Shown here piece after piece: positions 1-64,000 of a DNA stretch of 64,000 bases. Location: assembly GCA_015228935.1 (NCBI GenBank), contig JADGCO010000005.1, positions 13,128 through 77,127 of the forward strand, written 5' to 3'. How positions within the stretch are numbered: position 1 is the first letter of the stretch; every line of letters starts with the position of its first letter. The notes beneath the pieces were generated by a model, which was given only the letters and a program-made list of their open reading frames with translations, made no database searches and was not told the origin of the DNA. The stretch comes from Magnetococcales bacterium. Lineage in GTDB: Bacteria; Pseudomonadota; Magnetococcia; Magnetococcales; DC0425bin3. Position numbers and translations under genes: made by a program.

Positions 1-23
1 GGACAGTCCTGATCGGGGCTGCG

Positions 24-668
24 GTGTTGGCAGGTATCGGATTCGGCAGACCGGTCCCGGTGCAGGCCGATGCCGGTGTGGCGGCGGTCGTTTTTGGGGG
101 AGCCGTTCTGGCAACCGCCGTGGTGGCGGCCAACAGCCAGCCCGCCGAAGCCCAGACGGTCTACTATACCGGACGACCGGATTCCTATCCTCCCCCGCAA
201 TCCTTCATCTATCCGGCACCCGGTGGCTCCATGGCGGCGGGCTATCAGACCATGCCGGCCCAAATGTATTACAAACCGCCTCAGGCTGTGATCTATTCCT
301 CGGTACCCATGGCCCGTCCCCAACAAACTCCTCAGACGGCAGCAATGGCCCGGGATGATGATGCCATGACCGTCGGCTCCCTCAGCGTCTCCGGTCCGAA
401 TGCCCGGGGTGGTGTCAGTATGGGGTCGGTCTATTATCCCGCCTACAGCAACCAGGATCCGAGCGGCATGTCGGCCCCCTATGCTGTGGGGGGACCGGAG
501 AGCGGTGGTCCTCTGGTGGTCGGCAACACGCATTATGGTCCAGGATATCCGCGTGCCCAGGTCATGCCGATGGGGGCACATGGGGCAGGTGGCATGATGG
601 TGACTCCTGCATCCACCACCGGTCTTTATCAACCCGATCTGGCCACGCCTTACTCCATGGTCAGATGA
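24..668 (+). CDS. hypothetical Pro/Gly/Tyr/Met-rich low-complexity protein (5' end may lie outside window)
   Basis: 214-codon ORF. The frame stays open back to nt 3, so the start is uncertain. It has a hydrophobic segment (AAVVFGGAVLATAVVAA) followed by Y/P/G/M-rich low complexity. No catalytic motif recognised. Confidence 0.4.
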   Translation: MLAGIGFGRPVPVQADAGVAAVVFGGAVLATAVVAANSQPAEAQTVYYTGRPDSYPPPQSFIYPAPGGSMAAGYQTMPAQMYYKPPQAVIYSSVPMARPQQTPQTAAMARDDDAMTVGSLSVSGPNARGGVSMGSVYYPAYSNQDPSGMSAPYAVGGPESGGPLVVGNTHYGPGYPRAQVMPMGAHGAGGMMVTPASTTGLYQPDLATPYSMVR

Positions 669-689
669 TTCCAGGCAAAAGGCAGACGT

Positions 690-956
690 ATGCAACGCCG
701 CGAGACATTTTTCCGGTTATTCTCTATGATCCGGCGTTTCAAACCGGTCGTGCTGGTGGCCTTTTTCCTGGTCACCAGCCCGGTCCCGGTCCTGGCTGAA
801 GATTATACCCAGATCCTGGCCGACGAACAGGCCGCCCGTCCGGTTGTCTCCCCTCTGGTCCAGGTTATGCCGACCCTGGCCTATTATCCGGTCTATGTCC
901 CGGTTTATGCCCCGGTGACGACCTGGTACCCTGTTTCCCCAATGGCACTTAAATAA
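690..956 (+). CDS. small hypothetical secreted/membrane protein (YPV-rich)
   Basis: 88-codon ORF beginning 21 nt after the previous stop. It has a signal-like hydrophobic N-terminus (VVLVAFFLVTSPVPVLA) followed by YYPVYVPVYAPV. An alternative start is M13 at nt 726. Confidence 0.4.
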   Translation: MQRRETFFRLFSMIRRFKPVVLVAFFLVTSPVPVLAEDYTQILADEQAARPVVSPLVQVMPTLAYYPVYVPVYAPVTTWYPVSPMALK

Positions 957-995
957 GAATTTTCTTGTAACTATTCAGCCATCCCATTCAAAACG

Positions 996-1144
996 GTAAC
1001 TGTTCATCATCCGGCAATAAACCGGGGTCCAGAAGGCTGGCGACCGGACAGGTCCAGGACGGAATCCTGGTAGGGTTCGGGGCGAAGCCCTCTGACCAGG
1101 GCTTTCGTATTCAGGCTTTTCTTGAAAGGGTGCTGAATAGTTAC
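996..1144 (-). mobile_element. MITE-like element copy (149 bp, short-hairpin subtype)
   Basis: Terminal inverted repeats (TIRs) are GTAACTGTTCA at 996 and TGAATAGTTAC ending at 1144. Internally it carries CCAGGAcggaaTCCTGG and GGGTTCGGGGCGAAGCC. It is near-identical in layout to 19658..19815. An extra solo end (GTAACTATTCAG) lies at 967..978. Confidence 0.8.
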
Positions 1145-1438
1145 CAATTTTTCGATTATTTAAGTGCCATTGGGATCAAGGCCTCTTTTTGTATCCCAAT
1201 CAAATCTGGTTTTGTTATTTGGCACCCGAAGGGGTCTCACGTTATTATGTTGAAATATGGACAAATTACTAAAGATTATCAACGCAGGCGCGTTTTCGCC
1301 TTTCCGGAGTTTTATAAATCTTTTCAGAATCTTGAAACTGTCTTTCATGCCAAACAGGGTGCCTGGACAATTATAAAAATTTTTGAGAGCATACGCCGCA
1401 TGCAAGGAATACCGCTGTCCCCATTCTGGAGAAACTCC

Positions 1439-2290
1439 ATGTCCCAATCCCTGACCATCGATGATATCTGGAAACTCTTTCAGGAAACCAACCGGCTGTT
1501 CCGGGAAGCAGAGATCAGGATGGAACACGATCTCCAAGAAACAAGACGTCTGCTCCAGGAGTCGGACAACAAGTTTCAAGCCAGACGAGAACACGATCTT
1601 CAGCAAGCCAGACAACTCTCCCAGGAGGCAGATGCCAGACTGGAACGCGAGATTCAGGAAGCCAGACGTCTATCCCAGGAATCGCACGCCAAGCTGGAAC
1701 ACGATTTTCAGGAAACCAGACGATTCTTGCAGGAGAGCAGTGCCGAAACTGATCGGAGATTCAGAGAAACTGACCGGAAATTCCAGGAAACTGACCGGAA
1801 ATTCCAGGAAACTGACCGGAAATTCCAGGAAACTGACAAAAAAATCAAGGAAGTGACAACGCTGGTCGGCAGCCTGGGTGGTCGTTGGGGAGAGTTTGTA
1901 GAAGGTTTGGTGGCACCGGCCTGCGAGACCATGTTTGCTGAACGGGGAATTCCGATCCATCGGGTTTACCACAACTTGAAAGCTGGTCTTCCCGGTGGAC
2001 GCAACATGCAAATCGATCTTCTGGTAACCAACACCGACTCCGTCGCGGTCATCGAAGTCAAAAGCCGACTGACGAACGATGACGTGCGCGATCATCTCGT
2101 GCGCGTGGCTGAATTCAAGGAGTTTTTCCCCATGTACGCACATATGCGGGTCATGGGAGCCATGGCCGGCATCGTGATCGATCAAGGTGTGGATCGTCAG
2201 GTTATGAATGCCGGGTTTTACCTCATCGTCCAATCGGGTGAAACAGTCCAATTGGCCAACGAACCCTCTTTCCAGGCACGGTTCTGGTAA
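1439..2290 (+). CDS. coiled-coil protein with C-terminal PD-(D/E)XK (restriction-endonuclease-like) domain, DUF3782-like
   Basis: The ORF runs 1130..2290, but its first ~15 nt lie inside the MITE. The ATG at 1439 (MSQSLTIDDIW) is the preferred start and 1400 is an alternative. The N-terminal half is heptad-like (HDLQETRRLLQES variants). The C-terminal half has IDLLV...VIEVKSRL, which fits D...(E)xK. Confidence 0.6.
   Translation: MSQSLTIDDIWKLFQETNRLFREAEIRMEHDLQETRRLLQESDNKFQARREHDLQQARQLSQEADARLEREIQEARRLSQESHAKLEHDFQETRRFLQESSAETDRRFRETDRKFQETDRKFQETDRKFQETDKKIKEVTTLVGSLGGRWGEFVEGLVAPACETMFAERGIPIHRVYHNLKAGLPGGRNMQIDLLVTNTDSVAVIEVKSRLTNDDVRDHLVRVAEFKEFFPMYAHMRVMGAMAGIVIDQGVDRQVMNAGFYLIVQSGETVQLANEPSFQARFW
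1766..1845 (+). repeat. perfect 21-bp in-frame tandem repeat (3 full units plus a partial unit)
   Basis: The unit gaaactgaccggaaattccag occurs at 1766, 1787 and 1808, with a diverged partial unit from 1829. It encodes ETDRKFQ x3 followed by ETDKKIK. Confidence 0.95.
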
Positions 2291-3016
2291 TCCAAGCGTT
2301 TCAAAGATCACAGTTCAATCGCCAACCTGACAGGCGACGACATCATGATCCAGGCTGTATTGCATGTGGAGGCCATGCTGATTGTGTCGGCCACGGTTTG
2401 GTGACGCCCACCCGACCTGTCCACAACAGACTGGATATGAACACACAGTTGCGCTGGTTTCAAACTGTCTGGACGAATTGCAAAAACAATGATCATTGCC
2501 AAGACTGATCATGATCATCTTTGGGCCGATCTGTCCTGATGATTCTGGAACCTATGCAATTTTGCACGCATATCCGATTTGTTACAAACGGGCCGAATGG
2601 ACGTTACCTCCTCTTGGCCGGACCAATGATCATGGCCCAAACCGCTGGCTTCAAGGACCTTGGTGATTTGGAAAAATGGTACAGGTATGAGTCCCTATGC
2701 AGGAGAATAACAGGATGCTGTCTCCAAAATTATTGCAGTATTAATTAATAATATTTAATATATGCAAGTCAATCATGAAACAATGTAAGATAATAATTAA
2801 TTGACAATTGTCACCAGTTCGTTTAGGTTGATGGGCGATAGTAAGAAAGGACTCCTATAGATCGTTCTCAAGGGCCATGATTCTCGTTACAGCTATCGAA
2901 CGGCAACTTTTGTTCAGACCGTTTTATGATCGGTTGGCTATGTTAAAAAAATCGCGCACAATTCAGAATTGTTGGAACAGATTGACCCAAACGATGATCA
3001 AGACCAAAATTTTTAA

Positions 3017-3179
3017 GAGGCAGTCCATTAACTCTCGGATAAAAAAAATTGGGAAAAAAGATTTTATTAGGGATCCGCCCCAAACCCCGCCAGGAGGAAG
3101 GGCACAGCCCTTCCTCCTGGACCTCCATCCCAGTTTTTCATTCGTTTTTATTGAAATTAACAGGTTATTAGACAGCCTC
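3017..3179 (+). mobile_element. MITE-like element copy (163 bp, long-hairpin subtype 2)
   Basis: TIRs are GAGGCAGTCCATTAAC at 3017 and GTTATTAGACAGCCTC ending at 3179. The core has (degenerate GGATCCGCCCC)-AAACCCCG-CCAGGAGGAAGGGCacaGCCCTTCCTCCTGG (3090..3120) and then CCCAGTTTTTCA. It is collinear with 39448..39614. Confidence 0.75.
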
Positions 3180-3243
3180 CAAGATCATTATTTTTTTGAA
3201 CTTATTAATTTAAATAACGACAGCAGGAGATAAAGGTACAAAC

Positions 3244-3840
3244 ATGAAACGTAAAATATTTATCATCACTATAATTTTATCTGTGTTATCCCCATGGCCA
3301 GTGTATTCTGGGAGCTACAGAACACTTGTTGGTGGTACCGGGTCATCTCATAAGGGTGGGCACTACATAAAAAATACAAGCAAGTCTCCCCCAGCCGCAG
3401 TCGGCAAACAACCCTCATCCACAAGCTACCAGCATAACGGGAGTGACTCCTTGAGCAGTTACCAATATGGCGGGGGTGAATCTTCGATCGGATATTCAGG
3501 TGATTTTTCAAAAACCCCAATGACACATTATGACACTACCCCTCCCAAACAGAAAGCAAAAGGAACTTTTAAGGTTGTAAAGGATAACCGATTTATGCCT
3601 GCCATACAGGAAGTACCCACGATAAAAAGAGATGGCCATGGACATATATCCCGGAGTTCAAACCCAAAAGAAACTTTTGAACGTGCGAACCCATGCCCGT
3701 CAACCGGAAAAACTTCCGGAGCCTGTCCGGGATACGTGGTGGACTACATGGTACCACTCAAGCAAGGTGGTGCTGACGCACCCAGCAACATGCAGTGGCA
3801 AATGGTGCAAGATGCAAAAACCAAAGACAAGTGGGAATAA
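3244..3840 (+). CDS. secreted HNH-endonuclease-family protein, catalytic His replaced by Tyr
   Basis: Signal-peptide-like N-terminus (IFIITIILSVLSPWPVYS). The C-terminus CPSTGKTSGACPGYVVDYMVPLKQGGADAPSNMQWQMVQDAKTKDKWE matches the small periplasmic HNH family pattern CPGYVVDH(I/V)VPL..GGAD.PSNMQWQ. Codon 3745-3747 is TAC (Tyr) where His is expected. Confidence 0.6.
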   Translation: MKRKIFIITIILSVLSPWPVYSGSYRTLVGGTGSSHKGGHYIKNTSKSPPAAVGKQPSSTSYQHNGSDSLSSYQYGGGESSIGYSGDFSKTPMTHYDTTPPKQKAKGTFKVVKDNRFMPAIQEVPTIKRDGHGHISRSSNPKETFERANPCPSTGKTSGACPGYVVDYMVPLKQGGADAPSNMQWQMVQDAKTKDKWE

Positions 3841-4202
3841 ATGGAATTCCCAACTGTTCCCTGTTGAACCTCGTGTACACCAGATCTGCAATACAAAATA
3901 CAAGCAACGCTTGTTTGCGCTGTGAGACACACCTATGTACGCCAGTACATGATCACGCCGATGGTTATGCAAGCCCGCATAAAATGCCATTGTCCAATCC
4001 GCGAAATGCCTGCGAAGCTAAACCGGATCTGCAACATACTGTAATATTTATTTTTTCTGGACAGAAAATTCCCGGATGACAAGTCATGATCGTTTTTCTG
4101 AAATTTTTTCAGTGAAGAACCAGCCCCATGTGGCTAGACTCCGGCAATGCGGTGAATCGACCAAGTAAGCGAGGATTGGCTGACAGATAACGGACTCTGG
4201 GC

Positions 4203-5900
4203 ATGGAAGCGTTGGAGAAGCGATTGGAAAATCAGCAAGAGGAGAACGCACGTTCCGTTCCTTGGCAATCTGTTTTATTCCTGTTCATTCTCGCATTTCT
4301 GACTTGGTTTGCCTTTCTGGGGTATCGCGATCTGCGCGACCCGGACGAGGGACGTTATGCGGAAATTCCCCGCGAAATGGTGGCGACCGGGGATTGGCTC
4401 ACTCCCCGGCTGAATGGTTTCAAATATTTTGAAAAACCCCCCCTGAACTATTGGGGCACGGCCCTGTTTTATAAAATGCTGGGCACGGATCAGGGTGTAT
4501 CCAGGCTCTGGTGCGCGGGATTGGGATTTCTCGGCATCCTCTGGACCTTCTGGCTGGGACAACGTCTCTTCGGAACCCGGGAGGCCCTCTATGCTGCCCT
4601 GTTTCTGACCAGTTCCCTGCTCTATTTTGCCATGGGTCACATGCACACCCTGGACATGGGAACGAGTGTCTTCATGACCTTTGGCATCGGGGCACTTCTG
4701 CTCGCCCAGTCGCAACGCCAGAATCCCGGCCAGGTGCGCAATTGGATGCTTGTGGCCTGGGGAAGTCTGGCCGCCGCCACCCTCAGCAAAGGCCCCATGG
4801 GCGTGGTCCTGCCCGCCGCCGCAGTCACTCTCTATTCCCTCTGGCAACGGGATTGGGCACTCTGGCGACACCTGCACCTGGGCAAGGGCTTGTTGTTCTT
4901 CCTGTTGTTGACAGCCCCCTGGTTTGTGGCCGTCTCCCTGCGCAATCCGGAATTTCCCGACTTTTTTTTCATCCGCGAACACTGGCTGCGCTATACCACG
5001 ACCATCCACAGCCGCAATGCCTCCAATTTTTATTTCATTCCCGTATTGCTGGCCGGCTCTCTCCCCTTCATGGCCCGGGCCGTGACCGCCCTGGCCAGAC
5101 CGGCCTTTGCCTGGCGTCCGGCGGATGCAGGCACGTTTGCCCCATTACGCCTGCTGTGGGTCTATATTGTCTTCATCTTTCTGTTTTTCTCCCTCTCCAG
5201 TTCCAAGCTGATTCCGTACATACTGCCGGTCTTTCCCCCGCTGGCGCTGCTGGTCGGCCACCACCTTGTGCGCATCGATCCGGAAAATGTGCGCCTGGAC
5301 CTCCGCATCCTGGCCGTCATGACGGCCATTCTGGTTGGTGTGGCCATGCTGCCGGACATCATCGCCCATAAATCACGCCTGACGCCCGAAATTCTCGCCC
5401 AGTTTCGCTGGTGGCTCCTGGGAGGAGGCGGAATCCTGGCCGGCGGCATGCTCCTGGTGCGCCATTTTCAATACCAGGGCAAACAAGCCGTCATCACCCT
5501 GGCCATCACCGCCCTGCTCGCCTTCCAGACCATCCATGCCGGCTACCAGACCACGAGTCCGGTCTATTCGGCCCGCCAACTCGCCACGGCCATGGCCCCT
5601 TTTGTACAATCCGGCACACCGGTGTATAGTGTCGATTGCTTCTATCACTCGCTCCCCTTCTATCTGGGCCAGAACGTGACGTTGGTCCGCTACAAGGGTG
5701 AGCTGGATTTTGGCATCGATCAGGAACCCCAACACTGGATCTCCGGCATGGAAGCGTTCTATCAACAGTGGCGACAGGCACCACGGGCCGTGGCCGTTTT
5801 TCACCTCAGGGACGGTCTGTTCCAGCAGGCCCAAAAAGAGCTGTCACCCCTGCGGGTCATCTACCAGGACACCATCCGCATTGCCGTGGCCAAGCCATGA
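4203..5900 (+). CDS. arnT: ArnT-like 4-amino-4-deoxy-L-arabinose (undecaprenyl-phosphate-sugar) lipid A transferase, GT-C fold
   Basis: 565 aa polytopic membrane protein. The first loop, PDEGRYAEIPREMVATGDWLTPRLNGFKYFEKPPLNYW, is typical of the ArnT/PMT family. It heads the arn operon, and its stop overlaps the arnC start (ATGA at 5897-5900). Confidence 0.8.
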   Translation: MEALEKRLENQQEENARSVPWQSVLFLFILAFLTWFAFLGYRDLRDPDEGRYAEIPREMVATGDWLTPRLNGFKYFEKPPLNYWGTALFYKMLGTDQGVSRLWCAGLGFLGILWTFWLGQRLFGTREALYAALFLTSSLLYFAMGHMHTLDMGTSVFMTFGIGALLLAQSQRQNPGQVRNWMLVAWGSLAAATLSKGPMGVVLPAAAVTLYSLWQRDWALWRHLHLGKGLLFFLLLTAPWFVAVSLRNPEFPDFFFIREHWLRYTTTIHSRNASNFYFIPVLLAGSLPFMARAVTALARPAFAWRPADAGTFAPLRLLWVYIVFIFLFFSLSSSKLIPYILPVFPPLALLVGHHLVRIDPENVRLDLRILAVMTAILVGVAMLPDIIAHKSRLTPEILAQFRWWLLGGGGILAGGMLLVRHFQYQGKQAVITLAITALLAFQTIHAGYQTTSPVYSARQLATAMAPFVQSGTPVYSVDCFYHSLPFYLGQNVTLVRYKGELDFGIDQEPQHWISGMEAFYQQWRQAPRAVAVFHLRDGLFQQAQKELSPLRVIYQDTIRIAVAKP

Positions 5901-6868
5901 TACATTCCGAAAAAACTCCCGACATTTCCATCGTGATCCCGGTTTACAACGAAGAAGATGTCCTGCCGCACCTGTTTCGGCGTCTCTATCCGGTCCTGGA
6001 TGGCATGCACCGTCCCTATGAAGTGGTTTTCGTGGATGACGGCAGCCGCGATGCCTCGCCGATCCTGTTGCATCAGCAATTCAGGCAGTTGCCGGAAGTG
6101 ACGCGGGTGGTCATGCTGAAAAACAACTTCGGCCAACATGCCGCCATTCTGGCCGGCTTTGCCCACGCCCATGGCCGCTACGTCATCACCCTGGATGCCG
6201 ACCTGCAAAATCCCCCCGAAGAGATTCCCAAGCTCGTGAGCAAACTGGATGAAGGGTACGATTATGTCGGCACGATTCGGCGGCAACGTCGGGACCGGCT
6301 CTGGCGGCATGTGCTGTCCCGGCTCATGAACCGGCTGCGGGAGAGAGTCACCCGCATCCACATGACCGATCAGGGCTGCATGCTGCGCGGCTATGACCAG
6401 GCCATCATTCACATTTTGCGCGAATCGCACGAAGTGACCACCTACATTCCCGCCCTGGCCTTTCTCTATGCGGCCAAGCCAACCGAGGTGGTGGTGGAAC
6501 ATGAAGAACGCCAGTCGGGTCAGTCAAAATACTCCCTGTTCCGTTTGATTCAGCTCAACTTTGACCTGATGACCGGTTTTTCCACGGCACCGTTGCGCAT
6601 CTTCTCCCTGGTCGGCATCACCATCTCCTGCGCCTCTTTCCTGTTTGTCCTCTATCTCACCATCCGCCGGCTCATGATCGGACCCGAGGCCGAAGGGGTT
6701 TTCACCCTGTTTGCCATCGCCTATTTTCTTATTGGTATCATTTTGTTCGGTATCGGGCTGATGGGAGAGTACATGGGCCGGGTCTACCAGCAAACGCTGG
6801 CCCGCCCGCGTTTTCTGATCCGCACGGTGCTGGAAAAAAAATCTGCTGCGGAGTCGCCTGCACCATGA
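5897..6868 (+). CDS. arnC: undecaprenyl-phosphate 4-deoxy-4-formamido-L-arabinose transferase (GT2)
   Basis: Starts MIHSEKTPDISIVIPVYNEEDVLP, a GT2 signature, with DDGSRD and DADLQ motifs and two C-terminal transmembrane helices. The upstream part of ORF 5768.. is rejected because it overlaps arnT in another frame. Confidence 0.85.
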   Translation: MIHSEKTPDISIVIPVYNEEDVLPHLFRRLYPVLDGMHRPYEVVFVDDGSRDASPILLHQQFRQLPEVTRVVMLKNNFGQHAAILAGFAHAHGRYVITLDADLQNPPEEIPKLVSKLDEGYDYVGTIRRQRRDRLWRHVLSRLMNRLRERVTRIHMTDQGCMLRGYDQAIIHILRESHEVTTYIPALAFLYAAKPTEVVVEHEERQSGQSKYSLFRLIQLNFDLMTGFSTAPLRIFSLVGITISCASFLFVLYLTIRRLMIGPEAEGVFTLFAIAYFLIGIILFGIGLMGEYMGRVYQQTLARPRFLIRTVLEKKSAAESPAP

Positions 6869-7818
6869 CCGCCATGCCGAACAATGCCGTTGTTTTTGCC
6901 TACCACACGGTGGGTGTACGCGGCCTGGCAACCTTGCTCGCCCATGGGTTCAAAGTGCCGCTGGTGGTGACCCATCAGGACGATCCGGGCGAAAATCTCT
7001 GGTTTGACAGTGTGGCCGCCTGGGCCGACCGGGAAGGCATTCCGACCATCACCCCCGACTCGCCCAATCTGCCCGAAGTTCTGGACCGGGTGAACACCTG
7101 CCAACCAGATTTTTTCTTTTCCTTTTATTATCGCCACCTGTTGGGAGCCGAACTTCTCGCGGTTCCGACCCGGGGGGCCTACAACCTGCACGGCTCGCTG
7201 TTACCCAAATATCGCGGGCGCGTCCCCATCAACTGGGCCGTTCTGCACGGCGAACGGAAAACCGGAGCCTCCCTGCACCAAATGGTCCTCAAGGCCGATG
7301 CCGGGGACCTGGTCGATCAGGAAGCGGTCGCCATCCTGCCCAACGACACGGCCCACATGGTCTTTCAAAAGGTGGTTTGTGCCGGCGAGCGCGTTCTGCA
7401 CCGTGCCTTGCCGCGTCTGCTGGCCGGCAACGCACCGCATACCCCCATGAATCTTGCCCAGGGAAGCTGCTTCGGACGGCGGCGTCCCGAGGATGGCCGC
7501 ATCGATTGGCGTGCCCCGGCCTGGACGATTCACAATCTCATCCGGGCCGTGGCCCCACCTTATCCCGGGGCTTTTTTTGAGCATGGCCTCCACCGCATCC
7601 AGGTCCTGGCCAGCCACTATCGACAGGAACCAGCCCAAGGTCCAACATCAGAGTCACCACGCCTGTATTGGGAAGCCGGTCGTTGTCATGTCGATTGCGT
7701 CGATGGCGAGCGCCTGCTGCTGCCCCGACTGGCCATAGACGGACAACCGCTTGATGAACAGGAATTTTTGCGTATCCTTGGCTGTTCCGGCATATCTCTC
7801 GGAATGAACGGGCAATGA
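6865..7818 (+). CDS. arnA: UDP-4-amino-4-deoxy-L-arabinose formyltransferase (stand-alone ArnA N-terminal domain)
   Basis: Formyltransferase motifs are present: [36 protein letters not shown] overlaps link it to both neighbours. At 317 aa it matches the ArnA formyltransferase half only. Confidence 0.8.
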
Positions 7819-8873
7819 CAGTGAAAATATTGATCTTTGGCGTCAACGGCTTCATCGGCCATCATCTTTCCCAGCGCATCCTGACCACCACACCGTGGCA
7901 TGTTTACGGCATGGACATGCATACGGATCGGGTAGAGGCCCATCTGTCCCACCCCCAATTCCATTTTTTCGAGGGGGATATTGCCATCAACCGGGAGTGG
8001 ATGGAGTACCACATCAAAAAATGCGATGTGATCCTGCCCCTGGTGGCCATTGCCACCCCGGCAGAATATGTACGACACCCCTTGAAGGTTTTCGAGCTGG
8101 ACTTCGAGGCCAACCTGCCCATTGTGCGGGCCTGTGTCCACCACAAGAAACGGGTGATTTTTCCGTCCACGTCCGAAGTCTATGGCATGTGTACGGACAG
8201 CGCCTTTCATCCGGATCAATCGTCCCTGGTTCTCGGTCCCATCACCAAGCAACGCTGGATCTACTCCTGCGCCAAGCAGTTGATGGATCGGGTCATCTGG
8301 GCCTATGGCATGGAAGAGGGTCTAAATTTTACCCTGTTCCGTCCCTTCAACTGGATCGGCCCCGGACTCGACAATCTCCACACCCCCAAGGAAGGCAGTT
8401 CACGGGTGGTGACCCAGTTTCTGGGCCACATTGCCCGGGGTGAACCCATCTCCCTGGTGGATGGCGGGCAACAACGGCGCTGCTTTACGGATATCGAGGA
8501 CGGCATCAACGCGCTCATGGAAGTCATCCGCAATCCACAAGGGGTGGCCCGCGGCAAAATCTACAATATCGGCAACCCGGACAATGATATTTCCATCCGC
8601 GAGCTGGCCGAAATCATGCTTGAAATTGCCCATGAATTCCCGGAATACCATGCCGGCCTGAAAAGTGTCCGTCTGGTCGATGTCCAGGCCAAAACCTACT
8701 ATGGCGAAGGCTATCAGGATATCCAGACCCGGGTACCCTGGATCGACAACATTCGCGAGGATTTGCATTGGGAGCCTGGCACGACCCTGCGGAGTTCCCT
8801 GCGCAAAATATTTGCCACCTATCGGCACGAGGTGGAACAGGCCGGTTCCCTGCTGGATGATTCCGGCAGGTAA
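7815..8873 (+). CDS. arnA: UDP-glucuronate oxidative decarboxylase (stand-alone ArnA C-terminal SDR domain)
   Basis: Rossmann motif [14 protein letters not shown]. The rest reads as an extended SDR with YSCAKQ (YxxxK). At 352 aa it matches the ArnA dehydrogenase half. Confidence 0.8.
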
Positions 8874-8928
8874 CCCTGACCCTGCTTCCGACCCACAAGA
8901 TCGATGATTCCGGAAGGCAACCCTGACC
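8856..8928 (+). repeat. 26-bp direct repeat (24/26 identity, 47-bp period) across the arnA(DH) stop and arnD start
   Basis: Copy 1 is gatgattccggcaggtaaccctgacc at 8856..8881 and contains the TAA stop. Copy 2 is gatgattccggaaggcaaccctgacc at 8903..8928 and abuts the arnD ATG. Confidence 0.9.
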
Positions 8929-9843
8929 ATGCATCTGGCTCTCAAGGTTGATGTCGATACCTATCGAGGCACCCGGGAAGGGGTCCCGGCCCTTCTGCGG
9001 CTTTTTGACCGCCATCAGGTGCGGGCCACCTTTCTGTTCAGTCTGGGACCCGACCATACCGGACGTGCCCTGCGGCGCATTTTCCGCCGGGGATTTCTCA
9101 ACAAGATTGGCCGCACCTCGGTTTTGAGCCACTATGGACTCAAGACGGTGCTGTATGGCGTTCTGCTGCCGGGACCCCATATCGGGCGTCAGTCCGGAGA
9201 GATCATGCGGGCCGTGGCAGCAGCCGGTCACGAAACCGGGATTCACTGCCATGACCATGTCTATTGGCAGGATCATGTGGCCAACCAGGACCGGGCCTGG
9301 ACCCAAAGAGAACTCGCCAAAGCCAGTGCCGTCTATGAAGAAGTCTTGGGACACCCGGCCCGGGTCCATGGGGCAGCCGGTTGGCAAATCAATTCCCATA
9401 CCCTGGCCCTGCAAGAGGCGTTGGGCCTGACCCATGCGAGCGATACCCGTGGTCTGCACCCCTTTTTGCCGATCATGGATGGCGTGCAATCCACATGTAT
9501 ACAAATGCCGACCACCCTGCCCACCCTGGATGAACTGCTCGGGCGGGATGGCAGCACCCCAGACAATGTCCATGAGCGCATTCTGACCGCCAGCCAGACT
9601 CCCCTCCCCCACGGCCATGTGTATACCCTGCACGCCGAACTGGAAGGGATGAAACTTTATCCGGTCCTGGAAACCTTGCTGCAAAAATGGCAACAGAGGG
9701 GTTATACCTTGGGCACCCTGGCCGATCTCAAGGAACGCCTGACTGGCCTGACCTTGCCCCAACACACTGTGACCTGGGGAGAGGTCCCGGGCCGTTCCGG
9801 ACGCCTGGCCATGCAAGGTCCCAGGCTGGAACCAAGCCAATAA
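8929..9843 (+). CDS. arnD: 4-deoxy-4-formamido-L-arabinose-phosphoundecaprenol deformylase (polysaccharide deacetylase family)
   Basis: N-terminus LALKVDVDTYRGTREGVPALLRLFDRHQVRATFLFSLGPDHTGRA is typical of ArnD. It is the last gene of the arn operon. Confidence 0.8.
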   Translation: MHLALKVDVDTYRGTREGVPALLRLFDRHQVRATFLFSLGPDHTGRALRRIFRRGFLNKIGRTSVLSHYGLKTVLYGVLLPGPHIGRQSGEIMRAVAAAGHETGIHCHDHVYWQDHVANQDRAWTQRELAKASAVYEEVLGHPARVHGAAGWQINSHTLALQEALGLTHASDTRGLHPFLPIMDGVQSTCIQMPTTLPTLDELLGRDGSTPDNVHERILTASQTPLPHGHVYTLHAELEGMKLYPVLETLLQKWQQRGYTLGTLADLKERLTGLTLPQHTVTWGEVPGRSGRLAMQGPRLEPSQ

Positions 9844-9955
9844 CAGGCAAGGTTCCAGACTTGTAACAAGGAATATAATATGGTTTCAAAATTTAAATAA
9901 TCCAAAAATCGGGATTCAGGTTCAAGATCAAGCAGATCTGCCCTGAAATGAAGAG

Positions 9956-10228
9956 ATGCAACACCGACATCTGAACCATCAAGACTATACCTTGGCCGCC
10001 ATCGACGATCTCATTGCCCGTGGCGGGCGCAAGGATTGGGTTGCGTTGCGACATGCGGCCCTGGCGGACACAGTTCTTCTGGAAAAAATTTTGACCCTAT
10101 GTCGCATCCATGTCGTCGATCCTTATGCCCAACGCTACCATTTTTGGAAACTCTATGTCGAACACCACCTTGCCCGCATGGGAAAAAGTGCTGTCGGCGG
10201 CGGCCCATCTGCAATGCATTCTGCCTGA
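9956..10228 (+). CDS. hypothetical small protein, upstream partner of a nucleotidyltransferase-like ORF
   Basis: 90-codon ORF. Its last 74 nt overlap the next ORF out of frame. No motif recognised. Confidence 0.3.
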   Translation: MQHRHLNHQDYTLAAIDDLIARGGRKDWVALRHAALADTVLLEKILTLCRIHVVDPYAQRYHFWKLYVEHHLARMGKSAVGGGPSAMHSA

Positions 10229-10850
10229 AGCCATTCTGGTCGGTGGCACGGCATCCGCCATATATGCCGGACATCGCCTTTCTATCGCCACGGATCATGT
10301 CTTGAGTGATCTGCGCCAACGTTTTGATACCGTTCTGGCCGATTTGGAATCGGTGGCCGGCTGGACAACTGCCCGGGTGCAACGTCCAGTACAAATTCTC
10401 GGCTCTCTGGATGGTATCGAAACCGGGGTGCGCCAATTGACCCGGGAAACCCCTTTGGAAACCGAACAAATGGCATGGGGAAACAGTTTCATTACGATTC
10501 CCATCCAGGTAGAAATACTGAGGATCAAAGGAGAATTGATTGTGAAGCGCAATACCACCCGGGACCATCTGGACTTTGCCGCCCTGGCCGATCACATGCA
10601 CGCGGACCAGGTTGTCGAGGCCTTGAAAAATTTTGACCAGCTCTATCCCCAGCCCAACGGCGCATCGTCCTTGCAACAACTGCAAATCCAGTTGGCCAAC
10701 CCCTTGCCATATGATCTGGAGGGAGTCTCCCTGAAGGAGTACAAAAATCTTTCCGCGTCCTGGCACGATTGGCACAGGGTTCGGGCTGTTTGCACCCGGT
10801 GTGCCATCCTGATTTTTGACCGGATCATGACCCAACAGGATATCGCCTGA
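10155..10850 (+). CDS. nucleotidyltransferase-fold protein, AbiEii/DUF1814-like (tentative)
   Basis: LVGGTASAIYAGHRLSIATDHV resembles the hGGTAL...HR.S.D.D NTase motif of AbiEii-type toxins, but the first Asp position is Ala. Length is ~231 aa from the ATG at 10155. Confidence 0.35.
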   Translation: MSNTTLPAWEKVLSAAAHLQCILPEAILVGGTASAIYAGHRLSIATDHVLSDLRQRFDTVLADLESVAGWTTARVQRPVQILGSLDGIETGVRQLTRETPLETEQMAWGNSFITIPIQVEILRIKGELIVKRNTTRDHLDFAALADHMHADQVVEALKNFDQLYPQPNGASSLQQLQIQLANPLPYDLEGVSLKEYKNLSASWHDWHRVRAVCTRCAILIFDRIMTQQDIA

Positions 10851-11080
10851 TGGATGCTCACGTCCTGCCACCATCGAGTTTCAGACCTCATGTCCCATCC
10901 ATCTTGCCATGGACAAAAAAATCCTGAGCCGGACGCAATCGCGCTGTAGACTGTTGGCCCGGGAGGGACTATCTTTACCGACCAACACATGGCGGGGTCG
11001 CCGTGTATTCCCAGGGAACGGGAGAGTCCCCCTCTGCATGGGCTGTGACACTTCAGCCAAATCCACCATACCGATCGACC

Positions 11081-11536
11081 ATGGTCCAGCTTCGTCCTGC
11101 CCAGATTGCAGATATTCCAGGCATGGAAAATCTCGAACGGGTTTGTTTCGAGACCAACCGCCTGAGTCGGCGCAATTTCCGTCACCTGTTGACCCGTGGC
11201 CAGGCAATTTTTCTGACTGCCCATCAGGACACGCATCTCCTGGGTTATGGCCTGTTGCTTCTGCGCCGCAATTCACCTTCCGCCCGCCTCTACTCCCTGG
11301 CCATCCATCCTGCCCAACGCCGTTCAGGTCTGGGCCGCACCTTGCTGCAAAATCTGGAAGAGGCCGCCGTCACCAACAACAGGGCTGGTATTCATCTGGA
11401 AGTGCGCACCGATAATGAACCGGCCATCGCTTTTTATCAAAAATTGGGCTACCGTCCCTTTGCCATTCATCATAACTACTATGCCGATCATCAGGATGCC
11501 TGCCGTATGAGAAAAAGATTGGATATCATAAACTGA
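11081..11536 (+). CDS. GNAT family N-acetyltransferase (RimI-like)
   Basis: Starts MVQLRPAQIADIPGMENLERVCF. The acetyl-CoA motif is QRRSGLGRTLL, followed by AFYQKLGY. Start chosen at the ATG at 11081. It ends 4 nt before the ATP-grasp gene. Confidence 0.8.
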   Translation: MVQLRPAQIADIPGMENLERVCFETNRLSRRNFRHLLTRGQAIFLTAHQDTHLLGYGLLLLRRNSPSARLYSLAIHPAQRRSGLGRTLLQNLEEAAVTNNRAGIHLEVRTDNEPAIAFYQKLGYRPFAIHHNYYADHQDACRMRKRLDIIN

Positions 11537-11540
11537 AGCC

Positions 11541-13061
11541 ATGGGCACTCCCACCAAACATCGTTATACGATTGTCGTTGATCGCAGCTCCGATTGGAAA
11601 TGGAATCCCGAAGGATTCCATATTCTGACCGCCGATGCCTACCTGGCCCAGCCCCTGATCCAACCCCTGATCCAGGCCAAGTCCGCCGGTCCAGGCCGCA
11701 TCATCAATCTGTGCCGGGATTATCACTATTTGAGCGGCGGCTACTACTGCTCACTGTTGGCCGAGGCCCGGCGGGAACTTCCCATGCCCACCATGGCGGA
11801 TATTCTTGATCTGTCGGGAAAAAAGCTCTACGCCTTTGCCCTGCCGGAACTGGAAGCCATCCTGATCCGGATCCTGAAACGGATTGCCGACCCACCCACC
11901 CAGGATTTTTCCCTGTATGTCTTTTTTGGCCATACGGATGATTCCCGGTTCCGTCTTCTCGGGGATGAGTTGTTCGACCTGTTTCGCTTTCCTCTCATCA
12001 AACTGAGGGTACGTCGTAAAACAAAACGCTGGGCCATCACCTCGATTCGTCCCCTGGGACTGCATCAGGTCCGCTCGGCTCAGCGGGTATTTTTCGAGTC
12101 CAGCCTGCGCGCCTACACCCGGGCACCGGCCCGCCGCAAGGCCAACAAAATACCCGAACTCTACAATCTGGCGATTCTGTACGACCCCCATGAGGCACTC
12201 CCACCCTCCAACTATAAATCCCTGGAACGGTTTGCCCGCGTTGCCCGACAGTTGCGCATGGAAGTGGAACTCATCACCCGCCGCGATTATCACCGAATCC
12301 CGGAATTCGACGCCCTCTTCATCCGCGAGACCACCGGTCTGAATCACCACACCTTCCATTTTGCCCGCAAGGCCGAACAGGAAGGTTTGCCGGTCATTGA
12401 CGATACGAGTTCCATTATCCGCTGTGCCAATAAAATATTCCTTTTTGAATTGCTGGCCAGTCATGGCCTGCCTATCCCGAAATCCATGTCCCTGGATCGC
12501 CTCTGTTTCAATCCCCAGCGCATCACCGAGATGGAGGATTGGCTTGGCTATCCCATGGTCCTGAAGGTGCCGGATGGCTCTTTTTCCCGTGGCATTCACA
12601 AGGCCAACAATCGCGCCGAACTCGAAGAACACGCGGCCCGTCTGTTTATCGAATCCCGTCTGATCCTGGCCCAGGAGTACATGTATACGGCTTTTGACTG
12701 GCGGATCGGCATTCTCAATGGCCGACCGCTCTTTGCCAGCCAGTACCACATGTCCCGCAATCACTGGCAAATCTATCGACATCGTCCGGATGGCTCGGTT
12801 TCCGGTGGCGGTTTTCGCACCATGCCCATCGAAGAAGCCCCGGCAGATGTCGTTGAAACAGCCCGGCGGGCGGCCACCCTCGTGGGGACCGGTCTGTATG
12901 GCGTCGATCTCAAACACAACAATCGCGGCGTCCATGTCATCGAAGTCAACGACAATCCCAATATCGATCATGGTGTCGAAGACCGGGCCATCAAGGATCT
13001 CCTCTATATTCGCATCCTCAAGGAGTTCATCGAACGCATCGAGGCCGGTCGCCGGGGATAG
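11541..13061 (+). CDS. RimK-type ATP-grasp ligase with ~210-aa N-terminal extension (RLAN-like)
   Basis: The C-terminal ~290 aa reads as a RimK/glutathione-synthase-type ATP-grasp (PMVLKVPDGSFSRGI, ILAQEYM, YGVDLK...VIEVNDNPNIDHG). The N-terminal part has INLCRDYHYLSGGYYCSLLAEARRELPMP. Confidence 0.75.
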   Translation: MGTPTKHRYTIVVDRSSDWKWNPEGFHILTADAYLAQPLIQPLIQAKSAGPGRIINLCRDYHYLSGGYYCSLLAEARRELPMPTMADILDLSGKKLYAFALPELEAILIRILKRIADPPTQDFSLYVFFGHTDDSRFRLLGDELFDLFRFPLIKLRVRRKTKRWAITSIRPLGLHQVRSAQRVFFESSLRAYTRAPARRKANKIPELYNLAILYDPHEALPPSNYKSLERFARVARQLRMEVELITRRDYHRIPEFDALFIRETTGLNHHTFHFARKAEQEGLPVIDDTSSIIRCANKIFLFELLASHGLPIPKSMSLDRLCFNPQRITEMEDWLGYPMVLKVPDGSFSRGIHKANNRAELEEHAARLFIESRLILAQEYMYTAFDWRIGILNGRPLFASQYHMSRNHWQIYRHRPDGSVSGGGFRTMPIEEAPADVVETARRAATLVGTGLYGVDLKHNNRGVHVIEVNDNPNIDHGVEDRAIKDLLYIRILKEFIERIEAGRRG

Positions 13062-13085
13062 TCATGACAACTGCATGCGTTTTTT

Positions 13086-13243
13086 GCAACCATTCAGAAC
13101 CCTTTCAAAAAAAAGGATTTGATATGAAAGACTTTGTTGGGGCTTCGCCCCAAACCCCACCAGGGGGAAGGGCACAGCCCTTCCCCCTGGACCCCCATCC
13201 CAGTTTTTCAAACGTTTTTTCGAGAAAAATCTGAATCGTTAAC
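13086..13243 (+). mobile_element. MITE-like element copy (158 bp, long-hairpin subtype 1)
   Basis: Left end is GCAACCATTCAGAACCC and right end is CTGAATCGTTAAC. It carries GGGGCTTCGCCCC and the hairpin CCAGGGGGAAGGGCacaGCCCTTCCCCCTGG (13160..13190). It lies between the ATP-grasp gene and the asn-synthase-like gene. Confidence 0.8.
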
Positions 13244-13265
13244 GTTTATTTTTGGCAAGTACGGC

Positions 13266-15208
13266 ATGTGTGGAATTACAGGTTTTTTTTCCCCGCGTCG
13301 TGAGACTACGGCATCCCTCCTGGAACAACAGGTTGGACGCATGAACGATGCCCTGGCCCATCGGGGCCCGGACGCATCCGGAATCTGGACCGATCCCCAG
13401 GCCGGCATCGCCCTGGGACACCGCCGCCTGGCCATTCTCGATCTCTCTCCCAACGGCCAACAACCCATGGTTGCGGCAAGTGGTCGTTATGTCACCGTCT
13501 TCAATGGCGAAATTTATAATTTTGCCGACCTGCGCCGGCAGCTCACGGACCAGAATGCCGCCCCCGCCTGGCGGGGACACTCCGATACCGAAGTGATGCT
13601 CGCTGCCCTGGACCATTGGGGTGTGGAGGGTGCCCTGCCCCATTTGCACGGCATGTTTGCCCTGGCCATCTGGGACCGTCAGAACCATCTGCTCCACCTG
13701 GTCCGTGACCGCATCGGCAAAAAACCACTTTATTATGGCTGGTTCGGCGGCATATTTGGTTTTGCCTCGGAACTGACCGCCCTGCGTGCCCATCCGGCCT
13801 GGAATGGCAAAATTGACCGGCAAGCCCTGACCACCTATCTCCGTCATGGATATGTACCGGACCCTTTCAGTATTTTTCTGGGCATTGCCAAGCTCACGCC
13901 CGGCTCCATTCTGACCCTGCCAACCGACAGTATCGCCCAGGGAGAGCTGCCCCAACCCCAATCCTACTGGTCATTGGCCACCTGGACCGCCGCCGACCCG
14001 CCTGTTGCCGAATCCGTGGACGAAACAACCGCCCTGCAAGAACTGGATCGCCTTCTGCACCAGGCTGTGAGCGAACGCATGGTGGCCGATGTCCCCCTGG
14101 GCGCATTTCTTTCTGGCGGCATGGACTCATCCCTGATCACCGCTTACATGCAGGCCCATGCTGAACAACCGGTACGCACGTTTACCATCGGCTTTCACGA
14201 GGCCGGTTTTGATGAAGCGGTCTATGCACGTGCCGTGGCCGCCCATCTGGGGACCCGGCACACCGAACTCTATTTGACTGCCGCTGACGCCCTGGCAGTC
14301 ATACCCCGCCTGGCGACCCTCTCCGACGAACCCTTTGCCGATGCCTCGCTGCTCCCCATGTTTCTGGTCTCCCGTCTGGCGCGGGAAGAGGTGACCGTGG
14401 CACTTTCCGGGGATGGCGGCGATGAATTTTTTTGTGGATATGGACGTTATCGCCAGGCCCTGGCCGCCTGGCAACGCCTGGCCACGCTGTCACCCCTTCT
14501 CCGTCACTTGGCCGGAGGTATCCTGGGCCATATTCCGGAACAAGTGTGGCAGATCGCCAACCATGTAAGCCCACGTCTCAATCCCCGGCGGGGTACCATC
14601 TGGAGCAATCTGCTCCGGCACGGTTCGCCTGACCTGCTGTATCAATATCTGGTCTCCTGCCATCTGGACCCGGCGCGTCTGGTGGTGAATGGCACCGAAC
14701 CCGCCACCCGGTTCCTCAACCCGGAGCAATGGGGAGGAAGTCCGGATTTTTGCACCCGCATGATGTTTCTGGATGCCCATACCTATCTGCCCGGTTCGGT
14801 CCTTGTCAAAGTGGATCGCGCCACCATGGCGGTCGGCCTGGAAGCCCGGGCACCCCTGCTCGATACCCGCATCATTGAATGGGCCTGGCGTCTGCCCCGG
14901 CACCTGAAACTGCGGCCCCAAGGTGGCAAATGGTTGTTGCGGCGTCTGCTCCGCAACCACCTGCCTGCCCATCTGATCGAGCGACCCAAACAGGGCTTCG
15001 GGGTTCCGGTGGGAAGCTGGCTGCGAGGTCCGTTGCGTCCCTGGGGTGAGGCCCTGCTCGCCCCGGAACGTCTGCATCGGGAAGGGTGGCTCAACCCGCA
15101 GGCCGTCGGCGAAGTCTGGGCTGCCCATCAGGCCGGTCGGCGTCAGGAAGGCGAACTTCTCTGGGCGATCCTCATGTTTCAGGCCTGGCTGGCAACCATT
15201 GAATCTTC

Positions 15209-15212
<4 letters not shown>
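13266..15212 (+). CDS. asparagine synthase (glutamine-hydrolysing) family amidotransferase
   Basis: Starts MCGITGFF, a class II glutamine amidotransferase with Cys2 as nucleophile. The synthetase PP-loop is SGGMDSS. The upstream ORF extension from 13134 is read-through of the MITE and is rejected. Confidence 0.85.
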
Positions 15213-16815
<1,603 letters not shown>

Positions 16816-17026
16816 GACTCCACTCTCCTGCCGTCACTGACCACCCATGAAACCACCCGTGCGCGAATGGCTTCAGGATCATCACCTTGTTTGCAACCTG
16901 GCGGGTCGTACCTGGACTGGACACCCGCGCCTGACATGTTCATCGTTTACCGGACCAGACACGGCCCTCGACACCGGAAAATCCGGCCTTGCCAACAGAC
17001 TCAACCGACTCTCTACTCCGAAGTGG

Positions 17027-17275
17027 CATCCACTCCTCCGGCACCGCGAGGACCGGTCGATTTCAACACCGAACGACACCCACTCCGGCAGCACGGCAAG
17101 GACCGATTCACGCCTCAACGCAAGAGTGACACCCACTCCGGCGGCACGGCAAGGACCGATTCACGCTTCAGTACCAGAGTGACACCCACTCCGGCAGCAC
17201 GGCAAGGACCGATCCACGCTTCAACGCCAGAGTGACACCCACTCCAGTGGCGCTGCAAAGGCCGGTTTACGCCTC
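17027..17275. repeat. 53-bp tandem repeat, ~4.6 units, in the rplU-rpmA spacer
   Basis: Units start at 17075, 17128, 17181 and 17234 (gacacccactccggcagcacggcaaggaccgattcacgcctcaacgcaagagt and variants). A degenerate unit lies at ~17027. The last unit runs into the rplU stop codon. Confidence 0.9.
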
Positions 17276-17575
17276 GATACCGGTGATCTGCAATTCGGTC
17301 AAATTCTGCCGGTGCCCCTGTTTGCGCCGGTAATTTTTGCGCCGGCGACGTTTGAACACCAGAATTTTTTTGTCACGCAGATGCTGCAAAATGCGCGCCG
17401 TGACCCGGGTAGTGGCGGCGGCGTCTCCTGTTTTGACGCCGGCATCGCCGGTGACGAGCAGGACATCCGTCAGGGTCACACTTTCCCCTTTTTCACCCGG
17501 CAGCCGTTCCACGCGCAAAACGTCATTGACCGCCACCTTGTACTGCTTGCCGCCGGTTCGCACTACCGCAATCAT
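17267..17575 (-). CDS. rplU: 50S ribosomal protein L21
   Basis: Starts MIAVVRTGGKQYKVAVNDVLRVERL, 102 aa. Start chosen at 17575. Confidence 0.95.
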   Translation of the reverse strand: MIAVVRTGGKQYKVAVNDVLRVERLPGEKGESVTLTDVLLVTGDAGVKTGDAAATTRVTARILQHLRDKKILVFKRRRRKNYRRKQGHRQNLTELQITGIEA

Positions 17576-17671
17576 GGGGAACTCCTCCGCTTCAGACCCA
17601 AAATATCCCTCTCCCTGGACCATTCCGCTGGCCACCCGTCCAGACAAGGTGCCACGGAAAACGTCCTATTA

Positions 17672-18307
17672 TTATCGAAAAACCGGTCCTGTCAAGTCTC
17701 CGTGCGCATCATGAATCAATTCGCTCAACATGGCGAGGGTTTCCATGAGAGGCAACCCCACCACCCCGCTGAAAGATCCTTCGATACGCCGCACCATGAA
17801 GGCCCCTACGCCTTGAATGCCGTAAGCCCCGGCCTTGTCCATCGGTTCACCGGTAGCCACATAGGCCTTGATTTCGGCGGGGGTGAGTTTCTTGAACCAG
17901 ACATCGGTCGTCACCACCCGATCCAGGCAACGCCGGTCTGCCAACCGACACAGGGCAACCCCGGTCAACACCTGGTGACGCCGGTCGGAAAGACGGTGCA
18001 GCATCCACTCGGCCTGCTCCGGATCGGCGGGTTTTCCCAGAATTGTTTCGTCCAGGATCACAGAAGTATCGGCAGCCAGCGCATAATCGACTCCCGGGTC
18101 CATTGCCCGATTCACTTTTTCCCGCGCCAAGCGCACCACGTAAGCGGCAGCCGGTTCGCCGGGACGGCACCCTTCATCGATGGCGACGGGCCACACCTGG
18201 GCCTCGATGCCGACCTGGCTCAGCAGCTCCCGCCGTCGTGGCGACATTGAAACCAGACGTATCTTTTTCCCTGACCAGGGAAAGCCCACCATCACACCTG
18301 CGCCCAT
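17672..18307 (-). CDS. maf: Maf-like nucleoside triphosphate pyrophosphatase (septum formation protein)
   Basis: SPRRRELL motif near the N-terminus, then AGAYGIQG near the C-terminus. An alternative start is at 18292. Confidence 0.8.
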   Translation of the reverse strand: MGAGVMVGFPWSGKKIRLVSMSPRRRELLSQVGIEAQVWPVAIDEGCRPGEPAAAYVVRLAREKVNRAMDPGVDYALAADTSVILDETILGKPADPEQAEWMLHRLSDRRHQVLTGVALCRLADRRCLDRVVTTDVWFKKLTPAEIKAYVATGEPMDKAGAYGIQGVGAFMVRRIEGSFSGVVGLPLMETLAMLSELIHDAHGDLTGPVFR

Positions 18308-18360
18308 ACCATCCCCATCCCCGTTTTTTCACAAAATTGAAATGACCGACAAATGAACAC

Positions 18361-18389
18361 TTGACGTGGAACAACGCGATTCTTACTTT
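18361..18389 (+). promoter_or_regulatory. candidate sigma-70 promoter for ispB
   Basis: TTGACG (18361-66), a 17-nt spacer, then TACTTT (18384-89). It lies ~85 nt upstream of the ispB ATG in the maf/ispB divergent region. Confidence 0.3.
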
Positions 18390-18471
18390 CGGTCCCAGCC
18401 GGGAAAATGCCTGACCCTGGCGACAAACTTCTCACACCCGACATTATCCCTCAACCGGAGCCTGGTCTTCC

Positions 18472-19464
18472 ATGTCTGATAATACGCAATCGGTGTTGAA
18501 TCGTCTGCGTGAGCTGATCGGCCCCGACCTGGAACAAACCAACGCTCTCATCCGTCAGCATCTGGATTCCGAGGTTGAACTGATTCCGACCCTGGGAACC
18601 CACCTCATCGAGAGTGGCGGTAAGCGACTACGCCCCATCCTCACCCTGCTTTCAGCCCGTCTGTTCGGCTATCAGGGAACAGCCCATGCCCTGCTGGCAG
18701 CCGTCATCGAGTTTATCCATACCGCCACGCTGCTCCACGACGATGTGGTGGACAAATCCAACACCCGGCGCGGCATTGCTACTGCCAACTCCGTCTGGGG
18801 CAACAAGGCCCCGGTCCTGGTCGGTGATTTTCTTTTTTCCCGTTCCTTTCAGCTTCTGGTCAGTCACGGAAACTTGAAAATTCTCCAGATCATTGCCGAT
18901 ACCTGTGCCATCATCTCCGAGGGAGAAGTCCTGCAACTCGTGGCCAGCAATGACCTGAAAACCACCGAAGATAAATACATGGCCGTGGTCTCCAGCAAGA
19001 CGGCATCCCTCTTTTCCGCCGCCTGCCAGATCGGACCGGTCCTTGCCAACCGCCCCGAGGATGATGTAGAACGAATGGCCAAGTTTGGTACCTGTCTCGG
19101 CATCGCCTACCAGGTCGTGGACGATACCCTGGACTATGCGGCCACAGTCGAAAAACTCGGTAAAACCATCGGCGACGATTTCCAGGAAGGCAAAATCACC
19201 CTCCCGGTCATTCATGCCTATGCCAACGCCACCCCTGAAGAACGTGCCTTCTGGGTCCAAACCATCGAAAAAGGTCAGATTGCACCCGGCAGCCTGGAAC
19301 AGGCCATCACCATGATTCGCCAAAGAGGTGCCCTGCACTATTCCATGGAAAGGGCACGCAGCTTTGCCAAAGCCGCCAAGGCCCATCTGGAACCCTGCCC
19401 ATCTTCACCCGAAAAAGAGGCTTTGACCATGTTGGCCGATTTTTCCGTTGACCGCAGCTTCTGA
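18472..19464 (+). CDS. ispB: octaprenyl/polyprenyl diphosphate synthase
   Basis: First Asp-rich motif is LLHDDVVDKSNTRRG and the second is DDTLDY. Length 330 aa. Confidence 0.9.
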   Translation: MSDNTQSVLNRLRELIGPDLEQTNALIRQHLDSEVELIPTLGTHLIESGGKRLRPILTLLSARLFGYQGTAHALLAAVIEFIHTATLLHDDVVDKSNTRRGIATANSVWGNKAPVLVGDFLFSRSFQLLVSHGNLKILQIIADTCAIISEGEVLQLVASNDLKTTEDKYMAVVSSKTASLFSAACQIGPVLANRPEDDVERMAKFGTCLGIAYQVVDDTLDYAATVEKLGKTIGDDFQEGKITLPVIHAYANATPEERAFWVQTIEKGQIAPGSLEQAITMIRQRGALHYSMERARSFAKAAKAHLEPCPSSPEKEALTMLADFSVDRSF

Positions 19465-19538
19465 CCGTTCTAGTCTCCTCCTGCCTGTTCGGGTCTGGAA
19501 TGTTTTCTTGCCCGCATGGCAGATTCGTAAGTCGTTGT

Positions 19539-19615
19539 CGGGGTGTAGCTCAGCCTGGTAGAGCACTGCGTTCGGGACGCAGGGGCCGGAGGTTCGAATC
19601 CTCTCACCCCGACCA
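19539..19615 (+). tRNA. tRNA-Pro (anticodon CGG)
   Basis: Folded by hand as a 77-nt cloverleaf. Acceptor stem is CGGGGTG/CACCCCG, the anticodon loop is TTCGGGA, the T-loop is TTCGAAT, and CCA is encoded. Confidence 0.9.
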
Positions 19616-19622
19616 AGTCAAT

Positions 19623-19651
19623 CCAAAGAGTTACGGCCACTCACAAGGTGG
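19623..19651 (+). terminator. rho-independent terminator after tRNA-Pro
   Basis: Stem ACGGCCAC (19623-30) pairs with GTGGCCGT (19638-45) around a 7-nt loop, followed by TTTTTG. Confidence 0.75.
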
Positions 19652-19657
19652 CCGTTT

Positions 19658-19815
19658 TTGTTCCAGCGTAACTGTTCATCATCCGGCAACGAATCGGGGT
19701 CCAGGGGGCTGGCTCCCCTGGCAGGTTCAGGACGGAGTCCTGGTGGGGTTCGGGGCGAAGCCATGATAAAGGCTTTCATATTCAGGCTTTTCTTGAAAGG
19801 GTGCTGAATAGTTAC
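19658..19815 (-). mobile_element. MITE-like element copy (158 bp, short-hairpin subtype) with 8-bp target-site duplication
   Basis: TIRs are GTAACTGTTCA and TGAATAGTTAC. The element is flanked on both sides by GTTCCAGC (19650-57 and 19816-23). Confidence 0.9.
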
Positions 19816-20071
19816 GTTCCAGCAATCAAATAGCAACCACCAGGAAGGAATTCAGGGGAAACGTGCGGCAACATCGGTGCCCGTTGCCTGGGGTCTTCCC
19901 GGACAGGTCCTGCCATGTCTGGATTCAAGGCGCAAAAATACCGTAGGGTCTGGTCGGGTGCGGCGTCCGCCCACGCAGGGGCTTTCGGCCCCATACCGAA
20001 ACCCTGTTCCCGGATACCAACGGATGCGAGTGGATTCTTGCGGAGATGATGACAGCCAACTCTTTGAAAAC

Positions 20072-20148
20072 TGGCGCGCCCGGAAGGATTCGAACCTCCG
20101 ACCCCTTGGTTCGTAGCCAAGTACTCTATCCAGCTGAGCTACGGGCGC
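20072..20148 (-). tRNA. tRNA-Arg (anticodon ACG)
   Basis: The reverse complement folds as a 77-nt cloverleaf. Acceptor stem is GCGCCCG/CGGGCGC, the anticodon loop is CTACGAA, the T-loop is TTCGAAT, and CCA is encoded. Confidence 0.9.
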
Positions 20149-20365
20149 GCACATCACTGCGTAGAGACATCGAAGAGTCCGGGGAGACTAATCCCCTTTC
20201 TCGCATTCGTCAAGTTGAAATTCGTCCCGGAAAAACCTCCTGCTTGCGATAAAGGATGGAACACTGTATATTCCATGCTAAATTGTTATATTATTTTCAA
20301 TATGTTAAAAAATTTACCCAGGCACGATTCCCTCCCTGCAACCAGACGGACCCCGGATCACGACG

Positions 20366-21706
20366 ATGCCCACGAGCAACGCTACCTCCCATCGACTTCG
20401 CCAGGAAATATCCAGACTGATTGGCCAGTTGCATGCCGTGGAACATGTTGCGCCTCCATTTCGTCCTGGTCACACTCCGGTTCCGGTTTCGGGACGTCTG
20501 TTCGGGGCGGAAGAGATTCAAACCCTGGTGGAGGCCTCGCTTGATTTCTGGCTCACCACGGGTCGTTTCAATGCCCGGTTTGAAGAGGAGCTGGGGGCCT
20601 TTTTGCACAACAGGCATGTATTGACCGTCAATTCCGGTTCATCGGCCAATCTGCTGGCCCTGGCGGCCATGACTTCCCGGGCTGCCTGGGGAGAGGCAGC
20701 CCTGCAACCCGGCGATGAGGTCATCACCGTGGCCGCCGGTTTCCCCACAACCCTCAATCCCATCCTGATTTATGGCCTGACACCGGTCTTTGTGGACATC
20801 TCCCTGCCTGACTACAACATCGATGTTGTCCGTCTGGAAGAGGCCATCGGTCCTCGGACCCGCGCCATCATGGTGGCCCATACCCTGGGCAATCCGGTCA
20901 ATCTGGAAAAAGTGACGAAGTTGACCAAAAAACATGGCCTGCGCCTGATTGAAGATTGTTGCGATGCCCTGGGCTCGACGTATCAGGGGCGGTTGGTGGG
21001 CACTTTCGGGGATGTCGGAACGCTCAGTTTCTATCCCGCCCACCATATCACCATGGGAGAGGGCGGTGCCGTTTTTTCCAACAACGCCATTCTCAACCAG
21101 ACCATGGAATCCATCCGTGACTGGGGCCGCGCCTGCCATTGCCCACCCGGCCACGACAACACCTGCAAACGACGTTTCGACTGGCAACTCGGAGAGCTGC
21201 CTTATGGGTACGACCATAAATATGTCTATTCCAATCTGGGTTACAATCTGAAAATCACCGACATGCAGGCCGCCGTTGGTGTGGCCCAGTTGCAGAGGCT
21301 GCCGGAATTCATCGAGCGGCGCAAACACAATTTTCGTCGTCTTCGCGATGGTTTGGCAGATTTGGAACCATTTTTTGTGTTGCCGGAACCCACCCCCCAT
21401 GCCGACCCTGCCTGGTTTGGCTTTCTTTTGCTGATGCGGGAGGGGTTGCCTGTTGCCCGGACCGAATTGCTCCATTTTCTTGATGAAAGCCGGATCGGCT
21501 TCCGTCTGCTGTTCGGCGGCAATCTTCTGCGCCAGCCTTACATGTCGGGTCGTCCCCACCGGGTGGTTGGACCCTTGACCCATACCGACGCCGTCATGCA
21601 CCGCGCCTTCTGGGTGGGCACCTACCCGGGCATCCAGGATGTCCATATTGACTATATCATTGAAAGAATACACCAATTTTTTCGGCAATCGGGTCTTGTT
21701 TCCTGA
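20366..21706 (+). CDS. rfbH: RfbH/DdhC-like CDP-4-keto-6-deoxyglucose 3-dehydrase (DegT/DnrJ/EryC1 family)
   Basis: Collinear with my recollection of Salmonella RfbH: VEASLDFWLTTGRFN, VNSGSSANLLAL, GDEVITVAAGFPTT, LIEDCCDALG, SFYPAHHITMGEGGAV, DWGR.C.C, YDHKY.YS.LGYNLKITDMQAAVG. Confidence 0.8.
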   Translation: MPTSNATSHRLRQEISRLIGQLHAVEHVAPPFRPGHTPVPVSGRLFGAEEIQTLVEASLDFWLTTGRFNARFEEELGAFLHNRHVLTVNSGSSANLLALAAMTSRAAWGEAALQPGDEVITVAAGFPTTLNPILIYGLTPVFVDISLPDYNIDVVRLEEAIGPRTRAIMVAHTLGNPVNLEKVTKLTKKHGLRLIEDCCDALGSTYQGRLVGTFGDVGTLSFYPAHHITMGEGGAVFSNNAILNQTMESIRDWGRACHCPPGHDNTCKRRFDWQLGELPYGYDHKYVYSNLGYNLKITDMQAAVGVAQLQRLPEFIERRKHNFRRLRDGLADLEPFFVLPEPTPHADPAWFGFLLLMREGLPVARTELLHFLDESRIGFRLLFGGNLLRQPYMSGRPHRVVGPLTHTDAVMHRAFWVGTYPGIQDVHIDYIIERIHQFFRQSGLVS

Positions 21707-21806
21707 AATTCAATCCTCTCGACTCCCTGCCGGTTTGTCTGGCGCACGGATCATCCATGCGGCCCCGATGACGGCTTTTTTTGGAAAACCTGCAAGACGT
21801 CCACCC

Positions 21807-21845
21807 CCAGGGCTTTTTTTGCAAACAGCGCAAAAAAAGCCTGGG
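21807..21845. terminator. imperfect hairpin between convergent rfbH and cytidylate-kinase-like gene (possible bidirectional terminator)
   Basis: CCAGGGCTTTTTTTGC-aaaca-GCGCAAAAAAAGCCTGG, with one bulged G. It may be part of the adjacent degenerate MITE fragment. Confidence 0.35.
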
Positions 21846-21854
21846 AAGAGTGGG

Positions 21855-21930
21855 GAAAAAAAAGCATGGGGCTTTGCCCCATACCCAGCCAGGGCTTTGT
21901 CCTGGACCTGCCAGGGAGCCAGCCCCATGA
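21855..21930 (+). repeat. degenerate MITE core fragment
   Basis: GGGGCTTTGCCCC ... CCAGGgctttgtCCTGG ACCTGCCAGGGAGCCAGCCCC aligns with the reverse complement of 19658..19815. No intact TIRs were seen. Confidence 0.5.
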
Positions 21931-21940
21931 AATCTGTGTC

Positions 21941-22660
21941 CTATGTTGTCGGTGTCATGGATATGGGCAAACCCCGTTGCTCCATGGCAAACACGATGAT
22001 GTCCACCATCTGGGCGGATTTGAGGTGATCTGAATTGATCACCAAATCGTAATAGGAGCGGTCGGTTGGCATGAGTTTATAAATTTCCCGGACATACTCT
22101 TTACGCTCGCTCTCAGTTTTGTATATACGGGCCTTGGCCGCCTCGGCATCGATGCCTTCCCGCTCTGCAATGCGTTTGGCGCACCTGTCCATGGAACCTT
22201 CTATCTTTACCCGGAACACTGAAGGATCATTGGCAAGGATCAGATGAGCGCCACGCCCGATAATGACCCCACCGTTTCTGGCAATGACCGTCACTGCCTT
22301 GAACAAGCAGCGCAAATATTCATCCTTGGATCCCTTTCCTCCAGAAAACAAGGAGAGAAACCAACTATTTGTGGAGTCGGCAAATTTTTCGTCAAAAAGT
22401 TGGGTCAGGTGCCTGTTGGATTTCAGGGTATCCACAATGGAATTGAGCAGGGTATAACCGTAGCACTTGACTCCCATCCGTTTGGCCAACTGCTCGGCTG
22501 TTTTACTGCCGTTGGCACCAAATTCACGGGAAACGGTTGCGAGGGGAACCTTGTTTTTGGGTGCGGCGACATCGTTGCTGTTTTCCAGATTGAAGCGAAT
22601 GCTCTCCACAAAGGCGTTGACTGCACGAACGTTGTTTTCCATGGCCATCTCCAAAAGCAT
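21941..22660 (-). CDS. cytidylate kinase-like family protein
   Basis: Contains TVSREFGANGSKTAEQLAKRMG and later GGVIIGRGAHLIL ... FRVKIEGSMDRCAKRIAEREGIDAEAAKARI. This pattern fits the Cytidylate_kin2-type family. It lies 36 nt downstream of the bEBP gene on the same strand. Confidence 0.6.
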   Translation of the reverse strand: MLLEMAMENNVRAVNAFVESIRFNLENSNDVAAPKNKVPLATVSREFGANGSKTAEQLAKRMGVKCYGYTLLNSIVDTLKSNRHLTQLFDEKFADSTNSWFLSLFSGGKGSKDEYLRCLFKAVTVIARNGGVIIGRGAHLILANDPSVFRVKIEGSMDRCAKRIAEREGIDAEAAKARIYKTESERKEYVREIYKLMPTDRSYYDLVINSDHLKSAQMVDIIVFAMEQRGLPISMTPTT

Positions 22661-22696
22661 GCAAAAGGTTGCAAGAATTGCGTCATCTTTTCCCCT

Positions 22697-24130
22697 CTAA
22701 CCATCCGCATTACCTGACTTTCCATGATGACTCAGCCCCATGGTTTTCATCCGCCGCCACAAGGTGCTGCGACTGATATCCAACCTGTTGGCAGCCACCT
22801 GCACCTGCCAGTGAGATGCTTCCAGGGCCTGCAATATGGTTTCCCGATCCAGAATTCTTGCTGGATCACCACTCTTCAAGGGCCGCCCGCGCTGACCGAC
22901 AGGGGGCTGTGGCTGCCTCAGCAAGGGCAGGGAGCGACTCCGGAATTCGGGAGGTAGATTGGACCAGGCCAGGATGGACTGTGGTGCTACGACCATGGCA
23001 TGTTCCAACATATGTTCCAGTTCTCGCACATTGCCTGGCCAATCGTAATCCATGATGGTCATCAGCACCTCTTCACTCACGCCTCTGACCGAACGCTTCA
23101 TGCGGGCGTTGAATCTTGCCAGGAAGTGGTCAATCAGCATGGGCAGGTCAGCCTTATGGTCCCGAAGAGGCGGCAGGTGCATTTCCACCACCTTGAGACG
23201 GTAGTAAAGGTCCTCGCGAAAAAACCCTTCCTGAACCCGCTCCCGCAAATTGCGATGGGTGGCGGTTATGACCCGCACATCCACCCGGATGGGATGATTG
23301 TCTCCCACCGCCTCAAAAACCTTTTCCTGCAAGACGCGCAGAAACTTCACCTGCATGTCCAGAGAAAGGTCGCCAATCTCGTCCAGGAACAGGGTGCCAC
23401 CATCGGCCAATTTGAACCGACCTGGTTTGTCGCGCACGGCGTTGGTGAAAGCCCCGCGTATATGGCCGAATAATTCACTTTCCAACAAACCAACAGGCAG
23501 GGCCGCACAGTTGACCGCCACGAAGGGTCGATGGCTGCGGGGACTGGCATTGTGCAAAGCACGCGCCACCAGTTCCTTGCCGGTACCCGTTTCACCGGTA
23601 ACAAGTACTGTAGAATCAACTTCCGCCAGTCGTTCAATCAGGTCGTAGACCTCCTGCATGGGCTGACTGGACCCCACCAGTCCATGCCACTTTTCGCGTG
23701 TTTTGGTTTCCCGCTCCAGCGTAGCCAATCGGCTTTCGTCCCGCACCACCAGGATGATGCCCTGTGTTTTTTGCACCGGATCCTGGAAAAGTGAGGCCGT
23801 ACAATTCAAGACACGCTCTGTTCCGTCTTCATTCATGACGACCATGCGTACCGCACGCTTGCCTTCACCCTGTTCCCGTGCCTGTTTCAGCAAGGGTTCT
23901 ATTTTGGGAAAGAGCCAGGCGATTTTATCTTGCAGAGATTGATTCATGGACAATGGATCAAGCCCCAGGAGACGCTTGGCCGCATCATTGACCTGGATGA
24001 TGCGCCAGCCTTCGTCGATGGCGACGATGGCATCATCCACGCCTTGAAAAACGGCCTCCAGGCGATTTTTCAACAATTCCCGATCTTCGCGGAGGCGTTC
24101 ATACTCTACAGGGTCCACGACTGCCTCCAT
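22697..24130 (-). CDS. sigma-54-dependent transcriptional activator (PAS - AAA+ - Fis HTH)
   Basis: N-terminal PAS (VDDAIVAIDEGWRIIQVNDAAKRLLG). Walker A is GETGTGKE. The sigma-54 contact loop is ESELFGHIRGAFTNA (GAFTGA variant). The C-terminal HTH is ISRSTLWRRMKTMGL. There is no receiver domain. Confidence 0.9.
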   Translation of the reverse strand: MEAVVDPVEYERLREDRELLKNRLEAVFQGVDDAIVAIDEGWRIIQVNDAAKRLLGLDPLSMNQSLQDKIAWLFPKIEPLLKQAREQGEGKRAVRMVVMNEDGTERVLNCTASLFQDPVQKTQGIILVVRDESRLATLERETKTREKWHGLVGSSQPMQEVYDLIERLAEVDSTVLVTGETGTGKELVARALHNASPRSHRPFVAVNCAALPVGLLESELFGHIRGAFTNAVRDKPGRFKLADGGTLFLDEIGDLSLDMQVKFLRVLQEKVFEAVGDNHPIRVDVRVITATHRNLRERVQEGFFREDLYYRLKVVEMHLPPLRDHKADLPMLIDHFLARFNARMKRSVRGVSEEVLMTIMDYDWPGNVRELEHMLEHAMVVAPQSILAWSNLPPEFRSRSLPLLRQPQPPVGQRGRPLKSGDPARILDRETILQALEASHWQVQVAANRLDISRSTLWRRMKTMGLSHHGKSGNADG

Positions 24131-24463
24131 GTTCCAAAATTAATTTGAATCTTTTTGTTTCATGCAACCAATTGTTTCTTGTTTTGCGACAAATAGACAG
24201 TGTTTTATCGGATCAGACAAGGAAATTAATTGAACCAACCCGTGTATAATAATTAAAGCAAAATACATGCCGTACAATAATTTACATTCAGGAATCCAAT
24301 CCAGAAATTCCGGGACAAATCAATTTAATTCTATCTTTCAAATACTTGTCACATAAAAATTATTGGTCGAACACTGAAAAATAAATATATTTTGCATATT
24401 TGGCGAGAGTTCCATGACGTGTTGCACGGCATTCAATACAAAAGAATGTTTTTATCCAATTAA

Positions 24464-24478
24464 TGGCATAAATATTGC
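24464..24478 (+). promoter_or_regulatory. sigma-54 (-24/-12) promoter
   Basis: TGGCAT-AAATA-TTGC, with GG at 24465-66 and GC at 24477-78 (12-nt register). It sits in the AT-rich divergent region between the bEBP gene and the kinase operon, 209 nt upstream of the ATG at 24687. Confidence 0.65.
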
Positions 24479-24509
24479 TTCAAAAATATTATGTTAAAAA
24501 ATATAAATC

Positions 24510-24634
24510 GCGTCCATTTCGAGATAAGACCCAAATCCCGCCAGGAGGAAGGGCAGAGACGCTTCCTCCTGGACCTCCCTCCCAGTTTTTCATTCATTTT
24601 TTATGGGAAAAAACACGCATCTCAAAGTGGACGC
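24510..24634 (+). mobile_element. MITE-like element copy (125 bp, lacks the GGGGC mini-hairpin)
   Basis: TIRs are GCGTCCATTT at 24510 and AAGTGGACGC ending at 24634. The hairpin is CCAGGAGGAAG-(10 nt)-CTTCCTCCTGG at 24541..24572, followed by CCCAGTTTTTCA. Confidence 0.65.
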
Positions 24635-24686
24635 AGGTTGATATCCACAGTTTGAATAACATATCTCATGGAACGAGGCTGCTGAA

Positions 24687-27600
24687 ATGTCTGCCAATAT
24701 GTTCGTCATGGCCACTATTTTAGTCGTGGACAGCGACCCGAACACTCTATCCTTCCTCTCCAGAACATTGGAGGCCAAAGGTCACGCCGTACACCTGGCT
24801 CCTACCGCCCGTCTGGCCATAGCCTTTCTCCGGACCTCGATGCCGGATCTGGTGATGCTGAACGTCAGGTTGCCGGACATCAATGGCCTCGACGTCTGCG
24901 AGCAGATAAGGTCCATCAAGCCGGACGCCCATGTCCCGATCATTTTCATGAGCGATCACGAGAACCATGACGACAAGGAAAAAGTATTCGATGCCGGCGG
25001 TGTAGACCACGTCACCAAGCCCCTGATTGAAAAAGATGTGCTGGTCCGGGTCTCGACCCACTTGACACTGAGATGGGCACTCCAGGAAATGGGGAAACGG
25101 AATACCCTTCTGGAGGAGCAAATCAAGCGGTGCAAGGAGATCGAGGCAACAGGCAAACAAAGGGAGGAAGCACTGGGTCTCAGTGAAGTCTGCTTCCGTG
25201 GTATTTTCGAGACCGCCATCCACGGCATGGCTCTGGTTTCTCCTGCGGGCAAATTTCTCAAGGTCAACCGTGCCCTGTGCGTTCTGCTTGGTTATGCAGA
25301 AACAGAACTATTGGCCATCGATTTTCAAACCATCATCCACGCCGGTGACCTGGATATCGAAATGGCCTGTGTGCGCCTCATGCTGGCGGGCACGCTGCCA
25401 ACCTACCAAATGGAAAGACGCTATGTTCACAAGGATGGTCACATCATCTGGGTATTGCTGAGCGTCTCCATGACTCGCCTTGAGGGTGGCGACAAGCCGG
25501 TCAATTTCGTATTGCACGTTCAGGACATAACCGACCGGAAAAGCCGCGATGAAAAACTCCTGACCACCAGGAACAAATTGCAAATTCAAGTCGATTGCGT
25601 CAATCGAATCCAGAGCTTGTCCATTGAAGACTCAAATCTGGATACTCTTTTTCAAACCCTTCTCCTTGAAATCCTGAAACTGACCAATAGTGATTACGGT
25701 TTCATCGCCGAAACAAGAATAGATGAAAAAGGTGCAACCTATCTTCAGGCGCTGGCCATTTCCAATATTGCCTGGGACAAGAACAGCAGGGAATATTACG
25801 AGGCCAACGTCTTATCCAGCATCTGTTTTGCCAGAATGCGTGGTTTGCATTTCGCAGTACTGACCAGCGGCGCACCCGTGATTGCCAACGATCCGGTCCA
25901 CGATCCCCGTAGTTGCGGTTTGCCTCCAGACCATCCCGTGCTGGATGCCTTTCTGGGCATGCCCATCAAACGGGGAGATAAAATTTTGGGTGTGTTGGGA
26001 ATAGCCAATCGCCCACACGGCTACAACGCAACCCTGGTGGACGAATACCTGGGACCGGTAATCTTGGCCTGCGCACAAATCATCGAGGGATGCCAGGAAC
26101 GCAGAATAAAAATTGCCAACGAAAATGTTTCGAGCCAGCGCGAAGCCATCCTCACGAGCATGGATGAAGGGGTTATCGTCGTCAATGCCAGGGAAGAGGC
26201 AATTGTTTATGCGAATTTAAAATTCAAAAAAATGTTTCAGTATGAGACTGACGATCTGACCGGAAAAAATTTCAGCATCTTTCACGTGCCTGTAGGCAGG
26301 ACTTCCCGGGAAATATCAACAGAGATTATTGAATCTCTTGACAAGAATGGTGAATGGTCCGGGGAAATCCGCAGCCGGAAAAAAAATGGTTCCACTTTCT
26401 GGTGTCTTGTCACAGTATCGTTATTCGAGCCTCCGCCATTCGGGAAGGAATGGATCTTCATATACAAGGACATCAGTGAAACAAAACGACTTGCAGAAGA
26501 ACTTGATCAGTTTTTTACCATTGTTGACGATCTTTTGTGCATTGCGGATACCGAGGGATGTTTCCAGCGGATCAATCCGGCCTGGGAAAAAGTGTTCGGC
26601 TACTCAATGGCAGATTTGACCGGCAAGTCTCTCATCACGTTCATTCATCCTGAGGATGTCGCAGCTACCGAACAATCACTTGTTGCACAAAACAAACAAA
26701 ATCCAAGGATTCATTTCGTCAACCGCTATCGCTGCAAGGATGGCAGCTACCGCTGGCTGGAGTGGCACTCGGTTCTGGTGGAACAACTTGTCTATGCCAC
26801 CGCACGCGACTTCACCGATCGCAAGGAAACCGAAACCATCATGCGCCAACAGGCAGAGGAGTTGCGCCTGTTCTACGATATGCCCATCATCGGTATGGCC
26901 ATTACCTGCCCCCGTACCAAACGTTGGATTGTGGTCAATAATCAACTTTGCCATATGTTGGGCCACACCAGAGAAGAACTCATCCAACTGACCTGGGCCG
27001 AAATGATTCATCCCCACGACCTGGAAGTCGTCCTGGAGCATTTTCTGGATATCATGCAGGGCAAATCCGATACCTGTGTCATGGATGCAAGATTCCTCCG
27101 CAAAAACGGCCAAATCATGAACATCGTCCTCAATGTGCAAGCCATCCGCAACGATGCCGGCCAAGTGGAACGATTTTTTGCCACATTGCTCAACATCACC
27201 GAACGCAAGCAGACAGAGGATGCCCTGCGGGAAGAATTACTCAAAAATAAAAGCTTTTCCGACATCATGGACAATGTCGAGGCCTACATCTACATCAAAA
27301 ATCGCCAACGAAGATATGTTTATGCAAACCGCCTGGCCCTGGAACTGTTCCAGTGTACCGCCAAAGAGTTGGTCGGCTCAGGGGATGAACGATTTTTTTC
27401 CCCGGGTGCCGGGTTGGAGCAGATTGCACTTGTTGACAAACGGGTATTGGATCATGGTGAAACAACCAAAGAAATTCTTTCGGCGATTCCGCTGAGTCTT
27501 GGCAAGAAAAGGGTTTACCTGGAAGCCAAACGGCCAATTTATGACCAATCCGGAAATATTTGGGGCCTGAGTGGCATTTTTTCCGATATTACCGAGCAGA

Positions 27601-29171
27601 ATCTGGTCGATGAGTCGATACGGGAAAACGAACAGAGGTTGCGGGAAATCACCTCCACCCTGGCAGAAGGTCTGTACGTCATTGACCTGTCGGGACGGGT
27701 CACCTTCATCAACCCCACGGCCCTGACCCTGTTGGGTTGGCAGGAAAAAGATGTGCTGGGACAAATTTCCCACACCCTGTTCCATCACAGCAAGGCCGAT
27801 GGGACCCCTATTCTCCCTGCCGAATGCATGTTGCAGAGTGTGTTATCGAAAAAAATCGTGGCCACCTCGGACGGGGAGTGGCTCTGGCGTCAGGATGGAA
27901 GTGGATTTCCAGCATCCCTGATCGCATCGCCTATTGTCAACGGCAAGGTAAAAGGAGCCGTCGTCGCCTTCCGGGACATCACACAACGCAAAAAAATTGA
28001 AGAAAATTTACACCAGGCCAAGGAACAAACAGAAAAAGCTGCACAGGCCAAAAGCGAGTTTCTGGCAACAATGAGCCACGAAATTCGTACCCCCATGAAT
28101 GTGGTGCTTGGCATGAGTGATGTCTTGCTGGAAACCAATCTGGATCAAAATCAGCGCCGCTACGTGGAAATGATGCACCGTTCAGGGGGGGCGCTGCTTG
28201 GCATCATCAACGATGTTCTGGATTTTTCCCGGATTGAGTCCGGGCAATTCACTCTGGTTGACATGCCCTTTTCTCCCAGCGCTGCGGTGGATGAAACCAC
28301 CCGGATGATGCAAATATCCGCCGAACAGAAAGGCAATACCCTGGTGGCGATCATAGCCCCAGGCATCCCTGATGCCATTTTGGGTGATGATGGCCGGATT
28401 CGCCAGGTTCTCATCAATCTGATCAGCAATGCAGCCAAGTTTACCGAACACGGCCAAATCAGCGTGCATTTGGATTTCCACCCCCAGGAACCGGACACCA
28501 TACTTTTTTCCGTCTCCGATACGGGCATAGGCATTGCCTCACACAATCTGGATCACATTTTCAGTCTGTTTACGCAAGCAGATACAGGAATAAACCGGCG
28601 ATTTGGCGGAACCGGGTTGGGGTTGGCCATTTCCCATCGGCTTGTGGAGTTGATGGGAGGACACATCTGGGTGGAGAGCGAAGAAAAACATGGCAGCATC
28701 TTTTATTTTACCTTGCCGTTACGCATCGCCAAGGCACCCATGCACTCCACCCCACTGGCAAATGCATCCAACCTCCAGGCACGCAGTCTGCGCATATTGT
28801 TGGCCGAAGATTCACCCGACAATCAGGCACTGTTTCAGATTTATCTGAAAAATACCTCTCATAGCCTGGTCATGGTCAATGACGGTCTTGCCGCCGTGGC
28901 ACGTGTCCGCGAAGAGCTGTTTGATCTGGTGTTGATGGATATCCAGATGCCCATCATGGACGGTTATGCCGCGACAAAAGCCATTCGCCAGTGGGAACAG
29001 GCTGAAGGCCGTACCCCTTTGATCATCATTGCACTCAGTGCCCACGCATCCATTGGCAAAAAGGGGGAGAGCCTGGCCGCCGGGTGTGATGACCACTTTT
29101 CCAAGCCCATCAAGAAACAGGTACTTCTGTCGGTACTGAACAATTATGCCACAATGGGTAACACTGGTTGA
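24687..29171 (+). CDS. cytoplasmic hybrid sensor histidine kinase (pseudo-REC - PAS/GAF array - HisKA - HATPase - REC)
   Basis: 1494 aa with no transmembrane segment seen. The N-terminal receiver has Asn at the phospho-acceptor position. Multiple PAS units and a GAF-like segment follow. The H-box is [16 protein letters not shown], and the N, G1 and G2 boxes are NAAKFTEHG, DTGIGI and [10 protein letters not shown]. The C-terminal REC has LMDIQMPIMDG. Confidence 0.9.
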   Translation: MSANMFVMATILVVDSDPNTLSFLSRTLEAKGHAVHLAPTARLAIAFLRTSMPDLVMLNVRLPDINGLDVCEQIRSIKPDAHVPIIFMSDHENHDDKEKVFDAGGVDHVTKPLIEKDVLVRVSTHLTLRWALQEMGKRNTLLEEQIKRCKEIEATGKQREEALGLSEVCFRGIFETAIHGMALVSPAGKFLKVNRALCVLLGYAETELLAIDFQTIIHAGDLDIEMACVRLMLAGTLPTYQMERRYVHKDGHIIWVLLSVSMTRLEGGDKPVNFVLHVQDITDRKSRDEKLLTTRNKLQIQVDCVNRIQSLSIEDSNLDTLFQTLLLEILKLTNSDYGFIAETRIDEKGATYLQALAISNIAWDKNSREYYEANVLSSICFARMRGLHFAVLTSGAPVIANDPVHDPRSCGLPPDHPVLDAFLGMPIKRGDKILGVLGIANRPHGYNATLVDEYLGPVILACAQIIEGCQERRIKIANENVSSQREAILTSMDEGVIVVNAREEAIVYANLKFKKMFQYETDDLTGKNFSIFHVPVGRTSREISTEIIESLDKNGEWSGEIRSRKKNGSTFWCLVTVSLFEPPPFGKEWIFIYKDISETKRLAEELDQFFTIVDDLLCIADTEGCFQRINPAWEKVFGYSMADLTGKSLITFIHPEDVAATEQSLVAQNKQNPRIHFVNRYRCKDGSYRWLEWHSVLVEQLVYATARDFTDRKETETIMRQQAEELRLFYDMPIIGMAITCPRTKRWIVVNNQLCHMLGHTREELIQLTWAEMIHPHDLEVVLEHFLDIMQGKSDTCVMDARFLRKNGQIMNIVLNVQAIRNDAGQVERFFATLLNITERKQTEDALREELLKNKSFSDIMDNVEAYIYIKNRQRRYVYANRLALELFQCTAKELVGSGDERFFSPGAGLEQIALVDKRVLDHGETTKEILSAIPLSLGKKRVYLEAKRPIYDQSGNIWGLSGIFSDITEQNLVDESIRENEQRLREITSTLAEGLYVIDLSGRVTFINPTALTLLGWQEKDVLGQISHTLFHHSKADGTPILPAECMLQSVLSKKIVATSDGEWLWRQDGSGFPASLIASPIVNGKVKGAVVAFRDITQRKKIEENLHQAKEQTEKAAQAKSEFLATMSHEIRTPMNVVLGMSDVLLETNLDQNQRRYVEMMHRSGGALLGIINDVLDFSRIESGQFTLVDMPFSPSAAVDETTRMMQISAEQKGNTLVAIIAPGIPDAILGDDGRIRQVLINLISNAAKFTEHGQISVHLDFHPQEPDTILFSVSDTGIGIASHNLDHIFSLFTQADTGINRRFGGTGLGLAISHRLVELMGGHIWVESEEKHGSIFYFTLPLRIAKAPMHSTPLANASNLQARSLRILLAEDSPDNQALFQIYLKNTSHSLVMVNDGLAAVARVREELFDLVLMDIQMPIMDGYAATKAIRQWEQAEGRTPLIIIALSAHASIGKKGESLAAGCDDHFSKPIKKQVLLSVLNNYATMGNTG

Positions 29172-29183
29172 GGATGCAGCAAG

Positions 29184-31640
29184 ATGAGAGACAAACAAAT
29201 GATCCTGGTTGCCGATGACGATCCAGACATGCGGCTTTTGTATGACAAGCACCTCCATGACATGGGATACACGGTCGTCTTGATGTCCGATGGCGTGGAT
29301 GCCCTGGCCCTGTTCGACCTCCATCGCCCGGATCTGGTCATCCTGGATGCCGATATGCCACAAATGGATGGATTTTCGGCATGTATTGCCCTGCGTAAAC
29401 GACTGGGAGAAGAAACACTTCCCATTCTTGTGGTCACCGCCCTGGCGGATGATGCCTCTGTGGATCGTGCTTTTGCCGCAGGGGCGAACGATTATATTAC
29501 CAAACCGATTCATTGGGGTGTATTGCGCCATCGCCTGTATCTCGTTTTGCAAAACCTCAAAGACAAAACTGCACGCAAACTGGTCGAAGACAATCTGGAA
29601 CGTCTGGTATCCATACTGGAAGCGACCCATGACTTCGTGGGTATTGCCCATGCGGCAGATACCTCGGTTATTTACATGAATCCATTCGGACGGGAAATGG
29701 TTGGCATCGGGGATCATGACGACGTGACCCGGTTCAAGATCGCCGATTTCCATCCAGAATGGGCCAACAGGCTGCTCTGCAATGAGATTATTCCAGAAGC
29801 CATCCATAACGGCATATGGATGGGGGAGTGCGCCTTCCTGGACCGGAATGAATGTGAAATTCCAGTCCACATGGTGTTCCTGGCCCACAAAGGCCAAAAC
29901 GGACAGGTTGATCGATTTTCCACGATTTCAAGAAATATCACCAGGCAAAAACAGACTGAAAATGAATTGTCCAAGGCCAAAGAACTTGCTGAAAATGCCA
30001 ATCTGGCAAAAACCAATTTTCTCGCCACCATGAGCCACGAAATTCGAACTCCCATGAACGGCGTACTGGGAATGGCCGATCTGCTCAGAAGAACCTTCTT
30101 GACAGAACAACAACGTCACTACGTGGAAACAATCCATCGTTCCGGACGCACCCTGCTGCGTGTGATCAATGACATCCTGGACCTTTCAAAAATACACGCC
30201 GGTCAGATGCTTCTTGAATTAATACAGTTCGACCTCATCGAAATAATCCATGACATCAATGACCTGTTTGTGGTGTCGTCACAAAAGAATGGCATAGGAT
30301 ATGAATTCCTGGTCGGCGCGGATGTCCCCACCCATCTTCTGGGAGATCCTTATCGTCTGAGCCAAATTTTATTCAATCTGCTTGGTAATGCTTTCAAATT
30401 TACCGAGGCTGGATCAGTCAAAATGTTGGTCGATGTCGATGAGGAGTCCGCTTTTGATGTTTTGCTGCGCTTCCAGATCATCGACACCGGCATCGGCATC
30501 ACACCAAATTATAAGGAACATCTATTTGATACCTTCTCTCAAGAAAACTCCTCGATCTCACGCCGATTTGGCGGCAGCGGCATGGGACTGGCCATCACCC
30601 GGAACCTGGTCGGCATGATGCAGGGAACACTTGGGGTGAACAGCATTCCTGGGCAGGGATCCACCTTCTGGTTTACGGTCCGTTTTGGCAAGCTCCAGGC
30701 AGGAGACCGGCGGGATATCCTTGCCTGGCAAAATGCCCAAGTGAAGCCAATGCCCGGTCATATTCGTTTCCAGGGACATGTTCTGCTGGTGGAAGACGAC
30801 CTCGTCAACCAGGAGGTGGCAGTCGCCAATCTGGAATTGTTCGGATGCCAGGTGACGGTCGTCAACAACGGCCAGAAAGCCATTGCTGCGGTTCATGCCC
30901 AGACTCCCCCTTTTGATGCCATTTTCATGGACTGCGAGGTGCCTGTCCTGGATGGGTTGGAAACAACCATGCGACTTCGCCAAATGGAAAAACAATCCGA
31001 AGGGCAACATACACCCATCATTGCCATGACCGCCCACGTTCTGGAAGAGAACAAACAAAAGTGCAAAGATGCAGGCATGGACGACTATCTGCGAAAACCG
31101 TTCAGCCAGGCCAATCTGGGAACCATTCTCAGTCATTGGCTACCCCAGACAATCAACCATGCAACAACCAGGAACATTCCTTCGCACCCGGGCCTGAACC
31201 AGGATCTTTCCCCGGATTTTTCGTCCCCGACACCACCGTCTGATCATTCCGAATCACAAGCTCCCTTTCATGAATTCCCGGTGTTTGATCAAGAAACCCT
31301 GGATCGCATTCTGGAACTCTCCAGAAAAAGTGGCAACGGCCTGCTGAACAAGATCGTAAATAACTATTTGACACAAACATCGGAATTGTTGATTGAAATG
31401 GAACGTGCCCTGGAACAAAAAAATCATGAAAGAGTGCGAATAGCAGCGCACACCCTGAAATCCTCCAGCCTCACCATGGGCATGACACGCATGGTCACTC
31501 TGGGACGAATCATGGAAACAAATCATGCCAACCTGACCCTGGTGCAAGAACATTTTCTCCACGGAAATTCTATCTTTTCAGAAGCAAAACAGGCGTTGAA
31601 TAACTTGATTGCATCGCAACATGGGTTGACTCATCCATGA
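29184..31640 (+). CDS. hybrid histidine kinase (REC - PAS - HisKA - HATPase - REC - Hpt)
   Basis: N-terminal REC has ILDADMPQMDG. The H-box is [16 protein letters not shown]. The ATP-binding region has GGSGMGLAIT. The second REC has FMDCEVPVLDG. The C-terminal Hpt has AAHTLKSSSLTMG. Confidence 0.9.
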   Translation: MRDKQMILVADDDPDMRLLYDKHLHDMGYTVVLMSDGVDALALFDLHRPDLVILDADMPQMDGFSACIALRKRLGEETLPILVVTALADDASVDRAFAAGANDYITKPIHWGVLRHRLYLVLQNLKDKTARKLVEDNLERLVSILEATHDFVGIAHAADTSVIYMNPFGREMVGIGDHDDVTRFKIADFHPEWANRLLCNEIIPEAIHNGIWMGECAFLDRNECEIPVHMVFLAHKGQNGQVDRFSTISRNITRQKQTENELSKAKELAENANLAKTNFLATMSHEIRTPMNGVLGMADLLRRTFLTEQQRHYVETIHRSGRTLLRVINDILDLSKIHAGQMLLELIQFDLIEIIHDINDLFVVSSQKNGIGYEFLVGADVPTHLLGDPYRLSQILFNLLGNAFKFTEAGSVKMLVDVDEESAFDVLLRFQIIDTGIGITPNYKEHLFDTFSQENSSISRRFGGSGMGLAITRNLVGMMQGTLGVNSIPGQGSTFWFTVRFGKLQAGDRRDILAWQNAQVKPMPGHIRFQGHVLLVEDDLVNQEVAVANLELFGCQVTVVNNGQKAIAAVHAQTPPFDAIFMDCEVPVLDGLETTMRLRQMEKQSEGQHTPIIAMTAHVLEENKQKCKDAGMDDYLRKPFSQANLGTILSHWLPQTINHATTRNIPSHPGLNQDLSPDFSSPTPPSDHSESQAPFHEFPVFDQETLDRILELSRKSGNGLLNKIVNNYLTQTSELLIEMERALEQKNHERVRIAAHTLKSSSLTMGMTRMVTLGRIMETNHANLTLVQEHFLHGNSIFSEAKQALNNLIASQHGLTHP

Positions 31641-32677
31641 ATGATCCGATTCGTGAAATGGGAAACCCCCTGGTGCTGATTGTGGATGATGAATCGTTGC
31701 AACGCCTGCTCATGCGGGAAGCATTGAAGCAGGATGGTTTTCATGTCGCAGACGCAGAAAACGGAATCCAGGCCTGGAATCTGATGCAAAATCATTGTCC
31801 CGATATGGTGATTTCCGATGTGGTGATGCCGGAAATGGATGGTTTTGCCTTATGTGAATCCATTCGCCAACAAGAGAAAATGAAGTACCTGCCAGTTGTC
31901 ATGGTCACCAGTCTGGATGACCCGGCATCCATTGATCGTGGCTATCGAATGGGGGCCACTGATTTTATCACCAAACCCATCAACTGGAGTCTGTTGGGTC
32001 ACCGTGTGCGCCATATTTTACGGGCAGCTCGTACCGCCCAGGCCCTGGCAGAAAGAGAAATTGATCTGATACGCACACGCATGGAGATCATCCGGCGTCT
32101 GGGTCAGGCGGCGGAATATCGCGACAACGAGACCGGCCTCCATATCATGCGAATGAGTCGATATTCTGCTTTATTGGGACAAGCCCTTGGCCTCTCTTCC
32201 TTCGACCAGGATCTGTTGCTCAATGCCTCTCCCATGCATGATGTCGGCAAAATCGGCATTCCCGACAGCATCCTCTTGAAACCGGGAAAACTGTCCAACA
32301 ATGAGTTCGGCGTCATGAAACAGCACACCATCCTGGGGGCAAAACTCCTGGAAAATGATCCCGCTCTGCTGTTGCGCACGGCCCACATGATCGCCCTGAC
32401 CCATCACGAAAAATGGGACGGTCATGGATACCCGTATGGACTGTCAGGAAAGGATATTCCAGTCATGGGTCGTATCTGTAGTCTGGCCGATGTGTTCGAT
32501 GCCTTGACTTCCCATCGCCCTTACAAACAACCCTGGAGCGTGACAGATGCGGTCGCTGAAATCCGGAAATGCTCCGGCACGGCCTTCGACCCCGACATGG
32601 TTCGCGTATTCGTTGACATCATTCCCGAAATAGTGAGAATCAAAGATGCATTCTCCGATAAAAGTCCAATTGAGTGA
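31637..32677 (+). CDS. response regulator with HD-GYP domain (putative c-di-GMP phosphodiesterase)
   Basis: REC has ISDVVMPEMDG. The output domain has HDVGKIGIP and HHEKWDGHGYPYGL. An ATGA overlap links it to the upstream kinase. Confidence 0.9.
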   Translation: MNDPIREMGNPLVLIVDDESLQRLLMREALKQDGFHVADAENGIQAWNLMQNHCPDMVISDVVMPEMDGFALCESIRQQEKMKYLPVVMVTSLDDPASIDRGYRMGATDFITKPINWSLLGHRVRHILRAARTAQALAEREIDLIRTRMEIIRRLGQAAEYRDNETGLHIMRMSRYSALLGQALGLSSFDQDLLLNASPMHDVGKIGIPDSILLKPGKLSNNEFGVMKQHTILGAKLLENDPALLLRTAHMIALTHHEKWDGHGYPYGLSGKDIPVMGRICSLADVFDALTSHRPYKQPWSVTDAVAEIRKCSGTAFDPDMVRVFVDIIPEIVRIKDAFSDKSPIE

Positions 32678-32717
32678 AATATTCAGATCAAATCACAAAC
32701 CGTCTCATCAATCAGCC

Positions 32718-33839
32718 ATGATATCCATTCTGATTGTGGATGATGATCACGTAACACGTATTTTTCTGGAAGAATTGCTCCACCAGGAAGGGTATCAGGT
32801 GGTCCTGGCCACCAACGGCCAGGAAGCACTGGTTCGCCTGGATGAAACATGGTGCGATTTGATTTTCATGGACATCCAAATGCCGGTTATGGACGGATAT
32901 CAGGCTACGCAACTGATCAAAGCCATGGAACAACGAAAAGAATGGTTCATTCCAGTAATTTTTCTTACCTCGGTGCTAACCGATCAGGAACTGGCTCACT
33001 GTCTGGAATGCGGCGGCGATGATTTTCTCACCAAGCCCCCCAACCCCATCATTCTGAAAGCGCGACTCCACGCCTGGTTGCAGCGGGCCGATCTGGTCAA
33101 CAGATTGGCCATGAATCGGCTTGATTTGGAAAATGTAATCCTCAAGATGCGCCAGGACGATCAATTCGACCGACGTGGATTGCGTGTCTTGATGACTCCC
33201 TTGGAAAAAACCAACGGAGATATCGTACTCTCCGCCTGCCGATCTGATGGCGTGCAATATCTCGTGGTGGGAGACTTTACCGGACACGGCTTGGCAGCGG
33301 CCGTTTGTGGGCCCCTGGTGTCCGACATTTTCTATCGTCTGACGTTACAGAATGTTCCGCTGCACACAATCATTTCCAAGATCAACGCAACAATTTTTCG
33401 TAGATTGCCGGTCAATATGTTCATGGCTGCCGCCTTCCTGGAAATGGACCGGGCCAAAAGCATCATACGCATCTGGAATGCTGCCATGCCTGCGGTGATA
33501 CTCATCCGTTCCGGAGAAATCGTTTGCAAATTCCCCCCCACTCTTCCACCCCTGGGCATAGGACAGCATTCCATCCATAACGAATCCTGCGCAGAATATT
33601 CCCTGACAGACAGTGACCGGATTTACCTGTATTCTGATGGAATTGTTGAAACCCGTTCACCTGCATGTGAACTGTTCGGCGAAGAACGATTGGACCGTTT
33701 TTTAAAAGAAATCTTTCCCTCCTGGACAGATTTGCGAACCTTACTCAAGGTGCTTGAATCATTTCGCGCCGGACAGGAACAAACCGATGACATTACCTTG
33801 GTAGAAGCAAGACAGGACCAGGGATGGACAGAAACATGA
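32718..33839 (+). CDS. response regulator with PP2C/SpoIIE-type phosphatase domain
   Basis: REC has FMDIQMPVMDG. The PP2C region has VVGDFTGHGLAAAV, LYSDGIVE and DDITLVEA. Start chosen at the ATG at 32718. Confidence 0.85.
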   Translation: MISILIVDDDHVTRIFLEELLHQEGYQVVLATNGQEALVRLDETWCDLIFMDIQMPVMDGYQATQLIKAMEQRKEWFIPVIFLTSVLTDQELAHCLECGGDDFLTKPPNPIILKARLHAWLQRADLVNRLAMNRLDLENVILKMRQDDQFDRRGLRVLMTPLEKTNGDIVLSACRSDGVQYLVVGDFTGHGLAAAVCGPLVSDIFYRLTLQNVPLHTIISKINATIFRRLPVNMFMAAAFLEMDRAKSIIRIWNAAMPAVILIRSGEIVCKFPPTLPPLGIGQHSIHNESCAEYSLTDSDRIYLYSDGIVETRSPACELFGEERLDRFLKEIFPSWTDLRTLLKVLESFRAGQEQTDDITLVEARQDQGWTET

Positions 33840-33996
33840 TCATCCAGTCTTTCAAATATGTTTCAGGAAGTTCCAGATACCGATATCACAAACATCCGTT
33901 TGAATATCCATACAAATTTCACTGAAATTCAAGGTTATGCGTCGTGACCGTGGCGGGGATTTCGTAGTTTATACCAGACTGTATTCAAAATAAAAG

Positions 33997-34152
33997 GTGA
34001 ATATTCATCCCCCCATTAAAAAACGTTTGAAAAACCGGGATGAAAGTCCAGGAGGAAGCGGCTCTGCCCTTCCTCCTGGCTGGGTTTGGAGTGGATCCCC
34101 AACCCATCTTTAACATGCTTTGGCCATTTTTGGCAGGTTTTGGCGGGGTTGC
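33997..34152 (-). mobile_element. MITE-like element copy (156 bp, inverted orientation)
   Basis: The plus strand begins GTGAATATTCATCCCCCC, which is the right TIR in reverse orientation, and ends GGTTGC. The hairpin is CCAGGAGGAAG-(10 nt)-CTTCCTCCTGG at 34048..34079. Confidence 0.7.
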
Positions 34153-35015
34153 ATACTCCAACCTGTTGATTTGTTTGTATTGCATTTTTTTACTTCGTTT
34201 TGTAGTGCCATAATCTTTTCATGAAGCATTGACACCGTCGGCTTTTGTCATATCCAGGCGGGTATGTACATTCACCGCACACAAACTCGCAACACGGCCA
34301 CGGGTGAATCCTATTTCACTCACCGCTTGGTACGCTCTGAACGTTCAGGCACCAAAGTCAGACAGGTGACCCTCCTGAATCTTGGTCGTCATTTCAGAAT
34401 CGGCCAAGATCAGTAGCCAATGCTGTGAGCGTTACAAATCTGTGGAGCAAACATTTTGCCTCATCATCTCTGCCATGATTGACTGTTTGTGTAAAGTTTC
34501 TCAGATCAAGAACACAAAAAACACAGTCTTCAACAGAATCAAAGGCTTTAATTTTCAGATCACCATTGTTGCCAATCAAGTCATCCTTCCCCGGATTTGT
34601 CCCCAACCCGAAATTGCCCAGCCCAAGTAATATTCTTTCAATTCTTCCTGCTGGATAATTTCCCGGATAGGGATAAAGAACTTCTTATCCCGTCGCGCAT
34701 GATGTACCTGTCATCAGGCCAATCACGTCATCTGCGTCCGTGACATCCCCCCCTGCCTTCTTGACACCATCCATCCATTTGTCCAAATCTGACATTGACA
34801 AGTTCTCCTGATGATAATAAAGCATAAACTTACATACTGCTCAACAATTCAGATTATGTTATTAAACCCTTATAAATCCATGTCAATCATGATTTTCAAA
34901 AAAGCTTGTTTTTTTGCGGAAACAGACTAACAAATTGAAAAAGAATAACTTTTTTTATCCATGAACCTGTACAGCCGAGCCTGCTGAGATTACTGGCACT
35001 CTGTTTCAGGCAACG

Positions 35016-35047
35016 CCAGGAGGAGACGACCAACCGTCTCCTCCTGG
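35016..35047. repeat. solitary 13-bp-stem hairpin related to the MITE core
   Basis: CCAGGAGGAGACG-accaac-CGTCTCCTCCTGG, located ~70 nt downstream of the patatin-like gene stop. Confidence 0.8.
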
Positions 35048-35116
35048 TTTCCTGTTCAAAAACTTCGTACATTGCAACGAAATCTTTCAGAGCTGCAGAG
35101 TGAAAACATCGACCTT

Positions 35117-36310
35117 TCAACCCAGATGTGTTCTGGTATGGATATGTCCGCCCTGGCAGTGGTGGACACAGGCTCCTTGCAGAGCGGTCTTTTTTCTGCT
35201 GATCCAGGGAGAACCTTGGATGGCATGCAGCATGTCGGTATAGCCGGCGTCACAGCGATTTTTGACGGAAATCCGGGAAAACTCGTGCCCGGCTTCCGGG
35301 GGAATTCCCGGACCTGGTTGATATGAAACATGAATGATGTCCAGGTCATGAATCTGGTCCGGCTCACTCCCCGTTCCCATTCTTGTTCCTGGGACATCGC
35401 CGAAGATTTGTCTGAATTCTGCTTGGTGTGCCTGGGGTGCCTGGCGCAACAACTCCACAAGCATGCGCCGGGAGTTCCAACGCCGGGTTGTATTGCGGAT
35501 CTCCCTCTGAACCCGGGACGCATACCGAATCTGCGCCTCCCGAAACATCACATCATCCATCGTTTTCAATTCCGGACCCGTGGCCGAAAAAAGATCCACC
35601 ATGAATATCAGCAGGGAACCATTGACCGGGTTATCCAGAAACGTTTGCAAGGGCGTATTGGAGGCTACACCGCCATCCCAATACTGCTCCCCATCGATCA
35701 CCACAGGAGCGAATCCGGGTGGCAAGGCGCCACTGGCCAAGGTATGTTCCGGAGTCAGCTTTCTCTCCCGGTTGTCGAAAAATTTCAGTTCCCCTGTTGT
35801 CACCTTTGTCACTCCCAGGGACAAACGGGGCGCATGTTTGGAATTGATGTAGTCAAAATCCGCCAGTTCCAGGAGGGTTTGCCGCAGGGGGGAAGCATCC
35901 GCATAACTCAATGCATCGGGAGTTCCCGGGGGTGAAATCTGCGGTATGGGCGGTATCCGTGGAGAGAAAAAATGTGGCTGCCCGGTCAGTTGGGTTTGCA
36001 ATCCGCTCATTTTGATGAAGACCGTCGGGGAAAGATTGTACAACCACGCATCCCACCACGCACTGGGCCTGGTCACAATCTCCCAGAATTTTTCCAGTTG
36101 TTGCAGACGTTTATCTGGCGGATTGCCGGCCAGGATGGTGGCACCGACCGCACCGATGGAAATACCGGAGATCCATTCCGGCTCGAATCCCTTTTCGGTC
36201 ATGGCCCGATAACACCCCAATTGATAGGGTCCAAAAGCCGCCCCACCCTGTAGTGCCAATGCAACGTGCGGTTTGCCACCGCCATTCTGCCCCGATTTAT
36301 GCCCTGTCAT
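35117..36310 (-). CDS. patatin-like phospholipase family protein
   Basis: Oxyanion region is LALQGGAAFGPYQLG. The nucleophile elbow is GISIGA (GxSxG). The catalytic Asp motif is YWDGGVASNTP. Start taken at the ATG at 36310, which has a GGAGG ribosome-binding site. The ORF maximum uses a TTG at 36379. Confidence 0.8.
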   Translation of the reverse strand: MTGHKSGQNGGGKPHVALALQGGAAFGPYQLGCYRAMTEKGFEPEWISGISIGAVGATILAGNPPDKRLQQLEKFWEIVTRPSAWWDAWLYNLSPTVFIKMSGLQTQLTGQPHFFSPRIPPIPQISPPGTPDALSYADASPLRQTLLELADFDYINSKHAPRLSLGVTKVTTGELKFFDNRERKLTPEHTLASGALPPGFAPVVIDGEQYWDGGVASNTPLQTFLDNPVNGSLLIFMVDLFSATGPELKTMDDVMFREAQIRYASRVQREIRNTTRRWNSRRMLVELLRQAPQAHQAEFRQIFGDVPGTRMGTGSEPDQIHDLDIIHVSYQPGPGIPPEAGHEFSRISVKNRCDAGYTDMLHAIQGSPWISRKKTALQGACVHHCQGGHIHTRTHLG

Positions 36311-36602
36311 GGGAACCCCTCCAGTTGCTTTGACTCCGTTCAGCCGATCCAAACGGAAGCGTGACAGGAGGTTACTCAACTATATTCTTAATTTCCAGGA
36401 TTTTTGCGCCGGGAACGCCAGGATTTATGATAATTATTGAAAAATCTCAATCAATACAAAGCCTGTATTCCATATATTAAAATATATTAATTATCAGACA
36501 ATCTCCTGTTCCAGACCGAACCCGAATATTCAGACAACCTCTTGTTCCTGTTCCAGACCAGACACGATCAAACACGACCATGCCAGATTCAAAACGCAGC
36601 AA

Positions 36603-37655
36603 TCATTCGCGATGAAAATGCAGGTGGGCTGTAATCTCTTCCCGATCATGGTAGAGTTGTTTGCAACGCAGATCGTGGGCCAACCCTGCCTGTTCCAGGG
36701 CACCGTGAATCATGTCCTGACAGTGTTGCAGGGCCGCAAAACGTTTTTTCATGGGCAGCTTCAGGTTGAAGATGGTTTCGCGGCACCAGCGCTGCCTGCC
36801 CCAGAGTATGACGAGTTCGGCCACGCGGGTGGGTTTGTCCACGATATCGCACACCATCCAGGCCACCGGTTTGGGTGGCACAAACCGCCAGGCATCGGTG
36901 CGCACATGCCGCACCTGACCTCCCGCCAGCAACCCGGCAGCCAGATTGGCATTGTCCACAGCCGTCACCCGCAATCCCTGCCGCAGCAAATACCAGCTCC
37001 AGCCACCCGGGGCCGCTCCCAGGTCCACGGCAAGCAATCCGGGACGTAACCGTTTTTGACGATCCTGGGGCGTCAAAAAATGGCCCATGGCCTCTTCCAG
37101 TTTGAGTGCCGCCCGACTGGGTGCCTCCCGCTGCATTTTCAGGCGCGGAATTCCCATGTGAAAAACAGACCCATTGGTACTCGGCGTGAGGCCGACATGC
37201 ACCGTGGCCGTATCCAAAAAAAAGAGATGCAACTGCCAGGATGCGCCGGGATCCAGCAAACCCTCGGCCTGCAACCGTTTGTCCAGAAAACGGGTCAAAC
37301 TTTGGCACAAAGGCGAAAGAACCCTGCCGGAGTTGGTATCAGGGGTTTCCACCCACACCTTGCCTACCGCCACACCCAAAGCCGTCACCCTGGCCATGAT
37401 GGGTCCGACCCGATCCGTGGCTGGCAATCCGGTCAGGGCCGGCCCCGTCACCAGCCATTGCCGGACAAAGACCATATCCCGGAAATTCAGACGGGCCAGT
37501 ACCTCGACCGGTTTCTCTCCAACCGGGAAAAAAGTGACAAACCCCTCTCCGGTTGCCACCTTCCCCGGTATCCCTGAAGATCCAGCCATGGCCATGATCT
37601 CATCTGCACAGCTTGCCTCAAATCCGGCCCGACAATAAAGAATCAACCGGTCCAT
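36603..37655 (-). CDS. rlmM: 23S rRNA (cytidine2498-2'-O)-methyltransferase RlmM
   Basis: N-terminus MDRLILYCRAGFEASCADEI fits a THUMP-like RlmM N-terminus. The SAM-binding region is AVDLGAAPGGWS. Length 350 aa. Confidence 0.75.
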   Translation of the reverse strand: MDRLILYCRAGFEASCADEIMAMAGSSGIPGKVATGEGFVTFFPVGEKPVEVLARLNFRDMVFVRQWLVTGPALTGLPATDRVGPIMARVTALGVAVGKVWVETPDTNSGRVLSPLCQSLTRFLDKRLQAEGLLDPGASWQLHLFFLDTATVHVGLTPSTNGSVFHMGIPRLKMQREAPSRAALKLEEAMGHFLTPQDRQKRLRPGLLAVDLGAAPGGWSWYLLRQGLRVTAVDNANLAAGLLAGGQVRHVRTDAWRFVPPKPVAWMVCDIVDKPTRVAELVILWGRQRWCRETIFNLKLPMKKRFAALQHCQDMIHGALEQAGLAHDLRCKQLYHDREEITAHLHFHRE

Positions 37656-37949
37656 GGAAAACCTTCCCTTCCCGCAAAAATCCCGCCTTCACCTGCCACA
37701 ATGGCTGACTCCATGCACCGGGAAATCTGCAAAGATTTATCGGAAGAGTCCTCCCCGGCCCCGGTGGGTAACACAGGCCTGATCCGTCTGCACGGAAAAA
37801 AAGAGTGGCGATCAGGTCAGGAAAGGGCTACCACTTCCAGGTCAATTTCAGCTACCATGACCCGGAGATATTGGCGGGACTTTATTTTGATGGATTTTGA
37901 CGGCAGAGTTTGGAATCTACCCCAGCCACGCACGGAGCATTCGGCCACC

Positions 37950-39443
37950 ATGGACGGCAACCCGACATTGCCATTCGGAAAACACAAGGCAGACTGGATT
38001 TTTCTGGTTTTTCTGCTTTTGACGGTCTGTTACCAGACGCTTGCCTTCAATTTCGTACATCACGTCTATCCCCGTTTTGGATATCCTGTCGAAGATATTT
38101 TTGTTGGTCTTTCCCGAAATCTGTATGAGCGTGGTGTTTTTGCCGATAATTTCCGCAGCATGTACGAACAATCCATTTTTTCTGAAAACGACTTGTCAAA
38201 CAAATCCGCACCTGACCCGGCATCTGATAAAAAAATTCAATATAACACCTGGCGCACACCCTCCTATCCAATCTATGTCAGTGGCATCTACACCCTGTTT
38301 GGTGACCAGGAAATCAATGCCATCATATTCAATAATGGAATTTTATTTTTGTCGGTTATCCTGACCTTTTTCATGGGACGTCTCATCCATCCGGTGGCAG
38401 GTTTGCTGGTGGCCATGCTGACAATGGCCGATCCGATCTATATTCAAACCTCGAACACTTTTTTGGCGGACGAGGCATTCCACTTTCACATCGTGTTGTT
38501 TCTCCTGGCAGCCATCTGGATGTTCAAACATGGCGTAACCACGGGACGGGTTGCCTTGTGTGCTGTTTTTCTCGTCCTGCAAGAATATGTGCGGCCCTCC
38601 GGCATGTATCTCTGGATCGTCTTTTGCCTCTCCCTGATTTTTCACCTCTGGAATCAAGTCCCCAGACTCCAGATAGCCAAACTGGTCCTGCTGTTTCTGG
38701 CCATTCATTTTGCAGGTATTGGCATCTGGACCCTGCGCAACGTCATGGTGGGGGGCAGTGCCGATTTTGTAGGCATGCAAGGCTCCCACCTGGTTCGCTT
38801 CCATATGCCCCTGGTGATTGCGGAGCGGGATGGCATCAGTGAAAGCCAGGCCGGGGAAAAATTGTTCGCACCGCTCAATTCCCGGTTGGCACACATGAAA
38901 ACCACCCGCGAACGGGACGACTATCTGGGTCAGGTCGGACGCGAAATGATCCTGGAAAACTACCGCTTCTCTCTGCTGGTCATGATCAAAACAATGTTGC
39001 CGCGCCTCTTTTTTTCTCCACCGCCCGAACATCCGCCGGTTTTCACCGCCCTGGATCATTATCAGAAACTTCAGGATTATCTCCTCGCCCAGGAGGATGT
39101 CACCAGTCGCATGGAGCGCAACCGGAACGTCATCGCCTATCTTTTCCAGCATAAACACTGGGTTGTCCTGTATCAATTGTTCATGGCCAAGCTGGTCAAC
39201 CCCCTGCTGATCCTCTGTGCCTTGCTGGGATTTTGGCACATGATTCGCGGTACCGAACATAATTTTCGAACCATTGGCTGGTTTCTTTTTCTCTTCTGGG
39301 GGCAAATGACTCTCCTGCACCTGATCTATGCCCTGGCCCGCTACCGCATGCCCATCATGCCGGCGGTGTATCTTCTGGCCGTCTTTTTTGTGATCCAGAC
39401 AGCCCAAAAATGGCGTAAAAACAAAATGAGCCACCACCCCTGA
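37950..39443 (+). CDS. polytopic membrane protein, GT-C (ArnT/PMT_2)-like glycosyltransferase candidate
   Basis: About 10-12 hydrophobic segments. WRTPSYPIYVSGIY resembles the RPPLYP loop of PMT_2-type GT-C enzymes. The start is uncertain: the ORF opens at 37701 and 37950 (MDGNPTLPF) precedes the first transmembrane segment. Confidence 0.45.
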   Translation: MDGNPTLPFGKHKADWIFLVFLLLTVCYQTLAFNFVHHVYPRFGYPVEDIFVGLSRNLYERGVFADNFRSMYEQSIFSENDLSNKSAPDPASDKKIQYNTWRTPSYPIYVSGIYTLFGDQEINAIIFNNGILFLSVILTFFMGRLIHPVAGLLVAMLTMADPIYIQTSNTFLADEAFHFHIVLFLLAAIWMFKHGVTTGRVALCAVFLVLQEYVRPSGMYLWIVFCLSLIFHLWNQVPRLQIAKLVLLFLAIHFAGIGIWTLRNVMVGGSADFVGMQGSHLVRFHMPLVIAERDGISESQAGEKLFAPLNSRLAHMKTTRERDDYLGQVGREMILENYRFSLLVMIKTMLPRLFFSPPPEHPPVFTALDHYQKLQDYLLAQEDVTSRMERNRNVIAYLFQHKHWVVLYQLFMAKLVNPLLILCALLGFWHMIRGTEHNFRTIGWFLFLFWGQMTLLHLIYALARYRMPIMPAVYLLAVFFVIQTAQKWRKNKMSHHP

Positions 39444-39447
39444 CACT

Positions 39448-39614
39448 GAGAGGCTGTCGATTAACCCTCGGATAAATATAATTGGAAAGAAAAATTTTAT
39501 TGGGGCTTCGCCCCAAACCCCGCCAGGAGAAAGGGCACAGCCCTTCCTCCTGGACCTCCATCCCAGTTTTTCATTCGTTTTATTTGAAATTAACAAGTTA
39601 TCAGACAGCCTCTG
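39448..39614 (+). mobile_element. MITE-like element copy (~167 bp, long-hairpin subtype 2)
   Basis: TIRs are GAGAGGCTGTCGATTAAC and GTTATCAGACAGCCTCTG. It carries GGGGCTTCGCCCC and the hairpin at 39523..39553, which has one uncompensated G-to-A change. It lies between convergent genes. CTGAG is present at both ends. Confidence 0.8.
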
Positions 39615-39748
39615 AGACCAGATTGCCCTCAATAAAGGGTTGTGCCTCCATTTGGTTGATTTCGCTCAAACTGCCACGCCAGTCTCAAATCTGTTGATGA
39701 AAAGGCCAATCACAGTGTCATGCATAAGAGTTGACCTGGAAAAGCAAA

Positions 39749-41950
39749 TCAATTCCTGTGATCGCTGGCAACTTTTCTGGTCGGCGAATTTTCTTCCGGT
39801 GTGTTGGTCAGGATCAAGGTACCGGCTGCCGTGGCTTGGACCTGGCCGCTGGAATTCTGGCCAATCGATACCTGATAGGTGGCATGGGCTGCGAGACCAA
39901 AGATCAAGATCCGTTCCACTCCGGCGGGTGCCGGGGGCAAATTCAGGAGGGATTTTTCCCCGGCAGAGACAAAGGCCACGGCCAGATCGGCAATCTGCAC
40001 ACCCGGCATGGTGGCTGGATCGCCCCAGGCTGTCAGGGTTGGCAGAGGCTCTTTGGTGGCAAGACGTGGCAGCATCACGGCCAGAAAACCGTTTGGTACA
40101 GTTCCCTCGGGAACACGGGCTTCCACCCGCCAAGCTCCGGCATCAGCGGGAATGCGCCCGGCAGGGTGATGGTTTTGCCCGTCGGCACCACGAAAGGCCT
40201 CCAGGCCACCCACCACGCGCAAATCAGACGGTGATGGAAGCAGAAAATCCGTGCGCAACGTGGTCCGACCATTGCTGAACACCACATGCTGTTTTCCAAT
40301 CTCGGGTCGATTGATGCCGTGCAGCAACCAGACCGGTCGCAGCCCTGCCGGACCCATGGTCACGGCGTCATAAACCACCAGTACGGGTTGTGAAAATCCG
40401 GCAATGCGCCGAAGAAACAGAAAATGGCGCCGGAAATGGTGCAGGCTTCCGGCAGGATAGAGATTTTCGCCGCGACCGCGCACATAGGTATGGAGGGGAT
40501 AATCCTCGAATGCTTCAATGCCACCCTGGATGAACGCCGGATCCTGCAATTGTTGGACACTCTCCGGCGGTTTGGCGTCGTTTTGCTCGATCAGCAACGG
40601 ACTCCCGGATTTTTCCAAAACCAGAGTATTGTGGGCCACGGTGCGGGTGTAATAATTCCGCCAATGGTCGCTTTTGTAGGCGTCATAAACCCCGCTGTCC
40701 ACAGCCAAAGGTCCCTGGAGGGCCATTTCAAAGCTGTTGCCGTCCCGGTGGGCATGGTTGAAAAAACTCCAAGGGGTGGATTTGAACAGGACGGTCAGGG
40801 AGGATTCACCCTTGCCCAAGGCCCAGGTGTCCCGCATGACGGCGACCCCGGCCCGCTGGAAAAGACGGTTTTCCGGCAGGGTTTTCGGGTCGGTCGGTGC
40901 AACGTCCCGCCTTTTCCAGAGCAACTCCCAAATGCGCTCCTCTTCCCGCCCCCGATCCTTGAAACGGGCTTCCCACCAGGCAGCGATACCGTCATTCCAG
41001 ACATCCGCCACCTTGTAGAGAACCCGCAGCAAATGCGGCGAGGGTGTGGGGGAACGATTGTCGCCGCTCATGAAGACCGATCCGTCATCCTTGAGTCCAT
41101 AGAGGTGAAACAGAACGGCCTGTTGCAGCCATGGTTCGCGGGCAAACCAATCCTCTCCCAGGGCGGTGGCAGCCAGATCCAGAATCTGCGCCGTAACCAG
41201 ATGGTAGTAGCGGGAATATTCCCACCCCATGTGAAAACCGCCATCCATCTCTGCAATGAATCGGTAAAAAGGCAAAAAATGGTTTTCCAGATGGTCGAGA
41301 ATGAGGGGGAGGCGTTTTTCCATGGTCGGACTTTCGCCCTGTACGGCCAATGCTCCCATGAGAACCGTCAAATGGGCATGGTATTCGTGCCCCCCGGAAA
41401 CTCCCTTGAGTTCAAGTTGCTTTTTTTTCTCCAGCCACGTCGTGGCCTCTTCGATAAACTGGATCAACTGTTGTCTGGCGGTCGCATTCAGGCGGGGATG
41501 ACACCAATCGAACAGCATGGCGGCGGCTTCGAGCCGGTCGCGTACCCGCTGGTCATCCTTTTCCTCGCTCAGGGAGAGACGATTGGCCACGGCAAAGGCT
41601 GTCAGGGCTGCTTCCAGATGACCCTTGCCCGGTTTGATGGCATCGAGCAGGGCAAAAACCGGCATGGCCTTGTTGGCCTGGGCAGGATCCAGGTCCAGGA
41701 GCGTGACCCCATTCCACTTTTCCTGGGCATAACGCTGCAAGCGTTCATGGACATCCCGGGCATGTCCGGGTCTGGCCACCCGGGCCTGAAGGTCTGCCAG
41801 GCTTTCGGGTGTCAGGTAAAGCCGTGGATGGTGGGCAACCACCGTATGGGCCAGGGCTGGAACGGGAGCGACCACGACCCATGAAAAAGCCAGAAAAACA
41901 AGCACACACAACAGACGTCTCAGTTCAGAAACAAAGGCCTGCACCCTCAT
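39749..41950 (-). CDS. heparinase II/III-like (alginate-lyase-fold) periplasmic polysaccharide lyase family protein
   Basis: Signal peptide ends ...VVAPVPALA/HT. The N-terminal part reads as an alpha/alpha toroid-like region. The C-terminal part has HAHRDGNSFEMALQGPLAVDSGVYDAY...YYTRTVAHNTLVL, typical of Hepar_II_III. Confidence 0.7.
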   Translation of the reverse strand: MRVQAFVSELRRLLCVLVFLAFSWVVVAPVPALAHTVVAHHPRLYLTPESLADLQARVARPGHARDVHERLQRYAQEKWNGVTLLDLDPAQANKAMPVFALLDAIKPGKGHLEAALTAFAVANRLSLSEEKDDQRVRDRLEAAAMLFDWCHPRLNATARQQLIQFIEEATTWLEKKKQLELKGVSGGHEYHAHLTVLMGALAVQGESPTMEKRLPLILDHLENHFLPFYRFIAEMDGGFHMGWEYSRYYHLVTAQILDLAATALGEDWFAREPWLQQAVLFHLYGLKDDGSVFMSGDNRSPTPSPHLLRVLYKVADVWNDGIAAWWEARFKDRGREEERIWELLWKRRDVAPTDPKTLPENRLFQRAGVAVMRDTWALGKGESSLTVLFKSTPWSFFNHAHRDGNSFEMALQGPLAVDSGVYDAYKSDHWRNYYTRTVAHNTLVLEKSGSPLLIEQNDAKPPESVQQLQDPAFIQGGIEAFEDYPLHTYVRGRGENLYPAGSLHHFRRHFLFLRRIAGFSQPVLVVYDAVTMGPAGLRPVWLLHGINRPEIGKQHVVFSNGRTTLRTDFLLPSPSDLRVVGGLEAFRGADGQNHHPAGRIPADAGAWRVEARVPEGTVPNGFLAVMLPRLATKEPLPTLTAWGDPATMPGVQIADLAVAFVSAGEKSLLNLPPAPAGVERILIFGLAAHATYQVSIGQNSSGQVQATAAGTLILTNTPEENSPTRKVASDHRN

Positions 41951-42001
41951 GGTGGGTCACCTTTCAGGATTCCGGAAAATTTTGCTTGAAAAACCGGACA
42001 A

Positions 42002-44488
42002 TCAACCCGTAACCCGCAAGGCCTGCCGCAACTCGCCGGCTCGGCGCAGGTAGGGATGGCCCTTCTTCAGGGAAGCAGGGAGACGATGCAAAAAGGCCAA
42101 TCCCGCATCCATGTTGTCAAACTCACCCACCAGGATCATCAGGAGATTTTTCCCTGTGTTTTCATACATGAAGAGTTGATTTCGATCCAGAATATTCTTG
42201 TGATTGGCCAGGAGTTCCTCCAATTTTCCGGCACGGGCCGCTTGCAGATCAATGGCCATGAGATGGACAAGGTAGCGACCGCGGCCACTTTTGGACAGCA
42301 AAGCCTGCGTGGCCGCCTTGCGTTGCGCAATATAAGGGCTGTCCTGTCCACTCCTGGTCAGGTTCAACGATTCTGTAACTGGGGGAAGGATGACAGATGC
42401 CACCTGGGAGGGAAACCGTTGTGTCTCGTCGGTGTTTGCGGGTTTTGTGGAGGACTTTCCTGGGACTCCACCTGCCAAGGCAGGGTCTGGCATGCCGTTG
42501 GCTGACATCAGGTTTGTGGCGGGTCTGGTCTCCGGGACCGGATTTGTTGCCACAGAAAACCGGGCGATGGGTTTTTCATCGGTTACCGGCATCGTCTCTT
42601 GTGTCAATCTGCCGTTTGATGTCGGTCTTGTGTCGCGTTTCGGGTCGGTGTCTGGTGTCAATCTGCTGTTCGAGACCGGTTTTGTGTCGCGTTTCGGATG
42701 GGTGTCTGGAGCCAATTTTCCGTTCGGGATCGATTTTGCTTCATCGGCCACTTCCTTCTGCGCCTGCATGACTTCGGTCAGGACTTCATCGATGGGTGCC
42801 TGGAAATCTGTTGTGGGGAGTGTCCTATTGACATCGACCTTGTTTTCCGGTGCCTTGGGCAAGGGATTGGCCGTTTGGACAGAGGCTCCCGAATCCTGGC
42901 CCCTGGTCAATCGATCCGGAAGCGAAAAAGTCATCTTTCCCGGACCATCGGGATTGCCGGGAAGCAGGCTGACCACAACAATCCCGCCCAGAACAACCAA
43001 GCCGGCAAAAAGCGCCTTTTTGGACTGGAAAGGGGATGGTTTGCCGGCGGATCCGGAACGGTTGCCACGTTTTGGCCTGTCTGTTTCCATTTCGGGGACG
43101 GAAATGATGATGGGCAGGCCGAGAAAATGGGATATGTCGCTGGGTTGCTTGAAGGTTTGATCGATCTGGTTGTAGATGGCCATGACCGACAAGGCAAAGA
43201 AAAAGCCGAACACCAGACCGATGGCGATCAGTTTGGGGCGGTTGGGTGCAACCGGTGCGGGTTGCACCTTGGCCTTGCGCAACACCACCACATGCGAGTC
43301 GAATCCCTTGGATCCCCCTTGCAGATTGGACTCATCGCGGCGTTTGTAGAAGGTTTCGAATGAATAGGCCAACAAACCCGACTCCCGGTTGATCCGCTCC
43401 GAGGTCAACAAAAATCTTTTCAGGACAATATTGCGTTCATCCAGTTGGGCAATCTTGCTTTTGAGACCTTCGATCTGGGTTTGCACTGCGGCCAGGTCGG
43501 ACTCCCGCTTGGCCACAACTGATTCCACCTCGCCATAGAGCAGCTCTCGCGATTTGGCCACCTGTTTGGCAATGCCCACGGCCACCGGGCTGTCGGGCAG
43601 ATAGGTTTTATCAATCTCGACCTGCCGCAACAGCAGGGTTTGCAGGTTTGTTGACAGATTGCGCACGGTTTCTGTTTGTATGTAGGAAAACAATTGCGTT
43701 TTTTCACCGCCCAGGCCTGCCCGGATGGCCTGGATTTCGTTGGCAATGATGATGGCCTGGGAATCGAGGCCCTGAACAAGCTGGGAATAATCCTTGCGCA
43801 ACAGCAGGTTGTTCTGGATTTCCTGATCCGGGTTGGGAGCCTTCAGATCCCCCACCATGTGCATCAGATCGTCCTGTTTTCCCTTCCAATCTGACAGGTA
43901 GCTGTTCACCTGATCGGCCAGAAAGACCTCTTTGGCACCTGGATTCAGGATGCGATGGCGAAACTGCCGATACTCCTCCATCAATGCTTCCAGAATATTT
44001 TTGGCCTCTTTGGGATCATGCCAGCGCAGGGCCACTTCGATGACATTGGATGTGGGCAGGATGGCCGTTTCCAGTGACGCACCGACTGTCTTGGCCATGC
44101 CTTCCACGGGATCTCCCCTGCCGGCACCGGGTTCTCCGGATTGTTCTTTCAGGGCAATCCTTTTCTCGGCAAGCAGCCGTTGCACGGTATTGCGCACCAC
44201 ATCGTCAGAGACCAGCATTTGCACTTCGGAGTAGAGATCCTCTTTGGTCACGGGTTCGACGCGCAGCATGGTGTCTTCCAGGGTCTGGGCATCCCGCTCG
44301 GACCGTTTGCCTTTGATCAAAAAGGCCCCGTCTGCCTGCCAGACCGGCGGACTCAACAAGGCGATGGCCACAAAGCCGGAGAGTATCACCCCGGAGATCC
44401 AGAATATTGCCCGCCGAAAGGCAAAAAAGGTGAAGATCAAATCTTTCAGTAGGTATCCACCGGTACTGGCGTCCTGGCGACTCTGCAT
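42002..44488 (-). CDS. polysaccharide co-polymerase (Wzz/GumC-type) with extra TM, Pro/Thr-rich repeat linker and C-terminal SPOR-like domain
   Basis: TM1 is followed by a Wzz-like region and long coiled coils. TM2 (LIAIGLVFGFFFALSVMAIY) is followed by the LGLPIIISVPE tail. A third TM (LFAGLVVLGGIVVVSLL) comes next, then an 18-aa repeat linker. The C-terminus reads YLVHLMAI....LFMYENTGKNLLMILVGEFDNMDAGLAFLHRLPASLKKGHPYLRRAGELRQAL, a DamX-type SPOR pattern. Confidence 0.7.
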   Translation of the reverse strand: MQSRQDASTGGYLLKDLIFTFFAFRRAIFWISGVILSGFVAIALLSPPVWQADGAFLIKGKRSERDAQTLEDTMLRVEPVTKEDLYSEVQMLVSDDVVRNTVQRLLAEKRIALKEQSGEPGAGRGDPVEGMAKTVGASLETAILPTSNVIEVALRWHDPKEAKNILEALMEEYRQFRHRILNPGAKEVFLADQVNSYLSDWKGKQDDLMHMVGDLKAPNPDQEIQNNLLLRKDYSQLVQGLDSQAIIIANEIQAIRAGLGGEKTQLFSYIQTETVRNLSTNLQTLLLRQVEIDKTYLPDSPVAVGIAKQVAKSRELLYGEVESVVAKRESDLAAVQTQIEGLKSKIAQLDERNIVLKRFLLTSERINRESGLLAYSFETFYKRRDESNLQGGSKGFDSHVVVLRKAKVQPAPVAPNRPKLIAIGLVFGFFFALSVMAIYNQIDQTFKQPSDISHFLGLPIIISVPEMETDRPKRGNRSGSAGKPSPFQSKKALFAGLVVLGGIVVVSLLPGNPDGPGKMTFSLPDRLTRGQDSGASVQTANPLPKAPENKVDVNRTLPTTDFQAPIDEVLTEVMQAQKEVADEAKSIPNGKLAPDTHPKRDTKPVSNSRLTPDTDPKRDTRPTSNGRLTQETMPVTDEKPIARFSVATNPVPETRPATNLMSANGMPDPALAGGVPGKSSTKPANTDETQRFPSQVASVILPPVTESLNLTRSGQDSPYIAQRKAATQALLSKSGRGRYLVHLMAIDLQAARAGKLEELLANHKNILDRNQLFMYENTGKNLLMILVGEFDNMDAGLAFLHRLPASLKKGHPYLRRAGELRQALRVTG
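42601..42730. repeat. 54-bp (18-codon) tandem repeat inside the co-polymerase linker, ~2.4 units
   Basis: Units start at 42601 and 42655. They encode (A/T)PDT(H/D)PKRDT(K/R)P(V/T)SN(S/G)RL on the minus strand. Confidence 0.85.
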
Positions 44489-44524
44489 GTGTGTTCCTTG
44501 CTTGTTTAAACCACGTCAGGAAAA

Positions 44525-45625
44525 TCAAAGTCCAAGGCGATTTTTGGCCGGGACATTGTCCCAGGTCCATCCCATGCCCAGGTTCCACCCCCGGAACTGG
44601 AAGACGTCGGCCACCCGCCTGATGATATCGGAAGTTTCGGAAATGGGCATGTTGGGCACATAGACAATGTCATCCGGTTGCAGGAAAAAGTGCCCGGCTC
44701 CGGGTCCCAGGGTCAGGGTTTGTTCCAGGTTGACCCGTGTTCCCACCACCTTTTTCTGGTGTTTGCGGACCACAATAATGCTGTCCAGACGGGCATTGAC
44801 CAGACTTCCTCCCGCCAGGGCCATGGCCTCGGCCACCGTGGCCGGTTTGAGGATGGGGAATGCCCCGGGCCTGGCAACCTGTCCCAGGACATAGATGGGT
44901 GACCCGGCGTGCCGTTCGAGGAAGAGATCCACCTTCAGACTGGGGCTGATCTTGGCATACTGGGCATTCAGATGACTGCCCACCTCCTCAATGGTTTTAT
45001 CCCCCACAAGAACATCCCCGACCATGGGAAAGGTGGTAAAGCCATCCGGACGCACGGTCACAAGCCGGCTTAAGCCCCGGGAAGCGGTATGAAGGTCAAC
45101 CTTCAATTCCCGGATTTGACTCAGGTATTCTGGAACAAGAACATAGATTTCCGGTTTGCGGAATATTTTTGAATAGCGTTCGGTCAACTCTTTTTCCACC
45201 ACACGCACCGAACGCCCCGCCACCTGCACTTCGCCCAGATAGGGTAATGAAATATTGCCATCGGGCCGGATTTTCTGGGTTTCGTTCAATTCCGGATTGG
45301 TGACAAACTTGATGGTGACGGTGTCACCCAGATTGAGATGGAATTCCACCTCTTTCTGCCAGCTTTGGATGGAAAACAGCACGTCCAATTGATCCCCGGG
45401 GGCAATGCGATATTCAGAAAAAATCCGAAAATCTCCGTTTGAAAAGGAGAACGATGATTGTTCCAGGGTGACTTCTTCACCGGTTTTGATGGGAATCGGA
45501 TCCTTGCCTGCACATCCCGGGAAAATCAGGATCAACCCCAGCAGCAGGGAGAGACCAGCCCCCATGCCCAGGCGCAGAGAGGCTGCCATCCATTTGCTGG
45601 AAAGAATGCCATCTTTGTGGCTCAT
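44525..45625 (-). CDS. Wza-like polysaccharide export lipoprotein (Poly_export + SLBB)
   Basis: Lipobox-like IFPGC. The Poly_export region has YRIAPGDQLDV. A repeated SLBB-like segment has V.V.G.V..PG. Confidence 0.75.
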   Translation of the reverse strand: MSHKDGILSSKWMAASLRLGMGAGLSLLLGLILIFPGCAGKDPIPIKTGEEVTLEQSSFSFSNGDFRIFSEYRIAPGDQLDVLFSIQSWQKEVEFHLNLGDTVTIKFVTNPELNETQKIRPDGNISLPYLGEVQVAGRSVRVVEKELTERYSKIFRKPEIYVLVPEYLSQIRELKVDLHTASRGLSRLVTVRPDGFTTFPMVGDVLVGDKTIEEVGSHLNAQYAKISPSLKVDLFLERHAGSPIYVLGQVARPGAFPILKPATVAEAMALAGGSLVNARLDSIIVVRKHQKKVVGTRVNLEQTLTLGPGAGHFFLQPDDIVYVPNMPISETSDIIRRVADVFQFRGWNLGMGWTWDNVPAKNRLGL

Positions 45626-45637
45626 GAAATCTGCCTC

Positions 45638-46381
45638 CTACAACCACCGGAATACAAAACGCGGAATATGAAACACCCGCCGATTGAGGACCACACCCAA
45701 CACGTTGCCATGAATGCGCCGGAGCAGATCGAGGGATTCATGCACCACCACCCGCTTGGTGGATTCACAGCGGATCACCAGGATGACGCCCTGAAAATCG
45801 GCGGTGGCCAGGGTTGCCCCGGAACTGGTCATCAGGGAGGAGGAGTCCAGAATCACGTAATCGCAGGTGTCCCGCAGTCTGGTGATGAGTTCCTTGAAAC
45901 CGGTCTGGGAAAACAAATCGCCTCTGTGGTTGACATCCCCGAATGGCAGCACTTTCAGACCCGGCACATGGGTTTCACACACGGCAGTTTCCAGAGACGC
46001 CGTGCCTGTCAATACGCCCACCAGTCCGGGTGTCTCGGGAATCTGAAAAACACGGGCCAATGCCGGGCTTTTGTCATTGCCATCCACGAGTACCACCCGG
46101 GTGTTGGCCTGGGTGACCAGACCATAAGCCAGGGCCACAGCCGTTGTCGTCTTGCCTTCCTTGGGCAGTGCCGACGATACGATCAAGGTCCGGAGATCCT
46201 TCCCCTCCGAGGCTGAGAGCAGATTGCCGCGAATGCGGGACATTTCGTGGTTCAATTTGGGCACGATCTGCCAGATCATATCCGTCGGATCCTTGTTCAC
46301 GTTGGTTTCTCTCCTGCCGGTGTTTCCTGCCCCGTGAGCATGCGGTTTTCTCTCCAACCCAATATCCAGGCCGTTAAGCAA
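45638..46381 (-). CDS. CpsD/CapB-type bacterial tyrosine kinase (stand-alone BY-kinase ATPase)
   Basis: Walker A is SALPKEGKTTTA, Walker A' is VLVDGN and Walker B is YVILDSS. The start is uncertain: TTG at 46381, GTG at 46300 or ATG at 46279. No obvious C-terminal Tyr cluster was seen. Confidence 0.7.
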   Translation of the reverse strand: MLNGLDIGLERKPHAHGAGNTGRRETNVNKDPTDMIWQIVPKLNHEMSRIRGNLLSASEGKDLRTLIVSSALPKEGKTTTAVALAYGLVTQANTRVVLVDGNDKSPALARVFQIPETPGLVGVLTGTASLETAVCETHVPGLKVLPFGDVNHRGDLFSQTGFKELITRLRDTCDYVILDSSSLMTSSGATLATADFQGVILVIRCESTKRVVVHESLDLLRRIHGNVLGVVLNRRVFHIPRFVFRWL

Positions 46382-46418
46382 ATTTCATTCCGATCTGGAG
46401 AATGATTAAAAAAACCGT

Positions 46419-46461
46419 GTAACTGTTTCAGGCTTTTCTTGAAAGGCTGCTGGATAGTTAC
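46419..46461 (-). mobile_element. 43-bp internally deleted MITE derivative (both TIRs joined)
   Basis: The sequence is GTAACTGTTtCAGGCTTTTCTTGAAAGGCTGCTGGATAGTTAC. This is the left TIR fused to the last ~34 bp of the 158-bp element. Confidence 0.75.
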
Positions 46462-46599
46462 GATACCGTTTCGATTTGAATCGTTTTTCAGGTCATTATT
46501 CCATGCAGAAGTTGCCGCTGCCATCCCATGTAACCGAGATACGGCACGAAAATTGCTTTTCATCTTCCTCCGTTCCTCCGTCCAAAGGCATTCTGCACC

Positions 46600-48969
46600 A
46601 TGAAAATGTTCCCACCCCGCTTGATTGTGCTGTTGCTGGTCACCCTGTTCGTGCTGGATGCCCGTCTCTCGCCGGCGCAGCCTGGCACGACCGGGCAACC
46701 CGACAGGCAGGGAGCGCTTTCGCCGACCCTGGAGCAATTTTTGCGCGGTGAAACCGAGCGGGGAGGCACAGTCCTGCGTTTTGACCATGACAGCGACGCA
46801 TTGACTCCGGCAGCCCGGGAACGCCTGGATCAGATTGCGCGTGCCCTGACGGCCAATCCCAAAATCAACATCCATATCGAGGGACATGCCTCGGCCCCTG
46901 GCAGCGATGCCTACAACATGGACCTCTCCCGGCGTCGTGCCGAAGCGGTGGTTCGCTATCTCCAGGAAAACCACCCTCTTCCGGCCTTGCGTTTTTCCAT
47001 GGTGGCCCGGGGAAAACAGGAACCCGCCAATCCGCAGAATACCCCGGAAGCCCAGGCAGAGAATCGCCGGGTCCGGCTGGCCATGCAGATACCCGATCTG
47101 GTTCTGGGTGTGGGCGGCATGGCACCACGTCCCCTGATTTTGACGCCCGATCATCGTTTCGTCATCGGTACCAGGCAGGGGGTTGTGCGTCTCTGGGATC
47201 TGAATGCCGGTTGCACGTACACGGAGTTGCCCAATCCGGGCACCATCGTCAATGCCATGGCCATATCTCCCAACGGTCGCGTTCTGCTGACCGGTGACGA
47301 TGATGCTGTCTTGCGTCTGTGGGATTTGGAAACCGGTGTGGTTCTGCACGATTTTACCGGCCATGCCGGTCCGGTGACCGCCATCACCTTTGCCCACAAA
47401 CTCGGTCTGGAAATGCTCTCCGGTGGGGGGGATGGTTCCGTCAAATTGTGGAATCTGGAGTCAGGGCTGCATCTGCGGAATTATGCGGGACATCAGGGAA
47501 CCGTCACTGCCCTGGCAACCATTCCCGGTGGGCGGCGTTTCCTTTCATCCGGCATGGATGGCAAGGTGGTCTTCTGGGATTTGTCCACCGGTGATGTACT
47601 CCTTGAATTCAAGGGTCATGAGGGGCCTGTTTTTTCCCTGGCCGTATCTCCAGACGGACATTTGGGAGCATCGGGTGGGGCCGACGGGACCATCCGTTTA
47701 TGGAAACTCGACCTGAATCCGAATCTCGCCCAACCTGAACCCCGTATTTTCAGGGCACATGACGGAGCCGTGACCGGCATCGCATTTCTCAAGGGGGGGC
47801 ACCAACTCGTTTCAGTGGGTCATGATGGTACCACCCGGGTCTGGGATGTGGCCACCAATCGCCTGTTACACAAATTTTCTTCTTCTCACCCTGTTCAGTC
47901 CGTGGCCGTGGATGTCACCGGTTCCCTTTACCTGTCCGGTGAGGAAAATGGGGCTGTCCGCATGGCAAGCCTGGAGACTGGATCTGCGGTCAGATCCTTC
48001 ACTTTTGCCGATCCCGGTCCTCCGATTCCCATGGGAAAGGTCTCGGGAGAATCCTGGACCCCGCCCGGCTCGACCACCCCATTCATCTGGGTGGGCGGTG
48101 GCTGTTATCAGCAGGGGTGCTCGCCGGTCATCGGCCAGTGCAGCTTTGACAACCAGCCCGCGCATGAGGTGTGCGTCAAAGGCTTCTGGCTTGCCCGCCA
48201 TGAGGTCACCCAGGCCGAATGGATCCGGACCCTGGACTTCAATCCTTCGAATCATCAGATGGGTGGTGATTATCCGGTGGAGCGGATCTCCTGGATGGCT
48301 GCCCGGCATTATCTTTGCCGTCTGAATGGGGCCGGTCCGGTGCGCTACCGTCTGCCCACCGAAGCCGAGTGGGAATATGCCTGCCGGGGAGGCGGCAAGA
48401 TGGAAGGGGTGCAGAGCAACTACCAGTCTTATCCTGCCTCGACAAGCGATGCTTCCGCCGCCCAGGCCCGGACACCGGAGAGCAGACCCTATGTCACGGA
48501 CGATGCAACGCCCGCAGAGGAGCCTGCTCCGGAAGATTTGACCAAAAAAGAGGTCACCCGGGAGCCTTATCCCCCGGTCACCCAGGGGCGTGCCAATTCA
48601 TTGGGATTGCTCAACATGAACGGCAACGTGTGGGAATGGGTCGCCGACTTTTATGACCGTGATGGTTACACCCGGCTGAATCGCGACAATCCCGTCCATG
48701 CCGGAGATATCGACTACCAGATGTTGAAAAGTGCCTACTCGCGTGTCGAACGTGGTGGTTCCTGGGACGTGGGTGCCCGCCCGGTCGGTTGCCTCTACCG
48801 GGATCATGACTACCCGGGATTCAGGAGCTTTTATCTGGGCATGCGTCTTCTGCTCGTGCCCGACCCGGATACCGGCACAAACACAAACACCCCGACAACG
48901 GCAACGTCGCCACCCATGACCGATACGGGATCGTCTCCCGCTGCAAATGCCGGGAAAGACAAAAACTGA
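46600..48969 (+). CDS. secreted OmpA-like / WD40 beta-propeller / FGE-sulfatase (SUMF1-like) fusion protein
   Basis: Signal peptide is MKMFPPRLIVLLLVTLFVLDARLSPA. The OmpA_C-like region has NIHIEGHASAPGSDAYNMDLSRRRAEAVVRYL. About 7 WD40 units follow (GH.G.V.A..F...L.SGG.DG..+LW). The C-terminus has RLPTEAEWEYACRGG ... NVWEWVADFY ... RGGSW, typical of the FGE-sulfatase fold. Confidence 0.8.
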   Translation: MKMFPPRLIVLLLVTLFVLDARLSPAQPGTTGQPDRQGALSPTLEQFLRGETERGGTVLRFDHDSDALTPAARERLDQIARALTANPKINIHIEGHASAPGSDAYNMDLSRRRAEAVVRYLQENHPLPALRFSMVARGKQEPANPQNTPEAQAENRRVRLAMQIPDLVLGVGGMAPRPLILTPDHRFVIGTRQGVVRLWDLNAGCTYTELPNPGTIVNAMAISPNGRVLLTGDDDAVLRLWDLETGVVLHDFTGHAGPVTAITFAHKLGLEMLSGGGDGSVKLWNLESGLHLRNYAGHQGTVTALATIPGGRRFLSSGMDGKVVFWDLSTGDVLLEFKGHEGPVFSLAVSPDGHLGASGGADGTIRLWKLDLNPNLAQPEPRIFRAHDGAVTGIAFLKGGHQLVSVGHDGTTRVWDVATNRLLHKFSSSHPVQSVAVDVTGSLYLSGEENGAVRMASLETGSAVRSFTFADPGPPIPMGKVSGESWTPPGSTTPFIWVGGGCYQQGCSPVIGQCSFDNQPAHEVCVKGFWLARHEVTQAEWIRTLDFNPSNHQMGGDYPVERISWMAARHYLCRLNGAGPVRYRLPTEAEWEYACRGGGKMEGVQSNYQSYPASTSDASAAQARTPESRPYVTDDATPAEEPAPEDLTKKEVTREPYPPVTQGRANSLGLLNMNGNVWEWVADFYDRDGYTRLNRDNPVHAGDIDYQMLKSAYSRVERGGSWDVGARPVGCLYRDHDYPGFRSFYLGMRLLLVPDPDTGTNTNTPTTATSPPMTDTGSSPAANAGKDKN

Positions 48970-49013
48970 ATTCTGGAGGCTGCCCATGATCTCGCAGAAT
49001 CAGGCAGATCGTA

Positions 49014-50837
49014 TCACAGTGTGCCGGATGAATCCGGATGTTTCATGGAGAGGCTTCGTTGCTGCGGGCACTCCGAAAATACGGATTGTGTACACTGGCG
49101 GCAAATGTCCGGATTCAGGAAGCGCGTGACGATGCCATGGATGGCCTCGGTAATGGAACCAAAAATGTGGTCCTTGCCAATCACGGCCAGGCATCCTGAG
49201 CGTTGGATGGTTTCACACACCTGATCATGGACATCGAACAGGAACAGCCCCCCCCCGCGACCCCGACGGCGCAGGGCCTCCTGGATCAACATTTCGGCAC
49301 CGGTGACATCGACAAAATTGATGGCCGACCCTACCAGGAGTAGATTGACGGCCCGGGGAGCCTTGCTGTCCAGACAATTCAAGACATCCTCGACATGATT
49401 GACGGCACCGAAAAAAAGGGAACCATCCACGCGAATGATGCGAAGTTGAGAGCATTCCGGAAGATGATCGGCAGCGACCAGATGGTTGTGGGTGTCCGGG
49501 TCTGGCACAAGGCGGGTAATGACCGGATTGGCACGGCCTTTGAGGTAATAGGCCAGGGAGGAGATGACGCCCAGATAGATGGCAAAATCGAGTTTGATCA
49601 AAAGGGTTGCGAGAAAGGTGCCCACCATGACGAGCGATTCGGCACGACTGGTTTTCATGATCAGATGGATTGCCTTGAAATCAATCAGGTTGAAAGCCAC
49701 CAGCAGGATGACCCCGGCCATGGCCGGAATGGGCAGGTAGGCCACCCATGGGGCAACGATCAAGAGAATCAGGATCAGAAAAATACTCGAAAAGATAGCT
49801 GCCATGGGCGTTTTGGCCCCGGCCCGAAAGTTGATGCCGGAACGGGTAAATGAGCCGGAAGAGGCATAAGCGGAAAAAAAACTGCCCACAATATTGGCAA
49901 GACCCTGGCCGATGAATTCCTGATTGTTATTGATGCGTTGTTTGCTGTGCATGGCCACGGACCGCGAGATGGAGACGGCCTGAATCAGACAGATCATGGC
50001 CGTGGCAAAAGCACCGTTGGCCAACTGCTGCCACATGTCCAGGTCCCAACTGGGTGTGGAAAGAGGGGGCAACGTGGCGGTGATCGCTCCCACCAGGGGA
50101 ATTGATTCCTGGTGGGGATCCAGCATGAAGGAAACCACACCGCCACCCACCAACGCGACCAGCATGCCGGGCCAACGGGGGAAAAAAAATTGCATCAGGA
50201 GAGCGATACCCAGCGCCGCCAAGCCAACCCAGACGATGGGCAACTGAATCTGGTCGAGATGACGTACCAATCCCAAAACAGCATGGACAAAACTGTTGCC
50301 ATGTGACAAGGGAATTCCCAGGAAGGCTCCTGCTTGACTGATGGCCACCAGAAAAGCGGCCCCGGCGGTAAAACCCACCACGACCGAGTTGGAAACAAAA
50401 TTGACCAGAGTGCCCACGTGTACCAGCCCCATGGCCAACTGCATGATCCCGGTCATGAAGCTCAAGGTCAGGCAATAGCTGATATAGTCACTTCCACCCG
50501 GGGTAACCAGTGGTGCCAGGGTTGTAAAGATGATAATGGAGATGGGGGTGGTGGGACCGGATACGAGGTGATGCGACGAGCCAAACAGGGCGGCCATAAT
50601 CACAGGGACCATGGCCGTGTAAAGCCCGTATTGTGGTGGAAGTCCTGCAATGGTGGCAAAGGCCATTCCCTGGGGCAGGACCACCACGGCACCTGTCAGG
50701 CCAGCAAGAAAATCTGCCCTCAGGCCATGCCAGCGCAGGGCAAACAGCCAATGCCGAAAGGGAAAAAATTCCGCCCAGGCCATCGGACAGAGCAATCCCT
50801 GGTTTCCGGCAGGTGTCCGGCGTGAGGAATCCAACAT
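49014..50837 (-). CDS. SulP family anion (sulfate/bicarbonate) permease with C-terminal STAS domain
   Basis: Contains DFLAGLTGAVVVLPQGMAFATIAGLPPQYGLYTA, a SulP signature region, about 11-12 transmembrane segments and a C-terminal STAS (RVDGSLFFGAVNHV...VDVTGAEML). An alternative start is at 50783. Confidence 0.85.
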   Translation of the reverse strand: MLDSSRRTPAGNQGLLCPMAWAEFFPFRHWLFALRWHGLRADFLAGLTGAVVVLPQGMAFATIAGLPPQYGLYTAMVPVIMAALFGSSHHLVSGPTTPISIIIFTTLAPLVTPGGSDYISYCLTLSFMTGIMQLAMGLVHVGTLVNFVSNSVVVGFTAGAAFLVAISQAGAFLGIPLSHGNSFVHAVLGLVRHLDQIQLPIVWVGLAALGIALLMQFFFPRWPGMLVALVGGGVVSFMLDPHQESIPLVGAITATLPPLSTPSWDLDMWQQLANGAFATAMICLIQAVSISRSVAMHSKQRINNNQEFIGQGLANIVGSFFSAYASSGSFTRSGINFRAGAKTPMAAIFSSIFLILILLIVAPWVAYLPIPAMAGVILLVAFNLIDFKAIHLIMKTSRAESLVMVGTFLATLLIKLDFAIYLGVISSLAYYLKGRANPVITRLVPDPDTHNHLVAADHLPECSQLRIIRVDGSLFFGAVNHVEDVLNCLDSKAPRAVNLLLVGSAINFVDVTGAEMLIQEALRRRGRGGGLFLFDVHDQVCETIQRSGCLAVIGKDHIFGSITEAIHGIVTRFLNPDICRQCTQSVFSECPQQRSLSMKHPDSSGTL

Positions 50838-51025
50838 GACGACATTGTTTCCTTGGGATTTTTAATTGTGGGATTTTCAATTGAAAGTGACCGGCTTGCC
50901 TGCCCGCACTTTCCGAGGATGACAGCCGCCGTGCCATGGAGTCAAGGTGGGTACGTTGCATTGCGTTCGTGCCAGCCAATCGTGTACTGTGTCGGCATGT
51001 TGCACGGGCAGGAAAGGAGCATGAA

Positions 51026-51310
51026 ATGAATATTGATTTTTCCCCTATTGATGAAGAATACATCAAGAACAAGGTGAAGTGTGGTGTTTACAGCAGCGCC
51101 ACCGAGCTGGTGTGTGATGCCGTTCGGTATATGCGACATCAGGACGACAGCCTGAGTGCCCGTCTCGATGCCGCGCTGGTGATTGGCGAGCAAGATATTG
51201 CGGCGGGTCGAACCACCATCTATACGCCATCCCTGCGCGAACAGATCGAACAGGATGCCCGACAGCATGCCCGCGACGGTTGGGAGCCTGATCCTGATGT
51301 CGTCCCATAA
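51026..51310 (+). CDS. parD: ParD/CopG-type type II antitoxin
   Basis: 94 aa. YIKNKVKCGVYSSATELVCDAVRYM fits the ribbon-helix-helix ParD family. An AAGGAG ribosome-binding site lies 7 nt upstream. It overlaps the toxin gene by 14 nt. Confidence 0.7.
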   Translation: MNIDFSPIDEEYIKNKVKCGVYSSATELVCDAVRYMRHQDDSLSARLDAALVIGEQDIAAGRTTIYTPSLREQIEQDARQHARDGWEPDPDVVP

Positions 51311-51599
51311 ACACCAGATTGACCTGTCCGATGCGGCCCAACGGGATTTCCGGGATATTCTGTCTTATACATTGCGCACATGGGGAGAACCACAGTTTAT
51401 TGAATATAAAAACCTGCTTGACAGTGCGTTAAACGCCATATCGATCAATCCAGAATCTGGACGTTCCAACAAAGGGTCAGCAATACGGGTTTTTCTTGTG
51501 GGGCGACATGCGGTTTACTATCGCATTGAAAATAATATTATTTATATAATCAGAATTTTGCACGACCGCATGCACGCCGCCTGGCACCTGAATGAATGA
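51297..51599 (+). CDS. parE: ParE/RelE-family type II toxin
   Basis: 100 aa. It contains AQRDFRDILSYTLRTWGEPQ and later HAVYYRIENNIIYIIRILHDRM, typical of ParE. Confidence 0.7.
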   Translation: MSSHKHQIDLSDAAQRDFRDILSYTLRTWGEPQFIEYKNLLDSALNAISINPESGRSNKGSAIRVFLVGRHAVYYRIENNIIYIIRILHDRMHAAWHLNE

Positions 51600-51740
51600 G
51601 CCTGATGGATGCGAGTTCGACATGCCATTTGCCGGTCAGGATGGATCACAATAAAAGAAAAAAAAATTGTTGGTTCGGATAAATCGATCACATAAACTCT
51701 GGAAAGGTGGAATCATCCGATATCTGAAATTTTTTGTGAA

Positions 51741-53915
51741 ATGAAGGTTCAAATTATGAATCGATTTATTGCTGCTGTGGCCTTGCTGCTTATTCTGGGC
51801 ATGGTTGGATGGGTGTGGTGGCCGACCCTGCTTCCGCCCGTACCGACCCCGGAGAACCAGACCCAGGAACCCCGTCCAGAGTTGCGTTTTGGGCACAACA
51901 TGCCCCAGGAAAGTGCCATGGGCATGGCGGCGGAACGTTTTGCCGCCGGGGTGCTGCTGGCAACGGATGGGGCATTGCCGGTGATGGTCTTTCCTGAAGG
52001 AAAATTGGGAAATGATCTGGAAATGGCGGAGTTGGCCCGCAATGGGGAACTCGATGTGGTCCTCATTCCGACGGCCAAGATGAGTGTGCCGATTCCGGCA
52101 TTACAGTATGCCGACTTGCCATTTTATTTTTCGGCACCCGAGGTTCTCTATCGTTTGCTGGATGGGGAACCCGGTAAATTGCTTCTGGCCAGATTGCAGG
52201 CCATGGATCTGGTGGGAATCACTTTTTGGGGCAATGGATTCAAGCAGTTCACCGCCAACCGGCCCATACATGGTCCGGAAGATCTCCTGAATCTCAAGGT
52301 CAGGGTGATGAAAAGCCGTCTCATCATGGACCAGTTTACCAACCTGGGTGCCCGTCCGATTCCCATTGAATTTCGTGAAACCCGCCAGGCCCTGGCCGAC
52401 AAAGTGGTGGATGCCCAGGAAAATCCCCTGGCTGCCATCGTGGCCATGGGTATCCACCAGGTGCAATCCCATCTGACTCTGAGTCATCATGCCTATCTGG
52501 CCTATGTTCTTGCCATCAGCAAAAAAAGCTTCGGCAAATTGTCGGACAAACAACAGGCCCTGATCCTGGAAACAGGCAGGGGTCTGAGTGCCTTTCAAAG
52601 AGAGGAGACCGTCCGCCAGGAGGAACAATTTCTCCGGAAGATTGAAGATGCCGGCGTCAAGGTCAACCGGCTGACCGAAAAAGAGCGGCAAAAATTTGCC
52701 AGGCAACTGCAACACATTCCTTCACAGTTCGAGGATGTCATTGGCAGCGATATCATGTCCAAGAGCGATGAGCTGCAATACATCTGGCAGTCACCTGCAG
52801 AAAAAAAGCAGAAAATATGGGTGGGATTGGATACGGAGCTTTCCCAGACACCTCCCGGGGCCGGATTGGCCATCAAACAGGGTATGATCCTGGCCATGGA
52901 AGAGATCAATGAAGCTGGTGGGGTGTTGGGGCGCCCCTTGGCCCTGCTGGCCCGGGACAATATGGCCATACCGGGTCGGGGTGAGGACAATTTTCGCTTT
53001 TTGGCCGGACAGGAACATGTGGTGGCCATCGTGGCCGGCATGCACAGCACCGTGGTGATTCCACAATCGGAGTTGGCCGATGCACTCAAGATTCCGCTCT
53101 TGGTACCTTGGGCTGCGGCGGCTGGGGTGGTGGAGCATGCGGAACACCGACCCGAGTATGTTTTCCGTCTGTCAGCCAATGACCGCCTGGTGGGTCCATT
53201 CCTGGTGGATGCGGCCCTGGAAAGAGGCTCGCGGGTGGCCCTGATTCTGGAAAATACGGCCTGGGGCCGGGGAATCCTGCCGTATCTGCAAAACCGCCTG
53301 CAAGAGCGGGGTGTCAACCCTGTCCTGGTCGATTGGCTCAATCGGGGCGAAACCGAATTGACCAGCCATCTGGATGCACTCCAGACCCAAGACGCTGATG
53401 TGGCAGTGCTGGTGGTCAATACCAACGAAGGAATGCAGTGGGTGCGCTCCCTGGTGGCCCGGAAAATGTCCCTGCCCATCATCTCCCATTGGGGAATCAC
53501 CGGCGGCGATTTTTTTGGCAAGACCCGGGACGTTCTGGACAAGGTGGACCTGAGCTTCCTGCAAACTTTTTCCCTGCAAAAAGGGGCAGTGAAGCATATG
53601 CTGGGATTGCAGAACATGTATCAGAATCTTTTTGGCCAGCGCATGCAGGACATCCTGTTGCCCCACTCCGGTATAGCCCATGCCTATGATCTGGTTCATC
53701 TCCTGGCACGGGCCATCCAGAAGGCGGGCAGCACGGAGCGTGCGTCGGTCCGCCAGGCACTGGAGCGGGTGGATACCTATGCCGGGTTGATCAAAACCTA
53801 CCAGACACCCTTTTCTGCCGACAGTCATGATGCCTTGCAACGTGAGGACTATTTCTTGGCCCGTTATGATGGGAACGGCCATATCGTTCCCCTGGCAACC
53901 GGGAGAAGTCCATGA
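51741..53915 (+). CDS. fused double solute-binding protein: DctP (TRAP-type) domain + LivK/Peripla_BP_6 (ABC branched-chain-type) domain
   Basis: It has an N-terminal signal or anchor. Residues ~45-345 are DctP-like ([14 protein letters not shown]...[20 protein letters not shown]...DLPFYF). Residues ~365-724 are LivK-like ([10 protein letters not shown]...[19 protein letters not shown]...AIVAGMHS). The start may be the ATG at 51756. An ATGA overlap links it to the kinase gene. Confidence 0.8.
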
Positions 53916-56900
53916 TCACCCCGTTGCCAACTCCACACAAAAGCCTCAAAAAACGTCTGGTTTGGCAAATCGGTCTGCTTTTTGTTCTGGTTGTTGGCTG
54001 CTCGACGCTGCTGGTGGGTTGGTTGTTCAAGGTCCAGTTGGAAGAGGAGAGCCGCAAGTCCTTGCGGGAAATTGCCTATCGGGAGTTGCAGCGTCTGGAA
54101 GATCGGGTCTCCTACCTCATGGAAACCACTCAGGCCCTGACCAGCAACCATTTCATCGTCAATGGCCTGATCGATCCCGAAGGGAGGCGAACCTATCTGC
54201 CCAAACTGGTGGAGAATTTTGCCAAAAACCGGGATGTGACCGCCTTTGCCATGGTCGATTTTGACGGTCGTCCGGTTTTTGTCCAGGCCCAGGAGCCTCC
54301 GGATTACAACAGCTTTCCACAACTGCGTCAGGCCCTGGCCATGGGGCAATCCAGTCTGTTCATTTCATCCCGTCATAACCGCATGATGCTGGTCGTGCCC
54401 GTCGATTATTACAAAACCACGCTGGGTGCGGTGGTGGTTGAATTTGATTTTCACAATATTCTCCACCGCCTGTTGCAGGTCGAGAAAAACTTTTCCTTCG
54501 AGATTCTGGACGGGCGGGGCACGCTGTTCACTTTTCAGGAGATCAAACAGGAGCAGATGATTTCGGCCCAGGTAGCCAGCCATGGAGCGGCGATGCCCTG
54601 GTTGCACCGGTTGGGTTTGAAACTGCAATTCAGCGTCCCGAAATCGATTCATGAAGCCTCGATTCGCCACGCCCTGTTGCGTTTCGGTTCACTGGGGTTG
54701 TTGTTTGTGTTTCTGGCCGGGGTGATTGCGGTCCGCATTGGCAACAGCATGGCCAAGCCGATTTTGACCCTGTGCGAACGGGTGGCGAGTCAGGATGGCA
54801 TCTCCTGTTCGCCCATTGGTACCGGTGACGAGTTAGAAATCCTGGCGCAAACCTTTGACTGCCAGACCCAGGCCTTGCGTGCCCATCAGGAGGAGTTGGA
54901 GCAACGGGTGGCGGACCGAACCCGGGAGTTGGAACTGGCCCGCGAGGTGGCCGAGGTGGCCAATCGGGGGAAATCCGAATTTCTGGCCAACATGAGTCAC
55001 GAAATTCGCACCCCCATGAATGCCATTATCGGCTTGAGTCATCTCTGTCTGCAAACCCAATTGACCGCCCGCCAGAAGGATTATCTGCGCAAGGTGTACA
55101 ATTCGGCAACCTCTTTGTTGCGTATCATCAATGATATCCTCGATTTTTCCAAGATCGAGGCGGGGCGGCTGGACATGGAGGCCATCGATTTCACCCTGGA
55201 GGAGGTGCTGGGCAATCTGGCCACCATGTTGTCCCTGAAGGCACAGGAAAAAAATCTGGAATTTCTCATGGAAACGGCGGTCGATATTCCACCCAGCATG
55301 GTGGGAGATCCGTTGCGGCTGGGACAGATCCTGCTCAACCTGGCCAACAATGCCGTCAAGTTTACCGAGAAGGGTGAAGTGGCCGTCGTGACCGAACTTC
55401 TCGAAAAAGGGGAGGATTTTGTCCGCCTGCAATTCACCATCCGGGATACGGGCATTGGCATGACCCCGAAACAGCAGGCCGGTTTGTTCCAGGCTTTCAC
55501 CCAGGCGGATGCCTCCACAACCCGGAAATATGGCGGTACCGGACTGGGTTTGGCCATTGCCAAACGGTTGATTGACATGATGGACGGGACCATCCGGGTG
55601 GAGAGTGAACCCGGCCAGGGTACCCGCTGCATCTTCAATGTACGCCTCGGCATTTCCAACCAGCTCGTGGCCAAATCGTTGCTGCCCAGCCCCGATCTGC
55701 ACGGCTTGCGGGTCCTGGTGGTGGACGATAATGAAAGCGCCCGCAATGTATTCACCGAATATTTGACCTCCTTCACGTTCAAGGTGGCAGCGGCCAGGAA
55801 TGCCGGCGAGGCCATGATCGCTGTCCAGGAAGCGGCAGCGGCTGAAAATTTATTCGACCTGATGATTATCGATTACATGATGCCGGATGTGGATGGCATC
55901 ACCCTGGTGGCCAATATGCGCCGGGAGCTGACCCTGAGCCGGTTTCCCGTTGTCATCATGGCCTCGGCCTATGGGGAAGAGAGTCTGGTCAGGCGGGCTG
56001 TCCAGGAGGCCCGGGTGGACGGTTTTCTGGTCAAACCCGTCAATCAGAGTCTGCTGTTCGAATCGATCATGGAAGCCTTTGGGCATGCCGGGAGCGTTGG
56101 TCGGAAAAGTGGTTCGGAACCGGGCCGTCACCGGGATTTCATGGCTGTTCTTTCCGGGGCCAGAATTCTCCTGGTCGAGGACAACGAAATCAACCAGCAG
56201 GTGGCGCGGGAGTTGTTGGAACAGGCCAATATCACCGTGCTGCTGGCCGAGAATGGTCAGGATGCCGTGGAACGGGTATTCCGTGAACCTTTGGACGGCG
56301 TTTTGATGGATGTGCAGATGCCGGTCATGGATGGTCTGACTGCCACCCGGGAAATTCGCAAGGAGGCCCGTTTTGCCGATTTGCCCATTCTGGCCATGAC
56401 GGCCAATGCCATGTCCGGCGACCGGGAACTCTGCCTGGCGGCAGGCATGCAGGGTCATATTGCCAAACCTGTCGATCCCGACGACCTGTTTGCCACCCTG
56501 GCCCGCTGGATCAAGCCCGCCACACCCAAACCCCTGCCGACACCTTCGGGATCGGAACCGGAGGTTCCGGGTGACAGAGCGGATGAAAAACCGCCATCGT
56601 CGAATGGTGAGAAACCGCCCTCGCCGGATGACGAAAAACCCTTCCTGCCACCAATTGCCGGGGTGGATACCGCAGCCGGATTGCAGCGCATGTCCGGAAG
56701 TGTCAAAAGTTATCTCGCGCTGTTGGCCAAATTTCGTCTCAATCAGGGAAGTGCCGAAAGTGCCATTCGGGAAGCTCTCCTGGCCAACGATTGGGCCACA
56801 GCAGAGCGTCTGGCCCATACCCTGAAAGGAGTGGCCCTGACCATCGGAGCCAACACGCTTGGGGAAAAATCCCGCCTTTTGGAGTCTGCCATCCAAAAAC

Positions 56901-57277
56901 AGACCAATCCTGAACAGTGCGCCACTCTGCTCCAGGAGGCAGGGACCGAGTTGACCCGTCTGTTCCAGGTTCTGGACCAGGTCTTGCCAGGGGAAAAAGC
57001 CGCTGATCCGGTGCAGTCTGTCGGGGAAGAGTCCACCGCATCCCTGGCCAGCCGGGATGCCTTGTTGAAAAAAATTGCCGGCCAGTTGGTCATCTACGAT
57101 GCTGCCGTGGAAGAGACCATCCAGATTCTGGGTGGGTTGCCCTTGTCCCGGGAAACCCTGGACCGGGTCAGGATTCTGAAACAACAGGTTGCCCAATATG
57201 ATTATGATGGGGCCATGGCCACAATCCAACAATGTGCCAAAGACCTGCATGTTGATTTGGAGACCGCAAATGCCTGA
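53912..57277 (+). CDS. membrane hybrid sensor histidine kinase (TM - periplasmic domain - TM/HAMP - HisKA - HATPase - REC - REC - Hpt)
   Basis: Two transmembrane segments bracket a ~230-aa periplasmic region. The H-box is [16 protein letters not shown] and the ATP-binding region has [10 protein letters not shown]. The receivers have [11 protein letters not shown] and [11 protein letters not shown]. The Hpt has [12 protein letters not shown]. Confidence 0.9.
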
Positions 57278-60200
57278 CAGTATGACGAAATCCTCCATCC
57301 TCATCGTGGATGATGCCCCGGAAAACCTGGATGTACTCAAGGACGCCCTGATGAATGAATACATGGTGCGTCCGGCACTGAACGGTCCCCTGGCCTTGCG
57401 GTTGGCAGCCATGGATCCCCAGCCCGACCTGATTCTTCTTGATGTCATGATGCCGGACATGGATGGCTATGAGGTGTGCCGCCAGTTGAAGGCCGATTTT
57501 CGCACCCGGGATATTCCGGTTATTTTCGTCACGGCCCGCGCCGAAATCAGGGATGAATTGGAAGGGTTGCAACTGGGTGCCGTCGATTACATCACCAAAC
57601 CTGTCCGTCCCCATATCGTCAGGGCCAGGGTGATGACCCATCTGGCCCTGCGCCATTTCAACCGGGAGATGGAAGAAAAAAATCGTCGCCTCTACGAAAT
57701 CAATGAGCGTCTCAGCAGCAGTCTGGAACAACTCTCTGCCTCCGAAGAGCGTTTTCGGAGTCTGGTCCAGACCATACCGGATATTGTCTACAAGATTGAC
57801 GCCGAAGGTCGCTTCACCTTTTTGAACAAATCCATCGAACGGTTGGGGTATCACCAATCGGATTTGATCGGCAAACATTTTTCCGAAATCATCCACAGTG
57901 CAGACATCCAGGATGCCAGTCTGCAAAAGGTGATTGAAAGGATTGGCAAGGGGGCAATCAATCCCGACCAGAAGGTGTTCGATGAACGACGCACCGGTGT
58001 GCGCATGACGGTTGGCCTGGAAATTCGTCTGAAGACCAAGACCGGGAAAACCGACCATGTGTATGAGCTGCGCAATATCGATACACAGAGCGTCAATGTC
58101 GAGGTCAACAGTACCGGCCTGTACGGGGAAATCGGCAACGATACCTCCTACCGTTCCCGGCAATATGTTGGAACCGTGGGGGTCATTCGCGATATTACGG
58201 ATCGACAAAAAATTCAAAACGCCTTCATGGAGGAGAGAAAACTGCTCCGGCAATTGATCGATGCCGTCCCCTATCCAATATTTTTTCTGGAAAATCATGG
58301 CGAATTGATCTTTTCCAATGAGGCTTTCCAGGCCTTTGTTGCCAGGCCGGGTGACAAGCTGGAAGGAAAGTCCTTTCACGAATTTTGTTGTAACAATGAC
58401 GCTTCCAAAATGGATTCCGTGCTGGCAACCCTGCTCGAGGATGCAGCCGTGCATCGGGTGCGTCAGGAGTTGGAAATAGACTCCGGTGCCGGGACGAAAC
58501 ATGTCATGGATGTCATCCTGCTCAAGTTTCAGAGGACCAACCAGCCGCTGCCGGCCATCATTGGCATCATGGTCGATGTGACGGAACAGCGGGCATCCAT
58601 GGTCAAACTGATCCAGGCCAAAAAAGAAGCCGAAATCATGGCCGCAAATGCCGCCCAGGCCAGTCGGGCCAAGGGGGAGTTTCTGGCCAATATGAGTCAC
58701 GAAATCCGGACCCCGCTCAATGCCGTGACCGGGTTGACCCACCTGTGTCTGCAAACCGAGTTGACCGGACAGCAGCGGGATTATTTGAACAAGGTGTCCC
58801 TCAGTGCCCATGCCCTGCTGCAACTCATCAACGATATCCTGGACTTTTCCAAGATCGAGGCCGGTAAGCTCACCATGGAACATGTCGGTTTTTCCATGGA
58901 GGAACTTCTGGGTGGCATCGTGGCCATACTGGGAGTCAAAAGCCAGGAAAAGGGTTTGGAATTGCTCCTGGATACCAAAAGTACCGTGCCCCGGCATCTG
59001 CGGGGGGATTCCCTGCGCCTGGGACAGGTTTTGATCAATCTGCTGGGCAATGCCATCAAGTTTACGGAAAAGGGGGAAGTCACCCTGACCATCGATATGG
59101 TGGAAGAGAGAAAAGAGGGAAAAGAGAGAGAAGAGAATGTCCTGCTCCAGTTTGTTGTCTGCGATACCGGCATTGGCATGACGGAGGAGCAGGTGAACAA
59201 CCTGTTTCAGGAGTTTTACCAGGGAGATTCCACCATGACCCGCAAATATGGCGGGACGGGTCTGGGTCTGGCAATCAGCAAACGTCTGGTGGAGATGATG
59301 GGAGGAGGCCTGAGTGTTGAAAGTGAACCCGGACAAGGGAGTACGTTCACCTTTACGGCCCGCTTCGACTGGGGGGTCGAGCCGTTGCCGGTGAATTCCC
59401 GAGCCGTGGAACATATTCGTGGTTTGCGGGTGCTGGTTGTGGATGACAACGAGCATGCCCGACAAATCCTGCTCAAACTGTTGGACGTCTTGGGATGCCA
59501 CTCCGTAGGTGTCGAAAGCGGCGAGCTGGCCCTGACAGCCCTGCTGGACGCCGACGCGGATCAAAACTCTTTTGAACTGGTTCTGATGGATTGGAAAATG
59601 CCGGGCATGGATGGTCTGGAAACAATCCGGCAGATCAAAGCGTTGCCATCCCTGCGCAAAATGCCATTGGTAATCATGGTCACCGCATATGGTGAAGGGG
59701 AGTTGTTGACCAGCGCGGGAAGCAAACTTCCGTTGGATGGTTTTTTGATGAAGCCGGTCAATCTCAATTCCTTGCAGAATGCCATTCTGTCTGCCTGTGA
59801 GCGATTGCAGCCCGGATCATGGAGGAGGGATCTCCGGAGCAATCGGAGACTTTTGGCCGGAGTCAGACTGCTCCTGGTCGAGGACAACGAAATCAATCAG
59901 CAGGTGGCACGGGAACTTCTGGAGAAGGTGGGAATCCTGGTGATCACGGCCAACCACGGTCAGGAGGCCATTGACATGCTGAAGCAGGAATCCGTGGATG
60001 GTGTCTTGATGGATCTGCAAATGCCGGTCATGGATGGTTTGACGGCGACCCGGCATATCCGCCTAAACCAGAGTGCCCAAACCTTGCCCATCATTGCCAT
60101 GACAGCCAACGCCATGGCCGGCGACCGGGAAAAGTGTCTGGCCGCCGGCATGAATGATCATATTGCCAAACCGATGGTGCCGGATGAAATGTATGCCACG

Positions 60201-60911
60201 TTGGCCAAATGGCTGCGCGGCAAACCAGGCATTTCTGCCCCGACATCGGCTGCTTCTCCTTCCAGACAAGGGGAGGAAAATGTGCTGCCTTTGCCATCCA
60301 TTCCGGGCGTCGATATGGTCAAAGGAGTACACAATGTGGGCGGTAATGTTCTCCTCTTTCGTGACATTCTGGTCAAGTTCGCCCACAATCAAGGTGGAGC
60401 CGTTCTGAAGATGGATCGGCACTTGGCAACACGTGATTTCAAGGCGTTGGAGCATGCTGCCCATGCCTTGCGGGGGGTCTCGGCCACCATCGGCGCAACA
60501 AAGGTGACAATTCTGGCAGAAAAAATTGAAAAATTGGCCGGGAAACCGGAAAAATACACGGAGATTCCGGAATTGTTGGGTACCATGGCCGGTGAGCTGA
60601 CCCGCATTGTTTCAGCCATTACCATGAATCTGATGGGAGCAGCTCCAGCCATGCCGGCAGATGTGCGAACGGATGTGGTGACAACACCGGAAAATTTGGC
60701 TCCTTTGTTGCGGAAAAGTGTCGAACTCCTGTCGGGCTTTGATCCTTCCGTGGAGCAGGTGGTGGCCGAAATGGCTGCCCTGACCCCTTCCGGTCGGCGT
60801 CGCGACAGGGTGGATGCCATCCGGTTGGCCATGCACCATTACGATTTTGAAAAGTGCCTGACCCTTATTCGCGATTGGGCACAAGAAGAAGGCATCCCTT
60901 TGGAGGGGTAA
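57270..60911 (+). CDS. cytoplasmic hybrid histidine kinase (REC - PAS x2-3 - HisKA - HATPase - REC - REC - Hpt)
   Basis: N-terminal REC has [11 protein letters not shown]...VDYITKP. The H-box is [16 protein letters not shown] and the ATP-binding region has [10 protein letters not shown]. The receivers have [11 protein letters not shown] and [11 protein letters not shown]. The Hpt has [12 protein letters not shown]. Start chosen at the ATG at 57270, which overlaps the upstream stop by 8 nt. Confidence 0.9.
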
Positions 60912-60917
60912 TCTCAC

Positions 60918-62054
60918 GTGTCGCTTACCACAAGCCAAAAACCCATCATCCTGGTTGTTGATGATACCCCCGAAAATATCGATATTCTCAAGGCAGCCCT
61001 GGACGAGAATTATCTGGTCAGACCGGCCAATCGAGGCCGGATTGCCTTGAAGGCGGCCAACATTTTGCCCCGACCCGACCTGATTCTGCTCGACATCATG
61101 ATGCCGGAAATGGATGGCTACGAGGTTTGCCGACTCTTGAAAGCCGATCCGGCCACCCGGGATATTCCCGTCATTTTTGTAACGGGAAAATCCGATGTGG
61201 AAGACGAGGTGGCGGGATTGAGACTGGGCGCTGTGGATTACATCACCAAACCGATCAGCATTCCCATCGTACAGGCAAGGGTCACAACACACCTGGCCTT
61301 GCGCACGGCCAGACAAAAACTGGCTGAACACAATCAACTGTTGCAACATGAACGGGAAATGATCGAAAGCATCATTTTCAAGATGCGCCATGCCGATACA
61401 TTTGATACGCGCCATTTGCGCCATCTGGTCTCACCGGTGGAAATGACGGCCGGGGATATGCTCCTCTCCACCTTCACGCCGGACGGACGCCAGTTGGTCT
61501 TGTTGGGAGATTTTACCGGTCATGGTCTGCCGGCTGCCATGGGGGGTCCCCTGGTTTCATACATTTTTCACAGGTTCTCCAGGCGCGATGCGTCAGGGGA
61601 ACAAATCATGACGGAAATCAATCAGCAGCTCTGTCTGCGTCTGCCCATCGGTATTTTTTTTGCCGCCGCCATGGTGGAAGTAGCCCCGGATCGCACCCGG
61701 GCCACACTCTGGAATGCTGGCATTCCAGATAATCTTCTATTGCGGAAAAGCTCCATCCATGGCCGTTTTTCGTCGGCCATGCCACCCCTGGGTATTGACA
61801 AAAAAGCGGAAATGGCCAAGAATTCCACCAGCATTCTTCTGGAAGAAGAGGATCGACTCTATCTTTTTTCCGATGGGATCATTGAGGCCGGCCCACCCCG
61901 GGGGGGCATGTTTGGCATGGAAAGGTTAGAGGCTTTCCTTGAGAAAGTTTCCTCTGACAAGAGTGATTTGAATGATCTGATCGTATTGCTGAATGATTTT
62001 GTGGGTTCCGGCACACATGAGGATGATATCACGATCGTCGAAATTCTGGTGTAA
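60918..62054 (+). CDS. response regulator with PP2C/SpoIIE-type phosphatase domain (paralog of 32718..33839)
   Basis: GTG start. REC has LLDIMMPEMDG...VDYITKP. The PP2C region has LLGDFTGHGLPAAM, LFSDGIIE and DDITIVEI. Confidence 0.85.
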   Translation: MSLTTSQKPIILVVDDTPENIDILKAALDENYLVRPANRGRIALKAANILPRPDLILLDIMMPEMDGYEVCRLLKADPATRDIPVIFVTGKSDVEDEVAGLRLGAVDYITKPISIPIVQARVTTHLALRTARQKLAEHNQLLQHEREMIESIIFKMRHADTFDTRHLRHLVSPVEMTAGDMLLSTFTPDGRQLVLLGDFTGHGLPAAMGGPLVSYIFHRFSRRDASGEQIMTEINQQLCLRLPIGIFFAAAMVEVAPDRTRATLWNAGIPDNLLLRKSSIHGRFSSAMPPLGIDKKAEMAKNSTSILLEEEDRLYLFSDGIIEAGPPRGGMFGMERLEAFLEKVSSDKSDLNDLIVLLNDFVGSGTHEDDITIVEILV

Positions 62055-62137
62055 AGGAAAATACCATGGAAAAGTGATAGGGATGTTTTTTCCTGGCCCG
62101 CAACTTTTTCTCATGCGTTTCCTGGGAAGAGGGTACA

Positions 62138-62464
62138 ATGATCACAATCGAAGAAAATTCCGGCTTGGTGACCTTGCGGTTACCTGCGGAGTTCAATTAC
62201 AAGTCCCATCGAGAGTTTCGGGAGTGTTATGCGCATCGTTCTCCGAAACAAGCCTATGTGATTGATTTCAGTAATGTTATCAAATTTGACAGTTCTGCCC
62301 TGGGTATGCTCCTTCTGTTGCGGAGCCATTGTGGAGAGAACAAGGCCAATATTCACCTGATCAACTGCAATCCGCATGTCAGGAGAGTCCTGGAAGTGGC
62401 CAGATTTAATGATTTTTTTCGCATCGACACATCCGGGGCACCTGGCTGGTGGCCCGGCAAGTGA
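62138..62464 (+). CDS. STAS-domain anti-sigma-factor antagonist (SpoIIAA/RsbV-like)
   Basis: 108 aa. VIDFSNVIKFDSSALGMLLLL contains the conserved phosphorylatable Ser context (DSSALG). It lies immediately downstream of the REC-PP2C gene. Confidence 0.75.
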   Translation: MITIEENSGLVTLRLPAEFNYKSHREFRECYAHRSPKQAYVIDFSNVIKFDSSALGMLLLLRSHCGENKANIHLINCNPHVRRVLEVARFNDFFRIDTSGAPGWWPGK

Positions 62465-62524
62465 ATTGGTTGTGCATCCAGCGAAATCAACCAAACAGCG
62501 GTACTGCCGATTGCGCGAAAACAG

Positions 62525-63085
62525 TCAACGTTGTGAACCAGCACCAGGAGAGTAGGGCACCGCCGGTGGCGGAGACCAGGGGGAGCTTTTTTCGGAATTT
62601 TTGTTGTCAGGAGTCGTTGTTGCACCTGGGGTCCATGGCACAGATGATGTTCCGTTCGGTACGCCACCCATGGTACCGGATGTCGTGCCGCTCTTGCCAT
62701 TGCCGGGAAACCCTCCACCGGCTTCCTGATCCCGCCGCCGGTTTGGCTGTCCGGGACCATGCGGCATGTCATTGGGGTTGGTGATGCACTCTCCCCGGCG
62801 ACGCTCCGCCGCCTGACGGCAACTGCCTTCATCCTTGTAGATGCACTGGGTTTGCCAGCTTTCCACCACACAGTAGCGAGCGCCACCCAGGGGAGCAACG
62901 ATTTCGGCACTGTTGACCACGCAGGATCCTTGTGGCCCTGCTGCCTGCCGGCAGGACTCCACATCCTGGAACCAGCACCGCTTGCCGGCAAAATCGACCA
63001 CGCAGAAAGGTCCAGCCAACCCGGCCTGTGGCAGCGACAACCAGACCCCCGCCCATAACAATCCGGCAAACCAGTGTCCCTTCAT
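62525..63085 (-). CDS. secreted Cys-rich protein with duplicated 4-Cys module (DUF3551-like) and low-complexity tail
   Basis: It has a signal peptide. The two modules are FCVVDFAGKRCWFQDVESCRQAAGPQGSCVVN and YCVVESWQTQCIYKDEGSCRQAAERRRGECITN. A G/P/T/S-rich C-terminus follows. Confidence 0.55.
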   Translation of the reverse strand: MKGHWFAGLLWAGVWLSLPQAGLAGPFCVVDFAGKRCWFQDVESCRQAAGPQGSCVVNSAEIVAPLGGARYCVVESWQTQCIYKDEGSCRQAAERRRGECITNPNDMPHGPGQPNRRRDQEAGGGFPGNGKSGTTSGTMGGVPNGTSSVPWTPGATTTPDNKNSEKSSPWSPPPAVPYSPGAGSQR

Positions 63086-63114
63086 GGATCTTTTCCCAGG
63101 AAAATGATTGAAAA

Positions 63115-63504
63115 CTAAAGGTGTGCAACCGCATCGATCTCCACCCGCGCCCCCCGAGGCAGAGCGGCCACCTGGAGCGTGGCCCGAGCGGGAAAAGGTG
63201 GCTGGAAGAACTCCTGGTACACGGCGTTGACTTCGGGAAAATCGGCAAGATCGACCAGATAGACGGTGGTCTTGACCAAGGCTCCCATGTCACTCCCGGC
63301 TGCCGTCAACACTGCGGCCAGATTGCGCAAAACCTGTTCGGTTTGCGAGCGCACAGAACCGGTCACCAGCTCGCCGGTCCCGGGATCCAACGGAATCTGC
63401 CCTGACAGGAACAACCACTCCCCACTGCGAATGGCCTGACTGTAGGGTCCAATGGCCGCCGGAGCATGTTTTGTCTGGATGGCTTGTTTGACTTTTTGCA
63501 TCAT
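63115..63504 (-). CDS. ridA: RidA/YjgF/TdcF family reactive-intermediate deaminase
   Basis: Contains TKHAPAAIGPYSQAIRSGEWLFLSGQIPLDP and ends PARATLQVAALPRGARVEIDAVA. Start chosen at 63504, which has a GGGAG ribosome-binding site. The longer ORF to 63795 overlaps phoU and is rejected. Confidence 0.85.
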   Translation of the reverse strand: MMQKVKQAIQTKHAPAAIGPYSQAIRSGEWLFLSGQIPLDPGTGELVTGSVRSQTEQVLRNLAAVLTAAGSDMGALVKTTVYLVDLADFPEVNAVYQEFFQPPFPARATLQVAALPRGARVEIDAVAHL

Positions 63505-63625
63505 TCCCACTCCCTGAATAAGGAATCTACCACATCCATTGAACGGGTTGCACGGCAAATCATTTTGTTTTGAAATGAAATGAATGGCAAAGGAGTCGAA
63601 TCGGAGAACCAGGTCAGAGGAAAAT

Positions 63626-64000
63626 TCAGTCTGCCTGGGAAACGGCGGGAAGATAGGTTCGGGTTGTGTCCAATTCAGAGCGCGGGGAGGCGAGGCGCAC
63701 ACCATGGGCCAGGTAATGGATATTTTCGGCCACATCCGTGATGTGGTCGCAGAGCCGTTCATAATTCCGGGCAACGAACAGCAAATGAACACCACAGGGA
63801 ATGGCGCTGGGGGAATCCATCATGTGCGCCATGATATTCTGGAAGGCCTCGTTATTGTAGGCGTCCACTTCCACATCCTGGTTGCGAATGGCCAGGGCCA
63901 ATGCGCCGTCCTTGCGGCGATAGGCATCCAGGAGATCATGAAGCTGTCGCGTGGCCAGCCTGCCCATGGCAATGACGGGATTCATCAAAGGGGATGCCGG
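63626..64000 (-). CDS. phoU: phosphate signalling regulator PhoU (C-terminal half; 5' part beyond window)
   Basis: Contains DVEVDAYNNEAFQNIMAHMMDSPSAIPCGVHLLFVARNYERLCDHITDVAENIHY, which fits the second PhoU repeat. The frame is open to the window edge. Confidence 0.8.
   Translation of the reverse strand, partial: PASPLMNPVIAMGRLATRQLHDLLDAYRRKDGALALAIRNQDVEVDAYNNEAFQNIMAHMMDSPSAIPCGVHLLFVARNYERLCDHITDVAENIHYLAHGVRLASPRSELDTTRTYLPAVSQAD

Follow-up and report, generated by a model that had tools for sequence, protein, structure and literature searches.

Mosaic miniature elements in a Magnetococcales genome appear to join IS66-type and other shells to a hairpin module that recurs across bacterial phyla

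The window, a stretch of 64,000 nucleotides of a Magnetococcales genome, contains genuine repeats that are relics of small mobile elements: nine copies bearing a shared hairpin module and one 43-bp end-to-end mini copy, all lying within its first 46.5 kb (Table 1). We interpret them, with a probability of about 0.6, as mosaic non-autonomous elements built of two independent layers, namely shells of IS66-type or other MITEs and a REP-like DNA hairpin cassette. The first-pass annotation had rightly described TIR-bounded, hairpin-carrying, non-coding miniature elements that are distinct from REP, BIME, ERIC and Correia repeats. However, what it took for one family with subtypes is a mosaic in which a cassette of ~85 nt is common to at least four otherwise unrelated shells, and it missed the unusual part, a core module common to many phyla and rolling-circle plasmids.

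Table 1. Elements, fragments and solitary features in the window (positions count from its first letter).
Feature	Position	Strand	nhmmer profile hit (E)	Covariance-model hit (E)	Ends, flanks and context
Solo extra TIR (GTAACTATTCAG)	967..978	+			17 nt outside copy 996-1144
GTAAC-shell copy, classical three-hairpin core	996..1144	-	996-1144(-) (2e-24)	1048-1093(-) (1.7e-6)	TIRs present; core: h1 GGGCTTCGCCCC, 6-bp CCAGGA..TCCTGG, CCAG..CTGG
GAGGC-shell copy, 14-bp-hairpin cassette	3017..3179	+	3017-3172 (2.3e-42)	3067-3126 (4e-9)	TIRs present; no clear target duplication in flanks
GTAAC-shell copy, 14-bp-hairpin cassette	13086..13243	+	13086-13242 (2e-44)	13137-13196 (8e-12)	Left end GCAAC, right end GTTAAC; DNA fold z -4.5; between RimK-like gene and asnB
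GTAAC-shell copy, 14-bp-hairpin cassette	15209..15366	+	15209-15366 (2.8e-44)	detected	Target duplication 7/8: GAATCTTC (15201-15208) / GAATCGTC (15367-15374); DNA fold z -6.9
GTAAC-shell copy, classical core	19668..19815	-	19668-19815(-) (1.2e-24)	detected	Perfect 8-bp target duplication: GTTCCAGC (19660-19667 and 19816-19823, + strand); between convergent tRNA-Pro and tRNA-Arg
Shell-less classical core	21855..21930	+	detected (1.6e-9)	21866-21911 (1e-6)	Order: GGGGCTTTGCCCC-ATACCCAG-CCAGGGC..GTCCTGG-ACCTG-CCAGGG..
Cassette copy, degenerate h1, GCGTCCA...TGGACGC shell	24510..24634	+	24498-24624 (1.9e-27)	24519-24578 (3.5e-5)	Divergent intergenic region
Cassette copy (also by alignment)	33997..34152	-	33997-34152(-) (1.3e-36)	34042-34102(-)	One arm a degenerate IS66-type end (GTGAATATTCATCCCCCC), other arm unrelated
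Isolated 13-bp hairpin CCAGGAGGAGACG..CGTCTCCTCCTGG	35016..35047	.	no match	no match	CCAGGAGGA... hairpin only
Second GAGGC-shell copy	39450..39612	+	39450-39605 (9.4e-42)	detected	TIRs present; 89% identical to 3017-3179 over full length
43-bp mini element	46419..46461	-			Two IS66-type TIR arms back to back, without core; target duplication 6/8: AAAACCGT / GATACCGT

An nhmmer profile detects the copies with E-values from 2e-44 to 1.6e-9, and a covariance model trained without window sequences recovers all nine cores in the window (E 8e-12 to 3.5e-5). The TIR motif GTAACYRTTCAG, with at most one mismatch, occurs 10 times against 0.34 expected and the motif GAGGCWGTCNATTAAC four times against 0.15; repeats and TIRs alike are far in excess of chance expectation. 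All eight near-full copies listed in the first-pass annotation are present and homologous in the profile, all copies are intergenic as it had stated, both orientations occur, and hairpin stems of two lengths (14 bp and 6-7 bp) were recovered, as were the core fragment at 21855-21930 and the deletion derivative at 46419-46461. Some of its bounds shift: the copy placed at 19658-19815 starts at 19668 and, since its supposed first 10 nt belong to the flank and include the 8-bp target duplication, measures 148 rather than 158 bp, leaving only 13086-13243 and 15209-15366 at exactly 158 bp; the copy placed at 39448-39614 exists, with narrower TIR-to-TIR bounds. Neither nhmmer nor the covariance model supports a suggested fragment at 19975-20030, and the proposed core fragment at 35016-35047 is just a 13-bp hairpin that both searches pass over; it is possibly related to hairpin 2, or else an ordinary 3' hairpin. 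The distribution is patchy, with no copies between 46.5 and 64 kb of the window or in the following 9 kb of the contig, and convergent gene spacers in the window are enriched for copies (five of seven occupied). The convergent asnB and obg genes both end at TAA within a terminal GTAAC of copy 15209-15366, which closely abuts both genes and provides their stop codons. A perfect 19-bp inverted repeat (938-956 / 1156-1174) encloses the cluster of copy 996-1144 and the solo TIR.

The ends of the GTAAC shells read GTAACYATTCAG(N)ACCC, with TIRs of 12-17 bp, and belong to the ISBst12 group of the IS66 family, an affinity that had escaped the first-pass annotation; the alternative it had raised, that the shared segments are fragments of a known IS, holds for the termini only. 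ISDge4, a member of this group whose transposition has been observed experimentally, has the TIRs GTGACTACTCAGCA / GTAACTGCTCAGCA and an 8-bp direct repeat (PMC12898284). In having 8-bp target duplications (Table 1), the GTAAC subtype acts like a genuine MITE, and perfect duplications of this length also flank a 450-bp relative (L039), a metagenomic MITE (L167) and a full-length element (L243). Full-length elements with the same TIRs, for which a search had been proposed, do exist as metagenomic elements of 1.5-2.2 kb, two of which (L198, L202) encode PF03050 + zf-IS66 + DUF6444 transposases; tblastn matches to IS66 transposases lie inside L174, L234 and L243, and dozens of MITEs of 55-191 bp with this TIR are module-free. 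The 73 kb of this genome that were searched hold no IS66 transposase gene, so that for this genome we infer mobilization in trans. The IS66-type shell is found on only about half of the window copies, and for the GAGGC and GCGTCCA shells neither a clear target duplication nor a parent IS was found.

The cassette within these shells is 84-90% identical from one shell to another and has sharp borders in the alignment, whereas the arms of different shells are 31-37% identical, which is the background level. Its heart of ~50 nt reads GGGGC-TYC-GCCCC / RAACCCCR / CCAGG-variable-CCTGG / ACCCC. Hairpin 2 shows Watson-Crick compensation with G-U pairs nearly absent: 121 distinct module copies are 98.5% paired, with 110 double-sided changes and about 6 G-U cells, and the hairpins are perfect in 103 of 118 copies, with 22 different inner stems. 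A third hairpin is present in 56 of 98 copies, units being reiterated as (ACCCCR-hairpin)n. Folding of whole elements as DNA yields long, imperfectly paired palindromes whose apex is the module (z -2.6 to -7). In its orientation to gene 3' ends, a comparison that had been recommended at the outset, the module is neutral (33 sense, 38 antisense), and no neighbouring gene recurs at module loci.

Nearly letter-for-letter versions of this module are present in small rolling-circle plasmids and in seven or more bacterial phyla. Its carriers are Magnetococcales, Acetobacteraceae, Desulfovibrionaceae, Synergistaceae, Firmicutes, Puniceicoccales, Streptomyces and a prophage, the last being a bona fide fragment with terminase and portal genes. 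A 24-mer core is found at more than 120 loci in many phyla, where by our own calculation about one would be expected even at 70% GC. Genomes hold multiple copies, each with conserved flanks particular to its lineage, and among the matches are isolates and complete plasmids (Acidisphaera sp. L21, Pseudoroseomonas cervicalis pL11-C, Bacillus plasmids). Head-to-head inverted doublets are seen in Magnetococcales and in an alpha-proteobacterial MAG, and in relatives the module itself is the terminal inverted repeat of palindromic elements of 275-450 bp.

Accordingly, we favor a two-layered origin. The shell of the GTAAC copies would be a MITE of the ISBst12 group, whose TIRs a single-ORF DDE transposase encoded elsewhere would recognize in trans, inserting the element and duplicating 8 bp of target; copies with GAGGC or GCGTCCA ends would have analogous shells. 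The module would be a palindromic unit of REP-like kind, maintained as DNA with Watson-Crick pairing on both strands, and would have spread in this genome mainly by hitch-hiking inside MITE shells. Being common to many elements, it could act as a homology patch, and recombination at the shared module would yield chimeras sharply bounded where the cassette ends, although shells into which the cassette had inserted independently would look no different. Copies would persist where they are least harmful, such as the convergent spacers. Hitch-hiking does not explain the near-letter conservation across phyla, given that the shells are lineage-specific, nor the relatives that use the module as the TIR of larger palindromes.

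It is conceivable, if unlikely, that the module is itself mobile, as a REP/REPIN-type ssDNA substrate of an HUH tyrosine transposase (RAYT/TIRYT or IS200/IS605-like) supplied in trans, with the unpaired ACCCC(R) flank in the role of the GTAG/CGTC tag and the cassette inserted into, or excised with, palindromic shells. The grammar of a hairpin with a conserved unpaired flank, its reiteration with a third hairpin, the Watson-Crick-only pairing, and a sharply bordered cassette that has no TIR or target duplication of its own in unrelated shells are all consistent with this; moreover, the head-to-head doublets resemble REP dimers, and CGTC REPs likewise have no known transposase (PMC3733652). However, the GTAG/CGTC tag is absent, a search of ~2 Mb of module-bearing loci turned up no Y1 transposase ORF, no neighbour gene recurs, and known REP families are lineage-specific without conservation across phyla.

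Distinctly unlikely is the idea that the module is a functional ssDNA signal related to the lagging-strand (single-strand) origins, or sso, of rolling-circle plasmids. Here, the G-rich strand would fold with GRA/AAA triloops and recruit RNA polymerase or primase for the complementary strand, or serve as an ssDNA promoter, and such origins would have given rise to the copies on chromosomes and in MITEs, or have arisen from them. In a BLAST search of 7.3 Gb of plasmids, a 74-nt module matches pTX14-2 and related plasmids (E 6e-7), and a covariance model of chromosomal copies alone matches, over its full length, pTX14-2 (56 bits, E 1e-9), pSU1 (37 bits), pLMST6 (35 bits) and pHT8_1 (32 bits). Conservation of the region extends to 454 small plasmids, mostly MOBV, of Firmicutes (Bacillus, Priestia, Listeria, Sporosarcina and others), in which hairpin 2 changes in a compensatory manner; it lies upstream of an oriT-like repeat and mobV, a position from which we presume it to be an sso. 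In all three plasmids checked (pTX14-2, pSU1, pHT8_1) the C-rich strand is antisense to mobV, and in the two with an annotated rep (pSU1, pHT8_1) it is antisense to that gene as well, a fixed direction that fits an orientation-dependent sso (PMC5703833); in pSU1 the region lies between tetL and mobV, where pMV158 has ssoU (PMC5737340). Against this, the chromosomal copies are dense, lie in both orientations and often form inverted pairs, none of which a priming signal needs; the likeness is confined to ~50 nt, and IS66 transposition has no known ssDNA stage.

We regard it as very unlikely that the module works as RNA, be it a 3'-UTR stabilizer, an attenuator/terminator or part of an sRNA, kept by the host as has been proposed for REPs. 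The intergenic placement, the enrichment between convergent genes in the window, a mild enrichment near gene 3' ends elsewhere (71 vs 50), the very stable hairpins, the T-runs 13 nt past hairpin 2 in the window subtype and a below-threshold hit in Rfam to CrfA, an sRNA of Caulobacter, point in this direction. However, sense and antisense are equally frequent, the 121 distinct copies nearly lack G-U pairs, the copies fail to match the pattern of an intrinsic terminator, Rfam gives no family at threshold, and an RNA role cannot explain conservation in the non-coding origin regions of plasmids. Finally, while MAGs supply many of the matches, the module has a GC-rich, low-complexity sequence, and a few singletons (a Streptomyces chromosome, a Ruminococcus contig end) could be chance, the already disfavoured reading that only the local MITE family is real, the rest being chance GC-rich similarity or MAG contamination, is hardly credible given the excess of loci over expectation, the several copies per genome with lineage-specific conserved flanks, the isolates, complete plasmids and prophage fragment among the carriers, and the compensatory changes that keep the hairpin.

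Among known systems, Correia (Neisseria), ERIC, RUP and bcr1 repeats resemble the window elements as non-coding units of ~100-160 bp with TIRs and long hairpins near gene ends. Their sequences and ends are unrelated and their target duplications differ (TA for Correia); no repeat of this type is known to carry a cross-phylum internal module. The presumed plasmid sso, of ssoU/ssoT type (pTX14-2, pHT8_1, pSU1, pLMST6, pBEST195S), has the same order of GGG(G)C-TTT-GCC(C)C, AAACCC(C)AC, a CAAGG..CCTTG-based variable hairpin and ACCCC, with compensated structure and full-length covariance matches. It is single, fixed in orientation to rep/mob and followed by further conserved blocks missing in chromosomal copies, whereas the window has multiple chromosomal copies in either orientation. 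The REP/REPIN/BIME group shares short palindromes rich in GC whose unpaired flanks are conserved, many intergenic copies often between convergent genes, inverted dimers, mosaics with other motifs and, in CGTC REPs, the lack of a known transposase (PMC3733652). In contrast, the module has an ACCCC(R) flank instead of GTAG/CGTC, no RAYT was found for it, and it is conserved across phyla where REPs are genus-specific; it is absent from E. coli and present in Acetobacteraceae, which are recorded as being without CGTC repeats (Di Nocera et al. 2013, PMC3733652). With IS66/ISBst12 MITEs the window elements share ends that start GTAAC, read GTAACYATTCAG.ACCC and come close to GTAACTGCTCAGCA of ISDge4, 8-bp target duplications, lengths of 43-450 bp without an ORF, and identically ended full-length elements encoding a single IS66 DDE transposase. 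They differ from other MITEs with the same ends in holding a foreign structured cargo, the hairpin cassette.

An nhmmer profile of the eight near-full repeat copies claimed in the first-pass annotation recovers all of them in the window (E 2e-44 to 2e-24), together with a ninth core at 21832-21924 (E 1.6e-9) and, at 46427-46461, an element that consists of ends only. A repeat search of the window independently grouped the copies together. These multi-copy elements (43-163 bp; n = 10 within 46.5 kb) have arms that pair with each other in DNA folds, and their terminal inverted repeat (TIR) motifs occur 10 times against 0.34 expected (GTAACYRTTCAG) and 4 times against 0.15 expected (GAGGCWGTCNATTAAC) in the window. 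All copies are intergenic and occur in both orientations, as had been claimed, the nine chromosomal module cores found by nhmmer and by the covariance model dividing into six plus and three minus; the sole ORF spanning a copy, at 2877-3233, is without a Pfam match. The copy placed at 19658-19815 begins at 19668 and that at 39448-39614 spans 39450-39612. The length of exactly 158 bp, attributed to several copies, holds for two only. A proposed core fragment at 35016-35047 is an isolated 13-bp hairpin, and neither it nor the possible fragment at 19975-20030 was detected by nhmmer or the covariance model.

Copies occupy five of the seven convergent spacers in the window, about three of the 29 tandem ones and two of the six divergent ones. 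Their density is patchy, since none was found between 46.5 and 64 kb of the window or in the following 9 kb of the contig. The adjacent genes are ordinary, including those for a RimK-like ATP-grasp protein, asnB, obg, polyprenyl synthase, DegT aminotransferase, a sigma-54 activator, hybrid kinases, patatin and rlmM. The copy at 15209-15366 is squeezed between the convergent asnB (end 15212) and obg (end 15363, minus strand), the stop codons of both being the TAA within its terminal GTAAC; its insertion has apparently replaced the native C-termini and stop codons of both genes. Copy 996-1144, together with a solo TIR at 967-978, is surrounded by a perfect 19-bp inverted repeat (938-956, CCCAATGGCACTTAAATAA; 1156-1174, TTATTTAAGTGCCATTGGG), an arrangement that looks like one or two MITE insertions in the loop of an older hairpin.

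The window also holds other repeats. A 53-nt tandem repeat (17075-17245; 3.2 copies, 90% identity) lies between rpmA (L27) and rplU (L21) and underlies a called 99-aa ORF with no Pfam match. The ORF at 1130-2290, likewise lacking a Pfam match, contains nested repeats (four 21-nt units at 1745-1849 and 83-nt units at 1479-1735) and probably encodes a coiled-coil repeat protein. Hybrid histidine kinases and response regulators that are paralogous to one another form two clusters (24687-33839 and 51741-62054), which account for many direct-repeat families (D2-D4, D10-D19) and are unrelated to the MITEs. The cumulative GC skew, negative before and positive after, has a minimum at about 40000-42000, a possible sign of an origin or terminus of replication, or of a rearrangement; the negative-skew side holds every repeat copy except one.

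Alignment of the six window copies with a 14-bp hairpin delineates a cassette of ~85 nt, TT-GGGGCTTCGCCCC-AAACCCCG-CCAGGAGGAAGGGC-ACA-GCCCTTCCTCCTGG-ACCTCCATCCCAGTTTTTCAWWCGTTTTT, which is 84-90% identical between copies; outside it, over ~45 nt to the left and 30 nt to the right, identity between the types of shell (the ends and arms) is 31-37%. The GTAAC left arm and the first hairpin are common to copies 996, 19668, 13086 and 15209, and after that hairpin 996 and 19668 diverge into a different, three-hairpin core. Thus, the single family with a collinear core that had been proposed is a mosaic, and what its members have in common is the module, the ~50-nt two-hairpin heart of the cassette. 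A sister MAG (GCA_015229045.1) is 99.4% identical to the window from 4013 onward, over a contig overlap confined to 4013-7195, a segment devoid of copies. Upstream of 4013, its contig JADGCJ010000168.1 has a SIR2_2 and DUF87 (HerA-like) gene pair instead; the differing segment of the window is AT-richer (45% GC at 2-4 kb), and positions 1-4012, with copies 996 and 3017 and three ORFs lacking a Pfam match, are a strain-variable island bordered near 3968-4024.

The shells have their own ancestry. The GTAA ends and 8-bp target duplications of the GTAAC type (see table) raised the suspicion of an IS66 origin, which was tested by a metagenome scan with the motif GTAACYATTCAGNACCC for IS66-type ends. 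In two of the metagenomic loci (L198 and L202), the motif is inverted, 1.5-1.6 kb apart, and encloses a single ORF coding for an IS66 DDE transposase (PF03050, E 5e-42 and 1.4e-44) with zf-IS66 and DUF6444. Full-length elements with the same TIRs, of the kind that the first-pass annotation had suggested looking for, are present in metagenomes. Transposase homologues lie within TIR pairs in three further loci (L174, L234 and L243), with a perfect 8-bp duplication around the L243 element, and more transposase fragments adjoin single TIRs. We also found dozens of 55-191-bp MITEs with GTAAC-type ends and unrelated interiors, some with perfect 8-bp duplications. The ends starting with GTAA and the 8-bp direct repeat are likewise shared with ISDge4 of Deinococcus geothermalis, a single-ORF IS66 member of the ISBst12 group, whose transposition has been observed (ends GTGACTACTCAGCA/GTAACTGCTCAGCA, direct repeat CCTCGATG; PMC12898284). 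Based on the shared ends, the 8-bp duplications and the IS66 ORFs inside same-ended elements, the GTAAC shell is solidly an ISBst12/IS66-type MITE. The repeats are, in line with the earlier view, not REP, BIME, ERIC or Correia elements, but this shell is of a recognised kind. Integron attC sites were considered for the GTAAC/GTTAC ends and set aside as the copies lie outside cassette arrays, while IS200/IS605 ends are contradicted by the 8-bp duplications. No IS66 transposase was found in the window and the adjoining 9 kb (73 kb of this genome). The GAGGC shell (ends GAGGCWGTC.ATTAAC; two copies, 89% identical end to end) and the GCGTCCA shell yielded no clear target duplication and no parent IS. 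The 43-bp element at 46419-46461 comprises two IS66-type TIR arms back to back, and the same mini-palindrome is present in the left arms of larger copies, which suggests that the larger elements may have arisen via use of a distal right end, capturing the DNA between. This assignment of the shell is in itself ordinary; nevertheless, a widespread MITE family is now documented in an IS group that has only lately been seen to transpose.

Target duplications of elements with the GTAAC shell, and inverted module pairs of a prophage fragment (L127)
Feature	Source	Position	Target duplication	Duplicated sequence	Context
GTAAC-type copy	window	19668-19815	8/8, perfect	GTTCCAGC	
GTAAC-type copy	window	15209-15366	7/8	GAATCTTC/GAATCGTC	
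Ends-only element	window	46419-46461	6/8		
450-bp element, same ends	Magnetococcales relative (L039)		8/8	CGCACTTT	
Inverted module pair	prophage fragment (L127)	1546-1651			intergenic
Inverted module pair	prophage fragment (L127)	5137-5337			intergenic

In contrast to the shells, the module, GGGGC-TYC-GCCCC / RAACCCCR / CCAGG-variable-CCTGG / ACCCC, is far from lineage-specific. Its 24-mer GGCTYCGCCCCRAACCCCRCCAGG is present at at least 120 loci in the species-representative genome collection, with a calculated chance expectation of about 1 even were the whole collection 70% GC. By the taxonomy labelled in the records, the matches listed include several Magnetococcales MAGs, Ca. Magnetaquiglobus, an alphaproteobacterial MAG (dozens of copies), many Acetobacteraceae, among them the isolate Acidisphaera sp. 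L21, Nitrosovibrio, Desulfovibrionaceae, Ca. Adiutrix, termite-gut Synergistaceae, a Firmicutes MAG, Ruminococcus, Puniceicoccales and Streptomyces; among them the module is constant, with flanks conserved lineage by lineage. None of 5,426 complete E. coli genomes carries it, and seven of its 11-12-nt substrings gave only unrelated eukaryotic or primer matches in open-access PubMed Central and bioRxiv full text. Bacterial palindromic repeats are normally genus-specific; this module is near-identical in lineages as far apart as Magnetococcales, Synergistaceae, Firmicutes and Actinomycetota, and what varies, by compensation, is the inner stem of the second hairpin alone. In relatives, it is often reiterated, with a third hairpin after ACCCC(C)R in 56 of 98 copies, and inverted module pairs form the ends of 275-450-bp palindromic elements. 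In the alphaproteobacterial MAG MFD03726.bin.1.14 (contigs CAWKAN01; loci L003-L120), a repeat of >300 nt in dozens of copies has the layout h1-h2-h3, long central GC hairpin, h3'-h2'-h1' (successive module hairpins), the module serving as its terminal inverted repeats.

From its structure, the module seems to be constrained as DNA, double-stranded or on either strand, and not as a single strand of RNA. A perfect hairpin on CCAGG/CCTGG is present in 103 of 118 copies, with 22 different inner stems and loops mostly of 3 nt; no shuffled control reached a stem of at least 8 bp. The first hairpin is near-invariant, its loops TCC, TTC and TTT reading GGA, GAA and AAA on the opposite strand; GCGAAGC is an exceptionally stable DNA mini-hairpin. 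A covariance model (R1) of 17 cross-phylum copies, from which window and plasmid sequences were excluded, finds all nine window cores (E 8e-12 to 3.5e-5). Across 121 distinct copies, 98.5% of cells are Watson-Crick pairs, a value somewhat inflated by the model-fitted alignment, with 110 double-sided changes and only ~6 G-U cells; pairing is much lower in the controls, both shuffled and slid. By crude gene calls, modules at gene 3' ends divide into 33 sense and 38 antisense, and those in tandem contexts into 10 and 14. This near absence of G-U pairs and equal placement on both strands support DNA-level constraint, and we reject a strand-specific RNA element as the main explanation. When entire elements of the window are folded, they form long imperfect palindromes whose apex is the module (z -2.6 to -7). 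They do not qualify as intrinsic terminators, a pattern scan finding no terminator-like site at 13086 or 15209; T-runs begin 13 nt past the second hairpin, not immediately. At the gathering threshold, Rfam reported nothing in the window but two tRNAs and, at E up to 10 for one copy, nothing meaningful (best 20.9 bits, Entero_5_CRE, gathering score 46). Below threshold, 13138-13191 (minus) matches the Caulobacter sRNA CrfA in its 5' part (19.8 bits; gathering score 38), a hint that some annotated sRNAs may include module-like hairpins. Chi-like (CCTGGTGG) and tRNA-minihelix/RCCA motifs fail as explanations, as they are not kept by the R position and the CAAGG variants.

Outside chromosomes, a match came from PLSDB, where a 74-nt module query retrieved small Bacillus thuringiensis plasmids (BLAST E 6e-7). 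In pTX14-2, the match falls in a GC-rich island that precedes mobV by ~200 bp, with an oriT-like inverted repeat in between; being non-coding, it is not an artefact of Bacillus collagen-like genes. The island is kept in 454 small, mostly mobilisable plasmids of Bacillus, Priestia, Listeria, Sporosarcina, Latilactobacillus and others. Five aligned plasmids retain GGGCTTTGCCC-AAACCCAC-hairpin-ACCCC with compensatory hairpin changes, and the chromosomal model R1 scores them at 56, 37, 35, 32 and 19 bits, the best being pTX14-2 (56 bits, E 1e-9), with pSU1, pLMST6 and pHT8_1 at 32-37 bits. In pSU1, where rep, tetL and mobV are on one strand, the island lies between tetL and mobV; this is also the layout of pMV158, in which the single-strand origins ssoU and ssoA sit on either side of the mobilisation cassette (PMC5737340). 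In each of the three plasmids checked, the C-rich strand of the module runs antisense to mobV; the two with an annotated rep, pSU1 and pHT8_1, show the same relation to that gene, so the displaced strand would carry the G-rich form, as expected of an sso, which is orientation-dependent (PMC5703833). From its position, we infer that the island is a putative sso. Such a match to the presumed sso of hundreds of rolling-circle plasmids is a concrete, testable link between chromosomal junk hairpins and a defined replication function.

Taken together, we favor a reading in which the cassette is a REP-like DNA palindrome that would spread here mainly by hitch-hiking as cargo in MITEs, and would be shuffled among elements as these recombine at the module they share. 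This model does not account for the letter-level conservation across phyla. The cassette might instead be mobilised as single-stranded DNA by some HUH enzyme, which we consider unlikely. Inverted modules do form element ends in relatives; all-against-all clustering of ORFs near modules revealed no recurrent neighbor as a partner gene, and phmmer with approximate queries found no Y1 transposase ORF in ~2 Mb of module-bearing loci. A more speculative proposal, which we hold to be quite improbable, is that the module is an ancient, horizontally travelling single-stranded DNA signal (the G-rich strand, GGGGC-GRA-GCCCC ...). In this view, it would also provide rolling-circle plasmids of Firmicutes with their lagging-strand origin, copies of it would have entered the chromosomes, prophages and MITEs of at least seven phyla, and its letters would be conserved because an enzyme found in all hosts, either RNA polymerase or primase, recognises it on folded single-stranded DNA. 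The cassette may also, with low probability, retain sso-like activity; if the plasmid link is true, it bears on sso origins, the limits of plasmid host-range and repeat transfer between phyla. Prophages are a possible vehicle between hosts: two of six IMG/VR loci have a strong covariance-model score, one (L127; IMGVR_UViG_3300045821_000070; 68% GC) being a genuine piece of prophage that carries terminase and portal genes, in which one inverted module pair occupies the terminase-portal spacer and the other lies 3' of the ORF after the scaffold gene. That ORF has no Pfam match and is possibly the major capsid gene. A phage-borne single-stranded DNA element can be dismissed for the human-gut fragments deposited as ‘Bacteriophage sp.’ (59% GC; CAAGG..CCTTG variant), as these are bacterial chromosome with RuvA, RuvC, an FGGY kinase and GH31.

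Finally, two known kinds of element invite comparison. The two REP super-families are defined by an unpaired GTAG or CGTC tag, and Acetobacteraceae are recorded as being without CGTC repeats (PMC3733652). The module has no such tag, its flanks being RAACCCCR and ACCCC in 121 distinct copies, and is outside both super-families; this, along with its absence from E. coli, may be why it was overlooked. It resembles REP elements in that inverted dimers, of which the window has none, are common in relatives (e.g. loci L012, L020 and L071), the pairs in the alphaproteobacterial MAG being about 225 nt apart. As for the plasmid sso, it would be expected in a single copy with a fixed orientation on the displaced strand of a rolling-circle replicon, whereas the modules of the window are chromosomal, nine in number and of mixed orientation.

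Follow-up and report, generated by a model that had tools for sequence, protein, structure and literature searches.

A structured, probably mobile DNA repeat built around a two-hairpin module in Magnetococcales

The repeated 14-bp hairpin that concerns us here is best read as the latter of two stem-loops in a conserved, structured module that sits inside multiplied repeats, and the element that carries it is probably a mobile type of DNA repeat for which we can propose a candidate function. That the fold of this module is under constraint is shown, at the level of sequence comparison, by homologues in which both helices persist although the second has been replaced in sequence; it is these relatives, and not the copies in the window (the whole 64,000-nt stretch of DNA analyzed), that give structural selection its decisive support.

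Compensatory change in a repeated palindrome is, by itself, ordinary, and it has already been described for REPINs, in whose hairpins such changes are reported to be common (PMC3116915). Out of the ordinary are a two-hairpin module that Rfam lacks and that Magnetococcales chromosomes have in common with ~54 viral contigs, and a third segment that changes along with each stem in parallel orientation. If that segment means what it might mean, this would be the first triplex-structure family in bacteria and their viruses with comparative sequence support, the sequence-specific biological roles of triplex DNA would become testable through a defined, short, and naturally varying motif, and there would be a way into the question of how such small structured elements travel among cells, phages, and single-stranded DNA viruses.

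Copies in the Window and Beyond

The ~75-nt core consists of a mini-hairpin (GGGGC-NNN-GCCCC), the spacer AAACCCCG, the 14-bp hairpin, and a C-rich flank. In the metagenome-assembled genome (MAG) of Magnetococcus sp. DMHC-1, a magnetotactic bacterium, this core is carried by intergenic repeats of ~150-170 nt that end in terminal inverted repeats of 13-17 nt. The module's consensus runs Y-GGGGC-NNN-GCCCC-R, AACCCC-R, a hairpin that usually starts with CCAG and ends with CTGG, and then A plus the C-rich flank; an example of the element's G-rich strand is 5'-GGGATGGAGGTCCAGGAGGAAGGGCTGTGCCCTTCCTCCTGG.

Eleven copies, besides one degenerate copy, were found in 152 kb of DMHC-1: six inside the window and five across three other contigs of the same assembly, two of these five at contig ends. 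All 11 are intergenic, often 0-25 nt from a stop codon, and the exception is the degenerate copy (L008:15535), which lies within an annotated gene. The 14-mer occurs 13 times in the window at two or fewer mismatches (0.78 expected), and a pattern made from the flanks only recovers exactly the six copies there (0 expected); run over the genome contigs and the metagenome contigs, the flanks-only pattern gave one chance match in each. The other contigs were reached through a protein query made up of the element's six-frame peptides, which matched a single cluster. A search for kinase homologues added one more DMHC-1 locus through cluster members, stepping along contigs yielded few further copies, and the AsnB homologues included no close relative, the next best being only 54% identical. 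One assembly, HQL65, is 99.4% identical to DMHC-1.

Every hairpin that an earlier note had listed from this sequence is present where the note placed it. Subfamily A, with terminal inverted repeats AGAGGCWGTCYATTAAC / GTTATYAGACAGCCTC, includes the plus-strand L-type copy at 3016..3180 (ends AGAGGCAGTCCATTAAC / GTTATTAGACAGCCTC), which has a degenerate mini-hairpin at 3067-3083, a main hairpin at 3090-3120 whose arms read CCAGGAGGAAGGGC-ACA-GCCCTTCCTCCTGG, as had been reported, and a mirror flank, CCTCCATCCC, at 3122-3131. Also in subfamily A is the plus-strand L-type copy at 39448..39616, between convergent genes, whose hairpin (39523-39553) carries the G8-to-A change described earlier, on one arm alone, leaving an uncompensated A.C mismatch at stem position 8. 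Subfamily B shares its terminal inverted repeats, GTAACYRTTCAG / CTGAATMGTTAC, with the S type, and the element's end sequences include GTAACYRTTCAG and CAGAGGCTGTCTATTAAC. Its plus-strand L-type copy at 13086..13243 (ends GCAACCATTCAGA / TCTGAATCGTTAAC) occupies the rimK-like/asnB spacer; here, in the hairpin at 13160-13190, A6:T has become G:C with both arms altered, just as claimed, and the flank CCCCCATCCC (13192-13201) holds a third matching change. The plus-strand L-type copy at 15209..15366 (ends GTAACCATTCAGA / TCTGAATAGTTAC) lies between the convergent genes asnB and obg, whose stop codons (15210-15212 and 15363-15365) fall within its end repeats, and its hairpin at 15282-15312 has G4:C replaced by A:T, again on both arms, as the earlier note said. 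A small ORF that starts from an ATG inside subfamily B (annotated P0242) was considered as a coding product and rejected, because the copies do not preserve its reading frame and its peptide differs wherever a compensating change has occurred.

Two copies keep the core only. One, at 24518..24605 on the plus strand, occupies a divergent spacer upstream of a hybrid kinase gene and has a degenerate mini-hairpin; the other, at 34018..34109 on the minus strand, has a flank that has diverged to CTTTCATCCC. Their hairpins (24541-24572 and 34048-34079) had been credited with a different 10-nt apical part, which turns out to be a 1-nt insertion (the same G bulge in the 3' arm of both) together with a C-to-G change in the loop; the 24541 copy has, in addition, one C-to-A mismatch. 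The plus-strand solo hairpin at 35016..35047, ~70 nt past a patatin-like gene, does share the outer stem CCAGGAGGA/TCCTCCTGG, as had been noticed; it is a 13-bp hairpin that scores 32.9 bits against the model, with no clear mini-hairpin or mirror flank alongside. The mini-hairpin was said to vary only in its loop, and this is true of the 13160, 15282, and 39523 copies and untrue of the 3090, 24541, and 34048 copies, where there are stem changes or mismatches.

The S-type relatives share the mini-hairpin and the spacer, and their second hairpin is short. That of the minus-strand copy at 996..1144 (ends GTAACTGTTCA / TGAATAGTTAC, as in subfamily B) is CCAGGA-TTCCG-TCCTGG, followed by ACCTG; a second minus-strand copy at 19668..19815, just downstream of tRNA-Pro, is ~90% identical to it. 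An S-type core at 21866..21930 (plus strand) reads GGGGCTTTGCCCC, ATACCCAG, CCAGGGC-TTT-GTCCTGG, ACCTGCC, and a 43-nt plus-strand remnant at 46419..46461 holds two end repeats only, GTAACTGTTTCAGGC ... GCTGGATAGTTAC. The repeat has multiplied in DMHC-1, where it occurs with two sets of end sequences, as core-only copies, as tandem pairs, and as copies at contig ends. The only close pairs seen, L006 9885/10037 and those of the HQL63 arrays, are direct tandems.

Relatives That Keep the Fold

What argues that the shape, and not simply the letters, is being kept? In HQL66, a second Magnetococcales MAG, there is a homologue that fits the full model with a score of 50.8 bits and preserves the helix through five double changes. 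With this homologue and the solo hairpin added to the alignment, 9 of the 14 pairs show changes in both partners and 96.7% of the cells remain paired, and none of 500 shuffles reaches the observed score. The short-hairpin relatives show A:U, G.U, and G:C states at a single pair. The same module is found in ~54 viral contigs, from phages and two circovirus-like genomes, at GC contents of 36-71%; the second hairpins there are unrelated in sequence and usually paired (about 26 of 46 distinct instances make a clean hairpin), and the pair that closes hairpin 1 is T:A or C:G in all 14 distinct instances of the first viral scan. Because the viral module is mostly single and is without end repeats, the viral contigs lend no support to mobility.

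At what level, then, might selection see this fold? One answer is that read-through transcripts fold the hairpins, which end transcription or protect 3' ends, so that the host selects an RNA fold. We think this unlikely, even though each of the six window copies can be taken to lie sense to one of its neighboring genes, several of them just past stop codons, the plus strand gives stable RNA folds (z = -4.3 to -5.1), and the G.U intermediates of the short-hairpin relatives lie on that same strand. Elements occur in both orientations between co-directional genes (three sense and three antisense for those of HQL63, and both ways in the phages as well), which argues against a strand-specific role for RNA. 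One copy sits in a promoter spacer between divergent genes, conservation is as high in the unpaired C-rich segments as in the stems, and uncompensated changes in the 14-bp helix give A.C or C.A on the plus strand, never G.U. Intrinsic (Rho-independent) terminators are similar in having a stable GC-rich stem-loop near gene ends and a downstream T-run, and a T-run does follow the core; however, it begins 13 nt beyond the stem, where 0-2 nt would be required, a terminator scan called none of the copies, the elements are not oriented with transcription, and their C-rich flanks are conserved, so we set this candidate aside. Nor could we keep the suggestion that AGGAGG and its complement act as Shine-Dalgarno and anti-Shine-Dalgarno strings: the 13160 variant lacks AGGAGG, the stems of the homologues are unrelated, and the element stands in either orientation to genes.

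We favor instead a structured DNA repeat whose folded form, most plausibly the single-stranded G-rich strand, would be recognized by an enzyme of replication or transposition. The constraint would act on propagating lineages, and the compensated differences would accordingly mark distinct source lineages, while single mismatches would represent decay after insertion. In both circovirus-like genomes with a recognizable origin stem-loop, the module's G-rich strand is the one that carries the nonanucleotide, and the nonanucleotide-bearing strand of such genomes is, by convention, the packaged strand.

Paired Changes Within One Genome

Over the 11 DMHC-1 copies, 10 of the 14 stem pairs are invariant, two vary on both sides, and four cells are unpaired. 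The G:C variant of the 13160 copy is also present in L006:9885, on another contig, and, since the two share the same pair, G:C at stem position 6 counts as one inherited event. Four copies have uncompensated mismatches: A.C at position 4 (two further copies) and at position 8, and G.A at position 13. Under a null model in which the type of substitution and the copies that carry it are held and the stem position is randomized, the probability of at least two compensated pairs is 0.025, a modest excess within this genome. The earlier note had concluded that there is selection on structure and not shared descent alone; the conclusion proves correct by virtue of the relatives, and the window evidence that it cited amounts to two compensated events and a similar number of uncompensated ones. 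The stems are not better conserved than the unpaired parts of the core, and the core as a whole diverges ~3x more slowly than the remaining element (12/222 versus 43/281, Fisher P = 5e-4). Old copies decay, and the degenerate copy within a gene has 6 of 14 pairs broken, which means that complementarity is not kept automatically. One stem pair, as it happens, falls in CCWGG sites of both arms, a possible mutation hot spot.

Could there be no selection on the fold at all? The copies might simply be recent descendants of a perfect palindrome, their apparently compensated pairs having come from symmetric hot spots or from hairpin-templated correction of a quasi-palindrome during replication. E. 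coli is known to repair quasi-palindromes by template switching, there are just two compensated events in 11 copies, and the probability of at least one under the null model is 0.33. Stem position 4 lies within CCAGG / CCTGG, the CCAAG and CTTGG observed are the expected products of 5-methylcytosine deamination, and the same G-to-A change stands uncompensated in two other copies. We nonetheless consider this quite improbable. Homologues in another species and in viruses have replaced most of the stem and kept the pairing, whereas the degenerate copy has lost it; position 6 is outside any CCWGG site; and templated correction cannot yield the mirror relation of the flank that is described below. 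A Dcm/CCWGG hot spot as the neutral cause of the position-4 pair was rejected on k-mer counts that are without a deamination signature (CCWGG is not depleted, at an observed/expected ratio of 1.04, and CCAAG/CTTGG is not in excess, at 0.84), and we retain it as a caveat.

A Third Segment

The covariation has three partners, the two arms and the 3' flank, a feature that the earlier note missed and that a simple hairpin model does not predict. The 3' flank varies in parallel with the stem and mirrors its 3' arm at 89 of 128 positions, against 67.0 expected, a value reached in 0 of 50,000 order-only shuffles (P<2e-5). The mirror match was 57/68 in a first set (37.8 expected) and 45/70 in a replication set (28.2 expected; 0 of 50,000 permutations reach it), and a parallel model accounts for 68/85 where a direct-repeat model accounts for 49/85. 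Within the window itself, the A:T-to-G:C change of the 13160 copy is accompanied by a third change, T to C, in the flank. Purines make up 86 of the 109 bases at 5'-arm positions 4-7 across 29 instances. We know of no copying process that produces mirror repeats, and so the parallel change of flank and stem points to selection in favor of a fold with three strands, or one like it. Given that the flank is a mirror of the 3' arm, the shape that is recognized is probably more than a hairpin.

The flank pattern suggests an intramolecular triplex rather than a plain hairpin as the better fit. More tentatively, and as a possibility that we would not yet bet on, the module might be a tandem intramolecular triplex of natural origin, which three-way covariation would have conserved across Magnetococcales repeats, phages, and circovirus-like ssDNA viruses. 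It would act on single-stranded DNA, where one role might be that of a signal for priming or recognition in second-strand synthesis or transposition. Each unit would then run, on the G-rich strand, from third strand through a 3-4-nt turn, purine arm, and triloop to pyrimidine arm: CGGGG-TTT-GGGGC-NNN-GCCCC for unit 1 and GGGATGGAGG-TCCA-GGAGGAAGGGC-TGT-GCCCTTCCTCC for unit 2, with proposed reverse-Hoogsteen triples G.G:C, A.A:T, and T.A:T that would not need acid pH. Known intramolecular triplex sequences (H-DNA mirror repeats, "paperclip" triplex oligonucleotides, and polypurine reverse-Hoogsteen hairpins) likewise combine a purine-rich with a pyrimidine-rich arm and add, beyond a turn of 3-4 nt, a third segment that is the mirror of one of the two, and a change from A:T plus T to G:C plus C leaves the base triple isomorphic. 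Those, however, are synthetic designs or simple homopurine tracts, whereas this putative triplex motif is short, variable in sequence, and conserved across genomes. The register, with flank base 1 opposite stem pair 4 and a 1-nt linker, is also hard to reconcile with the simultaneous formation of pairs 1-3; the three basal pairs and the linker do not suit a triplex and a full hairpin at once. Two other folds were rejected: pairing of the flank's CCUCC with GGAGG of the left arm would yield no more than 5 bp, in a polarity that does not agree with the wider pattern, and a G-quadruplex or i-motif would be possible solely in the instances with runs of G or C, not in mixed stems.

Known Systems and Mobility

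No Rfam family matched the element at the gathering score or with a convincing E-value: Rfam returned tRNAs only for the window, chance-level hairpin matches only for the copies, and nothing for the viral and related loci; BLAST against plasmids and phages gave no match, and the module did not appear in the literature searched by organism, by MITE terms, and by sequence strings.

Like REPs and REPINs, the element is a short GC-rich palindrome in many extragenic copies, in both orientations and in clusters, with compensatory changes (PMC3116915) and a conserved single-stranded motif beside a stem that is free to change while pairing; its 14-nt palindrome interrupted by 3 nt also resembles group 3 REPs, whose perfect palindromes have an interruption of 3-4 nt (in S. 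maltophilia, 16 nt with a break of 3 nt) (PMC8266576). That it is such an element, mobilized by a REP-associated tyrosine transposase (RAYT), is nevertheless very unlikely, since GTAG adjoins the stem on neither strand (the 5' neighbor is ACCCCG/A on plus and GGAGGT on minus), the pairs are direct tandems and not inverted doublets, no Y1 transposase or RAYT is among the genes tabulated for the loci read or among the window ORFs, what is conserved beside the stem is a second hairpin with AAACCCC, terminal inverted repeats delimit the unit, and phages and circovirus-like genomes have the module too.

The window genes examined include no transposase, ~152 kb of the genome yielded neither an autonomous partner element nor a transposase, and presence/absence polymorphism was not observed at any orthologous site; at the occupied sites, the flanks are compatible with a TA duplication (G-TA-AC ... 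GT-TA-C). The element has several features of bacterial MITEs (e.g., Correia, ERIC/IRU, RUP, and Nezha): it is small (150-170 nt) and non-coding, has terminal inverted repeats, subfamilies, and internally deleted derivatives, inserts between genes near their ends, and folds as a whole into a long imperfect stem. It is unlike them in that two unrelated sets of end repeats carry one core and that core-only copies exist, from which it follows that the conserved unit is the inner module and not the ends.

The hairpins are parts of an intergenic repeat

The seven hairpins reported in an earlier note lie where it placed them, and inspection of the sequence bears out the base changes that it described. 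What it took for a different apical part in the hairpins at 24541 and 34048 is instead a 1-nt bulge and loop change common to both, and the mini-hairpin, said to vary only in its loop, has stem changes in three of six copies. Within the window, the 14-mer with at most two mismatches occurs 13 times (0.78 expected), and a pattern taken from the flanks only, CCAAAYCC followed by a gap and ACYYYCNTCCCRGTTTTT, picks out exactly six copies where none is expected.

The 14-bp hairpin copies are parts of an intergenic repeat with a conserved core of ~75 nt: TTGGGGC-TYC-GCCCCAA, ACCCCG, the 14-bp hairpin, and then GACCTCCATCCCAGTTTTTCA. The same core sits between different terminal inverted repeats in two subfamilies, A (3016-3180 and 39448-39616) and B (13086-13243 and 15209-15366), and stands alone at 24518-24605 and, on the minus strand, at 34018-34109. 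Elements of a short-hairpin (S) type, at 996-1144, 19668-19815 and 21866-21930, share their ends with subfamily B and their mini-hairpin and spacer with the long type, with only CCAGGA..TCCTGG as second hairpin; a 43-nt remnant at 46419-46461 consists of the ends alone. All copies in the window are intergenic, several of them 0-25 nt from a stop codon, and the end repeats of the element at 15209-15366 include the stop codons of asnB and obg. These two convergent genes both terminate ...TCG TAA, and their stops (asnB, TAA at 15210-15212; obg, TAA at 15363-15365, minus strand) fall in the inverted repeats 15209-15225 and 15354-15366.

We found no transposase among the window genes examined, and no Rfam family matches the element copies. 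The element is best filed with structured intergenic repeats of the REP/MITE kind, its core module being far wider in distribution. Compensatory change in such elements has a precedent in REPINs (PMC3116915); unlike REPs, which are defined by GTAG (PMC8266576), the window element is without that motif.

Searches of genome and metagenome collections with the flank pattern returned chance matches only. Loci of the same assembly outside the window were reached via protein look-ups, for a sample of 152 kb of non-redundant sequence with the window included, and here we found five additional long-hairpin copies, including one tandem pair and two interrupted by contig ends, as well as one degenerate copy within a gene, in which 6 of 14 pairs are lost. 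An annotated 298-aa hypothetical protein (P0242, locus L006 10001-10897; sister copy P0001) begins at an ATG within a subfamily B element (MKDFVGASPQTPPGGRAQPF...) and probably reflects a wrongly called start or a gene that is spurious.

Paired changes in the stem

The paired changes are real, and their statistical weight within the window is small. Across the 11 long-hairpin copies, 10 of the 14 stem pairs are invariant; a G:C pair at position 6 is shared by two copies through common descent, position 4 shows A:T once and A.C twice, and positions 8 and 13 have one mismatch each. Against a null that keeps the type and carriers of every substitution fixed, at least two compensated pairs arise with P = 0.025. 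The stems are not better conserved than the unpaired core, and the core as a whole is ~3 times better conserved than the outer element (12/222 versus 43/281, P = 5e-4). Might mutation alone have changed both arms? The position-4 pair sits in CCWGG on both arms, which could be a symmetric mutation hot spot; k-mer counts over the 152 kb give no deamination signature at CCWGG. In that sample (the window with loci L004-L011), CCWGG occurs 1099 times (observed/expected 1.04), CTAGG/CCTAG merely 3 times, and CCAAG/CTTGG slightly less often than expected (0.84), a pattern of counts usually attributed to very-short-patch repair.

Homologues support the structural interpretation of the paired changes. 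With a covariance model built on the 11 long-hairpin copies, a full-length homologue in another Magnetococcales MAG, HQL66, scores 50.8 bits; its hairpin 1 and spacer are almost unchanged, and the seven differing positions of its second helix comprise five double changes, one bulge and one terminal mismatch. Once this homologue and the solo hairpin are included, 9 of 14 pairs have a double-sided change, 96.7% of cells are paired and no shuffle attains the observed score, with the caveat that the alignment had been fitted to the model. In a further MAG, HQL63, one 20-kb locus contains about eleven elements of the short-hairpin type, lying in either orientation, and one pair among them passes through A:U, G.U and G:C states.

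Three-way covariation and the C-rich flank

Exactly 3 of 74 core positions separate the copy at 13160 from a copy elsewhere in the assembly (L006:10037). A36G falls on the central base of GGAGG in the 5' arm, T57C on that of CCTCC in the 3' arm, and T66C on that of CCTCC in the flank; by simple arithmetic, the chance that three random changes would strike just these sites is ~1.5e-5. Beyond a 1-nt linker, the flank bases generally form the parallel complement to the 5' arm from position 4 on or, equivalently, the mirror of the 3' arm across TGGA. Examples of stem/flank pairs are GGAGGAAGGG/CCTCCATCCC, GAGGC/CTCCG, GAGAA/CTCTA, GGAGC/CCTCG, GGAC/CCTG, GGGC/CCCG and GGGAC/CCCTG. A direct-repeat model of the flank fits more poorly (49/85 versus 68/85).

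Many instances set a C-run against a G-run and hence carry low information for a flank-stem test, in which 14 representatives score 57/68 (37.8 when permuted; observed value reached by 0 of 100,000), a second set, gathered after the idea arose and put through an automatic parse at a fixed register, scores 45/70 (28.2; 0 of 50,000), and a shuffle of order only, within each flank, sets 89/128 against 67.0 (0 of 50,000). Purines occupy 86 of 109 arm positions 4-7, and the mirror form recurs in hairpin 1 and its spacer, where GCCCC-AAA-CCCCG is a perfect mirror repeat. Because A:T pairs that do not face a T in the flank usually face an A, the choice of flank bases would suit purine-motif triples on the G-rich strand (G.G:C, A.A:T, T.A:T). 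Pairs 1-3 covary, though a triplex turn would need them open.

The module in viral contigs

The pattern GGGGC-NNN-GCCCC-R-AACCCC-R-C occurs in 15 + 39 IMG/VR contigs, for an estimated chance expectation below ~2, and the GC content of the module-bearing loci runs from 36 to 71%. In one phage the motif lies between the gene for the large terminase and that for the portal, and in another it follows the major capsid gene; it is also carried by one Rep/G2P replicon and by two 2-kb circovirus-like genomes, each of which encodes Rep and Cap and has an origin stem-loop, and in both of these the G-rich strand of the module is the nonanucleotide strand. In all 14 distinct instances of the first scan, hairpin 1 is closed by a T:A or C:G pair. 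Second-hairpin sequences are unrelated among the viral instances, and an automatic search finds a clean second hairpin in ~26 of 46 distinct ones. Rfam gave no match at the module in any of these loci.

What, then, might the module do? With moderate confidence only, we favour a candidate role at the DNA level, on the single-stranded G-rich strand, because the orientation of the module is independent of transcription, because it occurs in single-stranded DNA viruses, and because its geometry is that of a mirror repeat.

The circovirus-like genomes (L015, 2025 nt; L025, 2083 nt), with a capsid gene and a Rep that combines an HUH motif with a helicase domain, have the origin stem-loop AAGTCGGGAG-AACTATATTAC-CTCCCGACTT, and the module lies directly beyond the capsid gene. 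A low-GC phage contig from IMG/VR (L016 1440-1810, minus strand) holds three tandem module units at ~110-120 nt spacing; promoter-like boxes (TTGAAT/TTGACC ... TATAAT-type) come after two of them, as does another GC hairpin. In a module sub-type, CRYTCGCCRTGTGGCAG comes after the module (L059 329-351 and 10146-10168, also L043 and L058), with a further GC-rich hairpin after it in L059 and L058; the two L059 copies, in direct orientation, lie close to either end of a viral contig of 11.6 kb. A Mu-like phage contig bearing the module also has a twister-sister ribozyme (L017 5180-5274, 54.6 bits), and the two appear unrelated.

Genomic surroundings

The S-type copies at 996-1144 and 19668-19815, which point the same way and share ~90% identity, flank an 18.7-kb block of lipid A/polysaccharide modification genes whose end adjoins tRNA-Pro (19539-19615) and tRNA-Arg (20072-20148); the arrangement may mark the edge of an island or be coincidental. 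From window position 4013 on, the sister assembly GCA_015229045.1 is 99.4% identical, and the preceding sequences differ (window 1-4012, L005 1-3777). Upstream of arnT in the sister assembly, SIR2_2 and DUF87 genes stand in place of the window's DUF3782/NERD gene and 3016-3180 element, and the region looks like a variable, defence-like islet.

GC skew passes from negative to positive at window ~40000-48000. The part with negative skew holds all six long-hairpin copies, and between 40 kb and the contig end the sole copy is at the extreme end (L011 9-99). Tandem repeats occur at 1745-1849 (21 nt, at least 4 copies, within the ORF 1130-2290), 17075-17281 (53 nt, about four units) and 42594-42701 (54 nt, two copies). 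Receiver domains are numerous throughout the window, and tandem hybrid histidine kinase paralogues lie at 53912-57277 and 57189-60911, with DNA segments 71-81% identical.

What the first reader, a model, noticed from the sequence alone, without database searches (positions are those of the whole stretch)
19650..19823. One element copy carries a clean 8-bp target-site duplication (GTTCCAGC)
GTTCCAGC at 19650-19657 directly abuts the left TIR (GTAACTGTTCA starting at 19658). The same octamer at 19816-19823 directly abuts the right TIR (TGAATAGTTAC ending at 19815).

This is the classic footprint of transposase-mediated insertion. It argues the family is, or recently was, mobilised in trans as a MITE rather than being a simple REP. 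The insertion lies just after the tRNA-Pro terminator. Copy 39448-39614 shows CTGAG at both ends, but that could equally be a TIR extension.
Basis: seen in the sequence. Interest (0 to 1): 0.55.

Follow-up and report, generated by a model that had tools for sequence, protein, structure and literature searches.

The report
Miniature IS66-type transposon beside tRNA-Pro
A 148-bp non-coding mobile element, whose ends match those of one known transposon family (IS66, ISBst12 group), inserted just downstream of a tRNA gene in a magnetotactic bacterium and left the usual 8-bp duplication; it is a clean but ordinary example of a known kind of element.

Summary
The left coordinates are off by 10. GTTCCAGC lies at 19660-19667 and 19816-19823 and directly abuts a 148-bp element (19668-19815) with 17-nt terminal inverted repeats (TIRs, 14/17 matching).

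The target-site duplication (TSD) is not chance and not part of the element:
- Other family copies have different flanks.
- Two copies in a related Magnetococcales genome have perfect 8-bp duplications, CCCTGCTG and TCGGAAAC.
- Two window copies score 7/8 and one 6/8. Background rates are 5e-5 for 8/8 and 8e-4 for 7/8.
- One related insertion splits an IS1-family transposase gene. A homologous uninterrupted copy in another genome carries CCCTGCTG once, which is a true empty site.
- Relatives lack the element after their tRNA-Pro terminator.

The termini, GTAACTATTCAGCACCC, match single-ORF IS66-family (ISBst12-group) insertion sequences fetched here. Five of the seven complete ones have perfect 8-bp duplications and one more scores 7/8. 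One autonomous element in a viral contig matches all 17 nt.

So this is a miniature inverted-repeat element (MITE) of ISBst12 type in the assembly named Magnetococcus sp. DMHC-1. No partner transposase was found in the roughly 150 kb of Magnetococcales DNA I could reach.

It is a new member of a known kind, of modest interest. One oddity: its GC-rich hairpin core also sits inside a second repeat family with unrelated TIRs.

The parts
19539..19615 (+). tRNA-Pro (anticodon CGG), upstream neighbour of the insertion
   Evidence: ARAGORN; Rfam RF00005
19633..19659 (+). Intrinsic-terminator-like hairpin ACGGCCAC-tcaca-AGGTGGCCGT plus TTTTT. It is conserved in relatives.
   Evidence: alignment with L004/L005/L007
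19660..19667 (.). Left copy of the 8-bp target-site duplication, GTTCCAGC
   Evidence: The relative L005 reads GTTTTAGT at the homologous position with no element.
19668..19815 (+). The 148-bp non-autonomous element (MITE, subfamily A). No gene is called in it and it has no transposase homology.
19668..19684 (+). Left TIR, GTAACTGTTCATCATCC
19690..19764 (-). GC-rich multi-hairpin core. Read on the minus strand it is GGCTTCGCCCCGAACCCC, then CCAGGAC-tcc-GTCCTGa, then CCAGGGG-agccagc-CCCCTGG. It is shared with other repeat families.
19799..19815 (+). Right TIR, GGGTGCTGAATAGTTAC (reverse complement GTAACTATTCAGCACCC)
   Evidence: It is identical over 17 nt to the left end of an autonomous IS66-family IS, L035.
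19816..19823 (.). Right copy of the 8-bp target-site duplication, GTTCCAGC
996..1144 (+). Second subfamily-A copy (87% identical, same TIR pair). No TSD: flanks are TCAAAACG / CAATTTTT. It sits in the loop of a 17-bp palindrome, and an extra solo terminus lies at 967-979.
46419..46461 (+). 43-bp internally deleted mini-copy (both ends only). Flanks AAAACCGT / GATACCGT match 6/8.
15209..15366 (-). Subfamily-B copy, in opposite orientation. Ends are GTAACCATTCAGAACCC / GTAACTATTCAGACCCC. Flanks GAATCTTC / GAATCGTC match 7/8.
13086..13242 (-). Subfamily-B copy with mutated termini (GCAAC... / ...GTTAA). Flanks CGTTTTTT / CGTTTATT match 7/8 with this boundary and 5/8 if the end is placed 1 nt further.
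33997..34100 (+). Decayed, truncated subfamily-B copy. Its left end reads GTGAATATTCA and it has no right end.

Best explanation
[quoted passage not shown] It is a 148-bp non-coding element bounded by the terminal inverted repeats typical of the single-ORF ISBst12 group of the IS66 family. A DDE transposase of that group, encoded elsewhere, bound the two GTAAC... ends and inserted the element just 3' of the tRNA-Pro terminator. Repair of the staggered cuts duplicated the 8-bp target GTTCCAGC.

Shown: the anatomy; the 8-bp duplication at several independent insertions; an empty site for one of them; unoccupied orthologous tRNA-Pro sites; and near-identity of the termini to autonomous ISBst12-type elements that themselves make 8-bp duplications.

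Inferred: that the mobilising enzyme was an ISBst12-type transposase acting in trans, and that the insertion is fairly recent. No such transposase gene was seen in the Magnetococcales DNA available. Present-day activity is unknown.
For: (1) Perfect 8/8 flanks directly abut both TIRs. The background rate is 5e-5.

(2) The family is dispersed. The window holds two full and one mini subfamily-A copies, and two full and one decayed subfamily-B copies. The related MAG GCA_015231175.1 has many more.

(3) 8-bp duplications recur with unrelated sequences. L021 2249-2395 has CCCTGCTG on both sides. L023 10437-10583 has TCGGAAAC on both sides. Window copies score 7/8, 7/8 and 6/8. The probability of 3 or more perfect cases among 8 by chance is about 7e-12.

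(4) The three perfect-TSD copies are the most similar to each other, at 92-95%, as expected of the youngest subfamily.

(5) Empty site. Removing the L021 element plus one octamer restores a 374-codon IS1-family transposase ORF that aligns without gaps to intact homologues. The homologous element in GCA_002753495.1 (L033) carries CCCTGCTG once, and the two BLAST blocks overlap by exactly 8 bp. L032 also aligns without a gap across the junction.

(6) Relatives with 75-89% identical IspB keep the tRNA-Pro and its terminator but have no element there. L005 reads GTTTTAGT where the window has GTTCCAGC.

(7) Termini. Geobacillus pHTA426 IS: PF03050 transposase E=1.9e-64, ends GTATCTATTCAGCCC / GTAACTATTCAGCCC, TSD GACGAGTT. 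Oceanisphaera, Deinococcus, Bacillus thuringiensis, Niveispirillum and Acaryochloris elements have GTAACT..TCAGC-type ends; three have perfect 8-bp TSDs and B. thuringiensis 7/8. ISDge4 has GTAACTGCTCAGCA and an 8-bp direct repeat (PMC12898284). The viral-contig IS L035 645-2440 has a PF03050 transposase (E=2.5e-39), a left end identical to the MITE TIR over 17 nt, a right end like subfamily B, and TSD CTATGGCA.

(8) The element holds no gene call, no Rfam family and no IS66 transposase homology.
Against: No ISBst12/IS66 transposase gene was found by tblastn in the window plus all Magnetococcales loci held (about 150 kb in all; loci fetched later were checked for element copies and termini only). 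So the partner in this lineage is unproven.

No same-species empty site exists for the window's own copy. Downstream of the octamer the relatives are not syntenic.

Two copies (996-1144 and L023 16030-16173) lack any TSD.

Only the 13-17 terminal nt resemble the autonomous ISs. The interior is a GC-rich repeat also found outside this family. The element is therefore not a simple internal-deletion derivative of a known IS.

The window copy's two TIRs match only 14/17.
Confidence: 0.83

Rival explanations
1. It is a MITE, but it is moved by a transposase of another family that also makes 8-9-bp duplications (IS1595, IS1, ISL3, IS256), not by an IS66/ISBst12-type enzyme.
For: IS1-family and IS1595-family transposase genes are present in the related genome. 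No IS66-family transposase was seen in the Magnetococcales DNA held.
Against: The ends of those two elements do not resemble the MITE's. They are GGTGGCCTGACA... and CGCTCATGTTTCAAATTGTGTGA. Both elements are targets that the MITE disrupted. The MITE's 13-17 terminal nt are identical to those of PF03050-encoding ISs.
Confidence: 0.08
2. It is an extinct fossil. It was inserted by transposition long ago, and the partner transposase has since been lost from the lineage, so the family is no longer mobile.
For: No partner was found. The window copy's TIRs match only 14/17. Copies within DMHC-1 are only 87% alike. Several copies are decayed or truncated.
Against: Perfect TSDs survive at three sites. 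Copies in two different species-level genomes are 92-95% alike, while IspB proteins are only 89% identical. The 14/17 TIR pair is shared by both DMHC-1 copies, so it is a lineage variant and not post-insertion decay. MAGs routinely lack multi-copy ISs. This rival concerns present activity only, and overlaps the main explanation rather than excluding it.
Confidence: 0.3
3. It is a REP-like or other palindromic repeat, and the flanking octamer is a chance repeat or part of the repeat unit.
For: The interior is GC-rich, forms several hairpins (z = -3.2 as DNA) and also occurs without TIRs.
Against: Flanks differ between copies yet are duplicated at 8 bp in at least 3 independent cases. An empty site with a single octamer exists. 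The chance rate is 5e-5. The termini match a transposase family.
Confidence: 0.02
4. It is the remnant of a tRNA-targeted integrative element, and the direct repeats are attL/attR made by a site-specific recombinase.
For: It lies next to a tRNA gene, a classic integration hotspot.
Against: The repeats lie beyond the terminator and do not overlap the tRNA 3' end. The element is 148 bp with no integrase. Other copies sit in transposase genes and ordinary intergenic DNA with different duplicated octamers.
Confidence: 0.01

Closest known systems
ISBst12 group of the IS66 family (single-ORF IS66-like elements such as ISDge4, the pHTA426 element and the IS at L035 645-2440)
   Same: The termini begin 5'-GTAAC and match over 13-17 nt (GTAACTATTCAGC[ACCC]). 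The target duplication is 8 bp and shows no obvious target consensus. In several of these ISs the transposase stop codon lies in or beside the right TIR (TGC TGA in D. wulumuqiensis). The MITE's right end keeps the same TGCTGA.
   Different: It is 148 bp rather than 1.45-1.8 kb and encodes no PF03050 transposase. Apart from the TIRs it shows no similarity to the ISs compared. Its interior is a host-lineage GC-rich hairpin repeat.
Bacterial MITEs in general (for example the Cardinium IS982-type MITE, PMC9769881, or MITEPsy1/2, PMC3189936)
   Same: It is short and non-coding, has TIRs like those of an IS family, has a fixed-length TSD, occurs in many dispersed copies and is mostly intergenic or inside other mobile elements.
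   Different: I found no description of a MITE with ISBst12/IS66-type ends, or of any MITE in Magnetococcales, in the library searched. The internal module is shared with a second TIR family.
REP/BIME-type palindromic repeats
   Same: It is GC-rich, hairpin-forming, intergenic and often found next to terminators.
   Different: REPs have no TIR-plus-TSD architecture. This element has both, and an empty site exists for one copy.

Membership tests
MITE (non-autonomous TIR element) | Short (under about 500 bp) and without a transposase gene | tested here: met
   148 bp. No gene is called between IspB and the next gene. tblastn with an IS66-family transposase finds nothing. No Rfam family matches.
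MITE (non-autonomous TIR element) | Terminal inverted repeats | tested here: met
   14/17 in the window copy. 17/17 in L021 (18 nt counting one flanking base pair).
MITE (non-autonomous TIR element) | Target-site duplication of constant length with variable sequence | tested here: met
   8 bp: 8/8 in three copies (window, L021, L023), 7/8 in two, 6/8 in one, none in two old copies.
MITE (non-autonomous TIR element) | Multiple dispersed copies | tested here: met
   Six copies or fragments with GTAAC-type ends in the 64-kb window. At least 10 in about 42 kb of GCA_015231175.1.
MITE (non-autonomous TIR element) | Occupied and empty alleles of the same site | tested here: met
   L021 (filled) against L033 (a single CCCTGCTG). 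For the window copy the evidence is cross-species only: relatives lack the element after tRNA-Pro.
MITE (non-autonomous TIR element) | An autonomous partner with the same TIRs in the same genome | not testable with these tools
   None was found in the Magnetococcales DNA held. The source genome was not in the genome or metagenome scans. Only 9 kb beyond the window could be fetched.
IS66 family, ISBst12 group | Ends start 5'-GTAA, with TIRs of about 14-30 bp | tested here: met
   GTAACTATTCAGCACCC. Literature: PMC11946415 and PMC12898284. Verified on 7 complete autonomous elements fetched here, plus one partial.
IS66 family, ISBst12 group | 8-bp target duplication | tested here: met
   for the MITE. 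for the autonomous elements.
IS66 family, ISBst12 group | Encodes a DDE_Tnp_IS66 (PF03050) transposase | tested here: not met
   There is no coding capacity. It is therefore filed as a non-autonomous derivative or mimic of this group, not as an IS66-family IS.
REP / BIME | Short imperfect palindrome units without TIR-bounded ends or TSD | tested here: not met
   TIRs plus 8-bp TSDs and an empty site.
IS1 or IS1595-derived MITE | TIRs matching the resident IS1-family or IS1595-family elements | tested here: not met
   Those elements end in GGTGGCCTGACA and CGCTCATGTTTCAAATTGTGTGA.

The most novel reading that the evidence does not exclude
The GC-rich multi-hairpin core (GGGGC-TTC-GCCCC, then GAACCCC, then CCAGG...CCTGG hairpins) may be a self-standing module with its own function or its own way of spreading. 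It would then have been picked up independently by two unrelated transposition systems in this lineage: ISBst12-type ends (GTAAC..., 8-bp TSD) and GAGGCTGTC-type ends (possible 3-bp TNA duplication). It also persists alone. On this reading the MITEs are vehicles for a shared structured cargo, rather than plain deletion derivatives.
Probability: 0.15. Interest if true: 0.55.

Novelty: new member of a known kind. Interest (0 to 1): 0.3.

Why it matters
It gives a well-documented case of a MITE that uses ISBst12/IS66-type ends. The evidence includes TSDs, an empty site and the TIR source family. It comes from an uncultured magnetotactic coccus, and I found no report of MITEs for that IS group or that clade.

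In practice it flags a repeat family that fragments Magnetococcales MAG assemblies, produces spurious ORFs and chimeric 'transposase' annotations (P0121), and inactivates other ISs. It also offers a marker for strain typing.

The ISBst12 group has only recently been shown to transpose (PMC12898284). A 148-bp substrate with defined ends would make a convenient minimal donor for mechanistic work.

None of this changes current understanding of transposition.

Tried and rejected
- **Genome-collection scan** with a right-end pattern: only 2 chance hits. The source MAG is not a species representative there.
- **Metagenome scan**: 13 chance hits and no element.
- **Window extension.** The right side gave 9 kb with no copies. 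Two left-side look-ups failed because the ORF starts did not match the recorded gene calls.
- **Pairs of GTAAC-like ends about 2.5 kb apart** in the window (996/3462 and 43898/46461) looked like candidate full-length ISs. They hold ordinary ORFs and have no TSD.
- **The IS1-family and IS1595-family elements next to related copies** were considered as parents. Their TIRs do not match.
- **Plasmid search with the GC-rich core**: no match.
- **Viral-contig hits.** Three of the five hits to the 17-mer (L036-L038) have no transposase or partner end and are probably chance.
- **A 'TSD' for copy 996-1144** could not be recovered under any boundary. The AATTTT(T)C similarity on both sides is out of register.

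Full report
**Observation.**
- The window reads ...GGTGGCCGTTTTT GTTCCAGC | GTAACTGTTCATCATCC ... GGGTGCTGAATAGTTAC | GTTCCAGC AATCAAATAGC....
- The left octamer is at 19660-19667, the element at 19668-19815 (148 bp) and the right octamer at 19816-19823.
Everything else is as described.
- The duplication is exactly 8 bp, because the bases outside it differ.
- The two 17-nt ends match at 14 of 17 positions.
- The site is 52 nt after tRNA-Pro(CGG), immediately after a terminator-like hairpin and T-run at 19633-19659. It lies in the spacer before a convergent tRNA-Arg at 20072-20148.
- For octamers at comparable spacings in this window, identity is 8/8 at a rate of 5e-5, 7/8 at 7.6e-4 and 6/8 at 5.9e-3.

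**Source.** The flanking octaprenyl-diphosphate synthase is found on one record only, GCA_039908575.1 contig JAMOAV010000003.1. NCBI names it MAG Magnetococcus sp. DMHC-1. No gene is called in the element and no Rfam family reaches threshold there.

**The family in the window.** Repeat finding, BLAST and an nhmmer model give these copies:

| Copy | Type | TIRs / state | Flanks | Match |
|---|---|---|---|---|
| 19668-19815 | A, full length | 14/17 | GTTCCAGC / GTTCCAGC | 8/8 |
| 996-1144 | A, full length, 87% identical | same TIR pair | TCAAAACG / CAATTTTT | 1/8 |
| 46419-46461 | A, 43-bp mini, ends only | – | AAAACCGT / GATACCGT | 6/8 |
| 15209-15366 | B, opposite orientation | intact | GAATCTTC / GAATCGTC | 7/8 |
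| 13086-13242 | B, opposite orientation | mutated termini | CGTTTTTT / CGTTTATT | 7/8 |
| 33997-34100 | B, decayed | truncated | – | – |

- Subfamily B is 55-60% identical to subfamily A along the whole length.
- The octamer is different at every copy, so it is not part of the element.

**Related genomes.** Two large scans with right-end patterns returned only chance matches. I therefore went through proteins.
- The closest relatives (IspB 89%, 85% and 75% identical) keep the Maf-IspB-tRNA-Pro arrangement and the terminator. None has the element after the terminator. L005 reads GGCCGTTTTTGTTTTAGTACCC, that is GTTTTAGT where the window has GTTCCAGC.
- So the left octamer is ancestral host sequence and the site is unoccupied in relatives. 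Downstream synteny is lost, so this is not a clean empty allele.
- The 9-kb locus of GCA_015231175.1 alone holds about seven copies or fragments.

**Further insertions with perfect duplications.** A protein search with a concatenated six-frame translation of the element found two ORFs that read into copies.
- In L021, an 'IS1 family transposase' (P0121) runs into an element at 2249-2395. This copy has perfect 17-nt TIRs (GTAACTATTCAGCACCC) and CCCTGCTG on both sides.
- In L023, an element at 10437-10583 is flanked by TCGGAAAC on both sides. It lies in the 5' end of an IS1595-family element.
- With the window copy, these are the three most similar copies, at 92-95% identity.
- By the window's background rate, three or more perfect cases among eight scorable copies has a probability of about 7e-12.

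**Empty site.**
- Deleting the L021 element and one octamer gives a continuous 374-codon ORF.
- Its junction (...AYEASLL|KVYGI...) aligns without gaps to uninterrupted IS1-family transposases P0123, P0124, P0127 and P0128. The DNA of P0123 also aligns across the junction.
- In GCA_002753495.1 the homologous element (81-86% nucleotide identity) is uninterrupted.
- The two BLAST blocks from L021 overlap by exactly 8 bp on it (7306-7313). The alignment shows ...GCTTCCCTGCTGAAGGT... with CCCTGCTG once.
- This is the classical filled-versus-empty comparison, for a sister copy of the element in the finding.

**Which transposase family.**
- IS66-family ends are reported to start GTAAGCG and give 8-bp repeats (PMC11946415).
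- ISDge4, of the single-ORF ISBst12 group, has GTGACTACTCAGCA / GTAACTGCTCAGCA ends and an 8-bp repeat (PMC12898284).

I checked this on real elements:

| Element | Ends | TSD |
|---|---|---|
| Geobacillus pHTA426, L024 14107-15741 (PF03050 E=1.9e-64) | GTATCTATTCAGCCC / GTAACTATTCAGCCC | GACGAGTT, 8/8 |
| Oceanisphaera | GTAACTATTCAGCT at both ends | none |
| D. wulumuqiensis | GTAACTGCTCAGCA | 8/8 |
| B. thuringiensis | GTAACTACTCAGCT | 7/8 |
| Niveispirillum | GTAATTGCTCA... | 8/8 |
| Acaryochloris | GTTACTGCCCAGGC | 8/8 |
| Viral contig, L035 645-2440 (1796 bp; 423-aa ORF, PF03050 E=2.5e-39) | see below | CTATGGCA on both sides |

- The L035 element was found by scanning viral contigs for the MITE's 17-mer.
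- Its left end is identical to the MITE TIR over all 17 nt. Its right end (GGGGTTCTGAATAGTTAC) is nearly identical to the subfamily-B end.
- Beyond the TIRs there is no similarity between the MITE and these ISs.
- The resident IS1-family and IS1595-family elements have quite different ends.
- No IS66-family transposase is detectable in the window or in any Magnetococcales locus checked.

**Mechanism.** The best-supported reading is cut-and-paste or copy-and-paste insertion by an ISBst12-type DDE transposase supplied in trans. It recognises the GTAAC... ends, and staggered target cleavage 8 bp apart is filled in to give GTTCCAGC twice. The structural steps are shown. The identity and present existence of the enzyme in this lineage are inferred.

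**What is unusual.**
- The interior is not IS-derived. It is a GC-rich set of hairpins (DNA fold z = -3.2).
- The same core occurs alone at 24518-24605, 21868-21935, L005 1385-1469 and L004 3073-3148.
- It also occurs inside a second repeat family, at 3017-3178 and 39450-39612. That family has unrelated TIRs, GAGGC(T/A)GTC...TAAC.
- The flanks TGA/TGA and TAA/CAA would fit a 3-bp TNA duplication. From memory, that is typical of the IS1031 group of the IS5 family. I did not test this.
- The long stem of the core shows two compensatory changes among seven copies. That is too few to argue for selection.

**Verdict.** The finding is correct and its interpretation holds: this is a genuine MITE insertion with an 8-bp TSD. 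It is a new member (ISBst12-type, in Magnetococcales) of a well-known kind. I found no prior description in the library searched, but nothing about it is mechanistically surprising.

Noticed in passing
window 3017-3178 and 39450-39612: A second MITE-like family, about 162 bp. Its TIRs are unrelated (GAGGCAGTCCATTAAC / GAGGCTGTCGATTAAC). Its flanks are TAA/CAA and TGA/TGA, a possible 3-bp TNA duplication that resembles IS5/IS1031 from memory. It carries the same GC-rich core as the GTAAC-type MITE.
   Followed up: partly
window 24518-24605, 21868-21935; L005 1385-1469; L004 3073-3148, 1938-2011: The GC-rich hairpin core (GGGGC-TTC-GCCCC, GAACCCC, CCAGG...CCTGG) occurs with no recognisable TIRs, often beside T-runs. 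The stems vary in sequence but stay paired, with two compensatory pairs among 7 aligned copies. No match was found in the plasmid collection.
   Followed up: partly
window 940-1172: Copy 996-1144 sits in the loop of a perfect 17-bp palindrome, CAATGGCACTTAAATAA (940-956 / 1156-1172), which is unique in the window. An extra solo terminus, GTAACTATTCAGC, lies at 967-979. No TSD is recoverable, which suggests a nested or rearranged insertion.
   Followed up: partly
L004 6450-7756 (GCA_015231175.1): Two element left ends in inverted orientation bracket 1.3 kb that holds a prepilin-like gene (6722-7600). CTTTTT directly abuts both ends. This may be a composite mobilisation, but the repeat is 6 bp rather than 8 and the context is T-rich.
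   Followed up: no
L021 1619-2404 (protein P0121): A public 'IS1 family transposase' annotation is a chimera. It consists of 210 residues of transposase followed by 51 residues translated from the MITE. The rest of the gene is called separately as a hypothetical protein (2491-2898).
   Followed up: yes
L028, L029 and window 19799-19815: In ISBst12-type ISs the transposase stop codon lies inside the right TIR (TGC TGA in D. wulumuqiensis; the TAA of GTAAC in Acaryochloris). The MITE's right end keeps ...AAAGGGTGCTGA in a frame that is open across the whole element (...FRLFLKGC*). It may therefore derive from the 3' end of the parent gene.
   Followed up: partly
window 1745-1849; 17075-17281; 42594-42701: Tandem repeats: a 21-bp unit (GAAACTGACCGGAAATTCCAG) about 5 times; a 53-bp unit about 4 times, between the L21 and L27 ribosomal protein genes, where a 99-aa ORF is called; and a 54-bp unit twice.
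   Followed up: no
window 54958-57653 vs 58658-61304: Two paralogous blocks of hybrid histidine-kinase and response-regulator genes, 71-81% identical and 3.7 kb apart. Many receiver-domain paralogues occur across the window.
   Followed up: no

What the first reader, a model, noticed from the sequence alone, without database searches (positions are those of the whole stretch)
39749..48969. Polysaccharide export locus with atypical composition and no glycosyltransferase, flippase or polymerase in sight
Minus-strand order is: stand-alone BY-kinase, Wza-like lipoprotein, Wzz-type co-polymerase (split from its kinase and carrying extra domains), then a heparinase II/III-like lyase. This operon converges on a GT-C-like membrane protein (37950-39443) and diverges from an OmpA-WD40-FGE protein.

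The usual Wzx, Wzy, initiating transferase and GT genes are absent from the roughly 12 kb. Three features together suggest a peptidoglycan-anchored secretion and remodelling machine for an unknown polymer:
- a peptidoglycan-binding SPOR-like end on the co-polymerase
- an OmpA-like peptidoglycan-binding domain on the divergent protein
- a periplasmic lyase-fold enzyme

This is my best candidate for an uncharacterised protein-level system in the window.
Basis: inference. Interest (0 to 1): 0.6.

Follow-up and report, generated by a model that had tools for sequence, protein, structure and literature searches.

The report
Detached polysaccharide export module with wall anchors
This is the export and chain-length half of an ordinary Wzx/Wzy-type exopolysaccharide pathway, separated from its sugar-assembly genes in this Magnetococcus genome; its modest interest lies in accessories that probably bind the cell wall and recur in related loci.

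Summary
A four-gene minus-strand operon encodes a short BY-kinase-type ATPase, a Wza/OPX protein, an 828-aa Wzz/PCP protein and a secreted heparinase-II-like (PL21) enzyme. An OmpA-WD40-FGE-fold gene diverges from it.

The window is from Magnetococcus sp. DMHC-1. The kinase-OPX-PCP trio is the conserved front end of a widespread, unnamed locus family, found here in about 40 loci across several phyla. In 30 of 36 relatives with downstream DNA, a priming transferase immediately follows the PCP gene, usually with Wzy, GT2/GT4 and Wzx.

No such genes occur in this 64 kb window. Two other Magnetococcales loci show the same detached arrangement.

- **Co-conserved:** the OmpA-WD40-FGE protein, which sits inside the operon in Marinobacter and Ferrimonas. 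Its FGE fold is PorK/GldK-like, not catalytic.
- **Not co-conserved:** the lyase and the convergent membrane protein.
- **Unproven:** the "SPOR-like" end. Nine related PCPs carry a genuine SPOR domain at the same position.
- **Unusual:** the kinase has lost all three tail tyrosines.

Verdict: a new variant of a known kind, of moderate interest.

The parts
45638..46300 (-). Stand-alone BY-kinase-family P-loop ATPase. It is 220 aa from the GTG used in the NCBI record; the longest ORF reaches 46381. Walker A, A' and B motifs are present. The C-terminal tail reads RVFHIPRFVFRWL and contains no tyrosine.
   Evidence: TIGR01007 105.6 bits against a cut-off of 108; family alignment; tail consensus R[KR]YYIPxxLYGKI; VpsO, CapB, BceF, Etk, Wzc.
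44525..45625 (-). Wza/OPX outer-membrane polysaccharide export protein, 366 aa. It has a signal peptide with a possible lipobox (LIFPG|C), two Poly_export-like stretches and one SLBB domain. The C-terminal 40 aa may form a Wza_C-type helix.
   Evidence: 2j58 E=1e-14; a weak third alignment reaches Wza residue 337. It is 50-57% identical to the OPX of L007, L012 and L013.
43025..44488 (-). PCP core, aa 1-488. TM1 spans aa 26-50, followed by a periplasmic coiled-coil domain and TM2 at aa 417-442. The conserved cytoplasmic segment that follows (IDQTFKQPSDI...GLPIIISVP) corresponds to the kinase-activating peptide of split PCP/kinase pairs.
   Evidence: (153 representatives at E<1e-30).
42950..43024 (-). 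Third transmembrane segment of the PCP (aa 489-513). It returns the chain to the periplasm.
   Evidence: hydropathy. The same feature occurs in most of the 34 extended family members.
42275..42949 (-). Pro/Thr-rich, low-complexity periplasmic linker of the PCP (aa 514-738). It includes a 54-bp (18-aa) tandem repeat of 2.6 copies at 42597-42738.
42011..42274 (-). C-terminal globular domain of the PCP (aa about 739-826), with predicted beta-alpha-beta-beta-alpha-beta order. It sits where related PCPs carry a SPOR domain. Its own SPOR identity is unproven.
   Evidence: -: AF2 single sequence, core pLDDT about 70.
- DamX SPOR 2lfv is the second-best PDB hit, E=0.27.
- 25% identity to the tail of Magnetococcales P0154, whose tail hits Pfam SPOR at E=0.021.
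- Negative results.
39749..41950 (-). Secreted heparinase II/III-family (PL21-like) enzyme, 733 aa. It has a signal peptide and lies 51 bp after the PCP stop, preceded by an AGGTGA ribosome-binding site.
   Evidence: -.
- the alignment to heparinase II 2fut keeps Tyr257, His406 and the Zn ligands His408, Asp425 and His451. His202 fits after a one-residue shift.
- the closest homologue, P0004 (30% identity), lies inside a Wzy-type biosynthetic cluster.
39500..39516 (-). Intrinsic-terminator-like hairpin (TTGGGGC-GAA-GCCCCAA followed by a T-run). It probably marks the end of the four-gene operon.
46301..46599 (.). AT-rich divergent intergenic region holding the promoters for the operon and for the OmpA-WD40-FGE gene. 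There is a sigma-70-like site at 46524-46495 (-). The 88-aa ORF annotated here in the NCBI record is probably not a gene.
46600..48969 (+). Periplasmic OmpA-like peptidoglycan-binding domain (aa 60-156), WD40 beta-propeller (aa about 185-470) and a PorK/GldK-type FGE fold (aa 494-750) that lacks the FGE cysteine pair.
   Evidence: -.
- PorK E=1.3e-12 to 1.9e-12, better than true FGEs at 5e-9.
- orthologues sit inside related EPS operons.
37950..39443 (+). Convergent polytopic membrane protein (497 aa by the NCBI start; 580 aa from 37701). Whether it belongs to the system is doubtful.
   Evidence: - No Pfam, NCBIfam or PDB hit.
- PMT_2 E=0.47 over the whole profile, and ArnT BLASTP E=0.26 in the same register.
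- AF2 model unusable, pLDDT 48.
- No homologue in the 39 clustered loci or in a metagenome scan.

Best explanation
[quoted passage not shown] In Magnetococcus sp. DMHC-1 this module has become separated from the priming transferase, Wzy, GT and Wzx genes that follow it in most relatives.

Proposed mechanism:
1. Lipid-linked repeat units are made, flipped and polymerised by genes elsewhere in the genome (inferred).
2. The PCP forms the inner-membrane and periplasmic cage. Its short cytoplasmic segment after TM2 docks the separate P-loop ATPase, as in CapA/CapB (inferred from homology).
3. The OPX protein provides the periplasmic and outer-membrane conduit (shown by homology).
4. The secreted PL21-like enzyme keeps the heparinase II catalytic and zinc residues. 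It trims, releases or epimerises the uronate polymer in the periplasm, as AlgL, PslG or BcsZ do for their polymers (inferred).
5. The PCP re-enters the periplasm through a third TM helix and carries a long flexible linker with a small alpha/beta domain. Together with the divergently encoded OmpA-propeller-PorK-like protein, this probably ties the translocon to peptidoglycan (inferred from domain content and from SPOR and OmpA domains in orthologous loci).

The kinase has lost the three conserved tail tyrosines. It probably acts as an ATPase or assembly factor rather than through autophosphorylation cycling.
For: - **Gene identities:**
- **Operon structure:** gaps of 12, 36 and 51 bp, a ribosome-binding site before the lyase gene, and a terminator only after it.
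- **Family synteny:** kinase>OPX>PCP occurs in that order in 28 loci, spanning Magnetococcales, Thermodesulfobacteriota, Desulfovibrio, Ferrimonas, Marinobacter, Verrucomicrobiota, Lentisphaerae and others.
- **Downstream genes in relatives:** Bac_transf immediately follows in 29 of 36 loci by phmmer, and in L002 by Pfam. Wzy_C follows in 24 of 36. GT2, GT4, Capsule_synth and Wzx were confirmed by Pfam.
- **Window content:** no such genes.
- **Detached arrangement recurs:** two other Magnetococcales loci, L008 and L054, also pair the trio with an FGE-fold protein and no nearby GT genes.
- **Precedent:** Wzx/Wzy clusters split by up to more than 1 Mb are documented in Myxococcus xanthus (PMC9603273).
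- **OmpA-WD40-FGE orthologues:** translationally coupled between GT2 and GT4 in Marinobacter L013 and 31-35% identical over the full length.
- **SPOR in the family:** found on nine related PCP tails and in complete clusters L055 and L056.
- **Lyase:** catalytic residues are conserved. Its closest homologue lies in a biosynthetic cluster. Other glycan-cleaving genes (GH113, an alginate-lyase-like gene) occur in related clusters.
- **Composition:** the operon's GC and GC3 match the rest of the genome, arguing against a recent foreign insertion.
Against: - The partner biosynthetic genes were not located. Only 64 kb plus 8 kb of a 164 kb contig could be inspected.
- The kinase tail has lost all three tyrosines, which could indicate decay.
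- The lyase and the membrane protein have no homologue in the 39 clustered loci, so their link to the polymer rests on operon structure alone.
- The SPOR identity of the C-terminal domain failed every significance test.
- All trio members score below NCBIfam's curated cut-offs.
- There are no expression or phenotype data.
Confidence: 0.6

Rival explanations
1. The trio is an evolutionary remnant. After the biosynthetic half of the locus was lost or rearranged, the remaining genes became non-functional or are decaying, and the neighbouring lyase and membrane genes simply filled the gap.
For: - PGT, Wzy, GT and Wzx genes that follow the trio in 30 of 36 relatives are missing.
- All three conserved tail tyrosines of the kinase are replaced: YY..Y becomes FH..F.
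- The lyase and the membrane protein are unique to this locus.
Against: - All four ORFs are intact and full length, with Walker A, A' and B motifs and the lyase catalytic residues preserved.
- The OPX protein is still 50-57% identical to orthologues.
- Codon composition is native.
- The same detached arrangement with an FGE-fold partner is kept in two other Magnetococcales genomes, which argues for selection.
Confidence: 0.15
2. The heparinase-like enzyme is a catabolic or unrelated periplasmic lyase that merely sits downstream. Likewise the convergent membrane protein is an accidental neighbour. Only the trio and the OmpA-WD40-FGE protein form a system.
For: - There is no co-conservation in the 39 clustered loci.
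- One homologue, P0006 from Opitutus, lies in a catabolic context with a sulfatase and pectate lyase.
- The membrane protein is on the opposite strand and has no detectable relatives.
Against: - The gap to the PCP stop is only 51 bp, on the same strand, with its own ribosome-binding site and no convincing terminator until after the lyase gene.
- The closest homologue, P0004, is embedded among GT4, Wzy_C and WecG genes.
- Glycan-cleaving genes recur in related clusters.
Confidence: 0.15
3. The module serves a polymer made by a different route. This could be an ABC-transporter- or synthase-dependent glycosaminoglycan-like chain (heparosan-type), with the PL21-like enzyme as its dedicated processing lyase or epimerase.
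For: - Two GT4 genes and an MsbA-like ABC exporter lie about 20 kb away, just beyond the window.
- The lyase is most similar to heparinase II, which acts on heparin and heparan sulfate.
- No Wzy or Wzx gene is nearby.
Against: - This PCP family is consistently linked to Bac_transf, Wzy_C and Wzx, not to KpsMT-type or synthase genes.
- The OPX protein has no GfcC-type domain of the KpsD class (classes defined in PMC9603273).
- A distance of 20 kb with unrelated signalling genes in between is weak linkage.
Confidence: 0.1

Closest known systems
E. coli group 1 capsule / colanic acid Wza-Wzc translocon (PDB 2j58, 3la6, 9r60 series)
   Same: An OPX protein with Poly_export and SLBB domains, a PCP with two TM helices flanking a periplasmic coiled-coil domain, and a BY-kinase-type P-loop domain with Walker A, A' and B motifs.
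   Different: - The kinase is a separate 220-aa protein encoded first in the operon, and its tail has no tyrosine cluster.
- No Wzb phosphatase gene was seen.
- The PCP has a third TM helix, a linker of about 225 aa and an extra periplasmic domain.
- The OPX protein has one SLBB domain and a duplicated Poly_export region.
- No adjacent biosynthetic genes.
Split PCP/BY-kinase pairs: S. aureus CapA/CapB (PDB 3bfv, 2ved, 4jmp) and V. cholerae VpsO (6u1q)
   Same: These are the best structural relatives of the kinase (E=3e-18 to 3e-19). As with CapA, the PCP ends its core with a short conserved cytoplasmic segment after TM2. The activating role of that CapA segment is from my own knowledge.
   Different: This is a Gram-negative system that includes an OPX protein. 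The family tail carries only three tyrosines (YY..Y), and the window protein carries none.
XrtA/PEP-CTERM-associated export trio (TIGR03027, TIGR03007, TIGR03018) and Methylobacillus-type EpsE/EpsF/EpsG
   Same: These are the best-scoring NCBIfam models for all three proteins.
   Different: Every score is far below the curated cut-offs: 109 against 180, 61 against 279, and 101 against 231 bits. No exosortase or PEP-CTERM component was seen in any of the Pfam-annotated related loci. The family is related but distinct and unnamed.
Pedobacter heparinus heparinase II (PL21, HepB; PDB 2fut/3e80), and by role AlgL, PslG and BcsZ
   Same: Homology over the whole length (E=8e-27), with Tyr257, His406 and the Zn ligands conserved. 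It is a secreted enzyme encoded in an exopolysaccharide operon, like the periplasmic polymer-cleaving enzymes of the alginate, Psl and cellulose systems (those roles are from my own knowledge).
   Different: It scores 130 bits against the 600-bit HepB equivalog cut-off, so it is not an orthologue. The substrate is unknown, and lyase and C5-epimerase activity cannot be told apart by sequence. The N-terminal family is the one Pfam also names DSE-like_N.
Type IX secretion PorE (TPR-WD40-CRD-OmpA_C) and the PorK/GldK ring lipoprotein
   Same: The divergent protein combines an OmpA_C-type peptidoglycan-binding domain and a WD40 propeller (PorE domain types; PMC12773672, PMC7192894) with an FGE fold. 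That fold's best solved relatives are PorK/GldK (E=1.3e-12 to 1.9e-12; PorK/N ring described in PMC4980022).
   Different: - All three domains lie in one polypeptide.
- There is no TPR or CRD domain and no lipobox.
- It is found in Proteobacteria-type exopolysaccharide loci, not in Bacteroidota T9SS.
- The resemblance is in domain content only. No ring formation or Wza contact has been tested.
SPOR-domain division proteins (DamX, FtsN, DedD)
   Same: Nine PCPs of the same family end in a Pfam SPOR domain. The window's C-terminal domain has the same beta-alpha-beta-beta-alpha-beta order, and DamX is its second-best PDB hit.
   Different: For the window protein, no test reached significance. Here the domain is attached to a polysaccharide co-polymerase rather than to a divisome protein.
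Myxococcus xanthus EPS/MASC/BPS Wzx/Wzy pathways with split clusters (PMC9603273)
   Same: This is a precedent for OPX, PCP and kinase genes lying far from part of their biosynthetic genes, with insertions from more than 18 kb to more than 1 Mb.
   Different: Those OPX proteins are Class 3 and are paired with a beta-barrel porin. No such porin was identified here, and the window OPX may retain a Wza_C-like end.

Membership tests
BY-kinase (bacterial tyrosine autokinase) | P-loop fold with Walker A, A' and B motifs | tested here: met
   The motifs are EGKTT, VVLVDGND and DYVILD in the family alignment. PDB hits are VpsO, CapB, BceF, Etk and Wzc. TIGR01007 scores 105.6 bits, just under the 108.05 cut-off.
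BY-kinase (bacterial tyrosine autokinase) | C-terminal tyrosine cluster that is autophosphorylated | tested here: not met
   The family tail is R[KR]YYIPxxLYGKI. The window tail is RVFHIPRFVFRWL, with no tyrosine.
OPX / Wza | Poly_export (PES) plus SLBB domains and a signal peptide | tested here: met
   Poly_export 105.4 bits (cut-off 28) and SLBB 41.6 bits (cut-off 27). There is one N-terminal hydrophobic segment. PDB 2j58 E=1e-14.
OPX / Wza | C-terminal outer-membrane-spanning Wza_C helix (Class 1 of PMC9603273) | tested here: inconclusive
   There is no Pfam Wza_C hit. A weak third alignment to 2j58 reaches Wza residue 337, at the start of the Wza_C segment.
PCP / Wzz superfamily | Two TM helices flanking a large periplasmic coiled-coil domain, with Wzz and GNVR motifs | tested here: met
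   TM helices at aa 26-50 and 417-442. NCBIfam pepcterm_ChnLen E=8e-17 and EpsF E=6e-12. 153 homologous representatives at E<1e-30. Pfam Wzz (15.8 bits) and GNVR (18.4 bits) fall below their gathering scores.
XrtA/PEP-CTERM exopolysaccharide system | Trio members reach the curated NCBIfam cut-offs | tested here: not met
   Scores are 109.3 against 180, 60.6 against 278.85, and 100.7 against 230.65 bits. The same holds for the Marinobacter orthologues.
Complete Wzx/Wzy-dependent locus | Priming transferase, Wzy polymerase, Wzx flippase and GT genes adjacent to the export genes | tested here: not met
   There is no homologue in the window or in L051. These genes are present in most related loci.
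SPOR domain (PF05036) | Sequence match to the SPOR profile or to a solved SPOR structure | tested here: inconclusive
   - No Pfam hit at E<=10, and phmmer against the PDB found nothing.
- A two-sequence profile gives DamX 2lfv at E=0.27, rank 2.
- An in-family SPOR HMM scored -0.6 bits, and 583 shuffled copies scored at least as well.
- hhalign probability 1.4%.
- The AF2 topology fits, but Foldseek finds only generic ferredoxin-like folds.
Polysaccharide lyase family 21 / heparinase II/III | Hepar_II_III_C domain plus the catalytic Tyr/His residues and Zn ligands | tested here: met
   Hepar_II_III_C 57.5 bits against a cut-off of 24. In the 2fut alignment, Tyr257, His406, His408, Asp425 and His451 align with identical residues, and His202 fits after a one-residue shift. 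The residue roles are from my own knowledge of Shaya et al. 2006.
HepB heparin/heparan-sulfate lyase (NF045571 equivalog) | Score at or above the curated equivalog cut-off | tested here: not met
   129.8 bits against 600.
Formylglycine-generating enzyme | FGE-sulfatase fold | tested here: met
   PF03781 scores 106 bits against a cut-off of 23.3.
Formylglycine-generating enzyme | Catalytic cysteine pair near the C-terminus | tested here: not met
   The sequence after RGGSW contains a single Cys. It aligns with the Cys-less PorK segment, and PorK/GldK are the best PDB hits, ahead of true FGEs. The canonical motif is from my own knowledge.
OmpA_C-like peptidoglycan-binding domain | Match to PF00691 above the gathering score | tested here: met
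   87.1 bits against 27.2, at aa 60-156. Peptidoglycan binding itself cannot be tested with these tools.
GT-C glycosyltransferase (PMT_2 / ArnT-like), for the membrane protein at 37950-39443 | Profile or fold match to GT-C | tested here: inconclusive
   PMT_2 is the only Pfam hit, E=0.47, covering profile positions 4-160 of 160. BLASTP to the window's ArnT gives E=0.26 in the matching register. The AF2 model has pLDDT 47.8 and cannot be used for fold search.

The most novel reading that the evidence does not exclude
A widespread, unnamed family of Wzx/Wzy-type exopolysaccharide loci uses a dedicated peptidoglycan-anchoring layer around its Wza-type channel. This layer consists of a periplasmic OmpA-propeller-PorK-like protein, which combines the domain types of the T9SS proteins PorE and PorK in one chain, and in some lineages a SPOR or SPOR-like domain tethered to the co-polymerase through a third TM helix.

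In some Magnetococcales this anchored export module has become a stand-alone unit, separated from any one biosynthetic cluster. It comes with lineage-specific periplasmic enzymes: a PL21-like lyase here and a YkuD L,D-transpeptidase in L054. It also has a kinase that no longer autophosphorylates.
Probability: 0.25. Interest if true: 0.55.

Novelty: new variant of a known kind. Interest (0 to 1): 0.35.

Why it matters
Wza-Wzc-type translocons are the textbook route for capsule and exopolysaccharide export. No link between them and the cell wall turned up in the limited literature searches run here.

This locus family repeatedly pairs the translocon with wall-binding modules: SPOR on the co-polymerase, and OmpA on a PorK-like propeller protein. 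That suggests a testable mechanism for fixing or positioning the export channel. Culturable Marinobacter and Ferrimonas strains carry the same accessory inside a complete operon and could be used to test it.

For genome annotation, the lesson is simpler. An export trio without neighbouring GT genes is most likely a detached part of a standard pathway, not a new machine.

Tried and rejected
**Searches that found little or nothing**
- Word-indexed protein search with the PCP found only two proteins. Repeating it with a 37-sequence alignment found three, so that search was wasted.
- The 37-sequence alignment was too divergent for the search for related loci. A 10-sequence subset worked.
- Metagenome scans with the membrane protein and with the C-terminal domain profile found no relatives.
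- A look-up meant to extend the left side of the window returned a different MAG contig instead.
- Literature searches for SPOR with co-polymerase, heparinase with Wzx/Wzy, FGE-sulfatase with Wza, and Magnetococcus exopolysaccharide gave nothing relevant.

**SPOR tests on the window's C-terminus, none significant**
- Pfam at E<=10 and phmmer against the PDB.
- hhalign against nine in-family SPOR tails.
- A locally built in-family SPOR HMM with 2000 shuffles.
- Foldseek of the single-sequence AF2 model.

**GT-C test on the membrane protein**
- There was no Pfam, NCBIfam or PDB hit. The AF2 single-sequence model was too poor for fold search.

**Readings rejected**
- Membership of the XrtA/PEP-CTERM system: scores are far below the cut-offs.
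- A true formylglycine-generating enzyme: there is no cysteine pair and the fold is PorK-like.
- Horizontal acquisition inferred from composition: GC and GC3 are typical of the window.
- The 88-aa ORF annotated upstream of the kinase as a real gene: it lies in an AT-rich divergent promoter region.


Full report
**Source and observation**

The window matches contig JAMOAV010000003.1 (164 kb) of the MAG Magnetococcus sp. DMHC-1, GCA_039908575.1.

On the minus strand:
- A short BY-kinase-family ATPase (45638-46300; longest ORF to 46381).
- A Wza/OPX protein (44525-45625).
- An 828-aa PCP (42002-44488).
- A heparinase II/III-family protein with a signal peptide (39749-41950).

On the plus strand:
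- A divergent OmpA-WD40-FGE-fold protein (46600-48969).
- A convergent polytopic membrane protein (37950-39443).

The gaps between the minus-strand genes are 12, 36 and 51 bp. The lyase gene has its own AGGTGA ribosome-binding site. The only convincing terminator hairpin lies after the lyase gene, at 39516-39500. I therefore read the four genes as one operon.

GC and GC3 of these genes are typical of the window. Base composition is not atypical.

**The individual proteins**

*Kinase.* Its best solved relatives are VpsO and CapB (E about 1e-18 to 1e-19), and it keeps the Walker A, A' and B motifs. In 17 orthologues the protein ends in a short conserved tail, R[KR]YYIPxxLYGKI. In the window protein all three tyrosines are replaced, giving RVFHIPRFVFRWL. 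One defining feature of a BY-kinase is therefore missing.

*OPX.* It has Poly_export and SLBB domains and matches Wza 2j58. Whether it keeps a Wza_C helix is unclear.

*PCP.* It has three hydrophobic segments, at aa 26-50, 417-442 and 489-513. After the usual two-TM core and a short conserved cytoplasmic stretch, the chain re-enters the periplasm. There it carries a Pro/Thr-rich linker of about 225 aa, which contains an 18-aa tandem repeat, and a final domain of about 90 aa.

*Lyase-like protein.* It aligns with heparinase II (2fut) along its whole length at E=8e-27. Tyr257, His406 and the zinc ligands His408, Asp425 and His451 are matched. It scores far below the HepB equivalog cut-off. It is a PL21-like enzyme of unknown substrate, and sequence alone cannot distinguish a lyase from a C5-epimerase.

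*Divergent protein.* It has a signal peptide, an OmpA_C-type domain, a WD40 propeller and an FGE-sulfatase fold. That fold lacks the FGE cysteine pair. Its best solved relatives are the T9SS ring lipoprotein PorK/GldK, at E=1.3e-12 to 1.9e-12, against 5e-9 for true FGEs.

**Is the C-terminus a SPOR domain?**

Direct tests on the window sequence all failed to reach significance:
- No Pfam hit and no PDB hit by phmmer.
- No profile-profile match to nine in-family SPOR tails.
- An in-family SPOR HMM scored no better than shuffled sequences.
- A single-sequence AF2 model (core pLDDT about 70) has the beta-alpha-beta-beta-alpha-beta order expected of SPOR. Foldseek returned only generic ferredoxin-like folds at E>0.009.

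Three observations point towards SPOR:
- A two-sequence profile, built with the tail of Magnetococcales protein P0154, places DamX SPOR (2lfv) second among 177,635 PDB sequences, in the expected register, at E=0.27.
- The P0154 tail itself hits Pfam SPOR at E=0.021.
- Nine other extended PCPs of the same family carry SPOR at exactly this position, six of them above the gathering score. One also has a precomputed Wzz+SPOR annotation.

I rate SPOR-like as probable, at roughly 0.7, but unproven.

**Comparative genomics**

An exhaustive HMMER search found 153 representatives of the PCP core at E<1e-30. Most are 450-480 aa. Thirty-four of the best 150 are at least 560 aa, and most of these have a third TM helix and a tail.

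A scan of one genome per species gave 37 good loci. Four more came from exact look-ups. Searching the first 39 loci with the window proteins showed the order kinase>OPX>PCP in 28 of them. They span Magnetococcales, Thermodesulfobacteriota, Desulfovibrio, Ferrimonas, Marinobacter, Verrucomicrobiota, Lentisphaerae and others.

Clustering the neighbouring ORFs and annotating them with Pfam gave this canonical locus:

kinase > OPX > PCP > Bac_transf priming transferase > Wzy_C > GT2 > [OmpA-WD40-FGE] > GT4 > ... > Wzx

- The priming transferase immediately follows the PCP in 29 of 36 loci with downstream DNA, and in L002 by Pfam.
- Wzy_C follows in 24 of 36.
- SPOR-bearing PCPs also sit in complete clusters, L055 and L056.
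- None of these biosynthetic families has a homologue in the 64 kb window or in 8 kb beyond its right end.
- The nearest GT4 genes lie about 20 kb away, next to an ABC exporter.

**What is and is not co-conserved**

The heparinase-like gene and the membrane protein have no homologue in any of the 39 clustered loci. The membrane protein also has none in a metagenome scan.

The closest lyase homologue (30% identity) lies among GT4, Wzy_C and WecG genes. Another lies in a catabolic context. Other glycan-cleaving genes, a GH113 and an alginate-lyase-like gene, occur in related clusters.

The OmpA-WD40-FGE protein, in contrast, is co-conserved:
- Full-length orthologues (31-35% identity, similar to the PCP and kinase) occur in Marinobacter nauticus and two Ferrimonas loci. 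There the gene overlaps the GT2 and GT4 genes on either side.
- A WD40-FGE version lies directly upstream of the OPX gene in another Magnetococcales MAG, and after Wzy_C in Methylomarinum.
- FGE+OmpA versions follow the priming transferase in L027 and L030.
- Counting the window, 10 of 43 loci carry an FGE-fold protein nearby. Three more carry OmpA-only proteins.

Two further Magnetococcales loci, L008 and L054, resemble the window. They pair the trio, which includes a SPOR-bearing PCP, with an FGE-fold protein and have no GT genes within about 10 kb. In L054 a YkuD L,D-transpeptidase gene follows the PCP.

**Interpretation**

The best-supported reading is a detached export and chain-length module of a Wzx/Wzy-dependent exopolysaccharide pathway. 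The polymer probably contains uronic acids. The partner biosynthetic genes lie elsewhere, as documented for the split Myxococcus clusters (PMC9603273).

- *Shown:* the homologies, the operon layout, the family synteny, and the co-conservation of the OmpA-propeller-PorK-like protein.
- *Inferred:* the lyase or epimerase acts on the exported polymer; the PCP tail domain and the OmpA protein tie the translocon to peptidoglycan; the tyrosine-less kinase acts only as an ATPase.

The OmpA_C and WD40 domains are PorE domain types (PMC12773672, PMC7192894). Combined with a PorK-like fold (PMC4980022), they suggest, by analogy only, a wall-anchored periplasmic scaffold.

The rivals are a decaying remnant, an accidental lyase neighbour, and service to a polymer made by a non-Wzy route. 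Each holds 0.1-0.15 of my belief.

**Novelty and score**

The core is ordinary. All trio members fall below the curated cut-offs of the XrtA/PEP-CTERM and EpsE/F/G models. The locus family is therefore a distinct, unnamed lineage.

My limited literature searches found no description of SPOR-tagged co-polymerases, or of FGE-fold/OmpA accessories in Wza systems. I rate this a new variant of a known kind, with interest 0.35.

The most novel reading not excluded is a dedicated peptidoglycan-anchoring layer for Wza-type export that has become a stand-alone module in Magnetococcales. I give it a probability of about 0.25.

Noticed in passing
window 45638-45680 (kinase C-terminus): The three tyrosines conserved in the tail of 17 orthologous kinases (R[KR]YYIPxxLYGKI) are all replaced here, giving RVFHIPRFVFRWL. 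The Walker motifs are intact.
   Followed up: partly
window 46297-46563 (-): The NCBI record annotates an 88-aa ORF that overlaps the kinase start. It lies in the AT-rich divergent intergenic region and covers a sigma-70-like site, so it is probably not a gene.
   Followed up: partly
window 42597-42738: A 54-bp tandem repeat (2.6 copies, 80% matches) encodes an 18-aa repeat (PDTxPKRDTxPxSNxRLT) in the PCP linker. It could be a site of length variation.
   Followed up: no
window 49014-50837 (-); L054 1-357: A SulP/STAS anion permease lies next to the OmpA-WD40-FGE gene. A Sulfate_transp-STAS gene also lies about 10 kb from the equivalent trio in Magnetococcales L054. No sulfotransferase or PAPS genes were seen, so any link to a sulfated polymer is pure speculation.
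   Followed up: no
L054 12445-13371; L008 7669-8901: In the two other detached Magnetococcales loci, a peptidoglycan-active enzyme lies near the SPOR-bearing PCP. In L054 a YkuD L,D-transpeptidase directly follows it. In L008 there is a weak NlpC/P60 match (E=6e-4) about 1.6 kb downstream.
   Followed up: no
P0058, P0037/P0098 and P0159: Other members of the PCP family carry different C-terminal additions after the third TM helix. These include an SH3-like domain, an NTF2-like Cds6_C domain (with SPOR in P0098), and in one case a fused Bac_transf priming transferase.
   Followed up: partly
window 4203-9843 and 20366-21706: A lipid A aminoarabinose (Arn) gene set is present: ArnT, ArnC-like GT2, the formyltransferase and decarboxylase halves of ArnA as separate genes, and an ArnD-like deacetylase. 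The ArnB-like DegT aminotransferase lies 10 kb away, beyond two tRNA genes (19539-19612 + and 20075-20148 -).
   Followed up: no
window 1130-2290; L052 978-3775: An identical ArnT protein occurs in a second MAG (GCA_015229045.1), next to SIR2_2 and DUF87 genes. The window has a NERD/DUF3782 ORF and a low-GC stretch (0.45) at 2-4 kb. This may be a defence island upstream of the Arn genes.
   Followed up: no
window 51741-53915 (+): A DctP (TRAP solute-binding) domain is fused to a Peripla_BP_6 domain in one 724-aa protein. Its gene overlaps the start of a hybrid histidine kinase with a dCache domain, which suggests a ligand-sensing pair.
   Followed up: no
window 24687-33839 and 53912-62054; L051 11221-11547: The operon is surrounded by very dense signalling genes. 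These include hybrid histidine kinases of 1494, 818, 1121 and about 1080-1240 aa, an RR-HD-GYP-type protein, and two receiver-PP2C (SpoIIE) proteins, one followed by a STAS protein as in a partner-switching module.
   Followed up: no
window 33840-35100: This roughly 1.3 kb stretch has low GC (0.46) and no ORF of 200 aa or more. Rfam found nothing there at gathering thresholds.
   Followed up: partly
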